Notes under the pieces: model-generated
The model's database searches: none
What the model was told of the DNA's origin: nothing
The model's input: the letters and a program-made list of their open reading frames with translations, nothing else
Translations under genes and position numbers: made by a program
Source of the DNA: a virus
DNA: 64,000 nucleotides
Virus record (IMG/VR): IMGVR_UViG_3300045995_000345
Location: 9,025 to 73,024 of that record
Direction: 5' to 3' (one strand)
In this document: positions 1 through 64,000 of the stretch, piece by piece
Layout of the letters: the number at the start of each line of letters is the position of its first letter
Position numbering within the stretch: position 1 is the stretch's first letter

Positions 1-1
1 C

Positions 2-340
2 AGGCTGACCGTGGCTTTACTTGCAATGAGTGAAGCCTCCGGGAACAGGCTTCCGATGGACACGGTCCTGATCGTGCCGGAGTGTTACGACTTCAATGAA
101 GTCTGGAACTTCATCGCCAGCAAACCGTTCGCGCATCAGATGGGGCAGAAACAAAGCGACCCAGATTCGGAAGGCTGGACCGTTCAAGCCTCCGACTACG
201 ACCGTGTGTCCAACGCGCTGCGTGCATTGCGCAACGCTTGCGAGGACAGGCTGCCACCGGGACACTACGAAAAGCTGGAAGAGGAATGCCGGGAAGCGGA
301 CGTGGTGCTGGGCAGAAAGACGAAAGCTGACAAACCATGA
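2..340 (+). CDS. hypothetical phage protein (probably 5'-truncated by the window edge)
   Basis: Frame is open from position 2; ATGA overlap with the next gene at 337-340. Confidence 0.55.
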   Translation, partial: RLTVALLAMSEASGNRLPMDTVLIVPECYDFNEVWNFIASKPFAHQMGQKQSDPDSEGWTVQASDYDRVSNALRALRNACEDRLPPGHYEKLEEECREADVVLGRKTKADKP

Positions 341-672
341 CACCCGGCAACTGGGACGAACCACAGGGTCGTGCGGCACAGGCGGAGGTGCCTGGGGCGA
401 CGTGTTCGGCGTCTGATACCCCAATAACCGACCGACTGGAACACGAACAAGAGTGCAACTTCGATGTCGGATGGGAAGACGCATGTCGAGAACTTGAACG
501 CGAAAGCACGCGACTGCGAAAGGCGCTGAAAACCGTCTTGGCATCAGCGCATCCTCACCCAATGGAAAACGGCGCGATGTATGAAGCGTGGGAATTTGCG
601 AAGAAGGCCCTGACGCCGAACACTGTTAATCGCATCACCCCAGTTGACGCCGCTCAAACCGTGAAGCCGTAA
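337..672 (+). CDS. hypothetical phage protein
   Basis: 111 aa ORF coupled to the upstream gene by ATGA. Confidence 0.6.
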   Translation: MTPGNWDEPQGRAAQAEVPGATCSASDTPITDRLEHEQECNFDVGWEDACRELERESTRLRKALKTVLASAHPHPMENGAMYEAWEFAKKALTPNTVNRITPVDAAQTVKP

Positions 673-679
673 AAAAACT

Positions 680-925
680 ATGACAATCGAACAAAAGCTG
701 AAAACCCTTTGCGAAGAGAACGGGCTATGGAAAGAGGAAGCTGACGCCGTGGTTGCCGCTTATCGTGAAGAAGTAGACGGCGACATGAAGCGAAGGTGGA
801 ACGACAACGTTGAGGATTACCCCGTGCAAATGATTGCCGTGCTCTGGATGGGCACGAAGCGCTGCGCTCTGGACTACATTGACAAGAAATGTCCGGAGCA
901 CTTTGCGCGTCCAATGTTCGCCTAA
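680..925 (+). CDS. hypothetical phage protein
   Basis: 81 aa ORF with an A-rich leader and protein-like composition. Confidence 0.65.
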   Translation: MTIEQKLKTLCEENGLWKEEADAVVAAYREEVDGDMKRRWNDNVEDYPVQMIAVLWMGTKRCALDYIDKKCPEHFARPMFA

Positions 926-1049
926 TTCTTTCTCAGCCAGCGGACGCGGCCGGGATGTTCTGGTAGTGCATCCATCGGTCTGGAACTCTGCGAAGGCTCC
1001 GGGATCCGCTCCTTTCATACGGACACCAGGAGCCGGCTGAACTTTTCGG

Positions 1050-1216
1050 TTGACAGAATTTAGATGCGTGTTTCATTGGAGACGTCCCGCAAATCAGGAC
1101 ACATCGACTAGACCCGATGAAACACACAACGACAGTTCCGAAATGCCAGCCAGCCGGGAGCAGCACGTCCTCGCTGTTCCGGTCTAGCGGTTGGCTGGCA
1201 TTTCAGAGTGGTCACC
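1050..1216 (+). promoter_or_regulatory. structured leader RNA, copy A (C4/CI antisense-like architecture)
   Basis: TTGACA at 1050; hairpin CATCG-ACTAGACC-CGATG at 1102-1119; 17-bp stem 1140-1156/1188-1204 with a bulge GGTCTAG (1181-1187) complementary to the loop; homologous to 46454-46617. Confidence 0.7.
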
Positions 1217-1897
1217 ATGAGTTCGAGATACGAGAAGAACTGCCCCATCTGCGGCAAGATCTTCGTAGTCGCACAAAATCTCTGCGCCTGTTCGCGTGAT
1301 TGCCGAAGACAGATGAACCAACGGTGGGCGAAGGCCAAGCTAGAGAAGCGACGACTCGCCACTCAGTCTCGGCAATCGGGCAGCCCATCAATCCAGACTT
1401 CCAGACCGTGCAAGAACTGCGGCCGCGACCGCAGGAAGAACAAGATCTTCTGCTGCGTATCCTGCTATGAATCGTTCCAGAAGAGGCCAAAGACTACGCA
1501 GGAACTGGCGGAGATAAAGCTCGCGAAGTCGGAGAAGTTCAGGCGCAAGCGGCAGGCCCGTGGTCAACGCGAGTTTGAGCTGAACCCCACCCGGTTCACC
1601 TACTACCACCACGTCTATCTAAACTCCGATCGGTGGGGGGAACTTCGGAAGCTCAAACTCCAAGAGCGCGATTGCTGCGCCAATTGCAGCAGCCGGACGA
1701 AGTTGCACGTCCATCACTGGGATTACCACAACCTGACCGATGTCCTCCTGATTGATCTGGAAGTCGTTTGCGAGCTGTGCCACAACGAGATTCACCGCCG
1801 GATCGACCGCTTTCCCAAGTCGGAGTGGACCAGATTGAGAGACCTGTTCAGGGAACTCGGAATGGACGGGCTTCCCATCAATCCGAAGCACCATTAG
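1217..1897 (+). CDS. HNH endonuclease with N-terminal Zn-ribbon motifs
   Basis: CPICG..CSRDC and CKNCG..CCVSC motifs; C-terminal CANC..LHVHHWDY..LEVVCELCHNEIH; alternative GTG start at 1208. Confidence 0.8.
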   Translation: MSSRYEKNCPICGKIFVVAQNLCACSRDCRRQMNQRWAKAKLEKRRLATQSRQSGSPSIQTSRPCKNCGRDRRKNKIFCCVSCYESFQKRPKTTQELAEIKLAKSEKFRRKRQARGQREFELNPTRFTYYHHVYLNSDRWGELRKLKLQERDCCANCSSRTKLHVHHWDYHNLTDVLLIDLEVVCELCHNEIHRRIDRFPKSEWTRLRDLFRELGMDGLPINPKHH

Positions 1898-1901
1898 AAA
1901 C

Positions 1902-2690
1902 TCAGTTTCCATCCTTGGGCAAATCAATTACAGCCGGCGCCGGCAGGTGACTCCTTCCATTTCCATTCGCCACCGTCACATTTCCGTCAACACGCATGTT
2001 GACCATTGGCGACAGCGGCGAGAACTTCGGGCTCCGTTTATTCTGGATCGCTTCCTTCTGCTCCGCGCGCCGCAACTCAATCATGGCTGCCGCGATTCCA
2101 GCCTGCCGGATCTTGTCGTAGGTATCGAGCATGAGGCCGTAGAGCGTGGCCCTGTCCTGCCTGAGCATCCTCAGCCTGACCAGCCTTTGGTCAAGGTTCT
2201 CTCCGGTCAGTGGATCCAAGGGTGCGGTATCGAGCAAGGCGATCCTCTCCGTTGTTGCCTTGGCTTCAGTCTGGAAACTCAGGTAGAGGGACAGGAGGCC
2301 ACCGCCAGTCATGGCGCCGATCTGCTTGAAGTGTTTGGCGAACAGGTCGGCTTGATTGATGGCGGTCTTGGCTACGTCTTCGGGAATTCCGATGGAGGTA
2401 AGAGCTTCTGCCGTCATGCAGACATTCTCCAAACGCTTCATTGAGGATTCAACGTCGCGAGCTAATGACGCTCCCGGATCTCTCGCATCCACCGCCGATG
2501 CTTTCTCAGCTCTGAGTTGATCGAAGACGGCCTTTAGCTTTGCGTTGTCCATGATCCGCAAGCGTAGCTTCTCCGGATTCCTTCCGAGCAATCTAGCCGC
2601 CCCCGCTATGGATCCAGACTGAAGCAAAGCCTCCCTTATCTGTAATTGCGTGGTTACTCTAGGAGCTTGCTCTGGTGTGGCGGTGTTCAT
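1902..2690 (-). CDS. Fis-type HTH/coiled-coil protein (regulator or displaced terminase small subunit)
   Basis: IREALLQSGSIAGAARLLGRNPEKLRLRI resembles an HTH; ATGA-coupled to the giant gene. Confidence 0.6.
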   Translation of the reverse strand: MNTATPEQAPRVTTQLQIREALLQSGSIAGAARLLGRNPEKLRLRIMDNAKLKAVFDQLRAEKASAVDARDPGASLARDVESSMKRLENVCMTAEALTSIGIPEDVAKTAINQADLFAKHFKQIGAMTGGGLLSLYLSFQTEAKATTERIALLDTAPLDPLTGENLDQRLVRLRMLRQDRATLYGLMLDTYDKIRQAGIAAAMIELRRAEQKEAIQNKRSPKFSPLSPMVNMRVDGNVTVANGNGRSHLPAPAVIDLPKDGN

Positions 2691-5600
2691 CTCCCAAACC
2701 CCGCAGCGATTGAACGGTAATCCCTTGCCCCACCACCGCCACCGGACATGGAGCTGGATCCGTAGATGTTCACGGCCCTGCGTTCTGTGCCGAAGAACGG
2801 GGTGAGCCCTCCCGTGTTGGCTCGGCTCTTTCGCACCTGCGCTCCGTAGGCGTTGAAGTTGCGGATGGCTGCCGACACTTCGGTTGCGCTGTCACCCAGA
2901 GAAGCCAGCATCTTCTGGTACTCGCCAGCGCTGGGGGACTTGTTGAACGTGGAGCGGAGAGGATTCATGCGCTCGTAAGCTTCAGCCACGTCTGCGTAGG
3001 GATCAACCTCCGGGTCAGTTACAGCCTTCAGGCTGGCGACTTCAAGGGCCTTGGAGTACGCCTCGCGGAATGCGGCCGGGTCGTTGACGTAGGCAGCCAG
3101 GACCATGTTTCCCACCCAAGGTTTCACCGGGTTGGGTATGGCGTTGATCATGCCGGCGGCTGAACCCCGGAAGATTCTCAGGTCAAGTCCCTGTTCCCTG
3201 CCGGCCACACGGATCAGGTTGCCCACGTTGATGCGTTCAACAATGCGGCGCTCGGTGTTGTCGAGGTCCAGCATGTTGTTGATCGCATCAAAGTTCTGGA
3301 GGTAACCAGTTCCACCAGCAGCCTGAATGAACTGGCGCCAGGTTGAAGCGTAGGTGGAATTCGACGGGCCTTGACGCGCCAGCTTGGTGAGCACAGCGCC
3401 AAGGTTCATGATGGTGGAGGCGACGAACACCCGGCTGTCCACGCTGAACTCTCGGGCAGTGGACACGTTGAAGATGGAGTTGACGGGTTCGCTGATGATT
3501 CCGAACGTGCCAAGGCGGGAGAACGAATCAAGCAGGGCGAGGGGCAGGTTCTCATCCAGCTTGAACGGAAGCTGGTTGGGCGCCTTGCCAACGATGTCCT
3601 TCTCGTACTCCTTGCGCATCACGGCGTAGGCGATGGTCACTGGAACGATGGCCAGGGTGAATGCTGTGGCGGCGGAAGCGGCTGCCCTCAAGGATGCTCT
3701 ACCCTCCGGCTCTCGCGAACTCTTCACCACGTCGGCGGTCTTGATCAGAGCCCAGCCAGTCAGGGGTGAGACAATGCGGCCGAAGGTATTGTTGAGCGTC
3801 CAAGGCGCACGCGTGGTGATGCCCGTGTTGAGCAGCACCTCGGTGTTCGCCAGCGCAATGACGGATCGAATCTGATCGAAGGTCAAAGGCTCCGCTCCAG
3901 AAAGTCGCTTTCTAGCAGCGTCCTCCAGTTGGATTCCGTTCTTCTCCAGCGTGGTGTAGAAGTACTTGAACGCCCGATCGTCCAGCATCAGCCCGCTCAG
4001 GTTCTTGCGCGAGAAGTTCGCCGTCTTGGCGCTGAACTTGAAGTTGGGATCCGCTGCATCTGCCGGGTGGTATTGGAAATAAAGGGCTGCCTTGTTGATC
4101 CCGTCGTTCGTGAACTCAAGCCACGTCCGAGCTGCGGCGCGCTGCATGATGATGTTGTTCATGGAGAACGGTGCCCACCACTTGAGGGTAGCGGCTGCCG
4201 TCTCAACGTTCTTCGGCTTGCCAACCCCAGTGCTCAGGAACACACGCGCTGCCGCGTTGACCCGCTTCGTTACGGCGCGCACCACTTCACCGGGCACCCT
4301 CAGCGGGGATGCCGTGCTTCTCCACGCCACAGCCCAGAGGGACGCCTCCGCTCCAAGCTGCTGCCGATAGCGGTCCAGCATACTTCTCCACCCACGGCGT
4401 TCGGTGAGCGAGTCAAGGTCCGCCGCCCCACCGCTGTTCAATAGGCGAGTGTTCTTGGCGTTCTCCGCGTTCATCCGCATCTCCCAGCTCATCGCCTGCC
4501 ACATGCTGTGCATCAACTCGAATGCGTAGTTCTTGTAGTACCCACCGAACAGGACGGACACCGCTTCCTTGCTGAACCCGAACTTCCGGAACGCATGGTC
4601 AGGCAGTGAGATGTGATCGGACACGGCGGAGGTGACGCCCTGCAGTACGAACCCGCTCATAACGCCAACCATGTCCATCAACGTCTGGTAACTCTGACCT
4701 CCGCCGCTGTGGGTGCGAATGAGTGAGAAGAGAACGTCCTCGTTCTTTTGGGCGTACTCGAGATTGTAAACGGCATTCTCGCGCATCTTCCTCAGTCCAG
4801 GCCGATCTCCATTCAGCCCGTTCTCCATGTAATCTTTCGACAGCGCTGGGTTGCTGGTCTTGATCGCCTCTGCCGCCTTGAAGTCATCCGCCAGCAGCGT
4901 CAGTTCAGTCTGGAGTTTCGCCAGGTTGGCCTTCAGGTCTGTGGCTCCAGCTCCGTAGGCATCCTGCTCTGCCAGGACGCGGATGTAGTTCGCGTAATCC
5001 TTGTGTCCGTAGGTTCGGAAGTTCAACCATCCAGGAGGGAAGTCCTCTCCCTTGCGCGCATCCAGGAAGGCGCGCCCAATCGTTCTCAAGTCGTTGCCCT
5101 GATCTCCTTCGTCCACCTTGGCGACCTTGTAGAGTTCGTCCATGTAATGTTGGAACGTGGCCATGGTCTGGCCTACGAAATCCGAGAGTGTATCGGGACT
5201 TCCACCAAGGTCAGCGTGCAGCGTCTCGGCAAACTTCAGGGCATCGAAGGTGCCATCGGCGCGACCAGCCGTGGCTGCTTGGTAGGCTCCCCTCAACTGC
5301 GCGTGCGGGGCCATGTCCACAACTCCGCCAACCTCCGGGCCTTTGAAGTTCGTTTGACCGGGCTTGGAAATCAGTTCGGCAACGAACGTCGTGTTGACTG
5401 GAGCGGTGAACCTCGCGTCCAGCACGGCCTGCAACGCTGCCCGATCCTTGGAGTGCAGCAATGCGACGGCGCTCTTGGTGAGGCCGACGTGTTCGACGGG
5501 GGTGGGATTGCCAGCATCGTCTGTCTCGGCTCCCATCCATGGAGTATTCCAGAACAGCTTCTCACTTCCCTTCATCCGCATCGCGAGAGCCACGGCTGGC

Positions 5601-8600
5601 CCTGCGGTGTAACGGCTCATGGTGCTCATCACGCCACCGATGACATCGCGGAAGATGACGCGCCCTCCAACCATGACATCGCGGATCTTGAGCTTTATCC
5701 CGCGTCGGACGTTCTGAAGATCCATCGCCGCCGCGAAGTTGGCACGGATGTACTTGTCCACCGCTTCCCATGCGCCCTTTCGCTCCATGCCTGGGAGCGC
5801 CTGCACGAACCTCTTTCCGGTCGCCATGAACTGGTCGAGCTGCTGCTCCGGAGTCAGCCTTGGATCGTAGAGGTGCTGCTCGGATTGGAACAGGCCGAGG
5901 ATGTTGTGGTAGAAGTTGGCGTGAAACTCAACAGGGTTGTCGATGCCGGTGGCGATCATTGCGGCACGGGCAAGTTCGTCCACCTTGTAGTAGAGCCGCT
6001 CGTTGATCGAGTTGCGAAGCGACTGCTCCCGGTTGTTGTGCGTCACGATCTGCTGCTCGATGGCGCGCGCTGTCTGCGTTCCGTGTTGCCGGAACCGCGT
6101 CCCGATGTCGCCCATGGAACGGAGGATCCAGCCGCCCAAGCCACGCTGAATATTCTCATTCGCGCTGTTCGCTTGACGCCCGGCAGCCTCTCTCACCACA
6201 CGTTCCAGAAAAGCGAATCTCCCTGATCCTTGAGATCCCGGGTGCTCCGCCATCCAGCTCACAATCTTCGTGAGATTCTGCTGAATATTCGCGTCGCTGT
6301 AGTTGTCGCCATGCTGAACCGTCTGGCGAAACTCAGGCTTCGTGAAAAGATCATCCTCAGTTGTCAGGTTGCTCTCGGGAACCAAGTAAACCGCGTTGTT
6401 CACCCACTTGAACTGCCGGCTTTGTTCTCCGAAGGTGCCTTCCTCCAGGTCGCGCATTCGTTCCAGCTTGCGAATCTCCTCAGCCTGAATCTTGGAAATG
6501 ATGTGCCACTCCACATCCCACTGCGAGAGTTGTGCCGCCTGCTTGAGCAGCTTCTCGTTCTCCGCCTTGATTGTGTCGAGGCGCTTTAGGATTCGGTCGG
6601 CGTGAACGAACAGGGTGCCCACGCGGGAGAGCTGGCCCACTGCAAGCGCCCGGGCATCCGGCTTGTTGCTGACCGCCAGTTTGATCATCTGGTTGATGGC
6701 GGTCTTCTGGACACCCTTGTCATCGTAGGCTGTCCGCACCGCCAGGAGATCCATCGCGATCGGCCGGCGTCGTGCGAACTGGAGAGCCAGGGCAAGGCGA
6801 GCTGGGTCGGCTGCGATGTTCCGAGCGTTCGGGTTGGCGCTGGCTGCCGCCGCTGCCTGCACGTCGCCTGGGGTCAGGGACACCTTGCCAGCGGATGTCA
6901 GTGAGACATTTCCCACGGTGGAGTAGTCGATGCCTAGCTCTGCTAGGGCTTGAAGCTGGTCGCCAAAGGCAATCTTGTTTCCCTCAATCGCTCCAGCCGC
7001 GATCCTCAGCGCTTCCTTGAAGCCAGTCTTAATGCCCAAGGCTTCAAGGATGGATTGCGCCCCGGTGCCAGTGGCCTCGCGCAAGGCGTCCTTCATGGAC
7101 TTCAGGAACTGGCCGGTCACCACGTCGAGGTTCTGGTAGTTCTGGGTCAGCTCGTAAAGCTCCAGGTTCGATTCGCTGATGCGCTCGGTGAGCTTGCCTT
7201 CGCCGAACTCATGATCGGAGAGTGCCTTGCGCGCCTGCCACCGGGTCCGGTCCTTGTAGTGAATCTCCAGGGCTGCCATCTGCGCCTTGGGCGCTTCGTT
7301 GGTCTGCTCCAGGTCTGCGAACGTGAGGCTGGTAGAAACTGGCTTTCCAGTGGTGCCGTCTTTGGTGAGCGCGCTGTTGATTGCGGCCTTGATGTCCTCG
7401 GCTGGATCTTCCCCGCCTTGAATAAGTGAGGCGAACGAGTTCTGAATCCACTCGGCCTCCGTGGCAACCGGCTTCCCTGTGGTGGTGACGTTGTTCCCGC
7501 TCTTAACGAGGGCGTCGAAGTACTTGGAACGTGCGGCGGCAACCTCATTCGTGACCGCCATCATTCGCTTGGCCTCGTTCTCGTACTCTCGCGTTGGGCT
7601 GATCTCTGTGCGTTCCCCGGCGAGGCCCTTGATCTGGCGGTAGCGCATCTCATCCGCATTCATCGGCCCCGTGTTGGGTCGCAAGACGCGCCACGCCTTG
7701 TCCCTCGCCGCCGCCGCTTCGTCGTAGTTCTGGAGCAACGTGGTGACCAGCTTGTAGGCTTCGTCCGCAACGTTCTTGTCGCTGGTCAGGCCAACTGCCT
7801 TGAGCAGGTTCGCCACCAGGCGCTTGAACGCATCCCACAAGGACAACGATGTCGGGTCACCGAAGTTCGGAGGCAGCGCAATCTTGGTGAGCTTGTCTCG
7901 AAACTCCGGGTCTGACAGCACGGCAACGGCGAACTCATCCGATCCAACCAGACCTTCCGCTGACTGCTGCCACGTCAGGCCCGCTGCCTTTGCGGCTTCA
8001 ACCAGTGTGTGCAATTTTTGCACGAACTCCTGTTCGCCAACTGTCAGCGATGCCGGGTTGTTCCTCGCACGCAAGAGCAGTCGCGAGATGAAAGGATGCA
8101 GCGCCTCGTGAACAACTGAGACATGGAAGTCCTCCACGTTCCGAGCGTTGGCTGGGAACACGGTGGCTTCATTGTTGGCCACGCTGTAAGATCCACCAAG
8201 CGGAGTCCCGACTTGAGTCTCTGGAGAGATTGTCAGCTTTGCCTCAGTGACATCCGCTCTTCCGGCAAGGAACTTGGCTAAGGCAGCCAGTTCCCCACCC
8301 GCCTCCGCCACCTTCTCCAAGGCAGCCGCCAGCGTCGGGTAATCCTTCTTCAACGCGGCGATGTTCATCTCGCTCAGCAACCCGTGCTGAGTGGCTGGCA
8401 GCTTGCTCTTGGCCAGTCGTTTGAGATTGAAGATGACGTTCTCCACGGAGTCGGGAAGAAGCTCCGGCGCCGTGATCGTCTGCGCATCCAGGTCAACGGC
8501 GTCCATCGCGTCTGGATCCAACTGGCGTTCGCGGGATGGCGTGACGGCTTCTTGAGCCACGTCCAGGGCGGTCTCGATTCCGTGCGGAGTCCTCGCCTTC

Positions 8601-11600
8601 GTGATCATGTCGAGGATCTGATCCCTCTGACCATCACTCAACCCGCCGTCTTCGTGCAGACTCAAGATGACGCCAACCGCCTCCGCCTTCAGCGGCACAA
8701 GGGCGCGCATCTTCTCCGACATCGCGTCTAGAGTTGCTACGGAGGTGGGGCTTGGTTCAAGTCTTGCACTTGTTCCGGTCTCACTTGGGGCTTGCGCGGG
8801 TTGCGCTGCTGCCGGCGGCGTGCCTTGGCCAACGCCTGCGACAATCCCACCATCAGCAGCATTATCCCGTTGCGAATTTCCGGTCGCGCCTTCTGCAATG
8901 GCGGAGGAACTTCCAGCATTTGTGTTCTCATTGGAAAGAGCCTTTCTAACTCCATTCCAGTTCGTGATGATGGTTGGCAGTGTTTCATCCAACATTCGCT
9001 GGATCATTGCCCGGTCTTCGATGGAGTCGTAGGAGGCCGCAACGCTTGCCTGAAGTTCTTTCGCGAACTGCTGAATCAACTCGGGCGACGTAACGACGTG
9101 GTCCTTTTGAAACGCCACGATCTGCGCCACCATCGGCATGTTGTTCTTCACCCAATCAGCAAACCTGAGTTGCTCCTTCCGGTTCAACGCCTGCTCTGGT
9201 GTGAAGTTCCTCGCGTTGACGATGTCTCCGGACGCCGTCCTCACGTTGTCGGTTGAGTATCCGTAGGCGTCATCCCTTGCCTGCTTCAGTCCACCGAACT
9301 CGCCCTCGTAATCAGCCACGCTGCGGATGGCTCGCGCAAGCTGGTTGCGTGGCGACCGCAAGAGCATGGACGAATACGGCACGAACCCAGCCTCCAGCAA
9401 ATCAATCACCCCAACTGTGTCCTTGGCCCCATCACCAATGGCGAATCGGAATTGCAGGTTGGCAATGACTTTGTTCGCGCGGAGCTTCTTGCTCACCGCG
9501 TTCACGTCGCCCTTGGTCTTCTTCAGCGCCTTTCCGAGTTCCGTCAGCGTGACTGTCTTGGGTGAAGACTTCAACGCCTTGGCCGCTTCCTTTTTCGTAA
9601 TACCGAAACCCGCCGCCGCCTCTTCCAGCGTGTAGGTGATCGCCCTGTTGCGGTTGTAGGCCAGCGAAAGAATGACGCGGCCGGCCGGGGTGATCCAACC
9701 AGCAACCCGTCGGCTCAACGAAGAGGACTGCTTGCCCACCGCAACCTGCTTGCCCTTCTCACTTCTCTTGGCTGTGCCCACCTGGGACTGGGCAGTGAGC
9801 AACGTGCCGATCAGCTTCGCGGCGTATTCCTTCTCGCCCTGAGTCTTGGCTTCGTTGTAGAGCTTGTGAGCTTCAGACAGATCGTGACCGCCACCAGTGT
9901 CGTCCTTCGTGTCGTAGTAACCCGGGAGCTTGGCGATCTTGCGAGCGGCCTCTTCGCTGTCCAAAGTAGCCTGCGCATCAGAGGATTCGTCAGGCGTCAT
10001 TCCTGGCTCGTCACCAGACGTCGGATCTTCCACGCGGCCGAATGCGTTTTCGACTGCGGTGGATCCAGAATCATCAACGAGCGAATCACCATGCCCGCGT
10101 TGAGACGGATCTTCCGAAGGCTTGGCTGCATCCAGAGAACCATACTCGAACTCCACCGCTGCCGGCCCGATGGCTTGAACGATGGATTGCTCCTCCGCTT
10201 TGAAGTTGGCAATGGCACGCTCCAGCTTTGAGATGCTCAGGATCAGATCAGCGTGTCGGTCAACGAGCGCCTCGGCGTCCTTGTCAGCCTTCTTCAGCTC
10301 GGCAATGAGCGATTCGACCTGCTTGAGTTCAGCCTGCTGGGCAGCCAAGTCGGTCTTGAGATACTCCAGGTTCTTCTTGCCATCGTAGTTCTCTCCGAGC
10401 GCATCGACCTTGGCAACGACGTTGGCGGCGAAACCGAGAGCTTCAGGCTTCAGTGCTTCTTCGACTTTGCGTACTTCTTTGCCCACGACGGGAGCTTGTC
10501 CTTTGACTTCACCTTGGACGGGAGCTTGCTGAACGACGGTGTTTCCTTGGCCCACCGCTTGGCCCACGGTTGGTGCGTTGAGAATGCGAACTTCTGTTGC
10601 GAGGTGCTGAGGAATGGGGGCATTGGATTCCTTGGTTGGTGCTGACTGGCTGCGCGCTTGGATCTTGGCAGCCATCTCGGCGGGCCTGGGTTGGCGAGAC
10701 TGACTGAGCCGCTGAATGCGTGCGGCCATATCCGCTGGGCGCGGAGCCTGCGTCTTGAAGTACGTCTTGAGCGCGGCAACTGCGGCCTTGGGAGTTTCGG
10801 GAGGAGAAGCCTGTTGAGCCTCCGATGGAGGCGGTGCTTCCTTGGTAGCGAGCGCTGCGGGTGCAGCCGGCACAACAGGTGAAGGCGATTGGGCAACCTC
10901 AGCGTTGCGCGTCACGGTCGGGTCACGCATGGCTTCAGCGTAAACCATCAGGTGCGCTTCAACGGGCGTGCCAGCCGGGATCATCTGCGTGTCCACGGGA
11001 ACGAACGTAGCGCCAGCCTTGACGAACAGTTCGAGCTTGTTGCCCCCGTCCTTCTGCGGCGTCACCACGGAACGGAACAGCACCTTGCCCGTGTCATCCT
11101 TGGCTTCGAGGATGCGTGGTGTCAGCGGAACTCCCAGCTTGCGCGATTCGGCCCACGTCAACTGTTGGTTCACGTTGCGCTGCTTCACCACATCAGGAAT
11201 CGAGGCTTCTGTCTTGGGATCATATCGAAGCCCCAGCTTGGCAGCCATCTGTTGCAGGTCGGCGCGCGTGAGCGTGTCCTTATTTAGCAGTTCGGCTACA
11301 TCGCGAACCTCCGGGCTTCTCTGGTCTTCGGGAACGGACTGAACCAGATCCTTCGCGAACTGGTAGAGCGGCACCTTGGAGACGGCGGGGCGTTCAGCTT
11401 CAGCCGTAGCCGAAACCCCACCCGCACCAGTTTCGCTGGGAACGCTGGCTGGTGCGGGCGTTGATGTCTCGGTAACCGGAGGTGCTACTTGCAACTCTTG
11501 GGTCCCTTGACCTTGGGCATTTGCTTCTTCGCCATTGGGAGTCTCACCGCCTTTCTCGTTGGAAAGTGACTTTCCAAGTTCGTCGCTTCTGGCTTGAAGG

Positions 11601-13087
11601 ATCCTGGTCCACTCCTGATTGAAGATTGCTTTCGAGTCTGAGTTGAGTTTCAGGATCTCAAGCTCGACGGCGGGGTCGCCGGCAGCCTTGCGCTGCACCA
11701 GTAATGCGATGCCGGCCCTGTCAACATCGTAGATGTCCTTGGCTACGTCGCTCCCAATCGTCCCGGTCTTCAGCGCGTCCGGCGGCGGAGGCGGTTCGTT
11801 CGTCGCCTCCTTCTTGGGCGGGGGCTGCTGCTCTCCACGCTTCTTGCCTGTGAACAGTTCGGTAACGGCGGACGTGGCGCCACCGCCCATGGTCCCGGCG
11901 ATACCAGAGTTGATGATGTCATCCTTCTCCGCCTGATTCAGTGGAGCCCAAAGCTTGCCCTCGTCATGGTCATGCAGGAAAGCTCCGTAACGCTGGCCGG
12001 CAACGTCAACAAGCGATTGGAACGCCTCAGTGCTCCCTTCCCATGGCACCGTCTTGGCGACCTCTGGGGCGAGGCGTGTGACGTAGGCGTAAAACGGCTT
12101 CTTCAGAGGTTCAACCGCCGCGTCTGTCAGCTCGCGGCCGGCCCTGCCCATTGCCTTGCCCAACCGTCCGACGATGTAGGTGGGCAGGACTGTATCGGGG
12201 ACCGCCTTTATGCCACCACCCACCAAGGCGATGTTGGCCGCGTCATCCTGGCTGAGTTCGCCCTTGTTCACCTGATCCTGCAACTCCATGAACAACTCGC
12301 CGGAGTTCTGCTGCATGGACGCAGCGGCACCACCCGTGAGGTTGCCGATCATCTGGCCGACCGTTGCCGCCTGGCGAACCGTTGCTGCCCGCAGGAGTTC
12401 CTTGGCCGGAGCGCTGAGTGCGTCCTTCAGGATCGTGCCAGCTGCGTACTTCTCGATCTCACCCTTCAGTTCAGCCGACACCTTCGCCTTCACCAGCGCC
12501 TTGAGGGCTCCACGTTCAAACAACCCAGCCGCCGCGCCCGGAATCCCGCCCACGCCAGCACCAGTCGCCGCACCAATGGCGGCGCCCGCACCCGCCGCAA
12601 CCACGGACTCACCAATCGACGGCACCAAGTTGCCAAACTGGTTGGCCGCATAGAGCATCGCCGTGCGCGGCCCGCTCACGTCACGCCAGTTGGCCACTGC
12701 CGGCTGGTAGTAATCCGCCGCCTCTTGCTGTTGCTCCGCTGCCTTGCCGATCAGGGTCTTGGCGATGTTAGTCGCGCCTAACTTCTGCGCCACCATGCCG
12801 CCTGCCCCGTAGGCAAGCGCCTGAGTCTGGTCAATGCCCGCACCCAGAGAACCCTTGAACTCCTGCCACGTTGACGTGTTGGCAATGCGGTCCTCCTTCT
12901 GGATTCGGTCCCAGTCAGCGGCGAAGTCCGGGTACTCCTTGAACACGTCCCTGCCTTGGGCGGAATACTCGGGGGCCTGAGCGGCGTAGAGCCGTGTGAT
13001 GTCGTCATCCTTGAGGGCCGACATGTCCTCCGGATTCCAACCCAAAGGGTTGTTCTTCCGAACGAAGTCAACGAGTTGGTTGGGCAT
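2687..13087 (-). CDS. giant (3466 aa) ejection/internal virion or polyvalent protein with a zincin-like HExxH motif
   Basis: Last of three Ala/Gln/Gly-rich helical proteins after the GNAT, in the podovirus ejection-protein position; VVHEALH at 8096-8110 followed by DEFAVAVLSDPEF. Confidence 0.75.
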   Translation of the reverse strand: MPNQLVDFVRKNNPLGWNPEDMSALKDDDITRLYAAQAPEYSAQGRDVFKEYPDFAADWDRIQKEDRIANTSTWQEFKGSLGAGIDQTQALAYGAGGMVAQKLGATNIAKTLIGKAAEQQQEAADYYQPAVANWRDVSGPRTAMLYAANQFGNLVPSIGESVVAAGAGAAIGAATGAGVGGIPGAAAGLFERGALKALVKAKVSAELKGEIEKYAAGTILKDALSAPAKELLRAATVRQAATVGQMIGNLTGGAAASMQQNSGELFMELQDQVNKGELSQDDAANIALVGGGIKAVPDTVLPTYIVGRLGKAMGRAGRELTDAAVEPLKKPFYAYVTRLAPEVAKTVPWEGSTEAFQSLVDVAGQRYGAFLHDHDEGKLWAPLNQAEKDDIINSGIAGTMGGGATSAVTELFTGKKRGEQQPPPKKEATNEPPPPPDALKTGTIGSDVAKDIYDVDRAGIALLVQRKAAGDPAVELEILKLNSDSKAIFNQEWTRILQARSDELGKSLSNEKGGETPNGEEANAQGQGTQELQVAPPVTETSTPAPASVPSETGAGGVSATAEAERPAVSKVPLYQFAKDLVQSVPEDQRSPEVRDVAELLNKDTLTRADLQQMAAKLGLRYDPKTEASIPDVVKQRNVNQQLTWAESRKLGVPLTPRILEAKDDTGKVLFRSVVTPQKDGGNKLELFVKAGATFVPVDTQMIPAGTPVEAHLMVYAEAMRDPTVTRNAEVAQSPSPVVPAAPAALATKEAPPPSEAQQASPPETPKAAVAALKTYFKTQAPRPADMAARIQRLSQSRQPRPAEMAAKIQARSQSAPTKESNAPIPQHLATEVRILNAPTVGQAVGQGNTVVQQAPVQGEVKGQAPVVGKEVRKVEEALKPEALGFAANVVAKVDALGENYDGKKNLEYLKTDLAAQQAELKQVESLIAELKKADKDAEALVDRHADLILSISKLERAIANFKAEEQSIVQAIGPAAVEFEYGSLDAAKPSEDPSQRGHGDSLVDDSGSTAVENAFGRVEDPTSGDEPGMTPDESSDAQATLDSEEAARKIAKLPGYYDTKDDTGGGHDLSEAHKLYNEAKTQGEKEYAAKLIGTLLTAQSQVGTAKRSEKGKQVAVGKQSSSLSRRVAGWITPAGRVILSLAYNRNRAITYTLEEAAAGFGITKKEAAKALKSSPKTVTLTELGKALKKTKGDVNAVSKKLRANKVIANLQFRFAIGDGAKDTVGVIDLLEAGFVPYSSMLLRSPRNQLARAIRSVADYEGEFGGLKQARDDAYGYSTDNVRTASGDIVNARNFTPEQALNRKEQLRFADWVKNNMPMVAQIVAFQKDHVVTSPELIQQFAKELQASVAASYDSIEDRAMIQRMLDETLPTIITNWNGVRKALSNENTNAGSSSAIAEGATGNSQRDNAADGGIVAGVGQGTPPAAAQPAQAPSETGTSARLEPSPTSVATLDAMSEKMRALVPLKAEAVGVILSLHEDGGLSDGQRDQILDMITKARTPHGIETALDVAQEAVTPSRERQLDPDAMDAVDLDAQTITAPELLPDSVENVIFNLKRLAKSKLPATQHGLLSEMNIAALKKDYPTLAAALEKVAEAGGELAALAKFLAGRADVTEAKLTISPETQVGTPLGGSYSVANNEATVFPANARNVEDFHVSVVHEALHPFISRLLLRARNNPASLTVGEQEFVQKLHTLVEAAKAAGLTWQQSAEGLVGSDEFAVAVLSDPEFRDKLTKIALPPNFGDPTSLSLWDAFKRLVANLLKAVGLTSDKNVADEAYKLVTTLLQNYDEAAAARDKAWRVLRPNTGPMNADEMRYRQIKGLAGERTEISPTREYENEAKRMMAVTNEVAAARSKYFDALVKSGNNVTTTGKPVATEAEWIQNSFASLIQGGEDPAEDIKAAINSALTKDGTTGKPVSTSLTFADLEQTNEAPKAQMAALEIHYKDRTRWQARKALSDHEFGEGKLTERISESNLELYELTQNYQNLDVVTGQFLKSMKDALREATGTGAQSILEALGIKTGFKEALRIAAGAIEGNKIAFGDQLQALAELGIDYSTVGNVSLTSAGKVSLTPGDVQAAAAASANPNARNIAADPARLALALQFARRRPIAMDLLAVRTAYDDKGVQKTAINQMIKLAVSNKPDARALAVGQLSRVGTLFVHADRILKRLDTIKAENEKLLKQAAQLSQWDVEWHIISKIQAEEIRKLERMRDLEEGTFGEQSRQFKWVNNAVYLVPESNLTTEDDLFTKPEFRQTVQHGDNYSDANIQQNLTKIVSWMAEHPGSQGSGRFAFLERVVREAAGRQANSANENIQRGLGGWILRSMGDIGTRFRQHGTQTARAIEQQIVTHNNREQSLRNSINERLYYKVDELARAAMIATGIDNPVEFHANFYHNILGLFQSEQHLYDPRLTPEQQLDQFMATGKRFVQALPGMERKGAWEAVDKYIRANFAAAMDLQNVRRGIKLKIRDVMVGGRVIFRDVIGGVMSTMSRYTAGPAVALAMRMKGSEKLFWNTPWMGAETDDAGNPTPVEHVGLTKSAVALLHSKDRAALQAVLDARFTAPVNTTFVAELISKPGQTNFKGPEVGGVVDMAPHAQLRGAYQAATAGRADGTFDALKFAETLHADLGGSPDTLSDFVGQTMATFQHYMDELYKVAKVDEGDQGNDLRTIGRAFLDARKGEDFPPGWLNFRTYGHKDYANYIRVLAEQDAYGAGATDLKANLAKLQTELTLLADDFKAAEAIKTSNPALSKDYMENGLNGDRPGLRKMRENAVYNLEYAQKNEDVLFSLIRTHSGGGQSYQTLMDMVGVMSGFVLQGVTSAVSDHISLPDHAFRKFGFSKEAVSVLFGGYYKNYAFELMHSMWQAMSWEMRMNAENAKNTRLLNSGGAADLDSLTERRGWRSMLDRYRQQLGAEASLWAVAWRSTASPLRVPGEVVRAVTKRVNAAARVFLSTGVGKPKNVETAAATLKWWAPFSMNNIIMQRAAARTWLEFTNDGINKAALYFQYHPADAADPNFKFSAKTANFSRKNLSGLMLDDRAFKYFYTTLEKNGIQLEDAARKRLSGAEPLTFDQIRSVIALANTEVLLNTGITTRAPWTLNNTFGRIVSPLTGWALIKTADVVKSSREPEGRASLRAAASAATAFTLAIVPVTIAYAVMRKEYEKDIVGKAPNQLPFKLDENLPLALLDSFSRLGTFGIISEPVNSIFNVSTAREFSVDSRVFVASTIMNLGAVLTKLARQGPSNSTYASTWRQFIQAAGGTGYLQNFDAINNMLDLDNTERRIVERINVGNLIRVAGREQGLDLRIFRGSAAGMINAIPNPVKPWVGNMVLAAYVNDPAAFREAYSKALEVASLKAVTDPEVDPYADVAEAYERMNPLRSTFNKSPSAGEYQKMLASLGDSATEVSAAIRNFNAYGAQVRKSRANTGGLTPFFGTERRAVNIYGSSSMSGGGGGARDYRSIAAGFGR

Positions 13088-13090
13088 GGC

Positions 13091-14803
13091 TTACTCGTAG
13101 GGACTCGGCTGCTGCGCCCGAAGAATGCTGAGAAGATCCGACACGTTCTGAATCGGAGCTTGATACTGTGCAGGAAGGGAAGTCTGGCCTGGATAGAGTT
13201 GCCTTAAAAGATCCGCTGCCTTCAAGATGTCGCCTTGCTGAGTGGCCTCTTGCGCACGCTGCTGGATGATCTCTTGGAAGGTGGCGGGGATCATACGCGA
13301 GGGCTCCGAGAAAGATGCGCCTGCTCCATGGAACATGGGAACGACTTGACGGACCATGCCTTGAGGATTCACAATCCCCACCGGAGCCGCTGCTGCTTGA
13401 AGATTGGAGATGGCCCGCGCCGTTGCGCCCGGCATGATGTCGGCCGGAGGAAGGCTGGCGTAATTTGGCATCACCTGCTGGACGGCTGGCATGGCTGCCT
13501 GGGGAATTCCGGCTGTGCCCATCAGACTCAACTCTTGCGGAGAGAGTGGCGGAGCGTTTATGCCACCGGGAGGTGGGGGTTGAGTTCCGTCTGGAGGAAG
13601 GGTCAGAATTCCATTGCCACCAGCGCCACCTGATTGCCGGCCACCGAATCCGGTAGCAGGATTCCGAACCCTTCCGGCCCCCCAAATGGGCGTCGTGCCA
13701 TTCCGTTCGTTGAGAGCCTGATTCACCAGCTTGTCTTCAGAAGTCATGCGCTTAAGAGCCAGCCCAACTTGCATTCCATACTTTTCATCCAGTGAGTTCA
13801 GAAAGTTGATTCGATCCGTAGTATCGTTCTGCTGACCGCGTGCGACGTTGGTCAAATCTCTGAGGTAGGCGTTGGCATCCGTTCTCTGATTTATCGCCTG
13901 ATCCATGGCCCCAGCCTTAGCGAGCATGTCGCTCTGCTCGAAGATGATCTGTTGGAGTCTGGCCTTGGTGGCTGGATCCAGCTTGTCAACGGCAGCGATC
14001 ACAGAACCGGGCATACCAGAAGTCAACCCCGTCCGAACGATGGACTGCTGGTTGGGCTTGAGTGTAAGCAGCTCGGCTTGGAACTTTTCGTTGTTCAAGA
14101 GCAACTGACCGAGCGCTTTCTGGGTAACGGGAGTCATCCCCGGATGAGCTTGGGCGTCTGGAATAACTGCCCTCGCACGAGGCAAATTCCGGTCAAGCAG
14201 AAAGTTACCGTAGTCAGATTGCGCATTCTCCCAGATCGTCTTCCCATTCTCCGCCTTCACGGGATTATTCACAACCTCGTTGATCAAGTCCATGTCGTGC
14301 TGGGTACGGAGCGCGGCCTCTTGCTTTGACTCCGAGATGGCGATTTGCTTGGCCAGTTCAGCATGAGAAACCGGTACCCCATCAGGCCACATCGTTGTCA
14401 CGCCCATCATCTCCGCTTTGTTCTGGAGCTTTCCGACCTCAAGCGCGAGGTTGTCCTTGATCGCTCCGGCCAGCTTGAGGCCGGACATTGCAGCCGCCTT
14501 CTGGGGAGTTGTCAGGTTTGGGTCTGTCCCTCCAGCGGCAGCGTAATCACGATCGATCTGTTTTGAGTACGTCTCCTCCGCGTCCGCCTTGGTCTCAGTC
14601 CTGAGTTGCTGGTGCTGCCCCTCCTGATAGCGCCGGGCGTCCTCCGTCACCTTCTGGTTGTAATTGCGCTGGGACTCAACGATGGCGTTCTGGTAGGCGC
14701 GCGTGATGGCCTGGTCGTTGAGCGCAATCCGGCCACGCTGAAGCGTTTCAAGCGGCTGCGTCGCCGCCTGCATTCCAGTCCGAAGAACTTCGTAAGGGTC
14801 CAT
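13091..14803 (-). CDS. putative DNA ejection protein
   Basis: 570 aa, Q/A-rich coiled coil; synteny. Confidence 0.6.
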   Translation of the reverse strand: MDPYEVLRTGMQAATQPLETLQRGRIALNDQAITRAYQNAIVESQRNYNQKVTEDARRYQEGQHQQLRTETKADAEETYSKQIDRDYAAAGGTDPNLTTPQKAAAMSGLKLAGAIKDNLALEVGKLQNKAEMMGVTTMWPDGVPVSHAELAKQIAISESKQEAALRTQHDMDLINEVVNNPVKAENGKTIWENAQSDYGNFLLDRNLPRARAVIPDAQAHPGMTPVTQKALGQLLLNNEKFQAELLTLKPNQQSIVRTGLTSGMPGSVIAAVDKLDPATKARLQQIIFEQSDMLAKAGAMDQAINQRTDANAYLRDLTNVARGQQNDTTDRINFLNSLDEKYGMQVGLALKRMTSEDKLVNQALNERNGTTPIWGAGRVRNPATGFGGRQSGGAGGNGILTLPPDGTQPPPPGGINAPPLSPQELSLMGTAGIPQAAMPAVQQVMPNYASLPPADIMPGATARAISNLQAAAAPVGIVNPQGMVRQVVPMFHGAGASFSEPSRMIPATFQEIIQQRAQEATQQGDILKAADLLRQLYPGQTSLPAQYQAPIQNVSDLLSILRAQQPSPYE

Positions 14804-14817
14804 AGAAACTCACTTTC

Positions 14818-15825
14818 TTAGCCTGCGCCAGTGCCGGGATCCAGCATGTAGTTGGTGCTCGGTTGCTGGTATTGGTAACCCGTGTTCTGGTTGGCGAGGA
14901 TCATCCTGAGCTGTTCCATCTGCTGCTGCTGAAGCTGCTGGTTGGCGTAGTAATTGCCGATGGCGCCAGCGCCCTGAGCTGCCCCAGACAACACCATCTG
15001 TCCGGCCGACGGGACCGCGCTGTATTGCGGGGTGTTCGGCTGCGGCGGGTTACCCGGGTTCAGCTTGAAGAAGTTCAAGGGCTGCATCGCCAACTGCTGC
15101 CGCTGCACTAGCGCCTGGGCTGGAGCCTGCGAGAGCTGGATCAACTGGTTGGCCCGGTTGATGGGCGTGTCCAGCGATCGGAGTTGCAGGTCAACCATGC
15201 CTTCCTGCACGGTCCTGGTGTCCCCAGCGTTCTGCAAGGTGGCGTTCGCGCGTGCGCCAGCGGCTGCCTGCCTGCCTGCGATGGTGGCGCCCAAGAGCTG
15301 GTTCTGCGTGTAACCACTCTGACCCACGAAGCCGCGCCGGTTGTTCTCGGTGTTGATGCGATTCAATTCCTGCTGCAAGCCGAGTTCGAGGGCTGACCCC
15401 TGAACGTCTCCGGCTGCCGTCCTTGCCGCAAGCACGGGTTGGAGAGAAGCCATGCGTTGGGCCTCAAGGTCGCCAGAGTAGATACCGCTGATCAAACGAT
15501 TCCCGGCGTCGATGGTGGGTTGCTGCTGGTCGATGATGTTCTGATATTCCTGCATCGTCATCGTCACTGGTTGCCCGGTGATGGAATCGAAGACTTGAAT
15601 GGCGCTGTCCGCCAGCCGGCGCTCGGTCCCGGTCGGCATGTACATGGGCAGGATGGCGCTGCCATTGCTCCCGCGAGATTCCTGGAACTGCTGGTAGGCC
15701 AGCGCGTTCGTGTCCCGAACGGACTGGGCCTGCTGCTGGGACGCCTTCTTCTGGGCGTTCGCGGCCATGACTCCTGAACCGATGGCGGCACCAGCCGCGA
15801 TTACCGCACCTGTGATGGCTGCCAT
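14818..15825 (-). CDS. putative DNA ejection/pilot protein (P22 gp7-like)
   Basis: N-terminal hydrophobic Gly/Ala helix (MAAITGAVIAAGAAIGSG), Q-rich, directly after the GNAT. Confidence 0.65.
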   Translation of the reverse strand: MAAITGAVIAAGAAIGSGVMAANAQKKASQQQAQSVRDTNALAYQQFQESRGSNGSAILPMYMPTGTERRLADSAIQVFDSITGQPVTMTMQEYQNIIDQQQPTIDAGNRLISGIYSGDLEAQRMASLQPVLAARTAAGDVQGSALELGLQQELNRINTENNRRGFVGQSGYTQNQLLGATIAGRQAAAGARANATLQNAGDTRTVQEGMVDLQLRSLDTPINRANQLIQLSQAPAQALVQRQQLAMQPLNFFKLNPGNPPQPNTPQYSAVPSAGQMVLSGAAQGAGAIGNYYANQQLQQQQMEQLRMILANQNTGYQYQQPSTNYMLDPGTGAG

Positions 15826-15828
15826 AAA

Positions 15829-16287
15829 TCAAATCACTTTCTCGTAAAGTCTCTCTTTAAGGGAGTAGCCTGATCGTTCGTACCACTTCGCCATACGTTC
15901 CGCAACATCGTTCTCAAGGTGGACCATCCAGATCCGCTTGGCGCCATGCACTTTCGCCTCATCTTCGTAGGCTTTCAACAGGAGGTGGGCCTTGCCCCTC
16001 GCCTCCGGGTGAGCGTAGAAGAATGTCTCGCACGCAATGACGTCTCCCGTGTGATCGCACTTGGCAACCACGGCCCCGAACGCTGCGATGATCTTGGAAA
16101 GCGAGTTTCCAGGATCTTCGTCCAGCACTAGGATGAACCGGATGCCTCCAGCAATCCCGGCGGTCATGGCTTCAATGAAATGCCCGGGATTCCAGACGCC
16201 CTTCTGCTTCGATTCCTTGAAGAACAATTCCCCCAGCTCCAGGAGTCTGGGAACTTCGTGAAGGTGCAGGAGTCTTGGTGTCATCAT
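15829..16287 (-). CDS. GNAT-family acetyltransferase
   Basis: FFYAHPEARG motif A and ..KWYERSGY motif B; typical position before ejection proteins. Confidence 0.8.
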   Translation of the reverse strand: MMTPRLLHLHEVPRLLELGELFFKESKQKGVWNPGHFIEAMTAGIAGGIRFILVLDEDPGNSLSKIIAAFGAVVAKCDHTGDVIACETFFYAHPEARGKAHLLLKAYEDEAKVHGAKRIWMVHLENDVAERMAKWYERSGYSLKERLYEKVI

Positions 16288-17249
16288 ACGCAGGTTGCCC
16301 GGACGTAGAGCAGGGCGGAGATGGTTGCGTCCCCGCTGGTCACCGTGGTAACCGCCCTCACTTCAAGTGGGTTGTCCGCGTTGTGGCCGGCCTCCACGAT
16401 GCCTTGGTGGATCCACCTGCCCATGCGCTGCGTGTTGTTGGCTACCGGGATAACGTGACCCGTTGTGCTGAAGCCGTCACCTGGATCGCTGCCTGGGCCA
16501 GTCGTTGGAGTTCCCGGAGTGCCGCTGTGGTAGGTCAAGTCTACCTTGATTGACCCGCCGGCTGCCGTGCCGAGGTCCGCATCAACACCGATCTCGATCT
16601 CCTTCCACGTCGTCTTGCCCGCCGGGAGAGCCAGGCTGAGAGTCGTTGTCCCGGCTGTAACGATGGTGTCCGATGCGTAAACCGACGTCGGATACTGGTT
16701 CGCGATGGCCGTGGAGTGGTCCGGGTTGAGCAGTTGGAAGTTCGTCCCGTCGTACACCAACGCAAGGATGGAGTTCGCCTTGATCATCCCAGCCGTGAGC
16801 GCGATACCGAACGCGAGCACCGGAGTTGCCGCCAATCCATTCACCGCGAGCGTGGTGGCACCCGTGTTCTCAGCGGGCACCTTCACCTGGGCGATAATCC
16901 CAGTCAGGGCTGCAAGGTCGGGGATGTAATTCTCGTCTGCGAACGTGACGGAGAAAGCGTCCCCCGTGTTCGTGGCCTCAGCGTAGAGCTTCCGGTTTCC
17001 AACGCGCCGCCACTTGCTGGCTGCCGAGTCCCAGAACATCAAGCCGCGCATGTCGGTTGGCACCCAGAGGATTCCTTGGCGATCGCCGACGGCGGGCTCG
17101 TCTCCGAAGACGAAGTGGGCGCCCGTGAGTACAGTGGCAATCGCGAGGATCGCCGCCTTCAAGTTCTGAAAGTTGGTGTCCGTTTCCTGCTTGGTCAGGG
17201 CGCTTCCCTTGATCAGCCGCAGAACCAGATCGATGTCAGATGGGATCAT
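16284..17249 (-). CDS. tail fibre/receptor-binding protein, paralog 2
   Basis: N-terminal ~175 aa similar to the neighbouring gene; NTGATTLAVNGL..LVYDGTNFQLLN fibre motif. Confidence 0.7.
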   Translation of the reverse strand: MIPSDIDLVLRLIKGSALTKQETDTNFQNLKAAILAIATVLTGAHFVFGDEPAVGDRQGILWVPTDMRGLMFWDSAASKWRRVGNRKLYAEATNTGDAFSVTFADENYIPDLAALTGIIAQVKVPAENTGATTLAVNGLAATPVLAFGIALTAGMIKANSILALVYDGTNFQLLNPDHSTAIANQYPTSVYASDTIVTAGTTTLSLALPAGKTTWKEIEIGVDADLGTAAGGSIKVDLTYHSGTPGTPTTGPGSDPGDGFSTTGHVIPVANNTQRMGRWIHQGIVEAGHNADNPLEVRAVTTVTSGDATISALLYVRATCV

Positions 17250-17253
17250 GGGA

Positions 17254-18384
17254 TTAGTATTCGATGGTTACTTGGCCGTTGGCACCCGCTCCACCTGTGG
17301 CTCCAGACGTTGGGTTGAACGCCCCCTGCCCACCTTCTCCGGGATGAACGCCAGCAGCGCCGGCCGCTTCGGTGTATCGGAAGGAACCAGATCCCCGGCG
17401 TCCGGACTTCGCATTGATGGCAAGAATGCCAGCTCCGGAAGACGACGCTGTCCCGCCGGCACCTTGATCTCCGTAACCCGCAGACCCAACCTTACCACCC
17501 GCCCCGGCGCCGGCCGTCAGAACCCAGCTTGAAGAGAAATAGTTGGCGACGGTGTTGGACCCAACGGCACCGTCCGAGGCTCCGACACCACCCGCACCAC
17601 CCGCACCAGTGGTGAACACGATCTCCTGTCCGGGAGCAACTGTGCAATCAGCGGTAAGGCTGGCGCCATCGCCGCCGTCCCCAGCGACTACGTTCTGGCC
17701 GAGCTGGCTGCCTCCGCCTCCTCCGCCACCACCCACCAGCGTCACTCGAATCTTGGTAATCCCAGCCGGCACAGTCCACGGGCTTGACGGATCCACCACC
17801 ATGGTTGGAACGGGCGAGGGAACTACAGGCACAACGTAATCCTCGAACGCACCCTTGGCGTTCAGCAGGTTGAAGTTTGTCCCGTCGTAAACGAAAGCGC
17901 ACGTCTCGCCCGACTGCATGGCACCGGACTTGAGCGCGGCAGCAAAGGCTGTAATCGGGGTGACCGCGAACGTGTTCAGCTTCAGCGTCGATGCGCCTGA
18001 GTTCGTGGCTGGGATCTTGGCGAAGACCGTGAAGCCAACGATCGAGGCCAGGTCCGGGATCTTGTTCTCCGCCGCCAGGGTCAGCGAGTAGGCATTCCCA
18101 ATGTTCGTCGCGACGGCGTAGAGCTTCCGATTGCTCATCCGAATCCAGCCCGTTCCGTCCCAAGCGTAGATCGCTCGAAAGTCCGAAGGCACCCAGAACG
18201 TGTTCGTCCTGTCAGCAATGGCAGGCTCAGGCCCGAACACAACGCGGCCACCAGCACTCGTGAGCGATGCGGCAATGGCAAGGATGGCGTCCTTGAGAGC
18301 TTGGAAGTCAGCGTCCGTCTCGTCGTGCGTCAGGGGCGATCCCTTGGTCTGCCGCAGCGTCAGTTGAATGTCAGAGGGAATCAT
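17254..18384 (-). CDS. tail fibre protein with a glycine-rich C-terminal domain, paralog 1
   Basis: WTVPAGITKIRVTLVGGGGGGG...GANGQVTIEY Gly-rich domain; N-terminus shared with the downstream gene. Confidence 0.75.
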   Translation of the reverse strand: MIPSDIQLTLRQTKGSPLTHDETDADFQALKDAILAIAASLTSAGGRVVFGPEPAIADRTNTFWVPSDFRAIYAWDGTGWIRMSNRKLYAVATNIGNAYSLTLAAENKIPDLASIVGFTVFAKIPATNSGASTLKLNTFAVTPITAFAAALKSGAMQSGETCAFVYDGTNFNLLNAKGAFEDYVVPVVPSPVPTMVVDPSSPWTVPAGITKIRVTLVGGGGGGGGSQLGQNVVAGDGGDGASLTADCTVAPGQEIVFTTGAGGAGGVGASDGAVGSNTVANYFSSSWVLTAGAGAGGKVGSAGYGDQGAGGTASSSGAGILAINAKSGRRGSGSFRYTEAAGAAGVHPGEGGQGAFNPTSGATGGAGANGQVTIEY

Positions 18385-18535
18385 ATTTTCGCGTGAGAAC
18401 TTCTTGAACCTGCACCCACCACGTATCCAGGGCCGCTTGTTCCTCTGGGGTCAGCGTCGGAAAGCGAGGAACATCCGGCAGCTCATTGAGCAGATCCGGG
18501 GTCGTCTTGCGCGTGCTCTTGGCTTCGATGGGCAT
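18371..18535 (-). CDS. small hypothetical protein (54 aa, below the ORF-track cutoff)
   Basis: MPIEAKSTRKTTPDLLNELPDVPRFPTLTPEEQAALDTWWVQVQEVLTRKYDSL fills the gap between tail genes. Confidence 0.55.
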   Translation of the reverse strand: MPIEAKSTRKTTPDLLNELPDVPRFPTLTPEEQAALDTWWVQVQEVLTRKYDSL

Positions 18536-18537
18536 GG

Positions 18538-20955
18538 TCAGATCCGGTGGTAGCTGGCGCTGTTCACGTAGAAATAATCAAACGTTCGGCTGTGAATCCG
18601 GATCGGGTTGTTCGTCCCGGTAACCGTGATCGTGTCCCGGAAGAAGTGAGCAATGGAATGCACTGGGATCAGGCCGTGATCCTCAGCGTTCGTGATCGTC
18701 ACGGTGCCAACCAGATCCTCCGCCGCAAGCTGGTTGAGCGATGCGTAGAGGCTGGCGGTATAGAGCGGCTGAGTTGACCCTTCCACCTGGGGCTGGCTGG
18801 AAAGCTGAATCACGTAGGATGTCAGCTCGTGCTCGCCGTGCAGTTCTCCGAAGTGCATCTTGCCACCGGTCAGCGTGCTGGTAATTCCTACAAGCGTTGC
18901 GTTGTACGGGCGCGCGCTCCGTCGGTAGTAGATCCTCTTGCCGTCTTGCCACGACTGAGGACTAGCCACATGCCACGCCGCGACCGGTTCCGTCGCGAGG
19001 CCGTAAAAAAGGAGAACCCCCTGCGTTGTACCCAAGAGAAACCAGTTCCCCGTTTCACGGAGAATCGGGAAGACTGCCTCCTTAACCGTGGCGGCAGCGG
19101 ACGGTGCGAAATCGACCGTTGAAAACGTGTTGTACAGGTAGTCGTAGGCCAGCACTGGCGTTGCAGTATTGGCGGGGCAGACGACCCATATTTCCTGCGA
19201 AGGATGATTATCGGCGGCGTAAATCCGCTCCGTGTCCGCCAGTCGGGCATAATCGTAAAAGACGTTGCCCACGAGATCCGAGTTGGCAAGGTATTGTGGC
19301 TGACGCGTGGTGAGGTTGAACTGGTAGAATCGATCTCGCCCAGCGTAAACGTGCTGTATGTCACCGATGGAGACGAGGGTGTGACGGTAAAAGAGTCCTC
19401 GCCCTTGCTGAATGTTAACGCGTTCAAATTCAAATGGGTTGGCTGCGATTCCGGTGTAGGTTCCAATGAAAAGGTTGGTGTCCTTGTAAACGATGATGCG
19501 CCCACCGAGCGGCAGCATTCGTAAGATGCCACTGCCGTCATCCTGAAGATCATCCCGGAATGCCGACGAGCCAACGGACGCGCTCTGCATTAGCGCCACC
19601 GTTCCACCCGTGATCGCCAGCTTGTCGAGGCGCACAATGCCAGGCCCAAGCGCGCCGATGGTCGCGTCTGTGAGAACGCCACCAGCCGTGCCGGCACCGT
19701 CCACCAGAACGCTGTCGTATTTCGCCAAGGACCGAGCTGTCCGGGTCAGCGTAAAAAGTGAGTTTCCAGCGGTGGCAATCACTGGCGTCCGGGCCGCGAA
19801 TCTGTCCGGCTTGTTCAACTCGGATCCAATGATGCGGTACTGGAACTCATTGAACGTGGTGATACCTGCGGTGATGAGCGCTTCCTTGCCAACGTAGGCC
19901 AGCGGGTTGTTGAGCGTGCCCTCCTGGGCGGTGAGCGCGTAATCCGTGTCGGTCTTGGCAAGCGTCGAGCTGATTACCTCAACGATTTTGCGAACGCTTC
20001 CATCCGGAAAGCTGATCAATTCTCCAACCATCCAGCTTGCGAAGAACGCCCCACTCGCGCGGAGTGCGTAAGCCTCCCATTGACTGTCGAAGAATCCATC
20101 CGTAACCCGGAAGGATTGTGACACGGCAACCGTGTGCCCACTGGGAACGGCCATCTGGGTAGGGCTGAGATACGTGGTGAGGCGTTCCTTGGTTCCGTTG
20201 GACCAGACAATGAGACGGTTGGCATCGCCAGCATTGAACATCGAAGTGTCGGCGGTCAGAACGCTGAAATCTGAAACACCAGCCCCAAGCCTGAATCCCG
20301 CCTGCTGAATCGTCACCGATCCCGACTTAACCACGTTCAGAACTGTGTCCATGCCGCCAGTTGTAAGCTCGGTGATGTCGGCCAGAAGCAGGACGCCGTT
20401 CAATTCGGAGATGGTTCCAACGCAGACAATGCCCTGCTCACGAAGCTCGTAGGCTGGGCGCACCGCTTCCCACTCAGCCCGGTATTCAACCGGAAGATCG
20501 ATTCCATTGCTGAACGTCGTGGTCCCGTCGATGTCGGCGAATTCCCAGCGCCGTCCGTTGGCGGAGAAGCCGCTTCCGATCACCCGCCAGCGCACGGGGG
20601 TTTCCCAGTAGCCGTCGCAGTAATCGGGATCGTCCTCCGTGTACCCGGACATGTCAGCGTAGAAACGGTAGAGCGTGGTCTTCGTTCCCACCACAATCGC
20701 AGCCTCTCCATTGGGCCTTCGGACCAGGTGAATGAGTGTGATTGGATCCGATGAAGGCGACGGGAAGGCTTGCTCCAAAGCATCGTCAGCGGTGGGGAGT
20801 GGGGTGAAGTAATCGTGGCCCTCTCTCCGGATTTCGTCGGACAAGTCCCTACGCCAGTTCGTCTTGGCGGTGTAGTGGGTGACTCCGGCGTCGGCAGCAG
20901 ATGCTCGCGTGATGAGTTGTCCACCGTCCGCCGGCCTTACTGTCTGAACGGCCAT
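18538..20955 (-). CDS. tail hub/nozzle protein (P22 gp10/T7 gp12-like)
   Basis: 805 aa beta-rich protein with propeller-like segments (RIIVYKDTNLFIG, VLAYDYLYNTFS); upstream of the fibres. Confidence 0.6.
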   Translation of the reverse strand: MAVQTVRPADGGQLITRASAADAGVTHYTAKTNWRRDLSDEIRREGHDYFTPLPTADDALEQAFPSPSSDPITLIHLVRRPNGEAAIVVGTKTTLYRFYADMSGYTEDDPDYCDGYWETPVRWRVIGSGFSANGRRWEFADIDGTTTFSNGIDLPVEYRAEWEAVRPAYELREQGIVCVGTISELNGVLLLADITELTTGGMDTVLNVVKSGSVTIQQAGFRLGAGVSDFSVLTADTSMFNAGDANRLIVWSNGTKERLTTYLSPTQMAVPSGHTVAVSQSFRVTDGFFDSQWEAYALRASGAFFASWMVGELISFPDGSVRKIVEVISSTLAKTDTDYALTAQEGTLNNPLAYVGKEALITAGITTFNEFQYRIIGSELNKPDRFAARTPVIATAGNSLFTLTRTARSLAKYDSVLVDGAGTAGGVLTDATIGALGPGIVRLDKLAITGGTVALMQSASVGSSAFRDDLQDDGSGILRMLPLGGRIIVYKDTNLFIGTYTGIAANPFEFERVNIQQGRGLFYRHTLVSIGDIQHVYAGRDRFYQFNLTTRQPQYLANSDLVGNVFYDYARLADTERIYAADNHPSQEIWVVCPANTATPVLAYDYLYNTFSTVDFAPSAAATVKEAVFPILRETGNWFLLGTTQGVLLFYGLATEPVAAWHVASPQSWQDGKRIYYRRSARPYNATLVGITSTLTGGKMHFGELHGEHELTSYVIQLSSQPQVEGSTQPLYTASLYASLNQLAAEDLVGTVTITNAEDHGLIPVHSIAHFFRDTITVTGTNNPIRIHSRTFDYFYVNSASYHRI

Positions 20956-20986
20956 GGCCTATCCCTAACCCGCTTCCTGCCAAGGT

Positions 20987-21634
20987 TCAAGCCCCAACTG
21001 GAGGCAAGCCGTAAGCGACTTCTTCGGGATCCATGTGCAAAGATCCAGGCACCATCACCCCGGCATGATTGGCGAGAGACTGGATCGGCTTGAAGCACCC
21101 GCAGGAAATGGTCACCAGATCCCAGTCGTAAGCGTGACTCCATTCTTCCGGCATGAGTTCCAGGCTGCGCTTCACGAGCTTGCGGTGGCCGTACAGGGTT
21201 GCCCCTCCGAACGCGTGCCCCAGCACGGTCTCGAATTCCCATTGCCTGTCGCTCTTGACGTGCTTGGCGCTCCGGTAAGGCGACACCCAGAAGAACGGCC
21301 TGAGCGCGTGGCTTGCAACGCACTCGTAGCAGAAAGCGTCGTAGTGTTTGGAAAAGGTCATGTCCCCATCCACGAACAGGCCGTAGCAGTCCGACTCGCC
21401 GGGATCCGTTTCGTCCAGGAAGAGTTCCATGGCAGCTCGCCGGGCCTCTCCCTGTCCCTTGTGCGGCCAGGTAATCACTTGGTCAGCGTGAATCGCCAGC
21501 TCGGTTGTGTCGCACCCACCGCCATCGTCAATGACAGTGATCGGGAAGTTCTCGCTCGCGTTCTCGCGCAAGCTCTTGACCGTCTGGACCGCGAGGTCGA
21601 TCCGCTTGTAAACGTTGACGTAGCAGTGAATCAT
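20987..21634 (-). CDS. glycosyltransferase, GT-A (family 2-like)
   Basis: ITVIDDGG, GQGEARR and LFVDGD (DxD) motifs; start reassigned to the ATG at 21634. Confidence 0.75.
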   Translation of the reverse strand: MIHCYVNVYKRIDLAVQTVKSLRENASENFPITVIDDGGGCDTTELAIHADQVITWPHKGQGEARRAAMELFLDETDPGESDCYGLFVDGDMTFSKHYDAFCYECVASHALRPFFWVSPYRSAKHVKSDRQWEFETVLGHAFGGATLYGHRKLVKRSLELMPEEWSHAYDWDLVTISCGCFKPIQSLANHAGVMVPGSLHMDPEEVAYGLPPVGA

Positions 21635-21639
21635 AAAGG

Positions 21640-22224
21640 TTAATACACTAAAGGCGTGTCGGAGCGTTCTAAATGCGGCATGATCTTCCCCATCCTTGAG
21701 GGGTGTCTCAATTTCCTGAGTGCTTTCGTTTCGACCATCCTGATAGTTTCGGGAAACTTTCGGTAACGTGCTGCGATTTCCGCTAACGTCTTTCCCTCCC
21801 AAAATCTGGCTCTTATGACGGGTGCATGATAATCGCCTAATGATTCAACATTGGCTTCGATTGCCTTATCCAGCTCAGTTGTATCGTCGGGGCTGGGGGC
21901 TGGTAGCAACATTGCTTCCGAGCAGCCAAGCAGATTCTCCATTTCCACATCGGCTGTCTGTTCTATCTTAAACCCTCGCTTGAAACCTGCGAAAGATTCC
22001 GGCCATTCCGATAGGACATCTAAGTATTCTCCGGCTTCTCCGAAGGCTTTCTGAATTGCATCGGCTTGTTCTGGAAGCGGTCGCCTAATCAGGTTAATAA
22101 TCCTCCCGATTATGAATATCGAAAGCCCAGACTTCTCGGCGAGATCCTTTTGGGTCCAGTTCAACTTCTTCAGGAGCGCGTAAATGTTTCCGTGCTTGTA
22201 TCGCGTGACGGCGGTGATCTTCAT
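21640..22224 (-). CDS. XRE HTH fused to a sigma-70 region-4 domain
   Basis: WTQKDLAEKSGLS at the N-terminus; TLAEIAARYRKFPETIRMVETKALRKLRHP at the C-terminus. Confidence 0.8.
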   Translation of the reverse strand: MKITAVTRYKHGNIYALLKKLNWTQKDLAEKSGLSIFIIGRIINLIRRPLPEQADAIQKAFGEAGEYLDVLSEWPESFAGFKRGFKIEQTADVEMENLLGCSEAMLLPAPSPDDTTELDKAIEANVESLGDYHAPVIRARFWEGKTLAEIAARYRKFPETIRMVETKALRKLRHPSRMGKIMPHLERSDTPLVY

Positions 22225-22298
22225 TTCAGCACAGTGTAAGCGATGTTCGTCCCTTCGACATGCCGGACATCAAGTTTGTGTAACCCTTTCTTTGTGGT

Positions 22299-22919
22299 TC
22301 ACGGCCTTGCAATCAACGTGTTTGCGCTGCGTCCCTCAATCGTTGTGCGGCCGATGATCTTGGTGAAACCGTAACCGCTCAGAAGCGCCAGGACGGAATC
22401 GTAATACGCCTGGGAGAATGCAGTGAACGGAAGGGCGTCCTCGAAGCACAGGAGGCGCGTGTTGGAAAGTAGGTTTCCAGCCACGCTCAACACACCGAAG
22501 TCCGCCCCCTCGATGTCGATGGAGACGAAGTCCCATTTGCTCCCAAGTGTCTTCACGATGTCATCTGGCGTGATGGCGGCGATCCAGTACTCACGCTGGA
22601 CGTATTCGTACAGATAACCAGCCCCATCGGTGGCGCTGGTAAGTTGGCTGTTCGTGTCCGCAAGATGCACCAGGCCAGAGTGTGGCATCACCGCAGCGTT
22701 CACGCAGACGATCTCGGGGACCAGTCGATTCTCGATCAGCTTGGTGAAGTTGAATGGGCTCGCCTCAATCAGTGCGCCTTTCCAGCCTCGATCGTCCAGC
22801 GCCCGCGTGTTGCTGCCCTCCACCCCGTCGTAAGCGCCAAGGTCAAGGAATGTTCCGACGTGGTCCCCGAAATAATCGAGGATGATTTGCTGCTCTCCCC
22901 ATTGGGAATAATCGATCAT
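22299..22919 (-). CDS. FkbM-family SAM methyltransferase
   Basis: YSQWGE, FLDLGAYDG..SNT and SIDIEG motifs. Confidence 0.85.
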   Translation of the reverse strand: MIDYSQWGEQQIILDYFGDHVGTFLDLGAYDGVEGSNTRALDDRGWKGALIEASPFNFTKLIENRLVPEIVCVNAAVMPHSGLVHLADTNSQLTSATDGAGYLYEYVQREYWIAAITPDDIVKTLGSKWDFVSIDIEGADFGVLSVAGNLLSNTRLLCFEDALPFTAFSQAYYDSVLALLSGYGFTKIIGRTTIEGRSANTLIARP

Positions 22920-22931
22920 GGTGCGCTCTCC

Positions 22932-23549
22932 CTATTCAAGTGGTCGATGCGCTCCGAACGATCCGTTTGGTTTCGTCCCGTGAGTCGAGAACATTTGCGC
23001 CAAGCCAGCGGTGGCAAATTGACAACCCATATCCTCCAGCCTCTTTCTCTGCTCAACGCAGATAACGTAGTCTTCATGACGCCTCCATCTGGGGGTTGTC
23101 CACGTCTCGTAACTGAGCTTGTGCATGCAGTCCAAGAGACGCTGGCTACGCAGGGAGAATCCCCCGCAGCCCACCACGCCGCTTCCGAACGGGGCACCGA
23201 TGTAATCGCAGAACAGGAAGTCATCCGTCCACGCGGCCGGGTTCACGATGAATCCGTCGTGCTGAATGACGAGGATGTGAGACCCCAAGAACAGATGCCG
23301 CTTCAGCGGAAGCTCGTGGATCATGTAGTGAGAATACTCCTCAATGGATCGGACGCAGTTGGGGTAAACGTTGACTCCTCCGGCGCAGTCGGAGACGAGA
23401 TCCGTGAACCACCAGACAGAGCTGAAATCACAGTAGTCCCGGCAGCGCTTCAATGAGGATAGGCACGCATTCGTGTAAGCCTCCCGCTCCAGGGTCGCGG
23501 ACCTGTTTCCGCTGACCATTACCAGGTCAATGTCGAGTTTCAGCTTCAC
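22932..23549 (-). CDS. DUF5672-like glycosyltransferase-associated protein
   Basis: LVIQHDG..W..DFL.CDYIGAP..VGCGGFSLRS..HED; GTG start overlaps the upstream stop (GTGA). Confidence 0.75.
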   Translation of the reverse strand: MKLKLDIDLVMVSGNRSATLEREAYTNACLSSLKRCRDYCDFSSVWWFTDLVSDCAGGVNVYPNCVRSIEEYSHYMIHELPLKRHLFLGSHILVIQHDGFIVNPAAWTDDFLFCDYIGAPFGSGVVGCGGFSLRSQRLLDCMHKLSYETWTTPRWRRHEDYVICVEQRKRLEDMGCQFATAGLAQMFSTHGTKPNGSFGAHRPLE

Positions 23550-23737
23550 GCGCTGACCTTTCTGCTTCTCCAAGCGTGGGCCAAAAGGATCATTCTTCGC
23601 CAGTCCTTGGAACCATCTTCGAGCTGTTCCGGAAGCAAGTCCATGTCGTAGAGCAACGACAATAGTTCCGGGGTGGAGCTGATGTAACGCATGAGAGCAG
23701 CCTGAAACTCTCGCTGTTTCTTGGTCCATTGTCTCAC
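23546..23737 (-). CDS. small hypothetical protein (63 aa)
   Basis: GTGA overlaps at both ends. Confidence 0.55.
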   Translation of the reverse strand: MRQWTKKQREFQAALMRYISSTPELLSLLYDMDLLPEQLEDGSKDWRRMILLAHAWRSRKVSA

Positions 23738-24681
23738 GCGCTTATCATTTCCAGGAACCGCTTCGGATCCTCGTAGGGGTACGTCTCCATCTGAAACGCT
23801 GCCTCCAGGTTCTTCTCGCTGAACTTCGGCCAGTGCCGGCTGTCGTGGTCTTGGTGCAGGATGTGGCTCTGAGGGTAAAGCCACTCCGCCTCCACCACGT
23901 CAACGTTCTTGATGACCGGAAGCATGAGCATCCACGGCGCCGGGAAGTTGATGATGCAGATCGTTCGGACACCCAAGGCATGGGCGATGTGGTAAGGCCC
24001 TGAGATGATCCCGATGTGCAGGACGCAGGACGCCATGCGCTGAACCACGTCCGCCAGCGGCCAGCCCTTCGTGTTCCGAACCTGATCGGCCAGCACGTCT
24101 CCGCCCACCTCAATGAAGTCGAATTCGCTGTGCTTGGAAATCCACTTTCTAAGGATCTTCAGGTTCTCCGGGTAAACCTCGCGCGCCCTGGGGTGAACCG
24201 CGCGTTGCTGATCCAGAACGTGGGGTCCAGGAACAAGGTGCAGGCTGATCAACTTGCGCTTCCGGGCTCCCTTAGGCGGGATAATGCAGCCCTTGGGCGC
24301 CGGGTCCACCGGTAGGTTGAAGAGTCGCCGCACTCGCTGGAAGTTGTGCCCCGGCCCAAGGTCAAAGTTCTGCTGCATGGTGGACAGGCTCACCATGAAC
24401 GGGCGCTGGGCGTTCTTGTGGTATGGATTGAGCTTGGTTATCTCCGTGAAGTGCGGGCTTGGGATCCATGCCGTAGCCGCGATGTGCGCCAGGCAGATGT
24501 CCGTCATCATCACGCTGTCTCCTATGCCCCCGGCGGCATTTGTAAGCGTCCACTGGTAGGGCTCCAGCTTGCGACCGAACGGCACCTTGGTTGTGCCGGG
24601 TCGGCCACGGTAGAACTTGATGATGTCGTCCTGGGTTACGCGACCCTTGGACAGCTTCCTCTTTGCTGCTCTCAGTATCAT
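23734..24681 (-). CDS. glycosyltransferase, GT-B (family 9-like)
   Basis: GGIGDSVM and HIGIISGPYHIAHALGVRTI motifs; AGGAG upstream of the ATG at 24681. Confidence 0.75.
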   Translation of the reverse strand: MILRAAKRKLSKGRVTQDDIIKFYRGRPGTTKVPFGRKLEPYQWTLTNAAGGIGDSVMMTDICLAHIAATAWIPSPHFTEITKLNPYHKNAQRPFMVSLSTMQQNFDLGPGHNFQRVRRLFNLPVDPAPKGCIIPPKGARKRKLISLHLVPGPHVLDQQRAVHPRAREVYPENLKILRKWISKHSEFDFIEVGGDVLADQVRNTKGWPLADVVQRMASCVLHIGIISGPYHIAHALGVRTICIINFPAPWMLMLPVIKNVDVVEAEWLYPQSHILHQDHDSRHWPKFSEKNLEAAFQMETYPYEDPKRFLEMISA

Positions 24682-24707
24682 GCTCTCTCTCCTTAGAAAC
24701 TGGGTTT

Positions 24708-26351
24708 CTATGTCTTCTTCATGGTGACTCGGTCGATGACTTCGTTGTCCACGGTCCGCATTTCCCACTGAAGCTCCGTGGCCGTAGCCGTGAAGCGCAG
24801 GAAACCGTGCTTGGAATTGTAGAAGAACTGGCTGCCGGGCAGGCTGACCGTAGCCGCAGCGCCCCGCAACGTGGATCCACCCGTGCCGCAAATGACGTGC
24901 GTCAACCCGGTGGCGTCTCTCAGGCGCTCGTAATTGTGCGCGTGGCCGGACACTACAAGATCAACCCCGAGATGGAGCAGTTCGTCCGTGAACTGCTTCA
25001 CCACGGCTGATCCCGGATAATGGTTCACGTCTGAACACGCAGCCGGCCGGTGAACACAGACAATCACCCAAGGCTCAGAGGCAGCGTTGATGGTTGACTC
25101 CACCCACGTCAACTCCGTGTCCAGCGTGACCAGCGGGTCTGAATCATCCAGGCCGGAGTTCACCACGATGAACCGCACGTTCCCCCTGGCGAACGTGTAA
25201 TGTAGGAGGTGGGCGACCAGGTTGTCGTGACCAATCAACCCGCTGGTGGTGGTGAGCACGTTCAGGAATGGCTGTCCGTAGCCAGTCTCCAGATCGTGGT
25301 TTCCCATCGTCAGGTAGAACTTGTCCGGCAGGAAGTTCCAGTAGTGCTTCAGGAGTAGATCGTAAATCAGGTAGTCGGCCCCTCCGGTCTGGGTGCCCAC
25401 AGCCTGGGATGGCGTCTCTTCGCTTCCTGCCCGGCGGTTCTCAGCGTAGGCCGCGTCGCCAAGGTGAACGATGAACTGGGGATCCACCGCCTTGACGGCC
25501 GTAGCCACGGCGATCGTGTCTGCGATCGTGGTCTGCTGGCCGCTGTCACCGAACATCACCCACTCGTCTTGAGGAATCACAATCTCTGGGCAGTAACCGG
25601 AAGCGTAACTGACGGAGGTGTCGCCACAGGCGCAAAGGCCGTTGTCGAACATACCCTCCGCGCAAGGTTGGGGAACGCAGCCGGCCTGGGACTCGGCGAC
25701 CTTGAGGCGTTGACGTTCCTCCGCTTCAGCGAAGAGCTTCGCGCGCGCCAACCTGTAACCGTCCCGGTATTCCCGAGAGAGGGAGACATTCCGGTCAACC
25801 TCACGCGTGAGCTTCCACTTCACGAACTCGTGAACTGCATCGGCGAAAGGCTCATCGAACGGGACTTCATCCGCGTCGAGGTAATCGGCGTTTGTCCGCC
25901 CGATGATGGCATCCCAGACGATTTGAACCGCGTAACCCTCCGTCACCCTGGGGTAAACCCAGAACGTCTTCCCGCCGTCGCGCTTGTCCAACACGAATCG
26001 GAACTGGGAACGCTCCGTGCCGATGCTGAGAACGCCAGCCCGCAAATCATTCCGCAGGGAAAACTCGTAGGGCACCATCGGACGCCGCACCCACATCGAA
26101 CCGGTCTTGACGTGGTAAAGCTCACGCAGAGCCGCCCCTCTTGGAATGGATCCCTTGGACGCGAACCCGTCCGAACTCAGATCATCTTCCTCCAGCGTGG
26201 TGGTGATGCCCTTGCGGTAGTAGGGGATGAAGGATTGAAGATCACCAACGGCAATGCGGACCTGGGCGTCAATGAATGTCTGGGCGCCAAGGCGCTTCCG
26301 TTCAACTGCGAGGGATCCGTCAACCAGCGTCTTGAACGCGCTCCAGATCAT
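24708..26351 (-). CDS. putative head-tail adaptor fused to a calcineurin-like metallophosphoesterase
   Basis: C-terminal FGDSG, HLGDAAY, MGNHD, VHRP and SGHAHNYER motifs; helical N-terminal ~215 aa in the adaptor position. Confidence 0.8.
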   Translation of the reverse strand: MIWSAFKTLVDGSLAVERKRLGAQTFIDAQVRIAVGDLQSFIPYYRKGITTTLEEDDLSSDGFASKGSIPRGAALRELYHVKTGSMWVRRPMVPYEFSLRNDLRAGVLSIGTERSQFRFVLDKRDGGKTFWVYPRVTEGYAVQIVWDAIIGRTNADYLDADEVPFDEPFADAVHEFVKWKLTREVDRNVSLSREYRDGYRLARAKLFAEAEERQRLKVAESQAGCVPQPCAEGMFDNGLCACGDTSVSYASGYCPEIVIPQDEWVMFGDSGQQTTIADTIAVATAVKAVDPQFIVHLGDAAYAENRRAGSEETPSQAVGTQTGGADYLIYDLLLKHYWNFLPDKFYLTMGNHDLETGYGQPFLNVLTTTSGLIGHDNLVAHLLHYTFARGNVRFIVVNSGLDDSDPLVTLDTELTWVESTINAASEPWVIVCVHRPAACSDVNHYPGSAVVKQFTDELLHLGVDLVVSGHAHNYERLRDATGLTHVICGTGGSTLRGAAATVSLPGSQFFYNSKHGFLRFTATATELQWEMRTVDNEVIDRVTMKKT

Positions 26352-26767
26352 GGGGTGACAATCTCAGCCCGGCGCCGCTGCGGAACCGGAGCCGGCTTGG
26401 CGAGTGAGTCGAGGGAAAGTTCAGCAACCTTGGGTGGCCTTGCCGGTTCCGCTTCAGGCTTTGCTGCCCTTTCCGCCGCAAGTGGAACACCCTGGCTGGA
26501 CGGCACTAGCCTGAAGTTGTCCGAGGGCGATTGCCCCTGCGCTTTTTTTTTCAGTTGGTCCTCGTATTCCGCCTTGGAAATCTCAGCGGCCCCGCGCTTC
26601 CTCAGCCTGGCCAGTTCCACCTCGTCACCCTCGATCTTGCCGACGCCGTACCACGTCCCAGTGATGTGGCCCACCGGATCGAAGTAGGGCGATTCATCGG
26701 TGGCAAACAGGCGGAAGAAGACTGGCGGTTTGGGATCGGGTTCTGGGGGATTCATGGTCAGTGTCAC
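26348..26767 (-). CDS. hypothetical virion-module protein with an A9 slippery run
   Basis: 139 aa; ATGA overlap with the downstream gene; AAA AAA AAA at 26543-26551. Confidence 0.6.
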   Translation of the reverse strand: MTLTMNPPEPDPKPPVFFRLFATDESPYFDPVGHITGTWYGVGKIEGDEVELARLRKRGAAEISKAEYEDQLKKKAQGQSPSDNFRLVPSSQGVPLAAERAAKPEAEPARPPKVAELSLDSLAKPAPVPQRRRAEIVTP

Positions 26768-26821
26768 AGTGTCGTTGTTTCAATCGCACCAATGCCTCAT
26801 TCCGTCAAGAACTCACGTCCG

Positions 26822-27604
26822 TCAGATCGTTACTCCGCCATAGGTCGCTAAGTAATTCTTATGAACCGCCTGAATTGCATCTCCGTTCGAGGCGTTGGAG
26901 ATGATGCACGCACCCAAGTCGAACTTGGCGTGATAGGCGCCCACCGTCTGGATGCCACCGATCCACGCCCACATCGGGTCGATGGTCGTAGCGTCGGTCG
27001 GGTTGCCGGTCACCGGCGCGAGGTTGTTCACCTGGAGCGTGCTGGCTGCCCCGGCGAACTTCGCAGTAAGGACGAACCACGCTCCCGTCGGGAACGTGGC
27101 GAGCGACGGAGCGAGCAGTGGGGACGACAGCGACAGCTTGCCGGACGTGTTGGGCTGCATACTGATTCCGGCCGTGTTAGCCCTGACCACGTTTCCGCCG
27201 TCAAAGACGTACTTCGGATACTGCCACGTCGGAATCATTAGCAGCATGTAGACGGTGCAGTTGCGGCTGAGGTTGGCCAGGCCACCGCTCTGCGGGGTCC
27301 ATTGAGTCGGGATCGTGACACCCAGATCGGTCGGGTCGAACCGGATGACCGGCTTTCCCGAAGGCAGCGCGACAGGCGCTTCGGCCGAGAGCTTGTAGAG
27401 CGTGTAGCGGTCGGCGTTCGAGGACAGGTGACGAGCCCCAGAACTCCGGTCCAGCCAGTTGTTATTGGAGGACATCTTCTTGCTCGTCGGGTCGTAGGTG
27501 ACCCCGTAGTCGCTCGCCACCCAGAGCCAGAGGTTCGGGTCTGAAGCGGGGCCGCCCGCCCTGGCGGCGTTGAAACCGGTGAGTTGAGAGGTGGAGAGTG
27601 GCAT
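26822..27604 (-). CDS. LamG/concanavalin-A-like domain protein
   Basis: LWLW..D.GVT..W.DRS..G.P.IRFD..NYLATYGG pattern; TAATG overlap fixes the start. Confidence 0.65.
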   Translation of the reverse strand: MPLSTSQLTGFNAARAGGPASDPNLWLWVASDYGVTYDPTSKKMSSNNNWLDRSSGARHLSSNADRYTLYKLSAEAPVALPSGKPVIRFDPTDLGVTIPTQWTPQSGGLANLSRNCTVYMLLMIPTWQYPKYVFDGGNVVRANTAGISMQPNTSGKLSLSSPLLAPSLATFPTGAWFVLTAKFAGAASTLQVNNLAPVTGNPTDATTIDPMWAWIGGIQTVGAYHAKFDLGACIISNASNGDAIQAVHKNYLATYGGVTI

Positions 27605-28323
27605 TACGCGTCCGTGTGAGCGTTCTCGGTGAAGAACAATTTGACTCCGATCAGCTTCGCGTCCTCGGCGAGATTGTCGGCGCTGACGTCGCGGAAGACC
27701 TGGAGGAACGAGATGGACGGGTCGTCCGTGCTTCCGCCGAGGGTGAAGGCGGCCGTTTCCGGGGACCACCTCACCACGTTGCCGACCCCTCCGAACGTGA
27801 CTACGCCAGCCACTACGGGAGCCCCGAAGGCAGCGTCAATGTTTTCGTCGTCCACCATGACCTGACCTTGTATCGCCCACGCCACCGTCTTGTCTTGCGC
27901 CCCGGCGGCGGCGGTGCAACAGAAGCGCGCGGTGAGCGTGCCGCGGTTCCAGCTCTTGGGGAGTGCCACCGTGAACTGCGCGAACTCGTCCGCCGCCGCG
28001 TCGAAGTCGAGCGTCGCGAGCATGACCTTGTTGGTGGCCGTCTCCACGGTCCCGGCAGCCGCGCCGGAAGTGGTCCGGGCCACCATGGCCGTGGCGGGAA
28101 TCCAGACGGTCGACTTCTTCGGCAAGAGGTCCGCCGCGTTCGCCTTCAAGGCGAGGTCTGCCGCAGTGGCTCCCTGCAGCTCTTTGGGCAGTGCATCCCG
28201 AGGATCCACTGGAAGCTGCAAACCCTCCAGCTTGTGTTGGTTCATGCTCACGTTGCCAGGCTCCGTTCGCATCGGAATCTGCGTGGCAAACGTCTGGTAA
28301 GGGGGGACCCGTGATTGTGCCAT
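27604..28323 (-). CDS. putative capsid decoration/structural protein
   Basis: LDFDAAADEFAQFTVALPKSWN...RDVSADNLAEDAKLIGV beta-sandwich pattern; follows the MCP. Confidence 0.55.
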   Translation of the reverse strand: MAQSRVPPYQTFATQIPMRTEPGNVSMNQHKLEGLQLPVDPRDALPKELQGATAADLALKANAADLLPKKSTVWIPATAMVARTTSGAAAGTVETATNKVMLATLDFDAAADEFAQFTVALPKSWNRGTLTARFCCTAAAGAQDKTVAWAIQGQVMVDDENIDAAFGAPVVAGVVTFGGVGNVVRWSPETAAFTLGGSTDDPSISFLQVFRDVSADNLAEDAKLIGVKLFFTENAHTDA

Positions 28324-28352
28324 GTCGTTATGTCCTGTCTTAATAATTACTC

Positions 28353-28390
28353 AAAACCCCGGCGCGACGCTTGTGACGCCGGCCGGGGCT
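28353..28390 (-). terminator. intrinsic terminator
   Basis: On the minus strand, a CCCCGG..GGCG/CGCCGGGG stem followed by TTTT. Confidence 0.6.
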
Positions 28391-28426
28391 GCGTAAGGGG
28401 GCAGGAGAGAGGGCAGCCCCCAAAAA

Positions 28427-28837
28427 TTAGGACGCCGACCAAGTGGTTCCGTCGATGCAGCGGTACGTCCGGGGAACTTTGGTGACGTGCGAGAAAGCTG
28501 CATCGGTGCTGCCGTCATTGATGTCTCCGCCGACGGGCGGGTACACCTTGAGGGTGCTTGCCGTTCCGTTGTAGAGGATGATCTCCAGGCCGGCGGAACC
28601 GGGCGGGAGAACCACTCCCTTGGTGTTATCGGCAGCCGTGACATCAATGATGCGCGCCGTGGTGGGGACGGCGGCGGCGTCAGCCTGCGTGCTGCCGGTT
28701 GCAGCCACGGTTCCAACCGTGCTGACCGGGGGAACGCTCTGGGTCACGGGGCCTTTGAAGACTCTCTGGCCACCCACGGTAACCTGGGGCACCTGGGTCG
28801 CGTAAGTCTGACTGGATGGGACTTGGGAATTTGCCAT
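28427..28837 (-). CDS. putative capsid decoration protein
   Basis: GVVLP..G.EI..YN.T..LKVYP..G..IN..DG.TW motif, common in phage structural proteins. Confidence 0.6.
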   Translation of the reverse strand: MANSQVPSSQTYATQVPQVTVGGQRVFKGPVTQSVPPVSTVGTVAATGSTQADAAAVPTTARIIDVTAADNTKGVVLPPGSAGLEIILYNGTASTLKVYPPVGGDINDGSTDAAFSHVTKVPRTYRCIDGTTWSAS

Positions 28838-28882
28838 AAACTGTGAGTGTCGAGTGTTGCTGTTGCTGTCTGTCGGGGTTGA

Positions 28883-29287
28883 TTACGGGATTGGTGCCCA
28901 TTCAGCGGGCAGGACCAGGTAGGAAACTCGGTTGGTGTCCGCCGCTTCAGTGCTGAAGATCGTGAACGAGACGCCATTCGTGATGTTGCCAGTCCATAAG
29001 ATCCCATTCGTAATGCTCCTACTCCCGGTTGCCTTGGAAAGCAGGATCATCGAATGCGTGTTCGTCACGTAGGACGATGCCACCACCACACCGCCGGTCG
29101 AAAGGATGGCCGTGCCGTACTCGGCATACTTCAGCCACGCCAGGCGGTTTGTGGTAACGGTGGAAGCTGCGAGCTTGCTCCGGATGGTTCCCAGCGAATC
29201 AGTGTTCCTGAACGGCTGGTCAGCAATCGCCAGTGCGAACATCGCCACCAGCGAGCAGAGGATAACGGCTGCGAGAAGTTTCTTCAT
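28883..29287 (-). CDS. signal-peptide-bearing beta protein
   Basis: MKKLLAAVILCSLVAMFALA leader; SFTIFSTEAADTNRVSYLV C-terminus. Confidence 0.6.
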   Translation of the reverse strand: MKKLLAAVILCSLVAMFALAIADQPFRNTDSLGTIRSKLAASTVTTNRLAWLKYAEYGTAILSTGGVVVASSYVTNTHSMILLSKATGSRSITNGILWTGNITNGVSFTIFSTEAADTNRVSYLVLPAEWAPIP

Positions 29288-29318
29288 GGTATCAGATGGG
29301 TTGGATCGTTGAGTTGGA

Positions 29319-29353
29319 ATCCGGCCGGAGGCTGCCTAAACACTCCGGCCGGA
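29319..29353. terminator. inverted repeat downstream of the MCP
   Basis: TCCGGCCGGAG...CTCCGGCCGGA. Confidence 0.45.
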
Positions 29354-29367
29354 CCACCATGCACCTG

Positions 29368-31158
29368 TTAGCTAATCTCACACCCCGGAACCGTGACGGT
29401 CGGGCACGAATCCGGGAAGTTCTCGATGATCGCGTGACGGTTCACGTTCCCAACCTGAACCTCAATCGTGCGGGAGTTCAGCTTGTAGTGATTGATGTTC
29501 GGATCGATCACGCAGTTGTAAATGTTGTCCGCCACGTTGGTCTGGCGCGTCACCGACCGGCTGCCCAGCACGCCGATGTTGATGTCCGACCAATCGATGA
29601 ACCACAGCGAACGCGCCCGGTTCTTGGTGGAGTTCAGCGTCGCGGAGGCGCCGATGCGATCGTCGAAGTACTGGTCCGTGAAGACCGCCCACTGCACGCC
29701 CTGATCCGGAAGGTCGTAGATGTCGTACTCGAACACGAACCGCTTGCTGACGGTGTCCACGATCTTCTGGTTCGGCTGCATCATGATGTTGATGTCCGCC
29801 GAACTGCGGGCCTTGTAGTACTTGATCATCAGATCCCGAATCTTGCCCTTGGTGAACCTGTCCGTGAACGAATCGATGACGGTGATGGACGAACCATCGT
29901 TCTCGCGCTCGCGCTTGAGCGAGTACACCAGCTCCATGATCGTGTCCGCGTTGAGGGCGACGCCTGCGCGGTCCGTGATCTTGGAACACTCGCCGAGCTG
30001 GGTCCGGATGCCGAGCGTGTTGGACTTGTACTCGAGCGTGCAGCCCGGGTTGGTGATGTCGTCCACCGTCGGGAGCGAAGTCCACGTCGAGACGGCCTGC
30101 AAGTTGGAGATGCGCTGGCCGTAGAAGATCGTGTTGTAGTACCAGAGCTGCATCAGGGCTTCCTGCTGCCGGCGCTGTTCCGCGATCGGGAGCGTGCGGA
30201 ATTTCTTGAAGAACTCGCTGGTCGCCGGGGCTTCGAGCGCTTTGAGGTACTCGTCGTTGTACTGGTGCGTCCAGCGATACGTCTGGCGCCAGTATTCAAT
30301 GAGGCCGAGGTTGTTGACGGCCGGCTGTTGGTAGCACCAGGCTTCCTTGTCGGACACGGAGTTGAGACCCAGCATGAGCGTGCCGATTTCGACGCGGACC
30401 TTGTGAGCGAGCGCCTGGGGGGAGGGAGATCCGGAGGTGTCGGCCACGTATGCAGTCCACGCGGAGGCCGTAGCTTCGTAGGATTGGAAGTCCACGGGGG
30501 CGACGGCGACGTAGCAGACGGTCGTGCTGCCAGACTTGCCAACGGCGGAAACCACACGGTAGGCGACGGGGCCAAGGGCGGCGTCGTAATTGCCGGCGGT
30601 CACGTAGGACTTCCAGGCGGCGCCCGCGTAGCGGTTCGTCGATTCGACGTAGAGGTACATCCCGGGCAGGAAGTACTTCTCGATGCTGGTGATGGCCGAG
30701 CCGAATCCGCCAGTGCTCGCGTTGACAGTGAGATACCAAGTGGTCGCTGGGAGCGTGGACGGCCAAGACTGGCCGCTGATCGGATCGGCCGGCTGCGTGG
30801 CCGTGCCTGCCGACACGAGGAAATAGCTGATGTTGACCTGGGACCGGCGCGGCACCAGCCGGTAGGGGGCGATGACGCTCTGGTTGGGGCCGGGCGACGC
30901 GGACTTCATCGGCACATGCCGGCTGATCAAGAGATCCATCAAGGACCGTTGGCGCGCACCCATCAACCGGGCCTCCTTGGTCTGGGCGATGATGCGGTCC
31001 ATGCCCACTTCCTTGAATTCTTGGGCGGAAAAATCGCTTTTGGTGAAGGGGCGGATGTCGGCGCGGGTCAGCGTGCAGCCGGTGCTGCCGTCAACTCCGA
31101 AAAAGAGGGGCGTGCAGTTGTCGGCGTTGAAACCAGGGAAAGCAACGTTTGAGGACAT
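29368..31158 (-). CDS. major capsid protein
   Basis: 596 aa, strongly biased codons, follows portal and scaffold. Confidence 0.75.
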   Translation of the reverse strand: MSSNVAFPGFNADNCTPLFFGVDGSTGCTLTRADIRPFTKSDFSAQEFKEVGMDRIIAQTKEARLMGARQRSLMDLLISRHVPMKSASPGPNQSVIAPYRLVPRRSQVNISYFLVSAGTATQPADPISGQSWPSTLPATTWYLTVNASTGGFGSAITSIEKYFLPGMYLYVESTNRYAGAAWKSYVTAGNYDAALGPVAYRVVSAVGKSGSTTVCYVAVAPVDFQSYEATASAWTAYVADTSGSPSPQALAHKVRVEIGTLMLGLNSVSDKEAWCYQQPAVNNLGLIEYWRQTYRWTHQYNDEYLKALEAPATSEFFKKFRTLPIAEQRRQQEALMQLWYYNTIFYGQRISNLQAVSTWTSLPTVDDITNPGCTLEYKSNTLGIRTQLGECSKITDRAGVALNADTIMELVYSLKRERENDGSSITVIDSFTDRFTKGKIRDLMIKYYKARSSADINIMMQPNQKIVDTVSKRFVFEYDIYDLPDQGVQWAVFTDQYFDDRIGASATLNSTKNRARSLWFIDWSDINIGVLGSRSVTRQTNVADNIYNCVIDPNINHYKLNSRTIEVQVGNVNRHAIIENFPDSCPTVTVPGCEIS

Positions 31159-31302
31159 AGGGTGAAGTTCGTTTTGTTCGATGTTCTTCTATCGCGATGC
31201 TATTCATCTGCAACGGAATGCGTATCTGCAAACAAAAGCCCCGTCTGACGCGATTTTCTTTCACGCCAGACGGGGTGCTGTCCCCGTGCCCGATTGGTCA
31301 GA

Positions 31303-32652
31303 TCACTTTTTCAGTTCTAGAGTGTCCAAAATCTCCCGTTGAAGCTCCGTAAGTTGTTGGGTTGCAGTTCCGTCAACGGCTCCAGGCGCGGCGCTCGGGA
31401 GAACGCGTGTTCCGGATGACTGAGGCAGTCCTTCTGCCTGTTTGGGTGCTGGAGTCACCTTAACCCTCGCGAAACCTCGCTTCACGGCGCGCTCTTCTTC
31501 AGTTTTGATGACGGTTTTCGCGTCGTTGATGGCTTGAACGCGCAACATTCGGAGCACGTCGTTGCTGGTGAGCGTCCAGTTGTTGGAAACCGACTTTCCA
31601 GACTGTTGCAGCTCCATCCATTTCCCGGGCGTGATGAACATCTTGCCGTCGCGCACCTTGGCGTCCCCTCCCTTGCGATCGAATATCTCCGCCTGGGTGG
31701 AAACGAACTGCATGAGGTAGTTGTGACGCTGGAACAGGTCTGGTTCCTTGGCTGGATCTGCAATTCGGTCCACGCCATGGATGAGTCGCAGGTAATCCGT
31801 CGCCAACTGGGATGCCGATTGGCGGAAGCTCTCGAATACCTCAGCCTCCAGTGGATCTTCGCTCTTGGTCTCGGCTGCCAGCTCTGTTTCAAACGTCCCA
31901 ACCTGCTTGTCGATCTGGGGTCTCACTCGCGCCTCGAGGGCGTCGCGCTCTGCTTTTTCGAGCCGGCCAGATTGAGCCTTGTCGCGTTCGGCCATCTTCA
32001 CTTCCGCGCGCGCGTCCGCGATTCGCTCGATGCGAACTCGTTCCCGGCTGCCGGACCAGTCCGGCTTGTTCTTGCCGAGAAACTCCATGAACTGGGGATC
32101 GTTCTCGTCAAACGTGCGGTCTGAGTCCCCCTCATGTTCCTTCACCCACACGTCCATCTTCTTGTAGAACCCGGTGAGCTTGTCCTTCAGCCCTTTGAAC
32201 TTGGGATCGAACTTCTCGGCGTACTCCGCGTCGGCAATCTCCTCAGTCTGCTCCGGGGACATCGCCTCGCCAGCCGATGGCGCGACTGCCTCCTCTTTCT
32301 TCGGCGGCAGCGCCTCTGCTGTCTTGGGAGGAAGGGGAGGTGCCTGGCCGCTCCGGTTCAGCTCCTCCATCTTCTTCGCAAAGACATCCTCCGCGATGGC
32401 CCTTGGATCCTGGCGTTGCTTGGTGGTGACCTTGGGCGCTGGAGGGGGTGTCTCTTCAGCGGGCTTGATGACTGGCGGGGCCTCTGCGGGAGTCCCGTCG
32501 TCCTTCTGCCTCTCGGCTGCGATCACAATGCTGAGGTCGTCAGCAAGTGCGCCCAGTAGCGGATCATCTACGATCCGTGGTATTTTCTCTTCTGCTGCGG
32601 GCGGTGCGCCCGGTGCCTCCGCTTTCGCGGGCGGCGTGCTCTCTCCTGCCAT
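31303..32652 (-). CDS. scaffolding protein
   Basis: Charged, Pro/Ala-rich helical protein between portal and MCP. Confidence 0.65.
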   Translation of the reverse strand: MAGESTPPAKAEAPGAPPAAEEKIPRIVDDPLLGALADDLSIVIAAERQKDDGTPAEAPPVIKPAEETPPPAPKVTTKQRQDPRAIAEDVFAKKMEELNRSGQAPPLPPKTAEALPPKKEEAVAPSAGEAMSPEQTEEIADAEYAEKFDPKFKGLKDKLTGFYKKMDVWVKEHEGDSDRTFDENDPQFMEFLGKNKPDWSGSRERVRIERIADARAEVKMAERDKAQSGRLEKAERDALEARVRPQIDKQVGTFETELAAETKSEDPLEAEVFESFRQSASQLATDYLRLIHGVDRIADPAKEPDLFQRHNYLMQFVSTQAEIFDRKGGDAKVRDGKMFITPGKWMELQQSGKSVSNNWTLTSNDVLRMLRVQAINDAKTVIKTEEERAVKRGFARVKVTPAPKQAEGLPQSSGTRVLPSAAPGAVDGTATQQLTELQREILDTLELKK

Positions 32653-32655
32653 AAA

Positions 32656-34896
32656 TTACTGCGTCGGTAACTGCGCCTGCTCCACGCCCACAGGCGGCCC
32701 TTGCGGGGCCATGGGTGCCTGCGGCTGCGGCGGCAACACCATCATGGCGTCCTGGCCTGGCGGCGGCTCAATGAGCACGTCGGCCCCGGCGCCCGACTGA
32801 CGGACGATGGAGTTAAGCACGTCGGCGAGCTGGCCCTTGGTGACCATGGCCATGGCTGCCGGCTGCATGAGGACACCCAACATCTGGACCAGCGTTTGGG
32901 CAGCCTGAATGTTGCTCGATCGTTCCGACCCGTCCCGAGAGTTGAAGATGTACTCCGCCGAGAGCTTGGCCTTGCTGCCGGTAACCACGAAATGCGTCCG
33001 GTCAGTGCCTGGGGCCATCTCTTCTTCATCCGTGACCCGAAATCCTGCCAGTTCTGCGGTCTTCCGGCGATAACGGGCGATGACCGGAAGGGAAATCTCG
33101 TCTTCACCGCACGAAAGCAGGGCGTTGTAGAGATAACGCTTCAAGGCGGCGCGGCCCGCATCGATGGAGTCCGAGATCATCTGGTAGAGGTTCTCGGTTG
33201 TGCCGGCGATCACCTGAATCTCCGTCGCCGAAGTCTCGCGCGGACTCAGTTGGGCCTGTTCCTGGGGGGACATAGCCATTACGCGTTCGGTGATAGCAAG
33301 CACCTGGGAGATGCAGTTCAGCAACACGTTGATCTGCGTGTTGGGCGTCTGGCGGATGACCTTGAACACGTTGTCCAAGTCAACGCCAAGCTCCTTCATC
33401 TTGATGATACTCACCTCCAGCATGGAGATGGTCGTCCAGAAGTTCTCGCTCCTGAATGCGGCCCTGAATTCTTTCAGCACCTTCTGGGCGTTCTCATCTG
33501 CGGTTGGGAACGCATCGATGTTGAGCACGGCAATCCCGAACAGGTCGCGCCGAGCGCATTCGAGAAGCTGCGTGAACAGGTTCGTGAGCTGGTCCTGCCA
33601 CGGCAGAAGCTCGTGCGCCATGCTCAGGTTGTTCTGCCTCTGAGCTGACGTGTTGTGCGTGAAAACGAATCCTGGGCAGTCGGGCATGAACTCAGCCGCC
33701 ACAACGGTCCGGCTGTTGGCGATAACCAGGTGGAGCCACACCGGGAACGGGTACCGTCCCATCCGCCATTGGTTGGGTTTGATCTTCCAGTAGAGGTGCG
33801 TCAGATAAACCGCCGCGTCCCGCTGGGATGAGGAGTACCTACCAATGTTGGCCTTGCGATCGTTTTCGCTGGCCAGAGTTGGGTCGCTCTGGGGAGCCGT
33901 CACCGTCGTGTAATACTGGGAGAAGTAGCTGCTGTAGCTGCCCATCCAGTTCATGGACACTTCGCCGAAGCTGAGTTCGGAACGGTTGAACATGTCCGCG
34001 TTGTCGGCTACCTGACCGTAACGGACAACGTCCCAGAACCCGAACCACTCGCAGCCCGTGTCGCTGTTGATGCTGTGAATGGGGTGGGCGCTGTCGTAAA
34101 TAACCCGGCTGGGATGCGGAGCCACCAAGGGCACTCCCTGGCGTTTGATCCGGCTCTGAATGATCGGTTCTCCGTCCTCTCCCAACTGGAATTCCGGCGC
34201 CGTTCCATCGTCGGCCGAAACCCATTCGGACTCGCGATCCCAGACGCACGCCGGGAACACCACGCAGTAGGGGTACAGGAGCATGTCCCGAATCCACTGG
34301 ATCTGAGCCTCCCGGTAGCCGTACTGGTCCGCCATAATGTCCTGGCGCTGGGATGTGAGGTCCGCCCGAAGCTTGTCCGCCTCGCCGGTGCCGCGCGTCT
34401 CGTAACGGAAGAACGGGTAGAGGTTCGTGAACCTGGCAGACTGGGCAGCCACGCGCCGGGTAATCACTGAGCGGACGATGTTGACGTTTACCTCCGAGAA
34501 CTTGGGCAGCTCGATGTACTGCTGCTTCTTGTCGGGACTGTTCTTGACGTACTCATCCTTGCATCCCAGCGAATTCAGGGCAGTGATGCACGCTTCGATA
34601 CCGATGCGCCGCTGGGCGTAGAGGACAAGGGGAATGGTGCGACGCGTGATGGTGGACGAATCCCACGCGAGATCCACGGCGGCGAACAGGTGCGAATTCT
34701 TCAGCGTTTGCAGAATGGCGTCATCGATTCGACTGCCAATGAGATCCTCAATGCGGCGGCGCATCTCGCAGTCTAACCGTGCTTCCTCGCGCTCCTTGTC
34801 GCTCGCATCAAGCGCGGCCGGCTTCGCTGTGAACAGCTCTTGGAGTCGCTTCTGGCTGGTTCCCAGCTTTTCGAGCAGCGCATAATTTAGCGGCAT
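32656..34896 (-). CDS. portal protein (P22-like)
   Basis: 746 aa; RETSATEIQ motif; Q/P-rich C-terminal tail. Confidence 0.8.
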   Translation of the reverse strand: MPLNYALLEKLGTSQKRLQELFTAKPAALDASDKEREEARLDCEMRRRIEDLIGSRIDDAILQTLKNSHLFAAVDLAWDSSTITRRTIPLVLYAQRRIGIEACITALNSLGCKDEYVKNSPDKKQQYIELPKFSEVNVNIVRSVITRRVAAQSARFTNLYPFFRYETRGTGEADKLRADLTSQRQDIMADQYGYREAQIQWIRDMLLYPYCVVFPACVWDRESEWVSADDGTAPEFQLGEDGEPIIQSRIKRQGVPLVAPHPSRVIYDSAHPIHSINSDTGCEWFGFWDVVRYGQVADNADMFNRSELSFGEVSMNWMGSYSSYFSQYYTTVTAPQSDPTLASENDRKANIGRYSSSQRDAAVYLTHLYWKIKPNQWRMGRYPFPVWLHLVIANSRTVVAAEFMPDCPGFVFTHNTSAQRQNNLSMAHELLPWQDQLTNLFTQLLECARRDLFGIAVLNIDAFPTADENAQKVLKEFRAAFRSENFWTTISMLEVSIIKMKELGVDLDNVFKVIRQTPNTQINVLLNCISQVLAITERVMAMSPQEQAQLSPRETSATEIQVIAGTTENLYQMISDSIDAGRAALKRYLYNALLSCGEDEISLPVIARYRRKTAELAGFRVTDEEEMAPGTDRTHFVVTGSKAKLSAEYIFNSRDGSERSSNIQAAQTLVQMLGVLMQPAAMAMVTKGQLADVLNSIVRQSGAGADVLIEPPPGQDAMMVLPPQPQAPMAPQGPPVGVEQAQLPTQ

Positions 34897-35149
34897 AGTC
34901 GGCCTTGTCTTTTCGGAATTGAGTCTCCCTCATCAAGAACAGGAGGGCAGCGTGTGGGGGGATGTGATTATCCTTGATCCACCGATCGATGGTGATGGAC
35001 GGAACGCAGCACATGGCCCCGAGAACGTAACGGTTTTCCTGAACGAACTCGCAGCACTTCTCAAAGCGTTCCTTGGTCCACCCGGAGGTGACGCCGAGAT
35101 CCCGGTAAACTCTGAAGAACTGGTAAACACGAGGGTTGCGGACTTTCAG
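34808..35149 (-). CDS. HTH-like protein, probable CTG start or frameshift
   Basis: Frame stays protein-like upstream of the ATG at 35014 (KVRNPRVYQFFRVYRDLGVTSGWTKERFEKCC); CTG at 35149-35147 lies just after the upstream stop. Confidence 0.5.
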   Translation of the reverse strand: MKVRNPRVYQFFRVYRDLGVTSGWTKERFEKCCEFVQENRYVLGAMCCVPSITIDRWIKDNHIPPHAALLFLMRETQFRKDKADYAAKLCAARKAGNQPEATPRAVHSEAGRA

Positions 35150-35157
35150 TGTGCGGT

Positions 35158-35448
35158 CTAGCTCTTCTTCATCATTGCGGCCATGACTGCGGGCATTGCG
35201 CCTCCTTCGGAAGCCCCACTTTCTTCCGCCGTCATCGATTCCCCCATGGCTCCAGCCTCCTCTTCGGTCTCCGGCGGTTCCTCCATGATGCTGGCGCTTT
35301 CGACGGAGAAGACGGCTTGATCCCCGGCGACTTCGTCCAGGGAGGCTTCCACCTCGAATGTGGCCTTGTCGTTGGGGGCCAGTTTGGAGAGCTTTTCCTT
35401 CAGGTCCGGGTTGCCTGAGATCCCGAGAACGAGTTTGTTGGTGTTCAT
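35158..35448 (-). CDS. acidic hypothetical protein
   Basis: MNTNKLVLGISGNPDL... with a Glu-rich tail; the ORF track starts it at 35526. Confidence 0.55.
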   Translation of the reverse strand: MNTNKLVLGISGNPDLKEKLSKLAPNDKATFEVEASLDEVAGDQAVFSVESASIMEEPPETEEEAGAMGESMTAEESGASEGGAMPAVMAAMMKKS

Positions 35449-35544
35449 CGCTGTTTGATGTGCTACCATTTTCTTAGTTTCAATCCGCGCCCGTCTCTCA
35501 ACCGGGCGATGGGGCCACGATGCCATCCAACCAACGCCTAGTCA

Positions 35545-37119
35545 ATGCCCACCGACAAACTCACGGAAATCGAGATCGACACGTTCGCCTCGTTGGATGA
35601 AGTGGAGCAGGGCGATTGGAGGCGATCTCCGATCGATTACGAACCCGATCACAAGCCCCGACCCACCAAGACCGAGCCCTGGGAGCCGGACCTTAATCCA
35701 ACCCAGAAACTCGCTTTCGATGATCCCACCAAGTTCATCTTGATGGCTGGTGAGAAGTTCAGCGGAAAGTCGATCGGGGCGGAGCACAAACTGGTCCGGC
35801 ATTGTTACGAGAACTGGGACGCGCTTGGGTTGGTGTTCACGCCCTCAATCCGCACAGGAAAGTTTGGCGTGATGGCTGACCTTGAAACTCTGATCCTGCC
35901 ATCCTGGGAGGAGGGCATAGGATTGGAGTGGAAACCCAGCCGGCTGGATCCAAGCACCAAGGATAGGGTGATGAAAGTGGGCAACCGGTTCGGAGGTTGG
36001 TCCACGATCCTGCAAATCTCGATCCCCTACGAAGAGGCCATCGCCTCGCGCATCAAGGGCGTTGCGCCTTCCTTCATTTTGGGAGACGAGCTTACGGACT
36101 GCGATGGGCGCAAGTATTTCTCAACGATGGTGAGCCAGCTTGGCAGGCGGCGCAACATCACGGGACCTCAGCAATTCGTTGGGACGTGCAACCCCAAAGG
36201 CCCAAGCAACTGGGTTTACAAGGTCTGGTTTGAGGAACCGGTTGATCACGTCACAGGTGTTTCAAATCCTAATTTCAAGGTTTACCACGTTCCGTTCACT
36301 GAGAACTCCCACCGCCCGGAAGCCACCGAGTACATCGCGACCTTGCTGGAGGCGGTGAGGTACGACCCAATCGAGAAGGCGCGCCTGGTTGACGGCAAGT
36401 GGATCGAGATGCCCACTGGAGATTCTCTGTTCCGGGAACACTTCAAATCCACGGAGCATGTCGTTGGCAACTCAGCCTTGGGAACCGGCATTGTTCCCAA
36501 CCCAGCCTTCCCGTGTTACGTCGGCTACGACTTGGGGCAGGTTTACAGCGCGGCGGTGTTCCTTCAGCTTGTCCCCACAAATCAGGGTGACGTGTGGACC
36601 GTGTTCGACGAGATCGTTCACCTGCGGGAGAAGATCCTCTACAAGAACATGGCCAAAGAAGTGGTTGACCAGATGCTTCTCTGGAACAAGGCGCTTGGGC
36701 GAAACCTCGCCTGGGAACACATCGCGGACGATTCAGCCATCAACCAGTGGCGCCCGGGGTCTGGCTCTTACGATGCCTGGGAATTCGAGCGGGAGTTCAA
36801 CAAGGCCGCTCTGGTGCATGGGTTGCAAGAGATGCGTATGATTGGCTGCCCGAAGGGACCGGGGAGCGTTGGGGCTAGGACACGCATTGGCAAGGCTCTA
36901 CTGATGGCGGATCGCATCCTGATTTCGGACATCTGCGACCGGGTGAAGGACATGTTCCTGATGATCGAATCCGAGAAGGATGACCCAACCAAACCGAAGA
37001 AGACTGTCGCCGGCCACATCCATGTCTGGGACGCCCTGTCCTATCCACTGCTCAAGTATGAACTGAAAGGCGGAGCCTCAGTTGGCCCCGCCGTGCTTTC
37101 GTTCTCCCAAGGGAGATAG
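35545..37119 (+). CDS. terL: terminase large subunit
   Basis: Walker A GEKFSGKS, Walker B GDELTD, motif C GTCNP, nuclease GYDLG and HVWDALSY. Confidence 0.9.
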   Translation: MPTDKLTEIEIDTFASLDEVEQGDWRRSPIDYEPDHKPRPTKTEPWEPDLNPTQKLAFDDPTKFILMAGEKFSGKSIGAEHKLVRHCYENWDALGLVFTPSIRTGKFGVMADLETLILPSWEEGIGLEWKPSRLDPSTKDRVMKVGNRFGGWSTILQISIPYEEAIASRIKGVAPSFILGDELTDCDGRKYFSTMVSQLGRRRNITGPQQFVGTCNPKGPSNWVYKVWFEEPVDHVTGVSNPNFKVYHVPFTENSHRPEATEYIATLLEAVRYDPIEKARLVDGKWIEMPTGDSLFREHFKSTEHVVGNSALGTGIVPNPAFPCYVGYDLGQVYSAAVFLQLVPTNQGDVWTVFDEIVHLREKILYKNMAKEVVDQMLLWNKALGRNLAWEHIADDSAINQWRPGSGSYDAWEFEREFNKAALVHGLQEMRMIGCPKGPGSVGARTRIGKALLMADRILISDICDRVKDMFLMIESEKDDPTKPKKTVAGHIHVWDALSYPLLKYELKGGASVGPAVLSFSQGR

Positions 37120-37140
37120 AAACTCAGTTTCTAAGACGGA

Positions 37141-37245
37141 TCACTTGGCGTATTCCACTTGGGGAAGTTCAATTTGGACTTTCGGCTGAGGCGCCGCGCA
37201 CCCGGACAGGAGTGCTACGGCGACAATTGCGAGGAGGCGTCTCAT
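37141..37245 (-). CDS. small lipoprotein (34 aa, possible o-spanin)
   Basis: MRRLLAIVAVALLSGCAAPQPKVQIELPQVEYAK with lipobox LSGC; ATGA overlap. Confidence 0.6.
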   Translation of the reverse strand: MRRLLAIVAVALLSGCAAPQPKVQIELPQVEYAK

Positions 37246-37685
37246 ATTGTGAGGATAAACAGACTGCGGCGTTCCTGTTCGCTCATCGTGAATTCCATCT
37301 GTGTCTGCGGCTCCCACTCGACGATTACGGCTACGCCGTTACGCTCGACAATCACCGGATTGATCTCGTGCCGCTCCCCATCGTCCCGGTCGTAGATGCA
37401 CCACCCGAACGGAAGCCCGGTCGCCCCGGCGGTTGGTGTCCGGCCGTGCATCGCCGCCGCCTGAGACCACGAGTGCCGCGCGAACTTGTCGCAGTCCCGC
37501 TTGTTCTCCTGGAAGAAGTCGATCCCCATCGCCGCCATGTTCCGACCGAATGCCGGAGCGAACACGTTGACGAGCCACGCCTCAGTCGGGACCTGATAGG
37601 CGGAGTCCAACAGGACGAAGCCGCGCTCCGGCTCCTGGTAGCGCCGGACCAGCATCTCTCCGAGCTGTTGGGTGGTGAGGATCAT
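37242..37685 (-). CDS. papain/transglutaminase-like cysteine protease (Agglutinin_C-like)
   Basis: DCDKFA, HEIN and WEPQT motifs; ATGA overlap at 37682-37685. Confidence 0.6.
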   Translation of the reverse strand: MILTTQQLGEMLVRRYQEPERGFVLLDSAYQVPTEAWLVNVFAPAFGRNMAAMGIDFFQENKRDCDKFARHSWSQAAAMHGRTPTAGATGLPFGWCIYDRDDGERHEINPVIVERNGVAVIVEWEPQTQMEFTMSEQERRSLFILTI

Positions 37686-37873
37686 TGCGGCTTCGGAGGC
37701 AGCGGGCCGTGAACCTTCCACGCGGGAGATGCGAACATGGCGTTCTTCGCAGCATCAAACGCTGCCACCTGTTCCGGCGTCCATTCGTTGGTTCGCACGG
37801 CTTCGTTGCGAATATCCGTAGCTACCTTGATCAACGAGGGCAGCATTCCCATAATCATCATGGCGAGTTCCAT
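37682..37873 (-). CDS. hypothetical protein
   Basis: 63 aa, coupled within the cassette. Confidence 0.55.
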   Translation of the reverse strand: MELAMMIMGMLPSLIKVATDIRNEAVRTNEWTPEQVAAFDAAKNAMFASPAWKVHGPLPPKPQ

Positions 37874-37876
37874 AGG

Positions 37877-38311
37877 TCACTTCACTTTCTTTTGTTGGGC
37901 TTGGGCTTCGGCGAGATGTTTCGTGGTTTCGTCGATGCCGGTTTGGAGGACTGCTAACGCGGTCAACAGGCTGGCTTTGTTGTCAATCGTTCGGTTGGCC
38001 CGATAAGCGTCAACAAGTGCCTGAGCCGTGTTGATCCATCCGGGTGCGTCTTGGCGAACATTGTCAGCGGCCGTGCGAACAGCCTGTCCGAGTTCTCCAT
38101 TCTTGTTGTGGGCGTCCTCGTAATTAACGAAGGTGTCCGTCACGGACTTGCCAATGGCGAGCGTCTGTTCGGCGCGAATCAGCACAGGGTCGCCGTGCAG
38201 GTTGGCGCAGCCAGACGAACACCCCGCGACAATGCCGACGGGCGCGATGTAGGTGAGTGGGATGATGACGGCCAGAATAACGGCCCCAAAGAGTGATCTG
38301 ATTTTGTTCAT
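37877..38311 (-). CDS. membrane-anchored/lipoprotein (spanin-like)
   Basis: N-terminal hydrophobic segment, VAGC and SGC, helical body. Confidence 0.55.
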   Translation of the reverse strand: MNKIRSLFGAVILAVIIPLTYIAPVGIVAGCSSGCANLHGDPVLIRAEQTLAIGKSVTDTFVNYEDAHNKNGELGQAVRTAADNVRQDAPGWINTAQALVDAYRANRTIDNKASLLTALAVLQTGIDETTKHLAEAQAQQKKVK

Positions 38312-38688
38312 GGTTTTCGTGGTGAGAAGTCCTGACCGTCCAAGTTCGGGCGGTTCGGGTCTTTGGTTTTCGGTTTCGTGATGAACTCGGTGTTGCTGGT
38401 TTTCAGTCCAAGGATCTGCCGGAACTGCTGATTGAGTGCAACCGACATCCCGCCGATGGCCGAGCCAAGGACGATGTTGTAAACGAGCGGGCTCTTGACA
38501 GTCGGAACTTGCTTGGCGATGTCAGCGATGAACGGATAGACCAACGCCCCGACAGCCATCGCGATCATCGGCAGCGCCCAGTCTGGGGGCCACGGTGTTC
38601 GCTTGAGCGCGTACAGCAATAGGTTTATCGCCAAGGCCAATATCAGCGGAGGGCTCGCCTCAAGGAGTGTGTTGATCGTTTCGTTCAT
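38308..38688 (-). CDS. holin-like protein
   Basis: Three hydrophobic segments and a basic C-terminal tail. Confidence 0.65.
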   Translation of the reverse strand: MNETINTLLEASPPLILALAINLLLYALKRTPWPPDWALPMIAMAVGALVYPFIADIAKQVPTVKSPLVYNIVLGSAIGGMSVALNQQFRQILGLKTSNTEFITKPKTKDPNRPNLDGQDFSPRKP

Positions 38689-39062
38689 GCCGGTTTCTGA
38701 GCGGCCGTAACTGCTGCAAGTGCGGCCATTACAGCCGTTGAGTGCGCGGGCACGTCATTGAGCGTTTTCCCCGCCGGCAACCCAAGCACAAGCGCCAAGT
38801 CGTTCAACGTGTTGGCGGCCCAATCGGTGTCATAATTCGCTGGCAGAACGAGCCCGTCACACAGCCCTACGGCCCGGCCCTTAATCGGGTTCGTGAGCGG
38901 GAGCGCGCTCATTACGTTGGTCGCATGTCGAACCAGGGATCCGATCGTGTTGTCCTCGTCCAGTTTCAGGATGCTCGCCGATTTGACGAGGATGCTAGTC
39001 GCCCAGTTCTCCAGACTCTCGCCTTGGAGGTTCATTCCGGTGGGGATAGCGATTCGTGTCAT
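38685..39062 (-). CDS. hypothetical protein
   Basis: 125 aa, ATGA-coupled. Confidence 0.55.
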   Translation of the reverse strand: MTRIAIPTGMNLQGESLENWATSILVKSASILKLDEDNTIGSLVRHATNVMSALPLTNPIKGRAVGLCDGLVLPANYDTDWAANTLNDLALVLGLPAGKTLNDVPAHSTAVMAALAAVTAAQKPA

Positions 39063-39427
39063 GATGTTCTGCTTTCTTCCTTGGCCACCAAGGCGGTTAC
39101 TTTTTCTTTTAGGTCGTTTTCTGCAAGTTTCTGGACAAGGGTAGCGTTTGCCTTGCTGATTTCGAGAACCTGCGCGGTGAGATCCGAGATTTTGTTATCC
39201 AGAGCAGTCTTGGAACTATTCACTGCAACGTGGATCTTCGTTAGTTCGTCGGTCTGTCGCTTCGACTCTGCGTTGATCTTCGCCATGAAAATGCCGATGA
39301 TGCTAGGGACGGCCAGACCAAGAATACCAACCAGCGCCATCAAGATTGGATTCCAGTCGGTTGCCACAGCGGCAGCGCCGAGAGTTGCGAGTTGGCCGGA
39401 AGCCAAGAGTGCTGGGTGATGGATCAT
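39059..39427 (-). CDS. membrane protein with coiled coil (holin/antiholin-like)
   Basis: Transmembrane segment followed by IHVAVNS and a coiled coil. Confidence 0.55.
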   Translation of the reverse strand: MIHHPALLASGQLATLGAAAVATDWNPILMALVGILGLAVPSIIGIFMAKINAESKRQTDELTKIHVAVNSSKTALDNKISDLTAQVLEISKANATLVQKLAENDLKEKVTALVAKEESRTS

Positions 39428-39431
39428 AATA

Positions 39432-39659
39432 TCACCAGTGAATGAAACGAGGGTGATCCGTCACTGTGCCGTTCAGGATGTCGATGATCACCACCACAGT
39501 CAGGATAACGAGGATGACAGTCGCAACCTTCTTCCACGGCTCCGGTGGGTTGATCACCCCGAGCGCCCACCATAGGACCCAGAAGATGATGCCCCACTTG
39601 CACACTTCCCAAAGAAGGGCAGCAAGGCCCCCGCCGCTGATGAGAGCGAGGAGGGTCAC
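39432..39659 (-). CDS. small membrane protein
   Basis: Two transmembrane helices joined by PPEPW. Confidence 0.6.
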   Translation of the reverse strand: MTLLALISGGGLAALLWEVCKWGIIFWVLWWALGVINPPEPWKKVATVILVILTVVVIIDILNGTVTDHPRFIHW

Positions 39660-40018
39660 TTGCCACCCCCGAGCGCAGCCTCCACCGCGTTAGTCACTCC
39701 CAGTTTGTTCGCCTCGGCGATCAACTTGTTGACGAACGCCAGTTCCTTCGCTTGTCGGGCGTTGATCTCCACGATCTCCGCCTGCTTTTGCGCCACCTGA
39801 GCGTCCCATTGTTTCTGGATCTCGTCCCGCTGCTTCAGAAGAAAGTCGTAGCTGAACTGTTTTGCCGGCAGCACCTTCGCCGCGACGATCTCCTGCGGTA
39901 CCGTCTCAACTACTGAGATTGTGCCGCTGTTGACCTTCGTGTAGGTGTTGGTCTGTGCGACCAAAGCGAGACAGGCAACGGCCGATACGCAAAGGGTGAG
40001 TGTGAGTTTCTTGTTCAT
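39656..40018 (-). CDS. signal-peptide-bearing coiled-coil protein
   Basis: MNKKLTLTLCVSAVACLALVA leader. Confidence 0.55.
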   Translation of the reverse strand: MNKKLTLTLCVSAVACLALVAQTNTYTKVNSGTISVVETVPQEIVAAKVLPAKQFSYDFLLKQRDEIQKQWDAQVAQKQAEIVEINARQAKELAFVNKLIAEANKLGVTNAVEAALGGGK

Positions 40019-40081
40019 AGGAGTTGGATTTTCTTCGAGATTTGCTTGTGTTGTATGTTACGCTGTGAAATAATTATCGAC

Positions 40082-40702
40082 ATGTCCTGGAAATACAAAG
40101 ACCGGCCCAGACTTTACCGCATATTTGGCAATATGTGTTCTCGTTGTCGCAATCCCAAATTGCCAAGTTTTCCCAATTATGGAGGACGTGGTATTTCTGT
40201 ATGCCCCGAGTGGAAGCGTTACAAACCATTTGAACAATGGGCTTTGAACAACGGATATGAAGCTGGACTGACCATTGAACGCATTGACAACAATGGAAAT
40301 TACTCTCCCGAGAATTGCACATGGATTACACATTCGCAACAGACTAGAAACAAAAGAACCAATAGTCACATTACCATTTTTAATGAGACTAAAACTGTGG
40401 TTGAATGGTCGGAAGACTCCCGTTGTAAAGTTTCCAATTCCTTGTTTCGGAACAGACTGCGTAAACAATGGAATCCCGAAGACGCCCTTACTGAGCCTAA
40501 GCAAGCTATTGCAAAACAAGAATCTCGATTGATTACCCATGCAGGCAGAACTCTGACACTCTTTAATTGGTGTAAAGTCCTTGGTTTGAAACCGGCCGCT
40601 ATCTACGCGAGATGCTATCGGGGACTTACCCCAAGGGAGATTCTGGCTCCCGTTAAGAGAGTTGCCGCTTACGGATCTAAGAAAGTTACTCACAAGACTT
40701 AA
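40082..40702 (+). CDS. free-standing HNH homing endonuclease
   Basis: RC.NP....YGGRGISVC.EW and TIERIDNNGNYSPENC.W motifs; AT-rich and antisense to the flanking operon. Confidence 0.85.
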   Translation: MSWKYKDRPRLYRIFGNMCSRCRNPKLPSFPNYGGRGISVCPEWKRYKPFEQWALNNGYEAGLTIERIDNNGNYSPENCTWITHSQQTRNKRTNSHITIFNETKTVVEWSEDSRCKVSNSLFRNRLRKQWNPEDALTEPKQAIAKQESRLITHAGRTLTLFNWCKVLGLKPAAIYARCYRGLTPREILAPVKRVAAYGSKKVTHKT

Positions 40703-41982
40703 ATCTTCTTGATGACCGCCTCAGCCGAGTAGGTGCAGCCCGTGAATGTGCCCGTCGTCGCGATGGTAATTGTTGTGTTGGCTTTAACTCGCAGGTGCAG
40801 TGCCACGCCCTCGTAGGGAACTGCTCCATTGGCGAAGTTGACGATCGCCACTGAAGCTCCGGCCAGCGTGATGAACGGCAAGGTGAGCGTTCGAGCGGTA
40901 TTGCCCTCATCCGTGTAGACACAGGTGACGGTGAAGTTCTCCGTGCCAGAAGTTGTTACCAGAACATTAGCCGACACCTCGTAGCTCCAGTCCGATGGTC
41001 CAGCGGTATGAGTCGCAACCGAAGCGTTGGCTGCTGTCTGAGCCGTCACCCGTCCGGTAGTGGTGGTCACGATCTTGCTGCGGACTGCACCAGTGGTCCG
41101 CGTGAAGTAAAGGGTATCAGTCAGAAACTCCATCGCTCCAGCTTCAGCCGTGGTAGTCAACGTGCCGGAAGTGAATTTGAGCGGTGCTGTATTAGCCGTA
41201 GCTGTGCCGGCTTTCAGCATCACGACTGCGGTTGGTTCGGGCGTCCCCAACCCGACGTTGCCGCTTTCTCTTATGACCATTGCTGTATTGGGTGTTCCAC
41301 CCTTACTGACAACGAATTTTATGGCATTTTGGTCGGTGCCGTTTATTCCGGCAGGAACATATCCCACCACTCTCGCTGTTCTAGCCGCAACACTAGTTTG
41401 GAAATCAAGAGACCCGAACTCCCTATCGCTTGGGTCTGAACCTGGCGTCAGTCCTATATTCGAGACGATAAGTTTCTTGAATGTCGAGTTGCCACTGTAG
41501 GACAGATGCAGCAAATCGCTCGGCGTCAGCGTCCCGATCCCAACATTCCCATTCGTCGTCGCAAGCGTCGTCGTGTAAATCAGGTTCGACATCGCATTAG
41601 CCCTGTCGCTCGCCGTCGCGAACTCGCCGAGGAAGTTGGCTTTGTGGAGGTCACCAATCCCACCCCGTTCAAGCCAGCGCCCGGCATACCCCGTGGGCTT
41701 GAACACCGAGTTAGTGTTGGTGGCCGTGGAGGAACTGGCGTCGTAGTAGAACAGGCCGCCCAGACCATCTGTAGCCGTGGCCCGCCCAAGGGTGAAGACA
41801 TCCGGGGTCGTCTGGCTGGGCGCGACCAGCACCAGTTGCGCTGTCGTGTTGACCACACGGGGGACGCGTATGGTTGGGGTGGCGATTGCCGCGCCGAACA
41901 GGTCGCAGAGCGCGAGCACGCCGCCCAGTAGTGAACCAATGATGTAACCCCGCAAGAAGCAGAGTGAGAAGTTGCGTTTCAT
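40699..41982 (-). CDS. tail-fibre/spike-like protein with an N-terminal hydrophobic leader
   Basis: DGLGGLFYYD..GRW and two GNVGIGT/GNVGLGT repeats; start reassigned to the ATG at 41982. Confidence 0.6.
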   Translation of the reverse strand: MKRNFSLCFLRGYIIGSLLGGVLALCDLFGAAIATPTIRVPRVVNTTAQLVLVAPSQTTPDVFTLGRATATDGLGGLFYYDASSSTATNTNSVFKPTGYAGRWLERGGIGDLHKANFLGEFATASDRANAMSNLIYTTTLATTNGNVGIGTLTPSDLLHLSYSGNSTFKKLIVSNIGLTPGSDPSDREFGSLDFQTSVAARTARVVGYVPAGINGTDQNAIKFVVSKGGTPNTAMVIRESGNVGLGTPEPTAVVMLKAGTATANTAPLKFTSGTLTTTAEAGAMEFLTDTLYFTRTTGAVRSKIVTTTTGRVTAQTAANASVATHTAGPSDWSYEVSANVLVTTSGTENFTVTCVYTDEGNTARTLTLPFITLAGASVAIVNFANGAVPYEGVALHLRVKANTTITIATTGTFTGCTYSAEAVIKKI

Positions 41983-41983
41983 G

Positions 41984-42580
41984 TTAGAAAGAGGTAATGC
42001 GAACCCATTGGCCGGTTCCTGGATCGTTGATGACATTCACGGCGTCTGGAGTAAGAGTCTGCGACATAGAGCCCCGGAACAACCCGCTCCGGCCGAGTCC
42101 GGCGGAGTCGTAAACCATCATGGGGAGCCCTTCGATTGTCACTGTCTGTGAACCAATATCGGTGAAGTTTACCCACACTCCAGTACCAGTCGCGTTGGTT
42201 GTTCCCCCCGCCATCGTGGTGCCCGAAACACTGATGGATGCTGTGTCGCTCGAACTGATGGGAATTGTGTTGCCCGATAAGCCAGGCACGGTGGCGATTA
42301 CGTAAACTCTCGTTCCGGTGTACGATGCGTAGAGAAAATTGATCGGATTCCCGAGGGTGGCATCTCCAATCGCTGAACCGAGAATGTTTCGGCACGCGTT
42401 GATGGCATTGCTTAGGGACTTTGCCACATCGAAGGTGCTGTTGCCGGAAAAGTCTGTGCCGAACGTATAAGTCCGGAGCCCAGCCGTAATGGTCATCCCG
42501 ATGGCTGGAACAGCACTGACCGTGAAGTAGCCGGTGGCCGGAAGGCCAAACGGCATGTAATATGTAAAACCAGGATTCAT
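41984..42580 (-). CDS. putative virion structural protein
   Basis: 198 aa, Thr/Gly-rich beta protein (ATG.FT, GNTI.IS..SGTTMAGG). Confidence 0.55.
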   Translation of the reverse strand: MNPGFTYYMPFGLPATGYFTVSAVPAIGMTITAGLRTYTFGTDFSGNSTFDVAKSLSNAINACRNILGSAIGDATLGNPINFLYASYTGTRVYVIATVPGLSGNTIPISSSDTASISVSGTTMAGGTTNATGTGVWVNFTDIGSQTVTIEGLPMMVYDSAGLGRSGLFRGSMSQTLTPDAVNVINDPGTGQWVRITSF

Positions 42581-42763
42581 CGCATCCTCTTGTTTTCAGA
42601 TTGTTTGGAACGCTTTACTGCATTGGATGTTCCTTTAATCCCTGAAGAAGAGTTTAGTCAAGCGAAGTTTCTTGAAATAGTCCATTGACCTGATTGGGCA
42701 CAAGAGTATTTTGGAAGCATGAAAATCAGCCAGAGACAGTAAAACACCAACCTCACCATCACC
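42581..42763. promoter_or_regulatory. divergent promoter region (late versus recombination operon)
   Basis: AT-rich gap between divergent genes, with TTGACC on the + strand (~42685) and TTGACT on the - strand (~42661). Confidence 0.55.
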
Positions 42764-44113
42764 ATGTCTGAGCAGCAACAAACCAAAGCACTCTCAACGA
42801 TCGATACAGCGAAGTCGTTCCTCGCGGACCCGGCGCTCCTGGCGCAAATCAGGGTCGCGTGTTCGCGCACCATGACCCCGGAGCGGGTTGCGCGAATTGC
42901 CCTCACGGCGGTCCTGTCCTCACCGAAGCTGGGCCAGTGTTTCATGACGAAGCCCGGGAAGGCGTCCATTGCCAAGGCGCTGATCACGGCCAGTCAGCGC
43001 GGGCTGGAATGCGACGGCAGGCAGGGGCACCTCGTTCCGTTCAACTGCAAGCAACCGGACGGCACCTCGGCAATGACCGCCCAATTCCTGCCGGGTTACC
43101 AGGGCTTGATCGACCTCGCCTACAACCATCCCAACGTCGGCGCAATCTGGGCGGAAGCCGTGTTTGAGAAGGACGAGTTCGCCTACCGTAAGGGATTGGA
43201 CCGAGAGCTGAGTCACGTCCCCTACGCTGGCGAGGATGATCCCGGTCCGCTGGTGGCGACTTATGCTGTCTGCGAAATGAGGAGTGGATCGAAGGTGTTC
43301 GTGGTTCTGTTCCCTCGCGACATCAAAAAGATCATCGCCTTCTCCGCCAGCGCCGCCGGCGAAGATTCGATCTGGAAGAAGCACCCGGAGTCCATGTGGA
43401 AGAAGTCGGCCATTCGTGCCCTGTGCAAGTACATCCCGCAGTCCAACGAGCTGCGCGACCTGCTGAACGACGAAGACGAAATTGACCGCTCGATTGGTGG
43501 AACTTCCCTTGGCGGATCCTTTGCGGACATGAAGCCGGCGAACGTGACGCCGTTGCCGCAGGTGGGGGATGCGATGACGGCCACGCCTCCGGTGGCAGCC
43601 ACTCCGTTGCCGCCGCAACCCCAACCTCCGGTCGCAGTCACCGCTCCGCCGCCGGTTGCCGAACCTGCCAAGCGAGGCCCTGGCCGTCCTAGAAAGCCAG
43701 TTTCCAGCGACATGCCTACGGATGTCACTCCTCCGGCTGAACCCGAAACCGATGCTGCTCCGTCCGATCCTGCGCTTCCTCCGGACTCAACTCCTGCTGC
43801 TACCGAGCCTGAACTTCCAGCCGAAGACTTCATCAACGTCACCCGCGCCACCGACCCGGCCAGCAACCACCACAAGCTGATGCTGGCGGTTGAGGGCGTG
43901 GACGTCCCGGTCAAGATCACGGATCTCGCCGGGGCTGTAACCACGTCCAGCCGCAAGGCCACGTTCAAAGACTTCCGCGATCTGGCAATCGGTTCGGGCT
44001 GGTTTGGTGAGACCGTTAAGAACTGGCCCTCTGTGCCGCAGGAGATTGCGGACATGCTTGTCGTCAGGCAGAAGGCCCTGGCGAAGAAACTCGCTGACGC
44101 GGCCACAGCCTAA
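42764..44113 (+). CDS. recT: RecT/Beta-family recombinase with a Pro-rich C-terminal extension
   Basis: PERVARIALT, GHLVPF, PGYQGLIDLAY and W..H.ESMWKKSAIRALCKYIP motifs. Confidence 0.9.
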   Translation: MSEQQQTKALSTIDTAKSFLADPALLAQIRVACSRTMTPERVARIALTAVLSSPKLGQCFMTKPGKASIAKALITASQRGLECDGRQGHLVPFNCKQPDGTSAMTAQFLPGYQGLIDLAYNHPNVGAIWAEAVFEKDEFAYRKGLDRELSHVPYAGEDDPGPLVATYAVCEMRSGSKVFVVLFPRDIKKIIAFSASAAGEDSIWKKHPESMWKKSAIRALCKYIPQSNELRDLLNDEDEIDRSIGGTSLGGSFADMKPANVTPLPQVGDAMTATPPVAATPLPPQPQPPVAVTAPPPVAEPAKRGPGRPRKPVSSDMPTDVTPPAEPETDAAPSDPALPPDSTPAATEPELPAEDFINVTRATDPASNHHKLMLAVEGVDVPVKITDLAGAVTTSSRKATFKDFRDLAIGSGWFGETVKNWPSVPQEIADMLVVRQKALAKKLADAATA

Positions 44114-44128
44114 CCCGCTCTACAACCC

Positions 44129-45250
44129 ATGGAAGACGAGCGCAAAGGTTGTCCGTCGGCTTCCGGTATGCAGCGGTACGCGCTGTGTGCCGGGAGCTGG
44201 CCCTTGGAGCAGAGCCTCTCCATTCCCGAGTTCACATCTGAATGGGCTGAGTCCGGCACTCGCATTCACGATTACGTTCGGCTTGGGTTACGCGGCACAG
44301 ACGAATCTGCGAAACTCAAGGATGATGCGGAGCGCGAGACTGGCTCTGCCATTCTTGAGCAGACCAAGGTGCTGATCGAGGACGCCATCACGCACTGGGC
44401 CGATGGTGGAAGGCCAACGGAATACACGGAGGTCCGCCTCTGGGACACGCCGCTGTCCAGCATTACTGGCGGTAAGACCTATTCCGGGAAGTTCGACCTT
44501 ATGCTGATCGATTCCAGTGGCCAGCGAGCCATCCTGATCGATTACAAGTCCGGCTGGGGTGAAGTCCCACCTGCCGACCAGAACCTTCAGATGCGCTGTT
44601 ACGCGGCCCTGGCGCGCATCAACTACAACGTCCGCAGCATCATCGTAGCCATCGTTCAGCCCAACAAAGGAAAGCCATCCGTGGCGCATTACAGCGAGAC
44701 GGACTTGGTTGAGTCGGTGAAGTGGATTCGCGCAACCATCTCTGCCTGTCACGAACCTGGTGCGCCACGAAAAGCCGCAGCCGCAGCCTGCAAATACTGC
44801 AATGCCAAATCGAAATGTCCCGAAGCCACTGAAGTCCTTATGAACCTCGCCACCGGAGTTATCCCCAGCGATTTTGCGTCTGCCCTTGAGCAGACTGAGA
44901 TCGCCAAGCTCGTCATCAAAGACATCGAGCAACGCGCCAAAGCGGAACTCGAAAAGGATCCAGCCTGCATTCCTGGCTGGCACCTGAAGCCGGGCAACAC
45001 TCGGCGCACGGCGCCTGAAGTTACCAATGTCCAACAACGGGTGGTTGACCTGCTGCCGTTGGAGAAGTTCCTGCCGTGCTGCACGGTGGCGATTGGCAAG
45101 CTGGAGAAGGCTTACAGCAAGAGCGCCGGGCTCAAAGGAGAAACTGGCAAGAAGGCGCTGGAATCCAGGCTGGGTGAACTGATCGTCAAGAAACAGAACG
45201 CCCCCACGCTGGCGCGAGTCGGCGCTGAGGACGAAGAAGGAGAGGAGTGA
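44129..45250 (+). CDS. PD-(D/E)XK exonuclease, DUF2800/Cas4-like
   Basis: SAS...C.GS, GTRIH, GKFD, IDYKSG, QM.CY and CKYC....C motifs. Confidence 0.85.
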   Translation: MEDERKGCPSASGMQRYALCAGSWPLEQSLSIPEFTSEWAESGTRIHDYVRLGLRGTDESAKLKDDAERETGSAILEQTKVLIEDAITHWADGGRPTEYTEVRLWDTPLSSITGGKTYSGKFDLMLIDSSGQRAILIDYKSGWGEVPPADQNLQMRCYAALARINYNVRSIIVAIVQPNKGKPSVAHYSETDLVESVKWIRATISACHEPGAPRKAAAAACKYCNAKSKCPEATEVLMNLATGVIPSDFASALEQTEIAKLVIKDIEQRAKAELEKDPACIPGWHLKPGNTRRTAPEVTNVQQRVVDLLPLEKFLPCCTVAIGKLEKAYSKSAGLKGETGKKALESRLGELIVKKQNAPTLARVGAEDEEGEE

Positions 45251-45255
45251 ACATC

Positions 45256-45426
45256 ATGAAGCTGACCAAAGAACAATCATCCGAAATGCTCGACGCAGCC
45301 AAGCCGCTCATCAAGTGGCTCAACGAAAACTGTCACCCGCACTGCGAAGCGCACGTGAGCCAGACCACCGTTGAACTCAATGAGGTGATTGCCAGCAACA
45401 TCACCAACGAATACCTGCGAGATTAA
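45256..45426 (+). CDS. small hypothetical protein (56 aa)
   Basis: MKLTKEQSSEMLDAAKPLIKWLNENCHPHC...; GAGGAG upstream. Confidence 0.6.
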   Translation: MKLTKEQSSEMLDAAKPLIKWLNENCHPHCEAHVSQTTVELNEVIASNITNEYLRD

Positions 45427-45439
45427 CACCGTAATTCCC

Positions 45440-45601
45440 ATGCGCAAATTCATCGACAGCGCCGCCTTCCCGTGGGTGGTAACCATCGGGGCAGCCTTGC
45501 TGGTGCTCGCGCTCCGGGAGCTGGGCGTCACGTCCACGCTGGTTCTTCTGGCCGTCTGGTTCGGAATTGGACTTGGCGCCATGTCACTCCGCTTCAAATA
45601 G
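45440..45601 (+). CDS. small membrane protein (53 aa)
   Basis: Two hydrophobic segments. Confidence 0.5.
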   Translation: MRKFIDSAAFPWVVTIGAALLVLALRELGVTSTLVLLAVWFGIGLGAMSLRFK

Positions 45602-45603
45602 CC

Positions 45604-46443
45604 ATGCGCTTCCTGCTCCCATTGATCCTGTGCTACAGCGCCAGCGCCGCTGACTTGATGGATGGCATCGTAAAGGTGGAGTCCGGGGGCAGGAACGGCG
45701 CCAGGGGAGACAAGGTCCACGGCGTTCCGCATTCACGCGGCAAGACCCAGATCCAGAAGGACGCGTGGAACGATGCCTGCAAGCGTCTGCATGTCAGGTG
45801 GCGCTGGGAAACGGACGCGCACGATCCAGCCAAGACCATGATCGTTTCACGCAACCACCTCGACTGGCTGCGAGTTCAGTTCAAGTCCGCGACCGGAAGA
45901 TCTCCCAGCGTTGCGGACGACTACGCACTCTGGAATCTGGGTTTCCAAGGGTACGCACGCCGGGGATTGCGCATTACGAATACCCCGAAGAGAACGCAGA
46001 GGGCTGCGTCTGAGATTTCTCCCACCGCGCTCCGGGTAACACCGACGGCAAGATTAGGGATGGCCGCAACTGCGCGGGAAGGCGCGGCCCCCAAACTCGT
46101 AACGGGTAAATGCGGTCGAACCATGACCAACAGCGAGGACAGAGGTGACAGCCGGGAAAGACCGGCAACCGTCCTACCCCTCCCGTCCGCCAACAACATC
46201 AAGGAGTCCGACCCAATCGGGGCGTTGGGGAACACAGACAACGCCATTCACAAACTCGGATCAAGGACGGGAGGCTCCCTTTCCCCCGCGCCCGCAGAGC
46301 TGGGATTTACTTCCAAACGTAAAACGCCCAGTGAAGCGAGCAAACCTGCCCAGCTTGTGCTGAAGCAGGGCGGGGCCACTTTCCATCCCGCGTTGGCGAC
46401 CAGCGAAACGGCCGACAAGGCGACAGTGCGGACCAGTCGCTAA
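45604..46443 (+). CDS. secreted lysozyme-fold (SLT/i-type-like) muramidase
   Basis: Signal peptide, VESGG..GD, G.TQI...W.DA and LWNLG; the last ~140 codons look non-protein-like. Confidence 0.65.
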   Translation: MRFLLPLILCYSASAADLMDGIVKVESGGRNGARGDKVHGVPHSRGKTQIQKDAWNDACKRLHVRWRWETDAHDPAKTMIVSRNHLDWLRVQFKSATGRSPSVADDYALWNLGFQGYARRGLRITNTPKRTQRAASEISPTALRVTPTARLGMAATAREGAAPKLVTGKCGRTMTNSEDRGDSRERPATVLPLPSANNIKESDPIGALGNTDNAIHKLGSRTGGSLSPAPAELGFTSKRKTPSEASKPAQLVLKQGGATFHPALATSETADKATVRTSR

Positions 46444-46453
46444 CGCGGGATGC

Positions 46454-46617
46454 TTGACTTCCTGAAATACTCAGTTACTCCTTGAGTGAGTCCGAAAGGA
46501 TTCACATCGACTCAACCCGGTGAAGACAGACACGACAATTCCGAACCTCCCACACGTTGGGGCAAGACGCCAGTCCTGCCCGGTTGAGCAGCGCGTGGGA
46601 GGTTCTGAGGTGTCACG
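46454..46617 (+). promoter_or_regulatory. structured leader RNA, copy B (C4/CI antisense-like architecture)
   Basis: TTGACT at 46454; CATCG-ACTCAACC-CGGTG at 46505-46522; stem 46543-46559/46589-46605 with bulge GGTTGAG at 46582-46588. Confidence 0.7.
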
Positions 46618-46806
46618 ATGAAGTTGATATTCAGCAAGCAGGAGATCGCGCAGGCGGTCGAAGTTTACTGGGGCGGCGAATTACTCAACGCGGCAGAGAA
46701 TTACACGGAGGGTGAGTGTGGTGTTTTTTACGACATGGAAACCGGGGAAATAACCGCTGAGATTGAGATCACCCAAAAGTCGTTGAGTGAAAGGAAGGCC
46801 GAATGA
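46618..46806 (+). CDS. small acidic hypothetical protein
   Basis: GAGGTG RBS; ATGA-coupled to the initiator. Confidence 0.6.
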   Translation: MKLIFSKQEIAQAVEVYWGGELLNAAENYTEGECGVFYDMETGEITAEIEITQKSLSERKAE

Positions 46807-47705
46807 GCGCCCCCGCTTCCTTCCCGTTCTACCCCGACGACTTCCTGGCCGGAACCATGGAGATGTCCACTGATGAGGTTGGAGCCTACATCCGGCTCCT
46901 CTCTCACCAATGGAACCGCGGTTCAATTCCGGTTCAAACCGAAAAGCAACAACGGTTGGCTGGGGGCTCAGTCTCGGCCGACGTAATTTCCAAGTTTGAG
47001 GTGTGTGAAGACGGCCTTCTCCGGAACGCGAGGATGGAGTTTGAGCGAGAGAAGCAATGTAAGTATCGTGATGCTCAAGCACTTAAGGGTCGCCTTAGTG
47101 GCCAGGCAAGGCGAACCCCGGTTGAACCCCGGTTGAACCCCGGTTCAGTTTTGGTTGGAACCCAATCGAACCCCCCCGTCCCCGTCCCCGTCCCCGTCCC
47201 AATTGTACAAATACCCAGCAAGCCGGGCGGTGGAGTTTCGGAATTACCGAAAGACGCAGAAGACATCGAGGCTCAGATCGACCAGCTCTACTCCGCCTAC
47301 CCGAAGCACGTCGGCGTAGCGAATGCGAAGAGGGCGATTCGGAAGGCATTGAAAAAGGCGACGTTTGAAGTCCTCTTCGAAGCCGTCACTGCCTTTGCAG
47401 TTTCCCAGGCCAGTAGGTCGGCGGAGACGAAGAAGTTCATTCCCGACCCGGCGACGTGGTTCAACGCGGAACGTTGGACAGACGACCGCACCACATGGAC
47501 GGTTGGGCAGAACGGCTCCACGGTCCCGCCCCACAAGCAGCTTGACGCGGTCAAGCTCTCGATCGAGACGCACCCCGCGAACCGGGAGTATGTCGGCTAC
47601 GACGAACGGAAGGTCACGCCAGAGTTGAAGACCCAGCTCTCCGACCTTCGGAAGGCGGCAGAGCAGTTGACGCTTCGGATCGCGAAAGGATCCATCCATG
47701 GGTAA
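46803..47705 (+). CDS. DUF1376/YdaU-like replication initiator
   Basis: FPFYPDDFLAGT..MS..EVGAYIRLL..QW..G; C-terminal YPKHVG..FIPDPATWFNAERWTD. Confidence 0.85.
   Translation: MSAPASFPFYPDDFLAGTMEMSTDEVGAYIRLLSHQWNRGSIPVQTEKQQRLAGGSVSADVISKFEVCEDGLLRNARMEFEREKQCKYRDAQALKGRLSGQARRTPVEPRLNPGSVLVGTQSNPPVPVPVPVPIVQIPSKPGGGVSELPKDAEDIEAQIDQLYSAYPKHVGVANAKRAIRKALKKATFEVLFEAVTAFAVSQASRSAETKKFIPDPATWFNAERWTDDRTTWTVGQNGSTVPPHKQLDAVKLSIETHPANREYVGYDERKVTPELKTQLSDLRKAAEQLTLRIAKGSIHG
47113..47145. repeat. iterons (GAACCCCGGTT x3), putative replication origin
   Basis: Three exact 11-bp tandem repeats inside the initiator gene. Confidence 0.7.
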
Positions 47706-49125
47706 GCAGTTCCTCAGTGATATGCCCATCGACAGGCTCCCGCCGCACGCACCAGAGGCGGAGCAAGCCGTGATCGGATGCTGCCTACTCACAAACGACG
47801 CCATAGATGAAGTCTTGGAAACTGGACTTTCCAGTGAATGGTTCTATGACCTTCGCTTGCGGGATATGTGGACGGTGTTGTCTACGATGCGCGCTGCCGG
47901 AATTCCCATCGACTTGATTTCGCTTCCGCAGAAGTTGCGCGACGCTGGGAAGCTGGAGGCCGTTGGTGGGATTGCCTATATCACCGCCCTGATTGACGGA
48001 GTTCCGAGCGCAAGCATAGTCGGATACTACGTCGGGATGCTTCGCGATAAGTGGCTTTTGAGGAAGGCTATTGCCGTCTGCACTGAGCATGTGTCGAAAG
48101 CCTACGAGGGTTGCGACGCTGAGGATGTTGTGGCTTCACTTGAACGAGACTCACTCGCCATCCGTGATGACAAGTCTGACAAGCGCGCCGAGACAATGCA
48201 GACCATCGCAAGGCGTGTGGTGGAGAACATCGAGAAACGGATGACTTCCGGTGAGGGAGTTATCAGCACAGGCTTCACGGATCTGGACAAGTACACTTCC
48301 GGAGGGCTGAAGGATTCCGAGATGTGGATCATGGCGGCGCGCCCGTCACTTGGTAAGACTTCGCTCGCGATGAACATCGCCGCTAACGTCGCTGACGCTT
48401 TCCGGTCCGAATGGTTATCCTCGCACGCGAAGGAAGAACCCTACGCAGGCCAAAGCGTTCTCGTGTTCAGTTTGGAGATGACCGCCGAAGCCCTCACTGA
48501 GCGCATGGTGTCCAGCTACGCTAGGGTGGGAACCCGAAGGACGGAGGCGTTCAACGAACGGGAAATGGTAAGGCTCACCACGGCGGTTGGTGTCGTGTCC
48601 AAACTCCCACTCATCATTGAAGATTCTCCAATGACGCTTGGCCGGATTATGGCCAAGGCGCGCCGGCACGTTTCGCGTGACAACACGAAGGTGATCGTTG
48701 TGGATTATCTCCAGTGCATTCTGAGCACCCCCGACGCGCGCTCCCAGGATCGAAGGGTTGAGGTTGACGGGTTCAGCCGGGGCCTGAAGCAAATGGCGAA
48801 AGAGCTGAAGGTCCCCGTGCTGGTTGCCGCCCAGCTCAACCGGGATCTTGAGCGCGAAAAGAACCGACGCCCGCGCATGTCTGATTTGCGCGAGGCTGGC
48901 GGCATCGAAGCCGACGCGGACTTCATAGGGTTCCTTTACAAGCCGTCATCAAAGGGCGAAGAAGAGGAATCGGATTCGTGTGCCGTGAACCTGCTCATTG
49001 GGAAGCAGCGCAACGGAATGGCCAACGTCGATGTCGCCCTAACCTTCCTCAAACAGTTCACGCGTTTTGAAAGCGCCGCAAAAGTATGCTCGGAAGACTA
49101 TCGCCCCACCCACTCGGACCCATGA
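47698..49125 (+). CDS. dnaB: replicative DNA helicase
   Basis: PPH..EAEQAVIG, AARPSLGKT, FSLEM, VDYLQ, AQLNR, DLREAG.IE.DAD and KQRNG motifs. Confidence 0.95.
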   Translation: MGKQFLSDMPIDRLPPHAPEAEQAVIGCCLLTNDAIDEVLETGLSSEWFYDLRLRDMWTVLSTMRAAGIPIDLISLPQKLRDAGKLEAVGGIAYITALIDGVPSASIVGYYVGMLRDKWLLRKAIAVCTEHVSKAYEGCDAEDVVASLERDSLAIRDDKSDKRAETMQTIARRVVENIEKRMTSGEGVISTGFTDLDKYTSGGLKDSEMWIMAARPSLGKTSLAMNIAANVADAFRSEWLSSHAKEEPYAGQSVLVFSLEMTAEALTERMVSSYARVGTRRTEAFNEREMVRLTTAVGVVSKLPLIIEDSPMTLGRIMAKARRHVSRDNTKVIVVDYLQCILSTPDARSQDRRVEVDGFSRGLKQMAKELKVPVLVAAQLNRDLEREKNRRPRMSDLREAGGIEADADFIGFLYKPSSKGEEEESDSCAVNLLIGKQRNGMANVDVALTFLKQFTRFESAAKVCSEDYRPTHSDP

Positions 49126-49334
49126 TCCCCGGCACCCACCGTTCCAGTCTGCGCCACATCGCGAAGCCGCTCAAGGGCGAGTGCTTCGTGTGCGGCCGCA
49201 AAGGTGCGCACAAGTGGTGGGACGATGAATGCAACGCCATGATCTGCGAGCGCTGCGTCCAGCCAACGCTCACCGCCGAACGTTTCCTGCACATCCAAGG
49301 ACCGAGATGCGGCGTGGAGAAACCTCAGCCATGA
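49122..49334 (+). CDS. small Zn-finger protein
   Basis: CFVCG...CERC; ATGA overlaps. Confidence 0.55.
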   Translation: MIPGTHRSSLRHIAKPLKGECFVCGRKGAHKWWDDECNAMICERCVQPTLTAERFLHIQGPRCGVEKPQP

Positions 49335-49654
49335 AGACTCGCAAGTCACACTTTGAATTCGACGCGCACAGTTCCATGTGGCGTGGAACGTTCGATCCAA
49401 CCACAGAGACATTCAGCCTATGGAAAAAGAACTCTCGAAAGACCAAGCGCCTGCGCCTGAGCGGGGACCAGATAGTGGACGCGGCAGTGGGGCAGCTCCA
49501 CTTCGTATGCTCTACACCGATCGTGAAGGAGTCCAGTGGACCCTCAGCGACATCACCGAGAACAAGTCCTTCCCCGGATTCATCAACGCCGTCCGAGTTA
49601 AAGACGGACGAAGAATCTGCATCAACGCCAGCACCAGCAACCCTGATACCCTGA
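49331..49654 (+). CDS. hypothetical protein
   Basis: ATGA overlap at 49331; the Ser-rich tail overlaps the next ORF. Confidence 0.5.
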   Translation: MKTRKSHFEFDAHSSMWRGTFDPTTETFSLWKKNSRKTKRLRLSGDQIVDAAVGQLHFVCSTPIVKESSGPSATSPRTSPSPDSSTPSELKTDEESASTPAPATLIP

Positions 49655-49665
49655 GAATTCTATGA
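49507..49665 (+). CDS. small hypothetical protein (52 aa)
   Basis: MLYTDREGVQWTLSD...; ATGA overlap with ssb. Confidence 0.45.
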   Translation: MLYTDREGVQWTLSDITENKSFPGFINAVRVKDGRRICINASTSNPDTLRIL

Positions 49666-50114
49666 TCGGCAAAGCTACACTCATCGGCCGCGTCACACGC
49701 TGCACCCTCGTTTCACCAGACGGAAAGAAACCGTTCGCGTCCGTCGCCATTGAAGACTTGGTGGGCCGAGAATGGAACGGCAAGACCTACCACGACAAGG
49801 CAGAGATCAAATGCTACCGGCAGCCGGAGGGGCTGGTTCAATCCATGGTCCTTGGCTGCGTCGTGATGGCGTCAGGCACGCCGAAGGCCGAGACGAACGA
49901 ATGGCAGGGGAAGACCTACGGCAAGCTCACCATGATGGCCGATGACTTCTGCGTGGTGCAGGCTGCGGGTGGGAGTGCGGCGCCGGCTCCGGCTACAACG
50001 GCAGCACGCCCAGCAACCACAGCAGCGCCAGCGCCACAGAGCGCGACGGCGCCAGCCCCAGCGCAATCACCGGCTGCAATGGCGGAGGATAAAGATGATT
50101 CGATTCCGTTTTGA
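49662..50114 (+). CDS. ssb: single-stranded DNA-binding protein
   Basis: KATLIGRVT OB-fold start, Ala/Pro linker, acidic DDSIPF tail. Confidence 0.85.
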   Translation: MIGKATLIGRVTRCTLVSPDGKKPFASVAIEDLVGREWNGKTYHDKAEIKCYRQPEGLVQSMVLGCVVMASGTPKAETNEWQGKTYGKLTMMADDFCVVQAAGGSAAPAPATTAARPATTAAPAPQSATAPAPAQSPAAMAEDKDDSIPF

Positions 50115-50118
50115 CCCT

Positions 50119-50739
50119 ATGAAACCTCTCTCCCCCGAATTCCACAAGTACGCTTGGGACTTCAAACTCCTGCGCCGCCGCGACCGAATCGCCATGTTCA
50201 TCAAGACCCGCGGAAAGTCAGTTTCTTACGAGGTGGTGAAGGTGAAGGATCAAAAGGCTCACACCTGGCCGGCTGGGAATACCACCGAAGCCTGCGAGAA
50301 TCTTCCAGGCTCCAACGAGTGGGGCGTAAAAGGCTGGACCTACCAGACCGAAGAAGACGCTCTCCACAAGTTCAACGCTCTTGCGGCCAGCCAACAATCC
50401 CAAGGCGAACCTGCTTCGTCTCCCACGCCCAGCACCCGCCCCCGAAGCGTATCTTCGATGGCATGTGACAGCCACATCCCAGATGGCTTCCTTCCCAGGG
50501 CCGGCATTGATGTCGGTGACGGTTGTAGAGCGTACAGCCGCGACACCAGCCCAGATGCTCCAGGGTATTCTCGCGCGACCTCCAGCTCCAGAACCGAGCC
50601 AGCGTCAGTCCAATCTTCAACCAACGGCGCGGAGTCAGATGCTCTCTGCGCACAGCTTGCCGCCACTCGATCACTCGCTTCTTTGCGCACAACCAAAATA
50701 AAGGGTTCATCGATTCTGGATCTGCCGGTTGACGGCTGA
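50119..50739 (+). CDS. hypothetical phage protein
   Basis: YEVV...E.LPG.NEWG..GWTY N-terminal domain; Ser-rich tail. Confidence 0.55.
   Translation: MKPLSPEFHKYAWDFKLLRRRDRIAMFIKTRGKSVSYEVVKVKDQKAHTWPAGNTTEACENLPGSNEWGVKGWTYQTEEDALHKFNALAASQQSQGEPASSPTPSTRPRSVSSMACDSHIPDGFLPRAGIDVGDGCRAYSRDTSPDAPGYSRATSSSRTEPASVQSSTNGAESDALCAQLAATRSLASLRTTKIKGSSILDLPVDG
50372..50710 (-). CDS. Cys-rich protein (CxxC..C..CGC..C), antisense
   Basis: CRGC, QC, GCGC and GCW motifs; protein-like composition. Confidence 0.5.
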   Translation of the reverse strand: MNPLFWLCAKKRVIEWRQAVRREHLTPRRWLKIGLTLARFWSWRSRENTLEHLGWCRGCTLYNRHRHQCRPWEGSHLGCGCHMPSKIRFGGGCWAWETKQVRLGIVGWPQER

Positions 50740-50782
50740 ACAGACGCAGCGTAACTCAACGCTGAACCAAAGCAAACACACC

Positions 50783-51256
50783 ATGAAGACACCGGGACAG
50801 ATCAACTTCGAGGCGTTCCATAAAAGGCCGGAGCCGCCGAATTATTATACCGATTCGCAGTACTCTCAGAGGGACTGGGAGCGCGCTGCCCAGGCCGTCA
50901 TCAAGGACTACGAACAGCGCCAGTCCCAGATCACCAGCGGGGGCATCGTGAAGCCTACGACGCCACTCTCGCTCGGACCAGAAGTCGGAAGATGCTCGGA
51001 GTGCCATCGATGCACATGGGCTCGTAGCGATCTTGGAACTCCATGCGGAATGACACAACCAGATGGATCGCGATGCTTGGGAGTATTTGGAGAAGCCGTA
51101 TTTGTTTCCGAATCGACTCAACCCTGCATCACCGGAAACTGCATCCAGGCCGGCGGCTACCCCAATGCCACCATCACCATGGACGCTGACATCACCCAGA
51201 TCCAGAACTTCCCATCCAACCTGCTCTTCAAGCGGGTCAAACTCACACTCGAATGA
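50783..51256 (+). CDS. hypothetical protein with a Zn-ribbon
   Basis: KTPGQINFEAF..WERAAQAV; CSEC..CGM..C. Confidence 0.55.
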   Translation: MKTPGQINFEAFHKRPEPPNYYTDSQYSQRDWERAAQAVIKDYEQRQSQITSGGIVKPTTPLSLGPEVGRCSECHRCTWARSDLGTPCGMTQPDGSRCLGVFGEAVFVSESTQPCITGNCIQAGGYPNATITMDADITQIQNFPSNLLFKRVKLTLE

Positions 51257-51513
51257 ATCCTGAACGAAAACAAGTCCCCGTGCATTGCGCCCATGGCAGT
51301 CCATGCACGCCCTGCATCATTTACATCGAGAGGCCGGTTCCTGAGTTCGGCATGGATGGCTGGGAGAAGAAGAGCCTGCAACTCTTCATCGACGAAGCCG
51401 ACACCATCGTTAGCGCGCTGGTGGCCAGCCTTCCTGGCGGAACCCTCTCCCAGGTACACGCCCGGCTGGCTCAGCACTTCGCGGACAAGTGCCTGCTCAG
51501 GGTAACCTCGTAA
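51253..51513 (+). CDS. hypothetical protein
   Basis: ATGA overlap; SLPGGT motif. Confidence 0.55.
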   Translation: MNPERKQVPVHCAHGSPCTPCIIYIERPVPEFGMDGWEKKSLQLFIDEADTIVSALVASLPGGTLSQVHARLAQHFADKCLLRVTS

Positions 51514-51518
51514 ACACC

Positions 51519-51797
51519 ATGTTCAAAGTCACCATCGAAGCAGTAGGAGAAACAAGAGACATAGCAATCGCTCAGGCTATCTCCTGCGCGTCCGGGCTGA
51601 TTGGCCACCCCAATATGGGCATCTATTCGGTGGGGTCCACAGTGAGAGGATCCACAGCCTCGGTCAGTCCAGTGGAAGCTCGAGAACAGAAGCCTCTGGA
51701 TGTCGGGATGGCGCGCGTGGATCGATTCGCGAAACTGGCGGTTCAGCCAACGAAGCCCGAACGCTACTCCCCGCTACGGAGAAATCCTCCAGCTTAA
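51519..51797 (+). CDS. hypothetical protein
   Basis: ATG at 51519, just after the upstream stop. Confidence 0.45.
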   Translation: MFKVTIEAVGETRDIAIAQAISCASGLIGHPNMGIYSVGSTVRGSTASVSPVEAREQKPLDVGMARVDRFAKLAVQPTKPERYSPLRRNPPA

Positions 51798-52137
51798 AAA
51801 CCCGCTTTCTAATCTCCCACTTCATGGCCTTCCCTCCGCGCTTCACCTTGAGCTTCCTCCAGCCCCACAGTTCAAGGTGAGCGCCAGGAGTCTTCAGCCA
51901 GTCCACGCAGTCCTTTGCCTTCTCGCCAAGCATAGCAAGTTCGTGTTCCCGGAACGCCTGTCCCGTTGACTGAATGCCGATCACGCCACGGGAATGATCG
52001 AGGGCAAGTATATCGATGCACCCGAACAGGTCTTGACGAATTCCGTGCGGACCCACGAAGCGGTTGAACTTCTCCACGATCCCCGCGCGGTGCCCCTGCT
52101 TCCTGATCTCCGCTAGCGTTCTCTGGGTTGGGCTCAT
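51664..52137 (-). CDS. PD-(D/E)XK nuclease (resolvase-like)
   Basis: SPTQRTL..G....VEK...DLFG.IDILA...IGIQ.T pattern. Confidence 0.7.
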   Translation of the reverse strand: MSPTQRTLAEIRKQGHRAGIVEKFNRFVGPHGIRQDLFGCIDILALDHSRGVIGIQSTGQAFREHELAMLGEKAKDCVDWLKTPGAHLELWGWRKLKVKRGGKAMKWEIRKRVFKLEDFSVAGSSVRASLAEPPVSRIDPRAPSRHPEASVLELPLD

Positions 52138-52184
52138 GATTCATTATCCTCGCACTGCCCCCTCAGGTGGACCCTGGTCCGCTC

Positions 52185-52379
52185 CTATTCCCTCACTATC
52201 CATTCCCGCACCTGGCCGTAGCGGGCGTACCAGTTTCCGGTTCCGTGGCTCACTCGGATAGTCCCGCTTGCCAGCTCGGACTCATAGCGTGTGGCGAAGA
52301 TGATCACGGCGTCGAAATGCTCACCCAACGCTTCAGCAGCTTCGCGCACACGCTTTTCGTCTGGAGAAAAGTCGGTCAC
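52185..52379 (-). CDS. small hypothetical protein
   Basis: LGEHFDAVIIFAT..GNWYARYG..REW. Confidence 0.6.
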   Translation of the reverse strand: MTDFSPDEKRVREAAEALGEHFDAVIIFATRYESELASGTIRVSHGTGNWYARYGQVREWIVRE

Positions 52380-53449
52380 TGGGAGTTGGGTTTCAGAGGC
52401 TGTCTGAGCTGCCCAGTGAGTCGTTTTATTTCGGTCGCCAGATCTCCGTTCTGCTGAACCAGCTCACCCTCCCTCTGGTTGAGTCGTTCTATCTCCAGCC
52501 TGAGTTCGTCTATCTGATTCAGGAGTTCTGTTCTGGACTGCTCCAGTTCCTGTTCCCTATGGAACGGGATATACACCACGCTCTGCGCATCGGTGCCCGC
52601 CTGAACCAACCGCGTGAAGTCGCCGCACGCGATAGCTTGCTTGAAAGCTTCGATCGTCTGTTCCCTCGTAACACCCTCGATGGCGACAAGCTTTTCGTCG
52701 ATCATCTTCTTGATGGCTTCGTCTGCCTTCGCCCTGTAAGCAGCGAACCCGTAGTTCCCGTCCGCGCATTCAGCAGCAGTCCTCGGCATGGGACCAGGAG
52801 TAATCTGAGTTGCGCTCTTCCCAGCCGGCATACCATCCGCGAACGATTTCGGCGTGGGGAACGTGAACGCGCCTTTCTCCTTGAGCATTTTTTCAAGCGC
52901 GGCCTCATAGGCATCGGATGTATATCTCGACCCCCGCTCCATCGGGGGGCCTGGAACTAATATCGGCAACCTGCTTCTCATCCCGATCAACTCCTCCAAG
53001 ATCCGCTCCAGCAATCCCAGCGACTTGTCACTCATGGCGAAGTGGCGCTCGTTGACCCTGTCAGCTTCCTTCGGCGGCGCCGTCTTGAACGCCTCCCGGT
53101 AGAGAACCTCTTCCCGAACGCGCTCCGCTGCCACCCACCATGCATTCAGAACTTCAGGAATCAAGCTCTCGAATTTCAGCCCAGGCAGACGAGTGTCCGC
53201 CTCCTCTCCGTGCGCCGCCCGGTAACCTGAGTTCCACCCCAGGTAAGCCACCTCCGCCAGGGACACCTTAGAAACTGAGTTTCCAGGCAGCGGCGGATCC
53301 CCAATCAAGGCGTCCAGACCACGCTGGGTTTCCTCACGCGAAAGCCCCACTTTCGGAACCTCTCCCGGGGCCATGGAAGTCATCCCGGGGATTCCCCCGG
53401 AAACGTTACCACCCGAAATCCCACCCAAACCGACAGTCTGATCGTTCAT
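52376..53449 (-). CDS. hypothetical protein
   Basis: 357 aa with a C-terminal coiled coil. Confidence 0.6.
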   Translation of the reverse strand: MNDQTVGLGGISGGNVSGGIPGMTSMAPGEVPKVGLSREETQRGLDALIGDPPLPGNSVSKVSLAEVAYLGWNSGYRAAHGEEADTRLPGLKFESLIPEVLNAWWVAAERVREEVLYREAFKTAPPKEADRVNERHFAMSDKSLGLLERILEELIGMRSRLPILVPGPPMERGSRYTSDAYEAALEKMLKEKGAFTFPTPKSFADGMPAGKSATQITPGPMPRTAAECADGNYGFAAYRAKADEAIKKMIDEKLVAIEGVTREQTIEAFKQAIACGDFTRLVQAGTDAQSVVYIPFHREQELEQSRTELLNQIDELRLEIERLNQREGELVQQNGDLATEIKRLTGQLRQPLKPNSQ

Positions 53450-53499
53450 CTGAATGCCTTTCTTTACATGTTGCGTAGCTCAAGGACGCGTTTTTAGCC

Positions 53500-53769
53500 T
53501 CAGGGTGCCACCTTGGTAGCCAAACCCCCTCCCGACGCGTCCACGGAAGGTTCTTTTTTCTGACCCACCCAAACCCCGCTGGGACCCCAGCGATCCCGAT
53601 AATCCGAAACCGCCTTGTCCGCCCACCGAGTTGCCGTTTCCGGTTGCTCCACCCCGATGACCCCGGAAAGCGTCACCCACACCCTAACCCAGAGGTCCTT
53701 CTCCTGAGCCATGGCTTGGGCCTTCAACGCCTGCTCATCAATCCTCCGCTCAAGTTGTTCCATTGTCAT
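53500..53769 (-). CDS. hypothetical protein
   Basis: Start reassigned to the ATGA overlap at 53769. Confidence 0.5.
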   Translation of the reverse strand: MTMEQLERRIDEQALKAQAMAQEKDLWVRVWVTLSGVIGVEQPETATRWADKAVSDYRDRWGPSGVWVGQKKEPSVDASGGGLATKVAP

Positions 53770-54008
53770 GCTGCACCTCCAGCTTCTTCCACCACGTCCA
53801 CCCTCGCTCCAAGAACCTCCTTGAACTCCCCGATCTTGGCCGTGTCCATCTGAAACCTCAAAGACGCATACCCAGCAGGACACGTTGTGTCCCAGCCAGC
53901 GTATATCACTTTCGCACCAGTCGTGATGATCGCCTCCGCCAGCCGGTAGCCGGACACCTTCGTCAGCCTCCACGGATCTGCCTCTCCAATCGAATAGCTC
54001 TGTATCAT
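53766..54008 (-). CDS. hypothetical protein
   Basis: ATGA-coupled. Confidence 0.5.
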   Translation of the reverse strand: MIQSYSIGEADPWRLTKVSGYRLAEAIITTGAKVIYAGWDTTCPAGYASLRFQMDTAKIGEFKEVLGARVDVVEEAGGAA

Positions 54009-54352
54009 GATTTTGCCTTTCTCGCTTCCTTCATCTCCACCTGCACCTGCTTCATCGCCGCGTAGTGACTCCCCTCCAGCTTCCCAGTCTTCAACATGTT
54101 CGCCTCCGCACGGCGCTCAACCTCCACGACGAATAGGTCCAACGCTTCCTCAAAACCAGGCACCGGCAACGATCGCACGTCCGGATGCTCTTCTCGCAAC
54201 ACGGAACTCCGCACAACCTCAGCCGAGTAGCTCCACGCGTTCCTATACCTCTGTTCCAACAATCCCCACGGTATAGGTTGCTCCATACCAAGGCGCGCGT
54301 AGAACGCTTCGTGATTCAACTCGCCCAACCGAAATTCAGCGGTCTTGCTCAT
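54005..54352 (-). CDS. hypothetical protein
   Basis: ATGA-coupled. Confidence 0.55.
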   Translation of the reverse strand: MSKTAEFRLGELNHEAFYARLGMEQPIPWGLLEQRYRNAWSYSAEVVRSSVLREEHPDVRSLPVPGFEEALDLFVVEVERRAEANMLKTGKLEGSHYAAMKQVQVEMKEARKAKS

Positions 54353-54930
54353 AGTTCCTCTGGTTTCATGTATGGCAGCCCAACAAACGCGAATACCTCA
54401 GCCTCCGATCCCATTGCGCGCGCCTCGCCGCTACCACTATTTGTAAATCCAGATCCATACGGATTCCACTTCCACCCGCGCTCCTGCGCCGCCATGCAGA
54501 TTCGAGTGTTGCTGTCCGCCGGCCCCGTCCGACACACCAGATAGTTCCACCAGTTCTCCGCCGTCGCCGCAAACAAGTCCACAGGCATGCCCGTAGCACA
54601 GTGGCGCATCAGCTTGTTCTTCGGCCCATACATCTCCGACCCATTCACGTTCTTACGCCTCTCCAACACCCCGGCCCTCTCCAATCCCGCAATCACTTCA
54701 TCCGCAAGATTCACCGTGATGCTCGCAAACATGTCCGCAGGATCAGCCCTCACCTCAGTCTTCCCAATGTAGAGTATCTCCACATCACCCACCGTCTCCT
54801 TCCGCCTACGCAACGAACCCGCAACGATAATCCGCTCACACGCCGGCCCCAGCACAGCGCACAGCTCGTCCGACACCGCAAGGCCAACAGCCCTGTCGTA
54901 TCGCTTCTTCTCTGTCGTTGTGCTTTCCAT
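54349..54930 (-). CDS. minimal DNA polymerase X-family nucleotidyltransferase
   Basis: AGSLRR.KETVGDVEIL, VDLF, RTG.A..N and SEAEVF..VGLPY..PE motifs. Confidence 0.85.
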   Translation of the reverse strand: MESTTTEKKRYDRAVGLAVSDELCAVLGPACERIIVAGSLRRRKETVGDVEILYIGKTEVRADPADMFASITVNLADEVIAGLERAGVLERRKNVNGSEMYGPKNKLMRHCATGMPVDLFAATAENWWNYLVCRTGPADSNTRICMAAQERGWKWNPYGSGFTNSGSGEARAMGSEAEVFAFVGLPYMKPEEL

Positions 54931-54940
54931 AGCTCCTCTC

Positions 54941-55699
54941 TCAATCCACCGGCAACGAATCCAAAGTTACTTCATCCTTCTGTACAGCTTCTTTAGAAAG
55001 ATGTTCTCCGGAGGACGGAACGTCCACTCTATCTCCTCCTCCGTAGCCCCCAAGCTCCGCAGCCGACATCGTATGTAAGGCTCGTCCGCCTTCATTCGCG
55101 CCTCGCTGGCTGCTATCTCCGCCCTCACCCTGTCGTTGTGAATCTCCTGCGGTGTCTTTGTCATATTGCTGATTTCCTTTCAAGCCAGCGCACTCAGCGT
55201 CCGGATGCCCAGTCGCCACCTCATACTTCTGCGCAAACGTCAATCCCCCACCCTGACCCATCACCTCCGCCATCGTCAGACGCTCCCTATTTGCCCCCGA
55301 ACCAGCAGCAGACTTCTGCGCCTTCGCCTTATCACGATGCCGCTGTTGAGCCTCCCTCAAATACTCCCTCCTGTCTGTAGCCTTCTTGATCTTGTCGTAA
55401 TACTTCCCATTCACCACCCGGTAAAGATACGCCCCCACCATCACCAGCTTCCTCCCTTCCTCCCTATCACTTCTACTCTCATGATCGGGAGCGCACATCT
55501 CACCTATGACCTTCACAATCTTCTTCACGTCCTCCCCGAGCAGGTAGCCCAGCAACACTGGATTCAACTCCACGCACACATCATCCATCTTCGAGTCATA
55601 CCTGTAGTGTGAAATCACGTACCCCCACACCGCAAAGAACGCACTCCCCTTCCCAACCATCGACCCCGTATACATCGACTCAAAGTGTCTTCCATACAT
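54941..55699 (-). CDS. phage replication-initiator-like (winged HTH) protein
   Basis: YG.HFESMY.GSM, PD..SRS...EGR and VVN..YY...RREY.RE.Q.R.R pattern; GGAGGGG RBS. Confidence 0.65.
   Translation of the reverse strand: MYGRHFESMYTGSMVGKGSAFFAVWGYVISHYRYDSKMDDVCVELNPVLLGYLLGEDVKKIVKVIGEMCAPDHESRSDREEGRKLVMVGAYLYRVVNGKYYDKIKKATDRREYLREAQQRHRDKAKAQKSAAGSGANRERLTMAEVMGQGGGLTFAQKYEVATGHPDAECAGLKGNQQYDKDTAGDSQRQGEGGDSSQRGANEGGRALHTMSAAELGGYGGGDRVDVPSSGEHLSKEAVQKDEVTLDSLPVD
54967..55164 (-). CDS. small protein nested in the tail of the initiator-like gene
   Basis: 65 aa charged helical ORF overlapping a low-complexity tail; AAGGAA upstream. Confidence 0.45.
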   Translation of the reverse strand: MTKTPQEIHNDRVRAEIAASEARMKADEPYIRCRLRSLGATEEEIEWTFRPPENIFLKKLYRRMK

Positions 55700-55762
55700 A
55701 TAATCAATATCCCCTCCGTGTACTTGAACGCTGGGATCGTGCCCCCTGGTGAGCAGTTATTC

Positions 55763-55843
55763 CCGGCCTGTGCCCACTCCGCGAGACGCACTTGCGTTTC
55801 AGGTTCGTTACACCCTCGTCAGTCGCGAGTATATTGTGGCCGG
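55763..55843 (-). ncRNA. hammerhead ribozyme (type I)
   Basis: Minus strand reads CGCGA-CUGACGA-GGGU gUAACGA ACCU-GAAA-CGC AAGU GCG-UC-UCGCG; outer CCGGCC/GGCCGG stem. Confidence 0.85.
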
Positions 55844-56349
55844 ACAGATGCAGCCTGCACAGGGGCACGCTTGGCTGCCCACGATCCCAACGTTCTTTTT
55901 TCAGTGCTTGCACGCTCACACCCATAACCCAACTCACCGCGCCACGTCAACAACTTTGTTTATCGTAATCTTGAATAATCAGAAGTAATCCACCATAAGG
56001 CCAGGTACACTTTTGTAATGCCTTCAGATGCAGCTTCAGCTTCACCCTCAGACCCATCTCAGAACCCAATTCCCAGGAGCCAGAAAGTTTCGATGAGGGG
56101 TGTATTAATTACGCCGCGCCAGTTTGGCTTCCCACCCCTCCCCGCCATCCCTCGCCTTGGAACGTGTTAAACCCTTAGCACAAAGGGTTTACACAAGCGG
56201 CTCAAATGACGACCTAAAATATCGTCGTTTTGACCCCTCCTAGAAACTCACTTTCTAAGCGTGTTCTGCGTACTTGTGCGTCCATAACTCCTACGTAGAG
56301 ACAATTCCCCTGCAATTGCCGGTAGGGATTTGGAAACTTGGTTTCCAAG

Positions 56350-57056
56350 GGTGTGGTTTGCCGGTGTTGCAACCTTTTCCCCTCTTTGTGAGCGGCACAT
56401 CCAAAGCCCGGAACTGGATAGGGTGACTGGAAACCCGAACAAGGCCAGTGTTTGAAAAACATCCCATTGCCGGGTCATGGCCGGCACGGATCGAGTGCGA
56501 GTGGACTGCTAAAGTGTTCCACGCTTGCGAGTAAACCTTGCGAGTCAATGCTGGCGGGTCCGACTCCTTCGTCATGAAGGAGCGACTCTTAAGCCTGAAA
56601 GGGCGAAGCGGTTCAGTGCCGCGCCAAGCTAACCTAAACGCTGGCCTAAGGTCGCCAGTGGAGAAATGGGACGATTGACTCCGGGGATATACATTGCGGG
56701 ATAGAGTGTGGCGGTTCGATGAACTGGCGCGTAAAAGTGCGGTTTAAGGTCAACACTAGTGTTTGCTGTGTGCGTAATGGCACTCTGGCAAGCTAGTGCA
56801 ATGGCTACCGTTCACGGTACTAGTGCGGTGTATTATTCCCTACCGTGTTAAGCGTGGAAATCGTTCAAACCTACTCCCCTGAAAGCATAGATACAGGGCG
56901 AAACAACTTGATGCCGGGTTACGTACTGTGACCCGTTATGTCCGCTTGGTAATGTGAAGGCAAGCGGACGCGAGAGAAAGTCTTTTTGGGAACGCGGGAT
57001 TGGTATGTTCTACCGTTCCGCGTTCCCTTTGACTTTCGCATAGTGCGCTCTGGTTT
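56350..57056 (+). ncRNA. candidate large structured ncRNA
   Basis: No credible ORF; more than 10 consecutive hairpins with G-U pairs on the + strand. Confidence 0.55.
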
Positions 57057-57130
57057 TTGGAAAGCTACTTTCCAAATCCTAAACCACAACATACTTCAGA
57101 GCGTGCTACCACGAAAGGCAAAGTACTATC

Positions 57131-57541
57131 ATGAGCGAATCAACTACTACCATCGCATTGGCGCAAGCCAAGGCTGCATTCATTCTGGCGATCACTGGTT
57201 TCACTGGTGCCATGGTGACGGTTCTGGATGCGATGAATTCGGCGATTGCGTTGGCCAAAAAGGCTGGCGGCGACCGGAAGACGGTGAAGAGTTGGGCGAA
57301 GGATTTCTCGGTGTCCCGCCAATGGATCAACAGGATTCTGTCCATGCCGGAGAACTTCGGGCCGGACGCGAAACCTCGCGGCAAGAAAACCGCGAACAGT
57401 ACGGCTACGGCCAAGTCTCTGTGCAAGCGGGCATTGAAGGCTTGCAAGAATGACGCGGTGAAGGCGGCGGAGCTTCTCATGCAAGCGGCGGAGATGTCGG
57501 AAGCGGTGGCGGCCGAAGAGGATTCGGAAGGCGGGGAGTAA
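57131..57541 (+). CDS. HTH-like DNA-binding protein (candidate palindrome binder)
   Basis: TVKSWAKDFSVSRQWINRILS resembles an HTH; flanked by palindromes at 57058 and 57595. Confidence 0.6.
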   Translation: MSESTTTIALAQAKAAFILAITGFTGAMVTVLDAMNSAIALAKKAGGDRKTVKSWAKDFSVSRQWINRILSMPENFGPDAKPRGKKTANSTATAKSLCKRALKACKNDAVKAAELLMQAAEMSEAVAAEEDSEGGE

Positions 57542-57661
57542 TCCGCTTCACGGTTCTCTGGCAAGGCGACCTTGCGTAGCAGGGGGCGAGGGTTTGGAAA
57601 GTAGTTTCCAAAGCTCGCCCCTTGAAGCGTGCGGTCAAACATCAACGGAAAGGATTAGGCA

Positions 57662-57838
57662 ATGCGTATCGAATTCATGCTTGGGCGGTGGCTTTTCACT
57701 GCTCAGATTTTCCACCGTTACCAGTGCGGCGTGTGGATTGGGCGAGAGATCGGGGAAACGTGGAGTGGCTTGGCGTTCATTCCCGGCTTCATGAAACACC
57801 GGCGGAGTCCGTTCAAGCGGACTTGGATTTGCACGTAG
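57662..57838 (+). CDS. small hypothetical protein (58 aa)
   Basis: MRIEFMLGRWLFTAQIFHRYQCG...; AAAGGA upstream. Confidence 0.5.
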   Translation: MRIEFMLGRWLFTAQIFHRYQCGVWIGREIGETWSGLAFIPGFMKHRRSPFKRTWICT

Positions 57839-58078
57839 AGACCCCGCGGTTCCGCCCTTTGGATTTGGAAAGCGAGTTTCCAAAGGGCGGGCTCGTGCGG
57901 TCAAGAGGGGATCTTGCTTATTGCACAAGGCTGGATTAGCACGGCCGGGACATCGGCAGATGAGCTACCGGAGAACTACCACAACGAGAAGCGACCGTCT
58001 GCTGGCGGTCAAAGGGACGCTATGCGACCGGTGCAACGGAGCGGGCTGGCGTTCTGAGAGATGAAAGGGAAGGCTACC

Positions 58079-58237
58079 ATGTATCGAGTTGAGTACAGAG
58101 TGAACGGCGTGCTGTATCGCGCCGTGGTGCACGCGGCGAACGTGCATGACGTGATCGACAGGGAGTTGGCGCTTGTGCGCCACCTTGGGCGGTCTGGTGC
58201 GCGGAAGGCGTTCGTGAGCGCACGGAGGCTGGCGTGA
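58079..58237 (+). CDS. small hypothetical protein (52 aa)
   Basis: MYRVEYRVNGVLYRAVVHA...; GTGA overlap with the next gene. Confidence 0.55.
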   Translation: MYRVEYRVNGVLYRAVVHAANVHDVIDRELALVRHLGRSGARKAFVSARRLA

Positions 58238-58431
58238 ATACCTGCCGTCATTGTCTGGGCGCCAAGTGCATCCATTGCCAGCGTGAGGCTGGTGACCTGC
58301 CGCCGAACAGGGCGACAAGGCGCGCGGACAGGGCGCGGACAGAGCTTGCGAGCCTGCTCGGTCTGGACATTCCCGGTCGGGACGTCCGGGCGTCTGGTCC
58401 TGATCATGTCAGGAGCAGGCTGTTTGCGTAG
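58234..58431 (+). CDS. small Zn-finger protein
   Basis: CRHC...CIHC. Confidence 0.5.
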   Translation: MNTCRHCLGAKCIHCQREAGDLPPNRATRRADRARTELASLLGLDIPGRDVRASGPDHVRSRLFA

Positions 58432-58687
58432 GGGTTGCGCGTCGCCATGCGAAGTGTGAGCGCGTGGCGAGGCGCGGCTGCCATGCCGCGATTGAAGGGA
58501 AGGTGAGCAATATGTGGCGATAACAGAACCAGCGTGATTACGCCCCGCCCTAAGCTGGAACGTGCGATTATGAGGCGCGCGAAAAGCCGGCTTAGGGTGG
58601 TGACGTGGCCACAACCACGGCTTTGACATTTGGAAACTGACTTTCCAAAGTCTCAAGGCTCAACTCAACCAAGAAAGACAGAATACC

Positions 58688-59158
58688 ATGATCGTAGTGA
58701 CCCAGTACGAAGGCTTCGACCTTCTCAACCTGCCGAATCCCGATCCGAGTCTGAAAAAGGATGGCAACCCTCGGCGTCCGATTACCGCAGGCTGCAAGAA
58801 GATCCGCAACATCGTGAAGCACGGCGAGCTGGCCCGCGACTTCTACGATGACACCTTGGTGGATGCGGTGCTGTCGCATCCGGCTGAGGCTGCCGAATTC
58901 CTGGCGGCTTACGACAAGCCGAAAGAACCGAAGCCGGCCAAGGGCAGCAAGGGCACGCCCAAGGCCAAGGAAACGCCAGCCAAGGCATCGGAAGCGCCGT
59001 CTGGGGCTTCGGCTCGGTTTGTGCCGACGATCGCTCCTGCGGCGACGGTGGCGCCTGCGTTGGCCCCTCCCGTGAGTCTGCCGCCGGCTGGAACCTTCAC
59101 CGTGGCGGAACGGCTGGCTGCCCTGAAGGCCAAGTTGCAGGCTCGGGCGACGGTGTGA
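58688..59158 (+). CDS. hypothetical protein with a Lys/Ala/Pro-rich tail
   Basis: 156 aa, between two palindromes. Confidence 0.65.
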   Translation: MIVVTQYEGFDLLNLPNPDPSLKKDGNPRRPITAGCKKIRNIVKHGELARDFYDDTLVDAVLSHPAEAAEFLAAYDKPKEPKPAKGSKGTPKAKETPAKASEAPSGASARFVPTIAPAATVAPALAPPVSLPPAGTFTVAERLAALKAKLQARATV

Positions 59159-59197
59159 GGTTTGGAAACTCGCTTTCCAAAAAGACAAAACCACCAC

Positions 59198-59695
59198 ATG
59201 AAGAACAATAAATCACTGGCGCTGGTCAAAGCCGCGCCTGAAACGAAACCGCCGCTGACAAGGGCGGAGATCATCGAGGCCACGGCGAGGGCGATGTTCG
59301 TGGAGAACCAGAAGCACGTCGCTCACGTTGGCGAGATGCGCTCCGCCATCATCAAGCGGCGAGACGCCAAGATCATGGACTACGTTTGTGAGCGGCCGGA
59401 TCAGTTGCGCATGTCTAACGCCTGGAATGATGGTAAATTCTTAAAGGTTTCATTGGAGTTGTTCGTGGTTCCGCGCGTCGTCATCCAGTCCGAAGAGGAA
59501 GAGGAAGCGAAGCTGCCGGGTGTGTGTTTCAAGACCGTCGAAGACATCCGTAAGGAACTTCGCGCTGCCGATGCCCAGTGCCGTGACCGCGTGACCGAAC
59601 TGGTTAAGGACGAGGAGATTGCCAAGCGTCTGGTGAAGGCTGGCACGGATCTGCTCCGGGCTGCGCTGGCGAAGCAGCCATCGATCGAGGCTTGA
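59198..59695 (+). CDS. hypothetical protein
   Basis: ATG after an A/C-rich leader; between two palindromes. Confidence 0.65.
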   Translation: MKNNKSLALVKAAPETKPPLTRAEIIEATARAMFVENQKHVAHVGEMRSAIIKRRDAKIMDYVCERPDQLRMSNAWNDGKFLKVSLELFVVPRVVIQSEEEEEAKLPGVCFKTVEDIRKELRAADAQCRDRVTELVKDEEIAKRLVKAGTDLLRAALAKQPSIEA

Positions 59696-59802
59696 TAGTT
59701 TGGAAAGTGACTTTCCAAGCCGCTTGAGCACGGCTGGCCTGAGTGTGACAGGCCCGCCTGCTCAGTCGGTCAAACCACAACCAAGAGAAAGGCAGGACAG
59801 AT

Positions 59803-60051
59803 ATGCAGATGAATCAGCAGACCAAGAGCAAGGGCATGAAGAAGAGCACGGCCACGCCGGGCGAGCGCATCGGCCAGCGTTCGCGGAGTGATCGCAACAA
59901 GGCGCGGAGGATCAGTCGCAATCGCAGCATCGCACAGATCGCCAATTCGCCCGACTTCAAGGCGGACTCGATCTGGAAGCACGGCGTCGCCCCTCACTTG
60001 CCCGGCCAGAAGCGCCGGAACGCCCGGCGGAAGGCGCGGTGGCCAAAATGA
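59803..60051 (+). CDS. small basic protein
   Basis: Arg/Lys-rich; AGGA upstream. Confidence 0.5.
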   Translation: MQMNQQTKSKGMKKSTATPGERIGQRSRSDRNKARRISRNRSIAQIANSPDFKADSIWKHGVAPHLPGQKRRNARRKARWPK

Positions 60052-60141
60052 AGTCGGACGCGGCTGCCCGGCTGAATCAGCAGGCGCAACTGGCTGCCGG
60101 CATGGCGGCGAAAAGAATCTGGAAAGTGAGTTTCCAAACCT

Positions 60142-60423
60142 ATGCAATACCCCACACTGCACATGAACGGAACGGCGCCGCGCGATTTGTTTCGCGAATG
60201 CCGGACGGCAATGGATGGACTGAGCACTGCCCAAGAGGCGCTGGCTGCGATGACCGTGAACGGGCGGGATTACTACCCGCAAGGCGACGATGCCTTCACG
60301 AAGGCAAGGGCTGAACACGTCAAGCGACTGGACGCAATCCGGTGCATCCGTGAGGAGATCGAGAAGATCGCCATGCACATCATGGACAACACCCCGGCGA
60401 CAGGATCGCTGGCGCTGGAGTAG
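60142..60423 (+). CDS. hypothetical phage protein
   Basis: PTLHMNGT...NGRDYYPQG motif. Confidence 0.7.
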   Translation: MQYPTLHMNGTAPRDLFRECRTAMDGLSTAQEALAAMTVNGRDYYPQGDDAFTKARAEHVKRLDAIRCIREEIEKIAMHIMDNTPATGSLALE

Positions 60424-60435
60424 AAAGGACACAAC

Positions 60436-60759
60436 ATGAAGACACTGAAAGAAGCCATTGCGCTGGCGCACGATGGACCGATGTTCGTGGCTGAAAGCTG
60501 GGAAGGGTACAAATTCAACCTGAACGGTGGCGACGGCGACGCCATTGCTAAGTTCGATGATGAGGTGGACGCTCAACTGGCAGCTCACTGCATCAACGTT
60601 CTGCCTGAAGTGGTGGCGGCACTGGAGTCTTGCGCTGAACTCTTGGGAGAACTCGCGCGCACGTCGGCAAGCAACGATCAGGCCGATGCCATTGATGCCG
60701 TTAGCGTAGAGGTGCGAACAGTTCTCTCCAAAGCCAATCAGGTGGAGGTGCTGGCATGA
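60436..60759 (+). CDS. hypothetical protein
   Basis: AAGGA RBS; DAQLAAHCINVLPEVVAALE. Confidence 0.65.
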   Translation: MKTLKEAIALAHDGPMFVAESWEGYKFNLNGGDGDAIAKFDDEVDAQLAAHCINVLPEVVAALESCAELLGELARTSASNDQADAIDAVSVEVRTVLSKANQVEVLA

Positions 60760-60986
60760 GCGGCCCCGCATCCCCAGAGCAGATCATCCACTGCCTCAAG
60801 TCGGACATGGATGGCAACCTGCTGGCTGGTGCACGCTACGCCGAGAAGATCAGCCGTGGATTCATGCACAATCCATGGGCGCACCCGTCCGACTCGGTGA
60901 ACTACGCCGAGGCTGCCCGCCGCTTGCGAGTGGAGCATGAGGAGCGCGAAGCGGAGGACGCACATCGCAGAATGTTTCAAGACTGA
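60756..60986 (+). CDS. hypothetical protein
   Basis: GGAGG RBS and ATGA overlap. Confidence 0.6.
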   Translation: MSGPASPEQIIHCLKSDMDGNLLAGARYAEKISRGFMHNPWAHPSDSVNYAEAARRLRVEHEEREAEDAHRRMFQD

Positions 60987-61021
60987 ATGGAAACTCAGTT
61001 TCCAAAAACGAAAGGTAACCA

Positions 61022-61729
61022 ATGAGCACGAAGAAGAAAGTCACAAGCACAGTGAAGGTTCCGACTACAATGGAAAGTCTCGTAGCGCGAGTCGATGCGC
61101 TGCATCGCAAGCTGATAAGCGTGGACATCCCAATCAGCAATCCCGTTGTGCGTGCACTGAATGACAGGATAAGCGAGCTGGCGGAATCCATCGCGTCGTT
61201 TGAGAGTAGGGTTCTCTCCGGAGGGCGGGTGCGCCTCGAAGCTGTGGAGAAGCAACTCGCCGAACTGCAATCCACCGTCGCCAAGCGCATGGAGTATGGC
61301 AACGACGCGCTGCGAGCCATCGAAGCCAGATTGCGCACGCTGGAGGCCGCCGGCGTGGAGCTGAAGCCCGCCGTGCATCCGCCGAAGGAGAAGTCCATCG
61401 ATCCCGGCGAGGGTTGGCGGCTGCTTGAACCGGATGACATCGTGTTGGCTGCCGACGAGATCATGTGTGGCCCGGGGCGTGAGTGGTTACCAGTCGAGGG
61501 AAGCCTCGGCCATACCGTGCGGTCACTGCGTTCCTACGCTTACCGCCGCCGCATCACCCAGCCAAAGCGCGTGAGGTATGAGCTGGTGCAGGAGGGGGAT
61601 GTCATCCTCCACGGAGATGAATTCTGGAGCACCCACAAGAAGGCGTGGAGATTCGTTGATGGTGGCATTGGGTTGCCAGCGCATCCCGAAAGGAACACCA
61701 CCCCAATCCGCCGCCAGATCAAGGACTGA
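61022..61729 (+). CDS. coiled-coil protein with a duplicated C-terminal domain
   Basis: Two ~45 aa repeats (WRLLEPDDIV..DE..W..YRRRI and YELVQEGDVI..DE..W..IRRQI). Confidence 0.65.
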   Translation: MSTKKKVTSTVKVPTTMESLVARVDALHRKLISVDIPISNPVVRALNDRISELAESIASFESRVLSGGRVRLEAVEKQLAELQSTVAKRMEYGNDALRAIEARLRTLEAAGVELKPAVHPPKEKSIDPGEGWRLLEPDDIVLAADEIMCGPGREWLPVEGSLGHTVRSLRSYAYRRRITQPKRVRYELVQEGDVILHGDEFWSTHKKAWRFVDGGIGLPAHPERNTTPIRRQIKD

Positions 61730-61837
61730 CATGCTACTACTCACCGACCCACTCACCCGCTGGTTGATCAGCGCCTTCGCCTGTTCGTTCGTCGCGGCGC
61801 TGGTGTTCTTCTGGCAGGAGTGGAAGAAAGGAAAGCA

Positions 61838-62011
61838 ATGACAGCCGACGAATACCTGGATCAACTCAGGCATGAGCTTGAGAAGATGCTTGCCCTGATA
61901 AACTCAAGGGAACACGGACTGTCCTCTTGGAACGAGGCTGTGCGTGTTCAACTTGCAACCATCCACCGAATCACTGGCGTCGCCGGGATGGTGCATCCCA
62001 GTGATTCCTGA
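61838..62011 (+). CDS. small hypothetical protein
   Basis: AAGGAAAG leader and ATGA overlap. Confidence 0.5.
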   Translation: MTADEYLDQLRHELEKMLALINSREHGLSSWNEAVRVQLATIHRITGVAGMVHPSDS

Positions 62012-62021
62012 AAGGAAAGAA

Positions 62022-62273
62022 ATGAGCAAAGACATCCGAATGTGGAAGTCTGAGAAGAAGCGGTTCGTTCACCTCGCCTGCCGATCAATGGCGCAAGACA
62101 TCTGCAAGCACATCGATGAGGGCCGAGTGCCGGACGAGTGGGATGGCCATGAACTGCGATGCCTTATTGCCCACCGAGCAGAGCAGTGGGCTGCACCAAC
62201 CAAGATCATGCGTAATCCGAAGTGCGAGAGGGCAAAGGAGTTTCACAATACCATCACCATCACCACACTGTGA
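62022..62273 (+). CDS. hypothetical protein
   Basis: VPDEWDGHELR motif; AAGGA upstream. Confidence 0.6.
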   Translation: MSKDIRMWKSEKKRFVHLACRSMAQDICKHIDEGRVPDEWDGHELRCLIAHRAEQWAAPTKIMRNPKCERAKEFHNTITITTL

Positions 62274-62485
62274 ACCCCTCGCAACTCAAGCCGGGCGACC
62301 GCATCAAGTGGAGCCCGCCGGAAGGAGAATCGGAGGGTGCCGACCCGCCAAGCGAGGGGATTGTCACCCGCAAGCACGGCAGCTTCGCCGTCGCCATCGT
62401 CTGGGATGACGGCGCAAGCTGCGCAATTCCAATCGACTCCACCGCTTGGTGGCAACAAGTCGAATCGGTAAGACCTACAGCGTAG
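62270..62485 (+). CDS. small SH3-like beta protein
   Basis: LKPGDRIKW..G.V...IVWDDG; GTGA overlap. Confidence 0.5.
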   Translation: MNPSQLKPGDRIKWSPPEGESEGADPPSEGIVTRKHGSFAVAIVWDDGASCAIPIDSTAWWQQVESVRPTA

Positions 62486-62701
62486 AGCAACACAACCTTG
62501 CCCATGCGTTTCCCCCGGCTCCCCTCCGTGTTCGTTGTGGTCCACGTCGAGGCGTTCAATTGGGTGCGACTGTCCGTGTGGTAGCGGACAGCTTCACCCA
62601 GCCGGGGCGCATGGGCCTTTCACTCAGAGACCACACCAGTTTGGAAAGTCAGTTTCCAATTTCCAGTTACCGCACAGCAAACCACAAACAGAAAGACCAC
62701 C

Positions 62702-64000
62702 ATGACAGCGACAGAATTAAGTCCAGCAATCGCAGCGAGAACCAAGAAGCTGCGCGCCAAGGTTGAGTATCAGAAGCTCACGCAATCGTTGAGGGAGCTG
62801 GAGTCAACTCTCACCGATGATCAAAACGAGATGGCTGCGATCGTCTTGAGCCAGCTCTTGAGCATGACAGGCAGCGATCTGGGCACCATCAGCAAGGTGG
62901 TGTATGAATGCAAGGCAGAGCATGAGGATGCCGTGCCCGCCTTGTCCACCGTCAATCTCCTGGTGTCCGGCGGACGCTGGGACGAACTGGCGACGCTGGT
63001 TATCGGGCCGGCTGAATCGAAGCCCGAGCCCGCCAAACCCATGGATGGTGGCAATCCTTATCCGAAGCGCACTGCCAAGGCAAAGCCTGCCACCTCCGAA
63101 GCATCACCGCCCGAGATCAAGGATGACATGGTGCGGATGTTGGCCGGACAGATGGCCCCGCTCTGGGATCACCGCGTTCGTGTCGAGTCAGAGAACCTGC
63201 TCAGTAACATCGAGCCGATGATCAGTGAGCTGTCCAAGAAGCTGGATGATTCCATCGAGGGGATCACGTCCCGCATCCTCAAGACTCCGGCCGCTTCTAC
63301 GCTGGATCCCGAAGCCGTCAAGACCCTGGTCAAACACTGCCTGGCCAACGGTGAAGGCGAGGAGATCAAGAAGCTGGTCGCCAAGCAAGGGCCGGCCGTG
63401 TTCGCTGACATCCTGGAGAAAGCGGCAAGGGCAATCGCCAGCACCGCACCCGATGACGAAGCGAAGGCTGAACTCACGGCAACCTACGTCCCGAAGCCCG
63501 ACCCGTTCTATTCCTGGAGCGATGACTTGAAGGAAACGGCTGAACTGGTCAACGAGATCCGATCGAAGCCACCGGAGGGAGCGGTCAACATCCTGTTGGT
63601 TGGTCCAACGGGCGCGGGAAAAACTGAATTCTCATTCCAGCTTGCAGCCATGTTCAAGCTGCCGTGCATCAAGATGGACTGCCCAAATGTGCGTGAAGCG
63701 AGGGATTGGTTCGGAGTCAAGGGTGCCAGCGGTGGGCGCACCTACTTCCGCAAGTCGCAGTTCTGGCTGGCCGTTGAGGCTGGCAACTGCGTCATCATCC
63801 TGGACGAGTTCAACCGTGTGGCGGATCACATCCGAAATCCACTGATGGCATTGTTGGATCACACCCGGACGGCGCACGTCGAAGAGGCTGGTGTGCTGAA
63901 GGTTGGTCCGGGCACCGTGTTCGCCGCCACCATGAATGAGGGCCTGGATTATTCCGGCACGCACAGCACGGATCGGGCGATGAAGAACCGATTCTGTCGG
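62702..64000 (+). CDS. MoxR/CbbQ-type AAA+ ATPase (3'-truncated, absent from the ORF track)
   Basis: In frame from the ATG at 62702: VNILLVGPTGAGKT, VIILDEFNR and ATMNEG..YSGT..DRAMKNRF. Confidence 0.85.
   Translation, partial: MTATELSPAIAARTKKLRAKVEYQKLTQSLRELESTLTDDQNEMAAIVLSQLLSMTGSDLGTISKVVYECKAEHEDAVPALSTVNLLVSGGRWDELATLVIGPAESKPEPAKPMDGGNPYPKRTAKAKPATSEASPPEIKDDMVRMLAGQMAPLWDHRVRVESENLLSNIEPMISELSKKLDDSIEGITSRILKTPAASTLDPEAVKTLVKHCLANGEGEEIKKLVAKQGPAVFADILEKAARAIASTAPDDEAKAELTATYVPKPDPFYSWSDDLKETAELVNEIRSKPPEGAVNILLVGPTGAGKTEFSFQLAAMFKLPCIKMDCPNVREARDWFGVKGASGGRTYFRKSQFWLAVEAGNCVIILDEFNRVADHIRNPLMALLDHTRTAHVEEAGVLKVGPGTVFAATMNEGLDYSGTHSTDRAMKNRFCR

Follow-up and report, generated by a model that had tools for sequence, protein, structure and literature searches.

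Two similar leader sequences lie on the + strand of a 64,000-nucleotide stretch of viral DNA (positions 9,025 to 73,024 of IMG/VR record IMGVR_UViG_3300045995_000345), hereafter the window: copy A at 1050-1216, ahead of a gene that an earlier note assigned to the HNH nucleases, and copy B at 46454-46617. They raise the question of whether such a leader is an RNA that acts on other molecules or one that controls the gene behind it. The earlier note read copy A as an RNA-based immunity or attenuation switch of the kind represented by the P1 C4 and P4 CI RNAs. A regulatory switch ahead of a gene is a sensible reading, whereas action in trans and processing of the leader found no support.

Two Copies of a Covarying Structured Leader RNA

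Every element of the layout reported previously for copy A was found in place. TTGAC (1050-1054), a possible −35 element, lies ~30 nt 5′ of the first hairpin, P1 (1084-1100), which the minimum free energy (MFE) fold gives as GUCC-CGCAAAUCA-GGAC. The P2 hairpin (1102-1119), CAUCG/CGAUG (DNA CATCG/CGATG), has an 8-nt loop, ACTAGACC (RNA ACUAGACC; 1107-1114), with UAG at loop positions 3-5 forming a U-turn-like UNR, and loop bases 1108-1114 are the exact complement of, and pair with, a 7-nt 3′ bulge, GGUCUAG (GGTCTAG; 1181-1187), in the long hairpin P3. The sequence ACGACAGTTCCGAA occupies 1129-1142. P3 (1131-1213), identified by its MFE fold and z-score and by seven compensatory pairs relative to copy B, comprises a 17-bp stem (1140-1156/1188-1204), an inner hairpin (1157-1180), and two base helices, GAC/GUC and UUC/GAG, the latter pairing the Shine-Dalgarno (SD)–like sequence GAGUGG (1206-1211). 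The 3′ end of copy A reads TTCAGAG..GTCACC and is followed by the ATG at 1217 of a gene (1217-1897; start ATGA) for a 226-aa protein with a Cys-rich N-terminus and an HNH-like C-terminus. The HNH assignment made for this protein holds in a weak form: it matches PHROG family phrog_119 at E 3.6e-5, and there is no match in Pfam.

Copy B repeats this architecture with different sequences. Its TTGAC (46454-46458) is the same distance from P1 as in copy A, P1 and P2 together span 46486-46522, and P1 (GUGAGUCC-GAAA-GGAUUCAC) differs in sequence from P1 of copy A. P2 of copy B (CAUCG/CGGUG; 46505-46522) has the loop ACUCAACC, with pseudoknot bases CTCAACC at 46511-46517, and P3 (46534-46614) carries the bulge GGUUGAG (GGTTGAG; 46582-46588) and pairs the SD-like GAGGUG (46607-46612) at its base. 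P3 ends 3 to 4 nt 5′ of the AUG in both copies, with the GAG of the SD-like sequence paired with UUC. Contigs from four DNA sequencing runs differ over 46350-46850 at a single position, 46551 (C>A); the variant occurs in one contig of depth 4.3, would break a stem pair, and may be an error.

The window contains exactly two matches to the 22-nt P2 pattern, where none is expected. MFE folds of both copies give the long stem, the inner hairpin, and the 7-nt bulge, with folding z-scores of −6.0 (A) and −4.7 (B), and none of 200 shuffled sequences folded equally well. When the copies are aligned, 97.6% of pair cells are standard, compared with 31 to 42% when the partners are slid by one to three columns, and ten pairs are changed on both sides: seven in the long stem, one in the inner hairpin, and two in the loop-bulge helix. 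These ten compensatory pairs bear out the earlier observation that the stems differ while their pairing is preserved, and they confirm A and B as genuine copies of a covarying structured leader RNA. The exact 7-nt complementarity of loop and bulge, first noticed in copy A, is present in copy B as well, and cross-pairing of the words of one copy with those of the other leaves central mismatches. From A and B alone the support for loop-bulge pairing is thin (two compensated positions, a chance of ~1 in 16); the matter is settled because relatives of the leader keep the pairing.

Relatives of the Leader in Freshwater Phage Metagenomes

The covariance-model search of viral metagenomes that had been suggested for this element was run, and at 57 of the 80 metagenome loci a leader relative was found 5′ of a gene for a DUF1376-type replication initiator. 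That count combines matches to two models, R1 and R2, with three loci identified by eye. R1 was derived from just the two window copies; searched with no filters, it placed a leader directly 5′ of relatives of the replication gene in 10 of 13 loci, always on the strand of the gene, with E values from 5.5e-5 to 0.18. Model R2, built from 21 group-1 leaders, matched 43 loci at E ≤ 1.5e-3, of which 21 were its own seed. No one model connects A and B with group 1; they are linked through a chain in which R1 leads to leaders of the L043/L088 type and R2 matches locus L004 at E 0.019. TTGAC is found at an equal distance in L004, L088, L044, and L048, and a hairpin of other sequence stands at the P1 position in group-2 relatives too. 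Strict descriptor scans matched 12 of 88 and 20 of 88 loci, missing group 1, in which the loop hairpin has a 2-bp loop-closing stem and an internal loop; relatives were identified instead from the bulges in MFE folds and by model R2.

Several other searches added little to this picture. Blastn of both regions against GenBank phages gave no match, nor did exact-pattern scans derived from A and B in IMG/VR or the JGI metagenomes. Protein-based scans of IMG/VR retrieved one distant locus (L002) for the replication protein, two loci for DnaB (31 to 32% identical), and none for the HNH-like protein of copy A. R1 had no significant match in the five metagenome-assembled genomes containing L004-L007 and L018 (best E 0.35), and R2 had none in 151 genomes of the order of genome G001, a negative that carries no information, since G001 itself gave no match.

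The usual home of the leader family is the head of a replication operon encoding a DUF1376/YdaU-type initiator and DnaB in freshwater phages, so that copy B is typical of the family and copy A is the exception. The operon behind copy B (46618-49125, delimited from Pfam and PHROG matches and the ORF listing) consists of a 62-aa ORF (46618-46806), a DUF1376/primosomal-type replication protein (46803-47705) that shares an ATGA overlap with the preceding ORF, and a DnaB helicase (47698-49125) that overlaps the replication gene by 8 nt. In seven loci whose neighborhoods were checked, the surrounding genes are codirectional DNA-metabolism genes, and no repressor or immunity region was seen.

A Leader ORF Spans the Long Hairpin

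Family members have an ORF whose start lies within the loop hairpin or immediately 3′ of it and which extends across the long hairpin. This leader ORF, its stop/start overlap, and the replication-operon setting were all absent from the earlier note. In copy B the ORF (46520-46621; 33 codons) has a GUG start within the P2 3′ strand and spans all of P3, and its UGA overlaps the AUG (46618) of the next ORF as AUGA. That overlap is absent in copy A, where the leader ORF (1117-1299; 60 codons) starts with an ATG in the P2 3′ strand (1117-1119), crosses P3, has no stop at the ATGA of the gene, and continues for 80 nt inside the gene, out of frame with it.

All 34 members keep the leader frame open, whereas the other two frames are open in 15 and 18 of them; the relatedness of members inflates this count, and among ~10 independent group-2 lineages the figures are 10 of 10 against 2 of 10 and 4 of 10. 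All 34 gene starts read ATGA. Of 35 members, 18 have the leader ORF stop at +1 (AUGA) and 28 have it no more than 6 nt from the start; a minority of relatives have it at +23, +53, or −20. There is no conservation of the leader peptides between groups. We infer from this arrangement that the leader ORF is probably translated and that its translation may be coupled to that of the gene.

The long, near-perfect duplex of P3 with its asymmetric bulge also resembles an RNase III site, such as the processing sites of phage T7 and the lambda N-leader; the 17- to 20-bp duplex would then be cut to separate or activate the message, and the bulge pairing would position or block the cut. We regard this as very unlikely, for it leaves unexplained the conserved leader ORF, the ATGA start context, and a covarying loop partner 70 to 100 nt upstream.

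Transcription Signals around the Leader

TTGAC, presented in the earlier note as the 5′ end of the shared layout, is conserved in both copies. Promoter prediction nevertheless yielded no canonical sigma-70 site at copy A, copy B, L004, or L088, and a promoter at TTGAC is accordingly putative. Candidate TTGACA-17-TAATAT promoters in L004 and L088 were rejected; their spacers are 14 nt and they were not called. On the opposite strand, a scan for the sigma-70 consensus found no promoter-like site at either copy, and inspection of the group-1 alignment by eye found no conserved −10 for an antisense promoter opposite the linker.

Downstream of P3 the signals are mixed. A U-rich tract directly follows the G-rich 3′ strand of P3 in ~24 of 34 relatives, as judged by eye (for example GGGGUUUUUG, GGGGUUUCUGUUUG, and GGCGGGUCUUUUUUGG), and such a tract fits transcription termination as well as translational control. 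P3 could accordingly be read as the intrinsic terminator of an attenuator, with a ribosome on the leader ORF close behind the polymerase allowing read-through and the loop-bulge contact speeding or stabilizing the folding of the terminator. The span of the leader ORF over the whole hairpin would suit such a device as well as the U-rich run does. However, A, B, and six relatives (L044, L048, L084, L028, L087, and L095) lack the U-rich run and have an SD-like GGAG/GAGG in its place, U makes up ~4 of the first 10 bases past the 17-bp stem in the window copies, no + strand terminator was called at either of them, and the U-rich run may equally serve initiation that does without an SD sequence. Attenuation of this kind appears unlikely to us.

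The Loop-Bulge Helix and Its Alleles

The earlier note held that loss of loop-bulge complementarity in homologs would count against its proposal; the homologs retain it. The pairing is kept with at least 15 different sequences among relatives, with different words in every subgroup and a helix length of 6 to 8 bp. Pairing in the pseudoknot helix reaches 97.9% across 20 distinct group-1 leaders, and four of its seven pairs are changed on both sides. A complement of at least 7 nt to the MFE-defined bulge was present in 22 of 40 leaders, compared with 3.7% of random windows. The bulge lies 20 to 37 nt 5′ of the gene start and is unpaired in the folded hairpin. Comparison of these sequences supports the view that selection maintains the complementarity of loop and bulge.

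On near-identical backbones, the loop and the bulge change together, as one block, among a few alleles. The leaders of L063 and L064 are 94.6% identical outside the pseudoknot and differ at 6 of 14 pseudoknot bases, all compensated, and L049 and L050 (90.6% identical) show the same pattern. The same loop/bulge allele is also found on backbones that are just 45 to 50% identical. A UNR stands at loop position 2-3 in the 12 loops that the script closed as it should, the remaining loops having been read by eye. Elsewhere in the 73-kb genome the words recur as CGGTCTAGC at 35154 and GACTCAACCC at 51115, both in coding DNA, and these look like chance occurrences.

A DNA-level element with no RNA role, such as an origin, a single-strand initiation signal, or inverted repeats bound by a protein, might be suspected from the adjoining replication genes and from the inverted repeat that the words of loop and bulge make at the DNA level. 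Paired cells nevertheless contain 27 G.U against 7 A.C, an excess that marks the gene strand as the folding strand. The words vary yet stay complementary, which would not be expected if a single protein bound them; the leader ORF and the ATGA context are sensible only as RNA, and copy A adjoins an HNH-like gene and not a replication gene. An explanation at the DNA level is most improbable.

The allele pattern also bears on a trans-acting RNA for immunity or incompatibility, resembling P4 CI or P1 C4, in which the leader or a processed P1-P2 or P3 piece would kiss leaders of the same type in coresident or incoming phages and shut off the replication operon in a type-specific manner. The block exchange of alleles between near-identical backbones, the sharing of one allele by backbones 45 to 50% identical, the presence in one phage of two copies whose different words cross-pair with central mismatches, and the U-turn-type UNR in every loop read, a feature shared with fast antisense recognition loops, speak for such an RNA; its position in a replication-gene leader is likewise that of P4 CI. 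Against this, loop and bulge are both in one molecule, and intramolecular pairing should win. The other copies of the words are coding, leaving no second target elsewhere in the genome, no repressor or immunity region adjoins the leader in the seven loci checked, and no integrase or repressor was recognized in the window, where most ORFs have no family match. The comparison with the C4, c4-2, and c4-a1b1 families was made with Rfam 15: neither the whole window nor any of 16 related loci gave a match at the gathering score of any family, and E-value scans to 10 of both copies gave no C4-type family or plasmid copy-control RNA and only chance matches of the miRNA and snoRNA type. The proposed kinship with C4/CI thus gained no support, and a trans-acting RNA of this kind is a doubtful reading. 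Were it true, a handful of circulating alleles, exchanged or re-evolved as loop-plus-bulge blocks, would be in play, and a single phage could operate two orthogonal channels, A for the HNH-like gene and B for replication. That the loop/bulge word is an allele-specific trans determinant, giving RNA-only, protein-free incompatibility or superinfection exclusion at the replication operon, we likewise hold to be improbable.

A Model for Translational Control in Cis

By our assessment A and B are somewhat more probably than otherwise cis-acting translational control leaders, opened by a leader ORF and tuned by loop-bulge contact. P3 would bury the SD-like sequence, ending a few bases 5′ of the AUG, so that ribosomes could not start at the gene unaided. 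The leader ORF would start in or next to P2, be read through all of P3, and end at the gene start; ribosomes translating it would therefore melt P3 and restart on the gene, and gene output would track initiation at the leader ORF. Copy A preserves all the RNA features but has lost the stop/start overlap, and its leader ORF could act only by unfolding P3.

Contact between the U-turn-type P2 loop and the P3 bulge, through 6 to 8 bp, would set how easily the leader ORF is started. We prefer the direction in which the contact, after P3 folds, locks P2 together with the start codon; by analogy with MS2, such a lock could restrict initiation to a brief period right after synthesis. In the alternative direction, the contact would aid restart, as it does in I-complex plasmids. 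We infer both the direction of the pseudoknot effect and the promoter.

The leader RNA family is widespread in freshwater phages, absent from Rfam 15, and apparently undescribed; literature searches turned up no account of it, and none of the papers found on DUF1376 concerns an RNA by title or abstract. If cis control is correct, phages of uncultured freshwater bacteria would control their replication-initiator operon as I-complex and IncL/M plasmids do, with the same combination of leader ORF translation, a hairpin that hides the start, and a pseudoknot between a loop and a distal site, built from an unrelated RNA family and with no visible antisense gene. Whether phage replication modules have plasmid-like incompatibility types then becomes a testable question. 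Because the family is common, its covariation unusually clean, and its alleles discrete, it may offer a compact natural set of orthogonal RNA-RNA switches. For annotation, recognition of the leader ORFs and of starts coupled through ATGA would allow gene calls in phages of this kind to be corrected.

Comparison with Known Systems

In the C4/CI layout, one RNA pairs with targets both 5′ and 3′ of it, and the downstream target lies at a ribosome binding site (RBS) or leader. The layout of the window copies is not of this type: one loop has one partner in the same leader, and the other copies of the words are in coding sequence. The likeness to the C4 RNAs of P1 and P7, CI of P4, and CA of N15 is that an early or replication operon has a structured RNA within its leader, with short loops complementary to another site in the same leader and with loop and target covarying among relatives to give distinct specificities. 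Unlike in those systems, the partner is a hairpin bulge and not an RBS, and a predicted translated leader ORF belongs to the design of the phage leader.

Among plasmids, R1 (IncFII), with tap/repA and CopA, and IncI2, with repR/repA, have a leader peptide ORF that overlaps the initiator start, and translation of the initiator is coupled to the leader peptide (PMC8053102), as it may be in the phage leaders. These plasmids rely on antisense RNA, IncI2 also on a ProQ/FinO protein; for IncI2, the authors of PMC8053102 report that they found no IncI1-like pseudoknot. The phage leaders differ in that their best-supported feature is the pseudoknot and that no antisense RNA was seen.

In MS2, a hidden start is exposed only by ribosomes on an upstream frame or is open only before long-range pairing forms. 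The MS2 coat/replicase arrangement and the leader of its maturation gene serve as a working analogy for the loop-bulge lock; the sequences and genomes are unrelated.

In I-complex plasmids the distal pseudoknot bases lie next to the RBS, inside a stem, whereas the distal partner in the phage leaders is an exposed 3′ bulge 20 to 37 nt before the start; with the bulge unpaired and 30 to 36 nt from the start codon, the role of the pseudoknot may differ from that in the plasmids. In the plasmids, an antisense RNA from the opposite strand competes for the hairpin loop, whereas the sigma-70 consensus scan found no antisense RNA gene at the phage copies. The phage leaders also differ in being carried by phages and not plasmids, in preceding an initiator of another protein family (DUF1376), and in copy A, which precedes an HNH-like gene with no stop/start overlap. 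Nor does sequence or model similarity in Rfam, across the window and 16 related loci, indicate descent from I-complex leaders. The likeness lies in the design. In the replication control of the I-complex (IncI1 ColIb-P9 repY/repZ and IncB/O pMU720 repB/repA) and of IncL/M plasmids, described in part in PMC8053102 and PMC10724649, the end of a leader peptide ORF meets the initiator start, a stem-loop hides that start, the loop of an upstream hairpin forms with a distal complement a pseudoknot needed for initiator translation, and specificity is set by the loop bases. In IncI1 and IncB/O, leader-peptide coupling is combined with a pseudoknot that RepZ translation cannot do without (PMC8053102). 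In copy B and most relatives, a leader ORF, a start-hiding hairpin, and a pseudoknot all stand ahead of a replication initiator, and by this analogy the closest known logic would be the repY/repZ pseudoknot control of I-complex plasmids rather than that of P1 C4 or P4 CI.

Two Copies of a Structured Leader RNA

Two copies of a leader RNA occur in the window, copy A before an HNH-like gene and copy B before the replication operon, and each element that the earlier note listed for them was present in the sequence at its claimed position on the + strand. In copy A, TTGAC lies at 1050, the small hairpin P1 (sequence and fold) at 1084-1100, and the hairpin P2, with a CAUCG/CGAUG stem and the 8-nt loop ACUAGACC, at 1102-1119. 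An A/C-rich linker containing ACGACAGUUCCGAA separates P2 from P3, a long hairpin at 1131-1213 that folds into a 17-bp stem above two short base helices, with an inner hairpin and a 3′ bulge of 7 nt; the bulge GGUCUAG (1181-1187) is the complement of CUAGACC in the P2 loop, and the downstream ATG is at 1217. The layout is repeated in copy B (46454-46617), whose loop reads CUCAACC and whose bulge reads GGUUGAG. A pattern scan for P2 returned copies A and B as the only two sites in the window, and no third leader copy was detected in the genome. Fold z was −6.0 for copy A and −4.7 for copy B, far better than shuffles. The covariation proposed for the two copies was borne out by pairwise alignment, standard pairs filling 97.6% of pair cells vs. 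31-42% for slid partners, with 10 pairs altered on both sides, including 2 of the loop–bulge helix.

Taken together with their flanks, the copy A bulge (CGGTCTAGC) and the copy B loop (GACTCAACCC) each have one extra genomic occurrence, at window positions 35154-35162 and 51115-51124, respectively, both within or at the end of a coding region; these are probably chance. One contig of run X5 has A instead of C at window position 46551, which would disrupt a C–G pair of the copy B 17-bp stem and, because its depth is 4.3, may be an error.

The window represents bases 9025-73024 of a 73,024-bp IMG/VR virus record with 58% G+C, of which the first and last ~190 bases (the latter being the window's final bases) repeat each other with a few mismatches near the very end, suggesting that the record ends in a terminal repeat or is a circularly permuted assembly. 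No close relative of the phage was found in GenBank phages or IMG/VR, and most ORFs of the window have no Pfam or PHROG match. A 3,466-aa ORF on the − strand (2687-13087) and four more large structural-side ORFs are without a Pfam family at E ≤ 0.001, and the sole terminase signal detected, at 35545-37119, is marginal.

The Leader Belongs to a Family Found Upstream of Replication Genes

Exact-pattern scans of IMG/VR and JGI metagenomes found no relatives of the leader. The protein downstream of copy B has a DUF1376/YdaU N terminus, matches the PHROG annotation "primosomal/replication initiation protein," and is followed by DnaB; its relatives defined a set of 16 GTDB loci and 80 metagenome loci, designated here by L numbers. 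A covariance model seeded with copies A and B only (R1), a search proposed in the earlier note, matched on the gene strand, directly 5′ of the replication gene, in L044, L084/L086, L028, L048, and L102, and when run unfiltered on 13 selected loci it gave such matches in 10 (E 5.5e-5 to 0.18). The same architecture was recognized in many further loci by reading the sequences and locating bulges from minimum free energy (MFE) folds. A second model (R2), seeded with 21 well-aligned leaders of one subgroup, group 1 (alignment A7), matched 43 metagenome loci at E ≤ 1.5e-3, its own 21 seed loci counted in, and L004 at E 0.019. Taking the R2 matches together with 11 R1-type loci and L075, L076, and L045, which were read by eye, the leader is present in 57 of the 80 metagenome loci; among the GTDB loci, it is present in 1 of 16 (L004, from a MAG labelled Rubrivivax). 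The structured leader is real and broader in occurrence than first described. The R2 search did not reach copies A and B, which are linked to group 1 through intermediate group-2 leaders and a common architecture, with no one model spanning both.

The leader lies 170-900 nt 5′ of the replication gene, with at least one small ORF between as in copy B, in L034, L035, L038, L041, L046, L052, L055, L065, L067, L068, L088, and L096. A second leader-like element is found ~400 nt 5′ of the R1-type leader in L084 (1922-2085) and also in L086, consisting of a G-rich hairpin, then UUUCCUUCUU and ATGA, before a ~75-aa ORF; in L084 it scores weakly under R2 (E 0.22). Tandem leaders within one phage may be common.

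Genes 5′ of the leader are co-directional and encode assorted DNA-metabolism products: RecT, a PD-(D/E)XK exonuclease, and one unknown protein in the window, and methyltransferase, phosphoesterase, exonuclease, and glucosyltransferase in other loci. No repressor was seen among the leader's neighbors in the window or the checked relative loci.

Loop–Bulge Pairing Is Kept while Its Sequence Changes

The earlier note had staked its reading on loop–bulge complementarity in homologs, and this complementarity is kept while the words differ between subgroups. Loop/bulge pairs read UGAGAC/GUCUCA in L044, UAGCAC/GUGCUA in L048 and L022, AACAAC/GUUGUU in L084, UGAUCC/GGAUCA in L102, GUAGCGU/ACGCUAC in L004 and L043, GUCGCAU/AUGCGAC in L088 and L096, UUGCAC/GUGCAA in L036, and CUAGACAU/AUGUCUAG in L087; group 1 contributes GUGAGAA/UUCUCAC, CUAGGAA/UUCCUAG, GUAGGAA/UUCCUAC, UGAGAG/CUCUCA, and GUAAGAG/CUCUUAC. 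L028 retains 5 of 6 pairs. Across the 20 distinct rows of A7, the pseudoknot helix is 97.9% paired with both-side changes in 4 of 7 pairs, and the entire structure is 93.1% paired vs. 38-47% for slid partners. In a further test, the bulge was taken from the MFE fold alone and its complement then sought within 150 nt upstream: a complement of at least 7 nt was found in 22 of 40 distinct leaders, vs. 3.7% of 1,200 random windows, and of at least 6 nt in 29 of 40, vs. 13%. The loop–bulge pairing is real. G·U pairs exceed A·C pairs (27 vs. 7 in A7; 6 vs. 2 in alignment A4), and the gene strand is therefore the folding strand. UNR, the U-turn signature of loops for fast RNA–RNA recognition, stands at loop position 2 or 3, on the 5′ border of the bases that pair, in every loop read (12 correctly closed by script, the rest by eye).

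The group-1 P2 stem has a conserved tandem G–A/A–G mismatch two pairs beneath the loop (CAGCGCGAGC...GCGAGCGUUG; e.g., L031 2335-2362), which may form a structured motif or bind a protein.

Within A7, loop and bulge words change as one block (three compensated pairs) on backbones that are 91-95% identical (L063 vs. L064, L049 vs. L050, and L026), and a further allele-linked difference, GUGAC vs. GUGUUAC, lies opposite the bulge. Backbones of 45-50% identity can also share a word. Such block-wise switching, the sharing of alleles by diverged backbones, the two different words in one phage, and the U-turn loops would all suit an immunity RNA acting in trans; however, both partners lie in cis, further targets were not found in the genome, and an immunity-region context is absent at the checked loci, making this role unlikely.

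A Leader ORF Crosses P3 to the Gene Start

A feature absent from the earlier note is a leader ORF with its AUG or GUG start in the P2 3′ strand (A, B, and L102) or up to ~25 nt beyond, which spans all of P3 and terminates at, or close to, the downstream gene's start. Its frame is open in all 34 members, the other two frames in 15 and 18 of them, and each of the 34 downstream genes begins with ATGA. With the first base of the stop numbered relative to the A of the gene's AUG, 18 of 35 listed members, copy B included, stop at +1 (AUGA), 8 at −6, 4 at +23, and one each at −4, +5, +53, and −20. Copy A, which stops at +80, retains the RNA features without the stop/start overlap, its frame differing from that of copy B because of 2 extra nt in its inner hairpin. 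No leader-peptide conservation is seen between groups, and small indels shift the frame among close relatives; if the frame is used, translation itself would count and the peptide product would not. The leader ORF of copy B is followed by a 62-aa ORF, the replication protein (ATGA overlap, 46803-46806), and DnaB (8-nt overlap), and owing to the start/stop overlaps along 46618-49125, translation of the whole operon may be coupled to that of the leader ORF. An RNase III site would leave the leader ORF, the ATGA context, and the strand asymmetry unaccounted for and is very improbable; an element acting at the DNA level fails on the same three features and is the most improbable reading considered.

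The 3′ ends are of two types. In A, B, L044, L048, L084, L028, L087, and L095, an SD-like GGAG/GAGG is partly paired at the P3 base, facing a 5′ strand that resembles CCUCC or UUCC, and about 24 of 34 members have no SD and a U-rich run after P3. Transcription attenuation agrees with the U-tract members but is at odds with copies A and B, and we consider it doubtful as the function of the leader. TTGAC(A/T) is conserved ~30 nt 5′ of P1 in A, B, and several relatives as part of a putative promoter; a consensus scan called none there in A, B, L004, or L088, the spacers being 14 nt in L004 and L088.

Proposed Mechanism of Translational Control

The best-supported reading, to which we incline with modest confidence, is cis-acting translational control. 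P3 would conceal the SD and start region, and ribosomes translating the leader ORF would unfold P3 and reinitiate on the gene wherever stop meets start, so that gene output would follow leader-ORF initiation in or beside P2. Since loop and bulge are both unpaired in the folded state, their kissing interaction can form with P3 folded; it would stabilize P2 and tether the linker alongside P3, and we therefore favor the kiss as a lock that would confine leader-ORF initiation to the time before P3 folds. Alternatively, the kiss may activate, as it does in the plasmid systems. The structure, its covariation, the open frame, the ATGA context, and the gene positions are observed in the sequences; translation of the leader ORF, its coupling to the gene, the promoter, and the sign of the kiss's effect are inferences.

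Comparison with Known Systems

Rfam 15 gave no family match for the window, for copies A and B at E up to 10, or for 16 related loci, so the kinship with C4, c4-2, or c4-a1b1 raised earlier is unsupported. A narrow search of literature on DUF1376, alone or with pseudoknot, turned up no account of a leader of this kind, although supplements of RNA-motif surveys might list it. The leader is a new RNA family, and it most probably works like a known kind of control. The closest known logic is that of the I-complex (IncI1 and IncB/O) and IncL/M plasmids. The leader family here, in contrast, is without sequence relation to the plasmid leaders and has no visible antisense gene; it occurs in phages, precedes an initiator from another protein family, and presents its distal partner as a bulge lying 20-37 nt 5′ of the start.

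What the first reader, a model, noticed from the sequence alone, without database searches (positions are those of the whole stretch)
1895..62658. Genome-wide 17-bp palindrome (at least 22 copies): a stoperator- or parS-like system
Seen in sequence: TRGAAA-N5-TTTCYA occurs exactly at 22 positions. Near-copies lie at 3898, 14803, 19752 and 51795 (one mismatch), 57595 (4-nt spacer) and 47816 (6-nt spacer). The spacer is itself nearly symmetric (SYNRS: CTCAG, GTGAC, GCGAG, CTGAC). A rough hand estimate at ~60% GC gives about 0.004 expected copies. Copies fall into three classes: (a) dense intergenic copies at many gene boundaries in the early region, 56.2-62.7 kb; (b) copies overlapping stop or start codons in the late region (1895, 14803, 24694, 37117); (c) copies inside coding sequence (giant protein x3, GNAT, FkbM, GT9, scaffold, RecT, the 357 aa ORF). 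TTGACA (58623) and TTGACC (56230) lie just upstream of two copies. Established knowledge: mycobacteriophage L5 stoperators are genome-wide repressor sites, but they are asymmetric. Inference: one dimeric protein coats the whole genome, for silencing, packaging/ejection or segregation.
Basis: partly seen in the sequence, partly recalled or inferred. Interest (0 to 1): 0.9.

Follow-up and report, generated by a model that had tools for sequence, protein, structure and literature searches.

The report
Phage-wide 17-bp palindrome, binder unknown
An uncultured river phage carries 25 copies of one 17-base palindrome, placed at gene ends and written in frame inside genes; it most likely marks docking sites for a two-part DNA-binding protein, and the same palindrome is a transposase-linked repeat in some tiny CPR bacteria.

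Summary
TRGAAA-N5-TTTCYA occurs 22 times in the window and 25 times in the 73,024-bp viral record, against 0 in shuffles.

New facts:
- All 10 internal in-gene copies share one codon phase.
- 8 of 25 copies lie within 25 nt of a stop codon, against 1.65 expected.
- Copies are written in place, not inserted as fixed-length units.
- The two halves share the same base preferences but do not pair with each other. This fits a duplex read by a symmetric dimer, not a hairpin.
- As RNA the hairpins are weak and lack U tails.
- I found no ParB and no Y1 transposase in the phage, and I identified no binder.
- Only one related fragment, G312, has the motif, at other positions.

The same palindrome is a repeat family in four Parcubacteria (CPR) genomes. 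In one of them it flanks a RAYT-like transposase gene and sits in frame inside GroEL, LepA and GatB.

Published precedent: Cluster O mycobacteriophages carry over 30 copies of a 7+3+7 palindrome of unknown function.

Verdict: real, non-random, and a new variant of a known but unexplained kind. Best reading: operator or roadblock sites, confidence 0.45.

The parts
1895..1911 (.). Exact copy TAGAAACTCAGTTTCCA. Its first three bases are the TAG stop of the + gene 1313-1897. It also overlaps the 3' end of the - gene 1902-2561, so it sits at a convergent junction.
3898..3914 (.). One-mismatch copy inside the 3466-aa ORF, in the same codon phase as the exact copies. It encodes ARKRLSG; relative G001 has ARKKLRG with no indel.
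7333..7349 (.). Exact copy inside the 3466-aa ORF (2687-13087, - strand), in the shared codon phase. It encodes TGKPVST. The region is 2 aa longer than in G001.
8932..8948 (.). Exact copy inside the 3466-aa ORF, same phase, encoding VRKALSN.
11560..11576 (.). Exact copy inside the 3466-aa ORF, same phase, encoding LGKSLSN.
14803..14819 (.). One-mismatch copy spanning the stop of gene 14818-15825 and the start codon of gene 13091-14803, both on the - strand.
16095..16111 (.). Exact copy inside ORF 15829-16227 (- strand), same phase, encoding PGNSLSK. The region is 5 aa longer than the G001 orthologue.
19752..19768 (.). One-mismatch copy inside the 805-aa virion protein gene, same phase.
22463..22479 (.). 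Exact copy inside ORF 22299-22919 (- strand), same phase.
24135..24151 (.). Exact copy inside ORF 23734-24681 (- strand), same phase.
24694..24710 (.). Exact copy whose last three bases are the stop codon (TAG on the - strand) of gene 24708-26351. It lies 12 nt before the next start codon.
31584..31600 (.). Exact copy inside ORF 31303-32652 (- strand), same phase. It encodes SGKSVSN where eight relatives have SGKDTSK-like peptides with no indel.
37117..37133 (.). Exact copy whose first three bases are the TAG stop of the terminase gene 35545-37119 (+ strand). It sits at a convergent junction with gene 37242-37685 (- strand).
43690..43706 (.). Exact copy inside the RecT gene 42764-44113 (+ strand), same phase.
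45931..45947 (.). One-mismatch copy inside ORF 45604-46443 (+ strand), in a different phase.
47816..47833 (.). Variant with a 6-nt spacer, inside the DnaB-like helicase gene.
51795..51811 (.). One-mismatch copy 131 nt inside the 3' part of ORF 51664-52137 (- strand), near the third convergent junction (51513/51664).
53269..53285 (.). Exact copy inside the 357-aa ORF 52376-53449 (- strand), same phase.
56241..56257 (.). Exact copy in the 1.1-kb non-coding divergent region. TTGACC lies 5 nt upstream.
56331..56347 (.). Exact copy in the same non-coding region.
57058..57074 (.). Exact copy 56 nt upstream of the first early gene (57131).
57595..57610 (.). Variant with a 4-nt spacer, embedded in a longer GC-rich inverted repeat, 54 nt after the stop of gene 57131-57541.
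57866..57882 (.). Exact intergenic copy with GC-rich extended arms.
58631..58647 (.). Exact copy 40 nt upstream of gene 58688. TTGACA ends 2 nt before it.
59163..59179 (.). Exact copy 4 nt after the stop of gene 58688-59158 and 18 nt before the next start codon.
59701..59717 (.). Exact copy 5 nt after the stop of gene 59198-59695.
60120..60136 (.). Exact copy 5 nt before the ATG of gene 60142-60423.
60988..61004 (.). Exact copy 1 nt after the stop of gene 60756-60986 and 17 nt before gene 61022.
62642..62658 (.). Exact copy 43 nt upstream of the MoxR-like AAA+ ATPase gene, which starts at 62702.
21640..22224 (-). The only Pfam-recognisable sequence-specific DNA-binding candidate among the phage proteins I scanned. 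It has an HTH_3 domain plus sigma-70 region 4, and its model resembles sigma factors. Among its homologues, the start of the HTH recognition helix (residues 33-38) is hypervariable. Binding to the palindrome is not shown.
57131..57541 (+). Orphan 136-aa first early gene with an HTH-like segment, bracketed by copies at 57058 and 57595/57866. It is a candidate binder by position only.

Best explanation
The palindrome t-TRGAAAS-T-S-A-STTTCYA-a is a selected double-stranded DNA site. It is read by a symmetric, probably homodimeric, sequence-specific protein that I could not identify and that may be phage- or host-encoded.

Placement (shown): sites are packed between the early genes. They sit on or just after stop codons, including two of the three convergent gene junctions. 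They are also sprinkled through long late genes in the one codon phase that encodes a harmless G/R-K/N-x-L/V-S peptide.

Mechanism (inferred): occupied sites act as bidirectional protein roadblocks or insulators to transcription, working like operators and stoperators. They would keep the genome, and above all the early region, silent or partitioned. A prophage state is a plausible setting, because the phage encodes a tyrosine integrase.

Shown: non-randomness, placement, symmetry without pairing, and in-place origin. Inferred: that a protein binds, and what binding does.
For: - Enrichment. There are 25 copies against 0 in shuffles. 0.004 copies are expected in coding sequence, and 10 internal copies are seen.
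- Symmetry without pairing. Position 8 prefers T/C and position 10 prefers A/G. Positions 7 and 11 are C or G in 49 of 50 cases. Yet pairs 7/11 and 8/10 are complementary in only 12 of 25 copies each, and pair 2/16 in 19 of 25. The centre-to-centre distance of the half-sites is 11 bp.
- Not RNA terminators. Mean folding energy is -6.2 kcal/mol against -3.5 for random 25-mers. Some copies fold at only -2 to -3. Tails are not U-rich.
- Placement. 8 of 25 centres lie within 25 nt of a stop codon, against 1.65 expected; 0 of 5000 random draws reached 8. Ten copies lie in 6.5 kb of the early region, all between genes. Exact copies overlap the stop codons at two of three convergent junctions, and a near-copy lies 131 nt from the third.
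- Selection on the DNA. All 10 internal copies share one codon phase, P about 2e-4 under the codon model. Sites arose in place on pre-adapted peptides: 31584 and 3898 show no indel against relatives.
- A tyrosine integrase is present.
- Precedent. Cluster O mycobacteriophages carry 34 copies of a 7+3+7 palindrome, intergenic and intragenic. Their authors also suspected a dimeric regulator (section 8 read).
Against: - No binder found. Gene 57131 has no homologues and an uninformative Atlas model. Gene 21640 looks like a sigma region 3/4 fragment, and sigma region 4 binds DNA as a monomer (my recalled knowledge, no call). Seven of nine other phages carrying that gene show no repeated palindrome in the 10-20 kb I fetched.
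- No promoter-like elements accompany the sites. Sigma-70-like promoters are not enriched in the early region: 4 found against 2.6 expected.
- Roadblocks inside late genes would harm lytic expression unless the binder is absent at that time.
- Lysogeny is not shown.
- Sites are not positionally conserved between this phage and its only motif-bearing relative, G312.
- An identical palindrome is a transposase-associated repeat in CPR bacteria. So a non-regulatory origin is possible.
Confidence: 0.45

Rival explanations
1. The copies are REP-like palindromes of the kind tied to RAYT (Y1/HUH) transposases. A host-encoded enzyme acting in trans seeded or maintains them in the phage. They may be selfish, or secondarily used as gene-end elements.
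For: - The same core, extended to a 23-bp perfect palindrome, is a multi-copy family in four Parcubacteria MAGs. Counts are 15, 9, 12 and 12 copies, against 0-2 for the reversed control.
- In G006 three copies bracket and enter a 221-aa RAYT-like gene with a HUH motif. Y1_Tnp scores 21-22 bits, just under the 23-bit cut-off.
- Of nine other Y1_Tnp genes examined in these genomes, seven are flanked on both sides, and two on one side, by their own distinct perfect palindrome. Those families have 6-15 copies each in the 501,570 bases of G006 I fetched.
- CPR copies behave like the phage copies. They lie on or just after stop codons. They also lie in frame inside genes without changing length: GroEL shows LGNSVSK against IAETTSD with no gap, and LepA is 2 aa longer.
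- The phage sites turn over quickly. The motif occurs in only 1 (G312) of the related phage records and fragments I examined: 7 whole records, 4 short contigs held whole, and 12 further MCP-relative loci seen only as fetched stretches. It sits there at non-orthologous junctions.
Against: - A six-frame search found no Y1_Tnp in the phage, with 0 candidates.
- Phage copies break stem pairing at positions 7/11 in 13 of 25 copies, and at 2/16 in 6 of 25. They still keep C or G at 7/11, which neither a hairpin-dependent mechanism nor neutral decay predicts.
- The phage has no inverted doublets, although these are common in CPR.
- Phage density is 1 per 2.9 kb, against roughly 1 per 40-90 kb in CPR.
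- The host is unlikely to be one of these CPR genomes. GC is 58% against 44-48%. Phage ribosome-binding sites are GAAAG(G), whereas G006 upstream regions are AT-rich.
- No high-GC multi-copy contigs appeared among the 110 metagenome hits.
- By my rough estimate the sequence match could be coincidence with a chance near 0.1. This is an inference, not a computed result.
Confidence: 0.25
2. The sites act as RNA hairpins in the transcripts. They would serve as 3'-end stabilisers, processing sites, factor-dependent terminators, or translation-coupling elements at gene ends.
For: - Copies lie 0-10 nt after stop codons in many cases.
- Every copy can fold.
- Two early copies have GC-rich extended stems.
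- The left arm resembles the phage's own GAAAG(G) ribosome-binding motif.
Against: - Of five asymmetric copies with an unambiguous sense strand, three give an A.C mismatch on the mRNA strand and two give G.U. I read this from the sequences.
- Pairing at positions 7/11 is at chance, 12 of 25.
- Stems are weak and lack U tails.
- Ten copies lie inside coding sequence, where cleavage or termination would be harmful.
- Symmetric base preferences in the 'loop' are not expected for a hairpin read by a protein.
Confidence: 0.1
3. The sites serve another DNA transaction. Options are short homology linkers for module exchange by the phage's RecT/exonuclease pair, or sites for replication, nicking or compaction.
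For: - Early genes are individually bracketed by copies.
- The phage encodes RecT and a PD-(D/E)XK nuclease.
- In Cluster O phages, recombination between the repeats has produced insertions and deletions.
- Spacing in the late region is mildly regular: CV 0.56, P 0.04.
Against: - Overall spacing is not regular, P 0.38.
- Nothing ties any enzyme in the phage to the site.
- The codon-phase lock and stop-codon overlap are not explained.
Confidence: 0.1

Closest known systems
17-bp dyad repeats of Cluster O mycobacteriophages (Corndog and relatives; PMC4351075, abstract and section 8 read)
   Same: - Total length is 17 bp in a 7+3+7 layout.
- There are about 30 copies in a genome of about 70 kb. 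Corndog has 34 copies; the 72,658-bp genome size is that of the Cluster O phage Ryadel (abstract in the listing).
- Arms are invariant and the centre is variable.
- Copies are a mix of intergenic (14) and intragenic (about 20).
- Intergenic copies concentrate in one non-structural region.
- The repeat is absent from related phages outside the group.
- The function is unknown, and the authors suspected a dimeric regulator.
   Different: - The sequence is different, TGTTCGGNNNCCGAACA.
- Cluster O sites are mostly positionally conserved among the five genomes. Here, the one motif-bearing relative has them elsewhere.
- In the parts of the paper I read, no codon-phase lock, no stop-codon overlap and no counterpart in bacterial genomes are reported.
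Stoperators of Cluster A mycobacteriophages (L5 type; abstract of PMC9283540 seen in the listing)
   Same: Many repressor sites are spread across a temperate phage genome. They stop transcription elongation as well as initiation. This is what I think the sites work like.
   Different: Stoperators are asymmetric and read by a monomeric two-domain repressor (abstract). Their single orientation relative to transcription is my recollection, not taken from a call. The sites here are symmetric. No homologous repressor has been identified.
REP elements with RAYT (Y1/HUH) transposases, here the palindrome families of Parcubacteria MAGs
   Same: - The core sequence is identical.
- It is a perfect palindrome with a 1-3-nt centre.
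- Copies lie at gene ends.
- In the CPR genomes the transposase gene is flanked by its own repeat.
   Different: - The phage has no RAYT.
- Pairing is not maintained in the phage copies.
- Classical REPs are extragenic by definition (recalled). Both the CPR and the phage copies also sit in frame inside genes.
ParB/parS-type and KorB-type dispersed palindromic sites on plasmids and plasmid-prophages (recalled, not checked in a paper here)
   Same: Short palindromes are bound by a dimer and scattered over a replicon, some of them inside genes.
   Different: No ParB N-terminal domain is present in the phage. No partition ATPase was recognised among the roughly 70 proteins I scanned.
Conserved inverted repeats bound by the phiC31 repressor (recalled; my search found no paper on them in the library)
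   Same: As I recall, a temperate phage with well over a dozen 17-bp inverted-repeat operators, mostly in the early region.
   Different: Not verified here. As I recall, those sites lie near promoters rather than on stop codons or inside late genes.

Membership tests
Cluster O-type genome-wide dyad repeats of phages | A short palindrome (7-bp arms, 3-bp centre) present in tens of copies throughout one phage genome | tested here: met
   There are 25 copies in 73 kb. Arms are TRGAAAS with a 3-nt centre. Compared with section 8 of PMC4351075.
Cluster O-type genome-wide dyad repeats of phages | Copies both between and inside genes, with intergenic ones concentrated in a non-structural region | tested here: met
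   12 copies are intergenic, 3 lie on stop codons and 10 are internal. Ten of the intergenic copies lie in the 6.5-kb early region.
Cluster O-type genome-wide dyad repeats of phages | Sites at the same positions in related genomes | tested here: not met
   The two G312 copies lie at junctions that carry no copy in this phage. The 31584 site is absent from the G312 orthologue. Only one 13.4-kb relative was available.
L5-type stoperators | Asymmetric site read by a monomeric immunity repressor | tested here: not met
   The site here is dyad-symmetric. The defining feature is taken from the abstract of PMC9283540.
L5-type stoperators | Bound by the phage immunity repressor, and blocks transcription elongation | not testable with these tools
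   No repressor was identified, and no RNA run holds the phage.
ParB/parS partition or KorB-like system | A ParB-family protein encoded on the replicon | tested here: not met
   PF02195 gave 0 matches at E<=1 in a six-frame search of the record. The same search registered in 11 of 14 control genomes.
REP/RAYT | A Y1 (IS200-like) transposase gene flanked by the repeat | tested here: not met
   In the phage, PF01797 gave 0 candidates. The feature is met in CPR genome G006: copies lie 34 nt upstream of, inside, and over the stop of a HUH-motif gene.
REP/RAYT | Repeat able to form a hairpin whose stem is maintained | tested here: inconclusive
   The outer six pairs were fixed by the search pattern. 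Pair 2/16 is kept in 19 of 25 copies. Pair 7/11 is kept in 12 of 25, which is chance.
REP/RAYT | High copy number in the host chromosome | not testable with these tools
   The host is unknown. The metagenome scan with the phage-type 19-mer gave no high-GC multi-copy contig.
Intrinsic (Rho-independent) terminators | GC-rich stem followed by a U tract | tested here: not met
   Stems have 2-3 G-C pairs. Mean folding energy is -6.2 kcal/mol. Tails are not T-rich on either strand. Terminator-like sites are not enriched in the early region: 6 found against 8.8 expected.

The most novel reading that the evidence does not exclude
The phage and certain CPR (Parcubacteria) bacteria share one palindrome system. 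A RAYT-type enzyme, or a protein that reads the same duplex, drives short perfect palindromes to overwrite DNA in place, in frame, even inside GroEL, LepA and a phage's virion genes. The phage would then be the first known virus whose genome is colonised by such a system or exploits it. The motif would also be a direct marker linking it to its host lineage.
Probability: 0.2. Interest if true: 0.8.

Novelty: new variant of a known kind. Interest (0 to 1): 0.6.

Why it matters
Genome-wide short palindromes in phages have been on record since at least 2015 (Cluster O), and the paper I read gives no function for them. This second, unrelated case adds constraints that make the question testable:
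- The sites are selected at the DNA level.
- They are symmetric without pairing.
- They are tied to stop codons and convergent junctions.
- They are locked to one codon phase.
- They turn over quickly between relatives.

A third case turned up in passing: G313, with 18 copies of another palindrome. The phenomenon may therefore be common in uncultured phages.

The identity with a transposase-flanked repeat in CPR bacteria raises a further possibility. Such palindromes could be written into essential genes without changing their length. I know of no mechanism for that.

Tried and rejected
- N4-like hairpin promoters for a virion RNA polymerase. This was my first idea, from the 3466-aa protein. 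That protein has no Pfam, PHROG or PDB-sequence hit, and the copies are not limited to one genome end. Dropped.
- Sigma-54 or LacI-type operators, and other host regulator sites. I considered these from memory only. Spacing or key bases do not fit. Not tested.
- Integrase core site. The integrase is 53% identical in G001, which has no copy. Rejected.
- Sequencing-linker artefact. Spacers vary, frames stay open, and independent assemblies carry the motif. Rejected.
- Binder by homology. Gene 57131 found only itself. The Atlas gave no usable lead.
- Complex prediction for a homodimer of the 57131 protein. The result was no verdict, with scores 0.08 and 0.11 against a mark of 0.32. This is no evidence either way.
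- Binder by co-occurrence. Phage proteins against the CPR genome G006 gave only DnaB, a PolX-like protein, DUF5672 and an AAA ATPase.
- The Xre/sigma-like gene 21640. It occurs in nine otherwise unrelated viral contigs. One (G313) has its own genome-wide palindrome, one has a local triplet, and seven have nothing in the part I fetched.
- Expression data. No RNA holder is listed for the phage.
- Population variation. I laid contigs of four riverine runs on 44001-64000. Strains are near-identical. None of the 40 listed differences (of 64) falls in a copy, but only about 0.6 would be expected, so the test has no power.
- Rfam. No family reached its gathering score in the window.
- Isolate phages. 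There was no DNA or capsid-protein match.
- Host. There is only one weak lead. A homologue of gene 21640 is named from a Verrucomicrobiota MAG.
- Chance class among metagenome hits. About 30 of the 110 hits are one conserved coding sequence, probably a membrane permease by my reading of its translation (no domain search), that happens to spell the 19-mer.
- Supplements of papers were not opened.

Full report
**What the window is.** It is bases 9025-73024 of a 73,024-bp IMG/VR virus record rated 93% complete. The record is circularly permuted. A MoxR-type AAA_5 ATPase gene runs off its end, and the matching CbbQ_C domain opens its start.

The phage is very distant from anything named:
- It has no DNA or capsid-protein match among 50,697 isolate phage records.
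- The 3466-aa protein has no Pfam, PHROG or PDB-sequence hit.

Recognisable genes are:
- a terminase;
- RecT, a PD-(D/E)XK nuclease, DnaB and DUF1376;
- a PolX-like protein, and an HTH_3 plus sigma-70 region 4 protein;
- a VWA protein and a tyrosine integrase.

Contigs of runs labelled riverine metagenome hold the stretch. This covers four studies besides the possible source sample.

**The observation.** TRGAAANNNNNTTTCYA matches 22 times in the window, with 0 in 100 shuffles. It matches 25 times in the record, with 0 for the reversed control. A codon-usage model predicts 0.004 copies in all coding sequence.

**Anatomy.** Aligned copies give t-T-R-G-A-A-A-S-T-S-A-S-T-T-T-C-Y-A-a. The two halves have mirror-image preferences:
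- Position 8 is T or C, and position 10 is A or G.
- Positions 7 and 11 are C or G in 49 of 50 cases.
- Within a copy, pairs 7/11 and 8/10 are complementary only 12 times in 25. Pair 2/16 is complementary 19 times in 25.

C or G in either orientation, with A/T excluded, is not what base pairing would give. It is also not what neutral decay from a perfect palindrome would give. It is what a symmetric protein reading a duplex would give.

As RNA the copies fold weakly, mean -6.2 kcal/mol against -3.5 for random 25-mers, and have no U-rich tails. Sigma-70-like promoters and terminator-like sites are not enriched in the early region.

**Placement.** I used my own gene calls.
- 12 copies are intergenic, although only about 8% of the genome is non-coding.
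- 3 copies overlap a stop codon.
- 10 copies are internal to genes.
- Ten intergenic copies lie between the genes of the 6.5-kb early region, mostly 1-10 nt after the upstream stop.
- 8 of 25 centres lie within 25 nt of a stop codon, against 1.65 by chance; 0 of 5000 random draws reached 8.
- Two of the three convergent gene junctions carry an exact copy on the stop codon, using the TAG half-site variant. The third has a near-copy 131 nt away.
- All 10 internal copies share one codon phase, T|GGA|AAS|NNN|STT|TCC|A, encoding G/R-K/N-x-L/V-S. The codon model gives that phase a share of 0.43, so P is about 2e-4.
- Spacing is not regular overall (P 0.38) and only mildly regular in the late region (P 0.04).

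**Origin of the in-gene copies.** Site 31584 encodes SGKSVSN where eight relatives have SGKDTSK-like peptides of the same length. Near-copy 3898 encodes ARKRLSG against ARKKLRG. Two other sites coincide with 2-aa and 5-aa length differences. So the sites are written onto tolerant, pre-adapted positions. They are not inserted as units of fixed length.

**Relatives.** Searches with the terminase and the capsid-like protein gave 11 and 23 loci.
- G001, at 73,327 bp, shares 19 proteins with this phage. It has no copy, no near-copy and no other repeated palindrome.
- Only G312 has the motif. It is a 13,411-bp fragment with 63-69% protein identity. It carries two exact copies, both at gene junctions that carry no copy in this phage.
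- The extended 19-mer occurs in only 2 other IMG/VR stretches.

**The unexpected link.** A metagenome scan with the 19-mer gave 110 stretches.
- About 30 are one conserved coding sequence, probably a membrane permease by my reading of its translation (no domain search), that spells the motif by chance.
- Thirty-one hits share longer flanks, making a 23-bp perfect palindrome. Several contigs carry many copies.
- These contigs share no proteins with the phage.
- There the motif lies inside LepA, GatB, a class I tRNA synthetase, GroEL, MiaA and TatD.

The 23-mer occurs in species genomes only in four Parcubacteria MAGs. They hold 15, 9, 12 and 12 copies of the 17-bp core. Of 301 genomes sampled across that phylum, only G006 has more than one copy.

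In GroEL the motif-encoded LGNSVSK replaces IAETTSD with no gap. In LepA the local loop is 2 aa longer. Where a long open frame spans a CPR copy, 9 copies use the phage's phase, 6 use a second phase, and none uses the third. Adjacent copies are always inverted pairs.

In G006 three copies bracket and enter a 221-aa gene with a HUH motif. It gives a weak Y1_Tnp match of 21-22 bits against a 23-bit cut-off. Nine further Y1_Tnp genes in these genomes are each flanked by their own different perfect palindrome, seven on both sides and two on one side. Those families have 6-15 copies in G006. So in CPR bacteria this palindrome is a REP-like family with its own RAYT-like gene.

**How far this explains the phage.**
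- The phage has no Y1_Tnp and no ParB.
- Its GC is 58%, against 44-48% for G006.
- Its ribosome-binding motif is GAAAG(G) in 19 of 82 genes, while G006 upstream regions are AT-rich. These MAGs are therefore unlikely hosts.
- No high-GC multi-copy contig appeared in the metagenome scan.
- By my rough estimate, the chance that one of many REP families matches a 9-nt arm is near 0.1. That figure is an inference.

I therefore keep the REP reading as the main rival at 0.25, not as the best explanation.

**Candidate binders.**
- Gene 57131 is an orphan.
- Gene 21640 has at least 60 homologues at 40-59% identity. One is named from a Verrucomicrobiota MAG.
- Its AlphaFold model has mean pLDDT 81.9. 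It matches sigma factors, and its C-terminal domain matches sigma-A region 4 at 34-38% identity.
- Across 34 homologues the scaffold is conserved, but residues 33-38, at the start of the HTH recognition helix, are hypervariable.
- Nine otherwise unrelated viral contigs carry this gene. One of them, G313, has 18 copies of a different palindrome, TTTAGYC-N-GRCTAAA, about one per 2.8 kb. Seven show nothing in the part I fetched.

This is suggestive only.

**Comparison with the literature.** Cluster O mycobacteriophages carry 34 copies of a 7+3+7 palindrome, intergenic and intragenic. It is absent from their host. Its authors thought a dimeric regulator likely but a transcriptional role unclear (PMC4351075, abstract and section 8). 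Stoperators are numerous repressor sites that stop elongation, but they are asymmetric and read by a monomer (abstract of PMC9283540). No paper in the library holds the 15-mers or 17-mers of this motif.

**Verdict.** The feature is real and strongly selected. It works most like a set of operator or roadblock sites for a symmetric DNA-binding protein (confidence 0.45). It is not a member of the stoperator or parS families. It is a new variant of the still-unexplained Cluster O kind. It also has an unexplained twin among transposase-linked palindromes of CPR bacteria.

Noticed in passing
G006 (Ca. Zambryskibacteria MAG) C4:43077-43782, C5:100913, C5:237171; loci L290-L297, L330: Parcubacteria genomes hold several RAYT-like (Y1_Tnp) paralogues. 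Each is flanked by its own perfect palindrome family of 6-15 copies. Copies also sit in frame, without length change, inside essential genes such as GroEL, GatB and the tRNA synthetase (LepA is 2 aa longer). Most RAYT genes themselves contain one copy.
   Followed up: partly
G313 = record of L301 (50,124 bp viral contig): This contig has 18 copies of a different palindrome, TTTAGYC-N-GRCTAAA, about one per 2.8 kb. In the part I read they lie 2-4 nt upstream of start codons. The asymmetric variant flips strand between the two genome halves. The contig shares only the Xre/sigma-like gene with this phage.
   Followed up: partly
window 21640-22224 (-): This 194-aa protein combines HTH_3 and sigma-70 region 4, and its model matches sigma factors. 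The family has at least 60 members in phages and bacteria. Residues 33-38 form a hypervariable patch in an otherwise conserved N-terminal domain.
   Followed up: partly
window, upstream of start codons genome-wide: Genes mostly lack a canonical Shine-Dalgarno sequence; GGAG occurs upstream of 7 of 64 genes. Instead GAAAG(G) lies about 8-16 nt upstream, in 19 of 82 genes. Several early leaders share an AAACCACAA stretch.
   Followed up: partly
window 62702-64000 and genome 29-2841: A MoxR-type AAA+ ATPase gene is split by the contig ends, showing the record is circularly permuted. A 782-aa VWA-domain protein follows it.
   Followed up: partly
window 55989-57130: A 1.1-kb stretch between divergent gene blocks has no credible ORF and holds three palindrome copies. 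No Rfam family reaches threshold anywhere in the window.
   Followed up: partly
genome 7776-8858 (just left of the window): A tyrosine integrase with a SAM-like N-terminal domain, 53% identical to one in relative G001. It suggests a temperate lifestyle or dimer resolution.
   Followed up: no
window 2687-13087 (-): A 3466-aa ORF with no Pfam, PHROG or PDB-sequence match. Only its C-terminal 1,900 residues align to G001, at 35% identity.
   Followed up: partly
loci L186, L192, L220 and about 27 others: A conserved 260-aa gene in many freshwater contigs, probably a membrane permease by my reading of its translation, spells the 19-mer in a third reading frame (FWKVSFQ). This shows that exact single matches to the motif do arise by chance in large collections.
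   Followed up: yes

Follow-up and report, generated by a model that had tools for sequence, protein, structure and literature searches.

The segment lying ahead of the replication genes in this uncultured freshwater phage raises the question of whether it is a genuine RNA leader and, if it is, how it could act on the genes behind it. The window, that is, the whole 64-kb stretch of DNA analysed here, comes from a 73-kb viral contig with a completeness rating of 93%, of which it covers bases 9025-73024. One fold is common to two segments of it lying about 45 kb apart, copy B (46454-46620) and copy A (1050-1219). Judged from comparative sequence analysis, copy B is a real structured mRNA leader ahead of the phage's replication genes. 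The parts of the two copies are listed below, all folds of the leader being predictions.

46454-46459, + strand: -35-like box TTGACT of copy B; TTGAC is common upstream of the leader starts of the family
46486-46505, + strand: H1, probably at the transcript's 5' end, a hairpin of 8 bp capped by a GAAA loop (fold); an equivalent hairpin precedes H2 in relatives
46505-46522, + strand: H2 of copy B, with stem CAUCG/CGGUG around the 8-nt loop ACUCAACC; the leader start GTG falls within the stem's 3' strand (fold)
46511-46517, + strand: loop site CTCAACC, which pairs with the bulge of H3 (sequence and covariation)
46520-46621, + strand: leader ORF of 33 codons, starting at GTG, running through H3 and ending with TGA (46619-46621) over the ATG at 46618; frame conserved in the family
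46534-46614, + strand: H3, the long putative gate hairpin, with its main stem at 46543-46605 and 23 pairs below the bulge (fold and covariation)
46582-46588, + strand: 7-nt 3' bulge GGTTGAG of H3, the complement of the H2 loop (fold and covariation)
46607-46610, + strand: Shine-Dalgarno-like GAGG of operon gene 1, paired with a conserved UUC in the base of H3 (fold)
1050-1055, + strand: -35-like box TTGACA of copy A (sequence)
1102-1119, + strand: H2 of copy A, with stem CAUCG/CGAUG, loop ACUAGACC and the site CTAGACC at 1108-1114 (fold)
1117-1299, + strand: leader-like ORF of copy A (MKHTTTVP...), 60 codons, outside the coupling frame and entering the downstream gene (sequence)
1131-1213, + strand: H3 of copy A, with its main stem at 1140-1204 and the bulge GGTCTAG at 1181-1187 (fold and covariation)

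Copies A and B are 77-80% identical in alignment, and both fold far more stably than their shuffled counterparts (z = -4.6 and -5.1). The proposed structure comprises 38 pairs including the loop-bulge helix, and 97.3% of the cells of the A/B alignment pair under it. Compensatory changes, affecting both sides of a pair, were found between the two copies at 10 of the 38 pairs: two of the seven in the loop-bulge helix, seven of the 23 in the lower H3 stem and one of the eight in the upper stem. When the partners were slid by one to three columns, only 32-43% of the cells paired, with zero or one compensatory pair, and none of 500 shuffles reached the observed values. The copies differ exactly at the paired positions of loop and bulge, the H2 stem being constant save for one G-U wobble. 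An earlier, sequence-only reading of this DNA had proposed a covarying RNA leader on the + strand in which the loop complements the bulge in each copy; the complementarity is confirmed in the sequence for both copies, and the covariation agrees with the proposal. Among the sequencing runs listed as containing the sequence, none is of RNA; contigs from four riverine DNA runs reproduce copy B, except for one low-depth C>A at 46551. This A, seen in run X5 at a depth of about 4, would break a lower-stem pair of H3 (C-G to A-G) and may be an error.

The genes around the two copies define what such a leader could control. The 5' neighbour of copy B is an unannotated ORF of 323 aa, with genes for RecT and a PD-(D/E)XK exonuclease located shortly upstream, and on its 3' side a chain of overlapping + strand genes begins. 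These genes, and the one behind copy A, are the following.

46618-46806, + strand: operon gene 1, 62 aa, without family match; its stop overlaps the start of the initiator gene in the ATGA at 46803 (46803-46806)
46803-47705, + strand: DUF1376-type replication initiator or primosomal protein (Pfam PF07120, E 2.2e-9; PHROG 9327 and 270)
47698-49125, + strand: DnaB-like replicative helicase (Pfam DnaB_C, E 3.8e-73; PHROG 19)
1217-1897, + strand: cysteine-rich protein of 226 aa behind copy A, with a weak HNH-endonuclease match (PHROG 119, E 3.6e-5) and no Pfam family

Copy B thus stands at the head of the chain formed by the 62-aa ORF, the DUF1376 initiator and DnaB, as the sequence-only reading had placed it. 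The initiator and DnaB genes overlap by 8 nt (47698-47705), and through this chain of start-stop overlaps the opening of gene 1 could spread down the operon behind copy B. A PHROG scan of eight neighbouring ORFs retrieved no families. Elsewhere in the window, a single ORF of 3466 aa (2687-13087, - strand) is the first of a long series of minus-strand ORFs that presumably make up the virion module.

The element was then sought beyond this genome. No match to Rfam 15 at gathering scores was found in the 64-kb window, and a permissive search (E up to 10) around either copy returned chance matches only (families of miRNA and snoRNA and, on the opposite strand, a truncated retron msr with E 4.4). 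Likewise, blastn against phage records gave no match, and searches for related loci with single proteins yielded nothing with the HNH-like protein and one weak locus with the initiator. The H2 consensus, used as an exact pattern on viral contigs, retrieved 43 loci, which were discarded as chance, since they had no downstream TTCCGAA or hairpin. Homologues of the initiator were collected, 24 of them being aligned, and their loci were retrieved (80 viral, 80 metagenomic and 8 genomic). A covariance model built from two sequences (R1) gave only weak matches, just upstream of the initiator gene, and was replaced by a model of nine sequences (R2). Using R2, 38 of 169 related loci match at E <=1e-4, every one on the strand of the initiator gene and upstream of DUF1376 initiator genes. 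The match ends at most 64 nt from the initiator protein match in 19 of the 21 distinct loci, and ends 165 nt upstream of it in L092 and 231 nt in L194.

After duplicate removal, 27 distinct leaders were retained, including both copies of the window. Many of these sequences are related, and their counts should not be read as counts of events; in addition, the family was sampled via one protein, and cassettes placed before other genes, as copy A is, are under-represented. Among nine viral records searched over their whole length, two copies were found only in the window's phage, one copy in six records and none in two. Related contigs also occur in genome bins labelled Verrucomicrobiota, Pedosphaera, Opitutales and Rubrivivax (L207, L209, L210 and L213), and L207 is the only one of the four carrying the leader. 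Since L207 equals in length a viral record with terminal repeats, its bin label may reflect the binning and not the host. No description of this element was found in open-access papers and preprints (supplementary files aside), and none of the open-access papers listed for DUF1376, judged by title or abstract start, concerns an RNA leader. The element, being absent from Rfam 15, is a candidate for a previously unlisted RNA family and, as such, for the RNA catalogues.

The family keeps a constant order of parts, namely the TTGAC box, H1, H2, the leader start, H3 and the downstream start. H2 has a stem of 3-7 bp and a loop of 6-9 nt, and a hairpin with the pairing site in its loop is present in all 25 tabulated sequences. 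In the same 25, the leader start (ATG in 23 and GTG in two) is located between -3 and +14 nt relative to the 3' terminus of H2; this GTG or ATG is part of the H2 stem in the two window copies alone, the other sequences having it 0-14 nt downstream of H2. H3 reaches -44 to -77 kcal/mol; its 3' bulge measures 6-9 nt and has 18-31 pairs below it, and its upper part is free to vary in length. In an alignment of 22 sequences, which was fitted to the covariance model and hence is biased towards it, the lower H3 stem shows both-side changes in 19 of 20 pairs, and 96.8% of its cells pair, compared with 33-49% when slid. An independent MAFFT alignment of nine sequences recovered both-side changes in 12 of 20 H3 stem pairs. 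The 22 sequences contain about 60 G-U cells against 14 non-standard cells, and therefore the + strand is the strand of the folded RNA. A link between the lengths of linker and stem was left unused, as it largely reflects how the parse splits the outer pairs.

A G-rich, Shine-Dalgarno-like motif lies at most 20 nt from the downstream start in 22 of the 27 leaders, and in the folds it falls within the base of H3. At the other end, 13 of 30 family segments have TTGAC on the plus strand at 62-79 nt before the leader start, compared with one of 30 on the minus strand. A strict sigma-70 scan of the window copies found no full promoter on either strand, and the putative promoter consists of the -35-like box only.

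The pairing between loop and bulge was assessed across the family with windows anchored to the fold: the 35 nt before the leader start were compared with the bulge and its neighbours, and the longest perfect complement was scored. This design replaced a structure-blind complement search in wide windows, which was too noisy, cognate and non-cognate scores overlapping. Cognate complements of at least 6 nt were recovered in 26 of the 27 distinct sequences, and of at least 7 nt in 23. In contrast, only 67 of 702 non-cognate combinations reached 6 nt (Fisher p = 5e-24 versus cognate), of which about half join leaders sharing a specificity and the rest reflect the partial likeness of related loops. 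The 27 leaders contain 19 different pairing sequences, and close relatives show how these change together: L190 and L132, 92% identical, differ by one compensated position, and L050 and L194, 84% identical, by two. Therefore, the excess of cognate matches, together with the compensated changes, indicates that the loop-bulge pairing is real and kept by selection. The distal site is an unpaired bulge located 36-46 nt before the downstream start, with the whole 3' arm of H3 between it and the Shine-Dalgarno motif. Positions involved in the pairing showed no excess of substitutions in five close pairs (9/68 versus 132/952 flanking, p = 0.61), and therefore nothing indicates selection for new specificities. 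The ACTCAAC once noted as a possible second target is indeed present at 46683-46689, but it is not conserved, a match of at least 6 nt being found in 3 of 24 cognate and 38 of 536 non-cognate comparisons.

The leader ORF is the other feature retained through changes of length. Counted from one start codon to the other, the distance is 2 mod 3 in 24 of the 27 sequences and takes nine different values between 98 and 131 nt, and therefore an ORF of 33-44 codons ends at, or overlapping, the downstream start. The junction is ATGA in 22 of these 24 coupled leaders, GTGA in L091 and TGATG in L092. This conservation of frame gives a binomial p of 3e-9 for all sequences and of 1.4e-3 when only the 11 distinct lengths are considered. 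Copy A (distance 100, ORF to 1299), L065 and, to some extent, L086 (stop 4 nt before the start) are exceptions, so that stop-start coupling is not universal in the family. The short GTG ORF with an ATGA overlap at 46618, already recognised from the DNA, is confirmed, and the conservation of its frame and stop gives it greater importance than had been claimed. The parallel ORF then described for copy A does start at 1117 with MKHTTTVP, but it extends over 60 codons and has no stop-start overlap. The codon phase over the conserved anti-Shine-Dalgarno stretch varies between members, which argues that the act of translation matters and not the peptide.

Tentatively, and with slightly less confidence than doubt, we regard copy B as the 5' leader of the replication-operon mRNA, acting as a translational gate with the leader ORF as its key and the loop-bulge pairing as its lock. 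As the conserved anatomy suggests, the very stable H3 (46534-46614) would pair the GAGG of operon gene 1, keeping the operon shut by default. The key, suggested by the frame conservation, would be a ribosome that translates the 33-codon ORF from the GTG at 46520, unwinds H3 and hands over at the ATGA, after which the 62-aa gene, the initiator and DnaB would follow via the further start-stop overlaps. We infer fairly safely that H3 masks the ribosome-binding site, and that translation of the leader ORF opens H3 and couples into the operon. As for the lock, the H3 bulge GGUUGAG would kiss the H2 loop CUCAACC, and the resulting complex would hinder ribosome loading on the leader ORF; covariation demonstrates the pairing itself, and its role as a lock is inferred less safely. 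Expression from a given transcript would then be brief, limited to the time before its own bulge has been synthesised or to periods when that bulge is unoccupied, and free RNA bearing the bulge could additionally shut other copies. Copy A would be another such cassette, ahead of the HNH-like gene, with a loop-bulge sequence of its own and with gate and lock, but without the stop-start overlap. The transcription start is putative here, and so are leader ORF translation and the sign of any kissing effect.

The lock is favoured because the bulge is the only conserved partner of the H2 loop, and because H2 lies within the footprint of a ribosome at the leader start, the start codon being part of the H2 stem in both window copies. 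Nevertheless, the bulge is unpaired even with H3 closed, and the kissing could be a mere constitutive tertiary contact. Moreover, the best-studied system with the same parts, that of the IncI and IncB plasmids, uses the pairing between loop and distal site to activate, as described in PMC8053102. Activation of this kind is the main rival to the lock, and we hold it to be possible, if rather doubtful, for this phage: as in IncI-alpha, IncB and IncL/M, the loop-bulge pairing, formed after the opening of H3, would hold the region open or aid re-initiation and would be required for initiator synthesis, and a putative negative regulator would be added that competes for the H2 loop. All four parts known from the plasmids (mechanism in PMC8053102) are present, and a replication initiator would be their target: the leader ORF ends at the rep start, a hairpin covers the rep ribosome-binding site, a stem-loop stands upstream beside the leader start, and its loop has a distal complement. 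However, the geometry fits less well, as the distal site is exposed and far from the Shine-Dalgarno motif, being neither adjacent to it nor masked in a stem; pairing of the bulge does not compete with the re-closure of H3, and the downstream ribosome-binding site is strong already. In addition, the -35-like box expected for a countertranscript is confined to the one minus-strand segment mentioned above, against the 13 on the plus strand, although such scans cannot exclude a transcript. A different proposal, which we consider unlikely, is that of a same-strand riboregulator acting in trans, in which H3 or a terminated leader would be released as a stable small RNA whose bulge binds the H2 loops of other transcripts and shuts their leader ORFs. 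This would work like P1/P7 c4 and P4 CI and would give copy-number control or immunity between related phages, copies A and B being orthogonal channels. The presence in one genome of two copies addressed differently at exactly the loop and the bulge, and of 19 specificities among 27 sequences, agrees with such a regulator, and PMC4825925 provides a precedent in P4 CI and in a short RNA whose target is its own read-through mRNA. A T run of at least 4 nt follows H3 in 11 of the 27 relatives, in which H3 could end a short RNA, but the window copies have none (longest T runs of 2 and 3; the terminator scan was empty on the + strand). Besides, an RNA bearing both loop and bulge is expected to pair with itself before any other, there is no conserved second target, the pairing positions show no substitution excess, and the Rfam C4 family model does not match. 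The earlier suggestion of two orthogonal versions of one switch is thus borne out as regards different, internally matched specificities in one genome, but for trans action there is no direct evidence, and the absence of a substitution excess at the pairing sites does not favour it; the processed RNA of 63-65 nt envisaged in that reading stays hypothetical.

Two further explanations were considered. Phage leader hairpins shaped like H3, with a long, almost perfect helix and an asymmetric bulge, can be RNase III sites, and the 18-31 pairs below the asymmetric bulge would suit a double-strand-specific ribonuclease; its cut in H3 would free or destroy the downstream ribosome-binding site, and the H2 loop would mask the bulge and tune the cut. 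We judge this very improbable, as it leaves the conserved frame of the leader ORF and the position of its stop unexplained. Alternatively, complementary sites in RNA are inverted repeats in DNA, and with an initiator gene adjoining, the two 7-bp sites could be inverted half-sites for a protein, or the hairpin an origin structure. This is hardly credible, since the numerous G-U pairs would become A-C mismatches in the opposite strand, one site always occupies a hairpin loop and its partner a bulge, the stems covary and the ORF frame is conserved; nor are there extra flanking copies, CTAGACC occurring three times in the window against 3.5 expected, without enrichment.

The T runs found in relatives deserve a separate comment. 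They consist of 4-6 T after H3, within the last 24 nt before the downstream start (L052, L050, L082, L145, L152, L194, L181, L091 and L103 are among the 11), and are often paired with the A-rich start of the leader ORF. In these relatives, H3 with its T run resembles an intrinsic terminator, and transcription attenuation may also operate in them.

Replication initiators need small and tightly controlled synthesis, and RNA control of initiators is textbook knowledge for enterobacterial plasmids and a few coliphages. The I-complex plasmids, whose stem-loop carries a conserved UUGGCG motif in its loop, are among the closest in design to the present family. In these plasmids, a leader ORF, a hairpin over the initiator ribosome-binding site and a stem-loop whose loop pairs with a distal site bring about activation, according to PMC8053102 and PMC10724649. 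Like IncI-alpha ColIb-P9 (repY-repZ), IncB pMU720 (repB-repA) and IncL/M, copy B and 24 of the 27 family members, although not copy A, have a leader stop overlapping the start of the initiator or its operon; the hairpin over the ribosome-binding site, the upstream stem-loop by the leader start, the distal loop partner on the same mRNA and the replication-initiator target are further likenesses. In contrast, there is no sequence or Rfam relationship, and the initiator is a DUF1376 protein in a phage. Here the pairing is present and covaries, its distal site being a bulge left exposed at some distance from the ribosome-binding site, and the loops vary (19 versions), none of the 25 tabulated ones carrying UUGGCG. 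Unlike in the plasmids, no sign of a countertranscript promoter was seen beyond the single minus-strand TTGAC, within what such scans can detect.

Plasmid R1 (CopA/CopT-tap-repA) follows a related logic, its initiator requiring leader-peptide translation that is controlled by an RNA pairing next to the leader start (PMC8053102). The present family would share this dependence of the initiator on a leader peptide, with RNA pairing beside the leader start; however, the R1 regulator is an opposite-strand countertranscript, whereas here the only conserved partner of the loop is on the same strand, inside the leader ORF. Same-strand designs are known from phages. In P1/P7 c4, regulator and target come from one promoter and one strand, and the short complementary sites co-vary between related phages. 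The C4 antisense RNA family (Rfam RF01695) comprises P1/P7 c4, P4 CI RNA and Salmonella IsrK. Our element resembles it in its same-strand design and in short complementary sites that change together between related phages, but it differs in fold, matches no Rfam model at gathering or permissive thresholds and has one target site, upstream, instead of two flanking the regulator. P4 CI controls replication genes, and IsrK, which uses translational coupling, targets its own read-through mRNA (PMC4825925).

A comparable logic is also found in toxin-antitoxin loci. The hok/sok-type mRNAs (mok-hok) are held inactive by long-range pairing within the molecule, and their downstream gene needs translation of an overlapping upstream frame. 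Fold-back inhibition and coupling would be shared with the present leaders, but hok/sok is a toxin-antitoxin system with a countertranscript and without loop-bulge kissing. Altogether, the element resembles the leader-peptide logic of the I-complex and R1 plasmids and that of the same-strand phage riboregulators, and is a member of none of them. The same control logic would thus be used, with unrelated sequence, in uncultured freshwater phages, and the unusual feature of the family is that the partner of the target loop is a same-strand bulge inside a translated leader.

The family offers at least 19 natural, matched loop-bulge pairs of 6-8 nt on one scaffold, on which swaps of pairs can distinguish between a cis lock, a cis activator and action in trans. 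Should the pairs be orthogonal, RNA engineering would gain a ready-made set of parts. It is also conceivable, although we rather doubt it, that the loop-bulge pair is a programmable address by which leaders, or H3 hairpins released from them, recognise each other in trans. In that case, freshwater phages would fall into immunity or incompatibility groups defined by the 19 pairing sequences, the window's phage would run two mutually blind channels, one on the replication operon and one on the HNH-like gene, and the family would be a natural set of orthogonal same-strand riboregulators on one scaffold.

Several minor observations concern the pairing sequences themselves. CTCAACC and its complement occur 18 times in the whole window, compared with 10.4 +/- 2.7 in dinucleotide shuffles (none of 100 reaching 18), in a comparison uncorrected for codon bias. 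At 51111-51123, the 13-nt ATCGACTCAACCC is identical to the complete H2 loop of copy B plus a portion of the H2 stem; the ORF around it (50729-51256) has no family match, the local fold is not significant (z = -0.2), and a rough estimate of the chance expectation for such a match is about 0.015. Finally, L050 compared with L052 and L194 has a nearly identical promoter, H1 and H2 stem, the H3 modules differing and the loop changes matching them. This pattern suggests cassette recombination, the loop probably having been re-matched afterwards or simultaneously.
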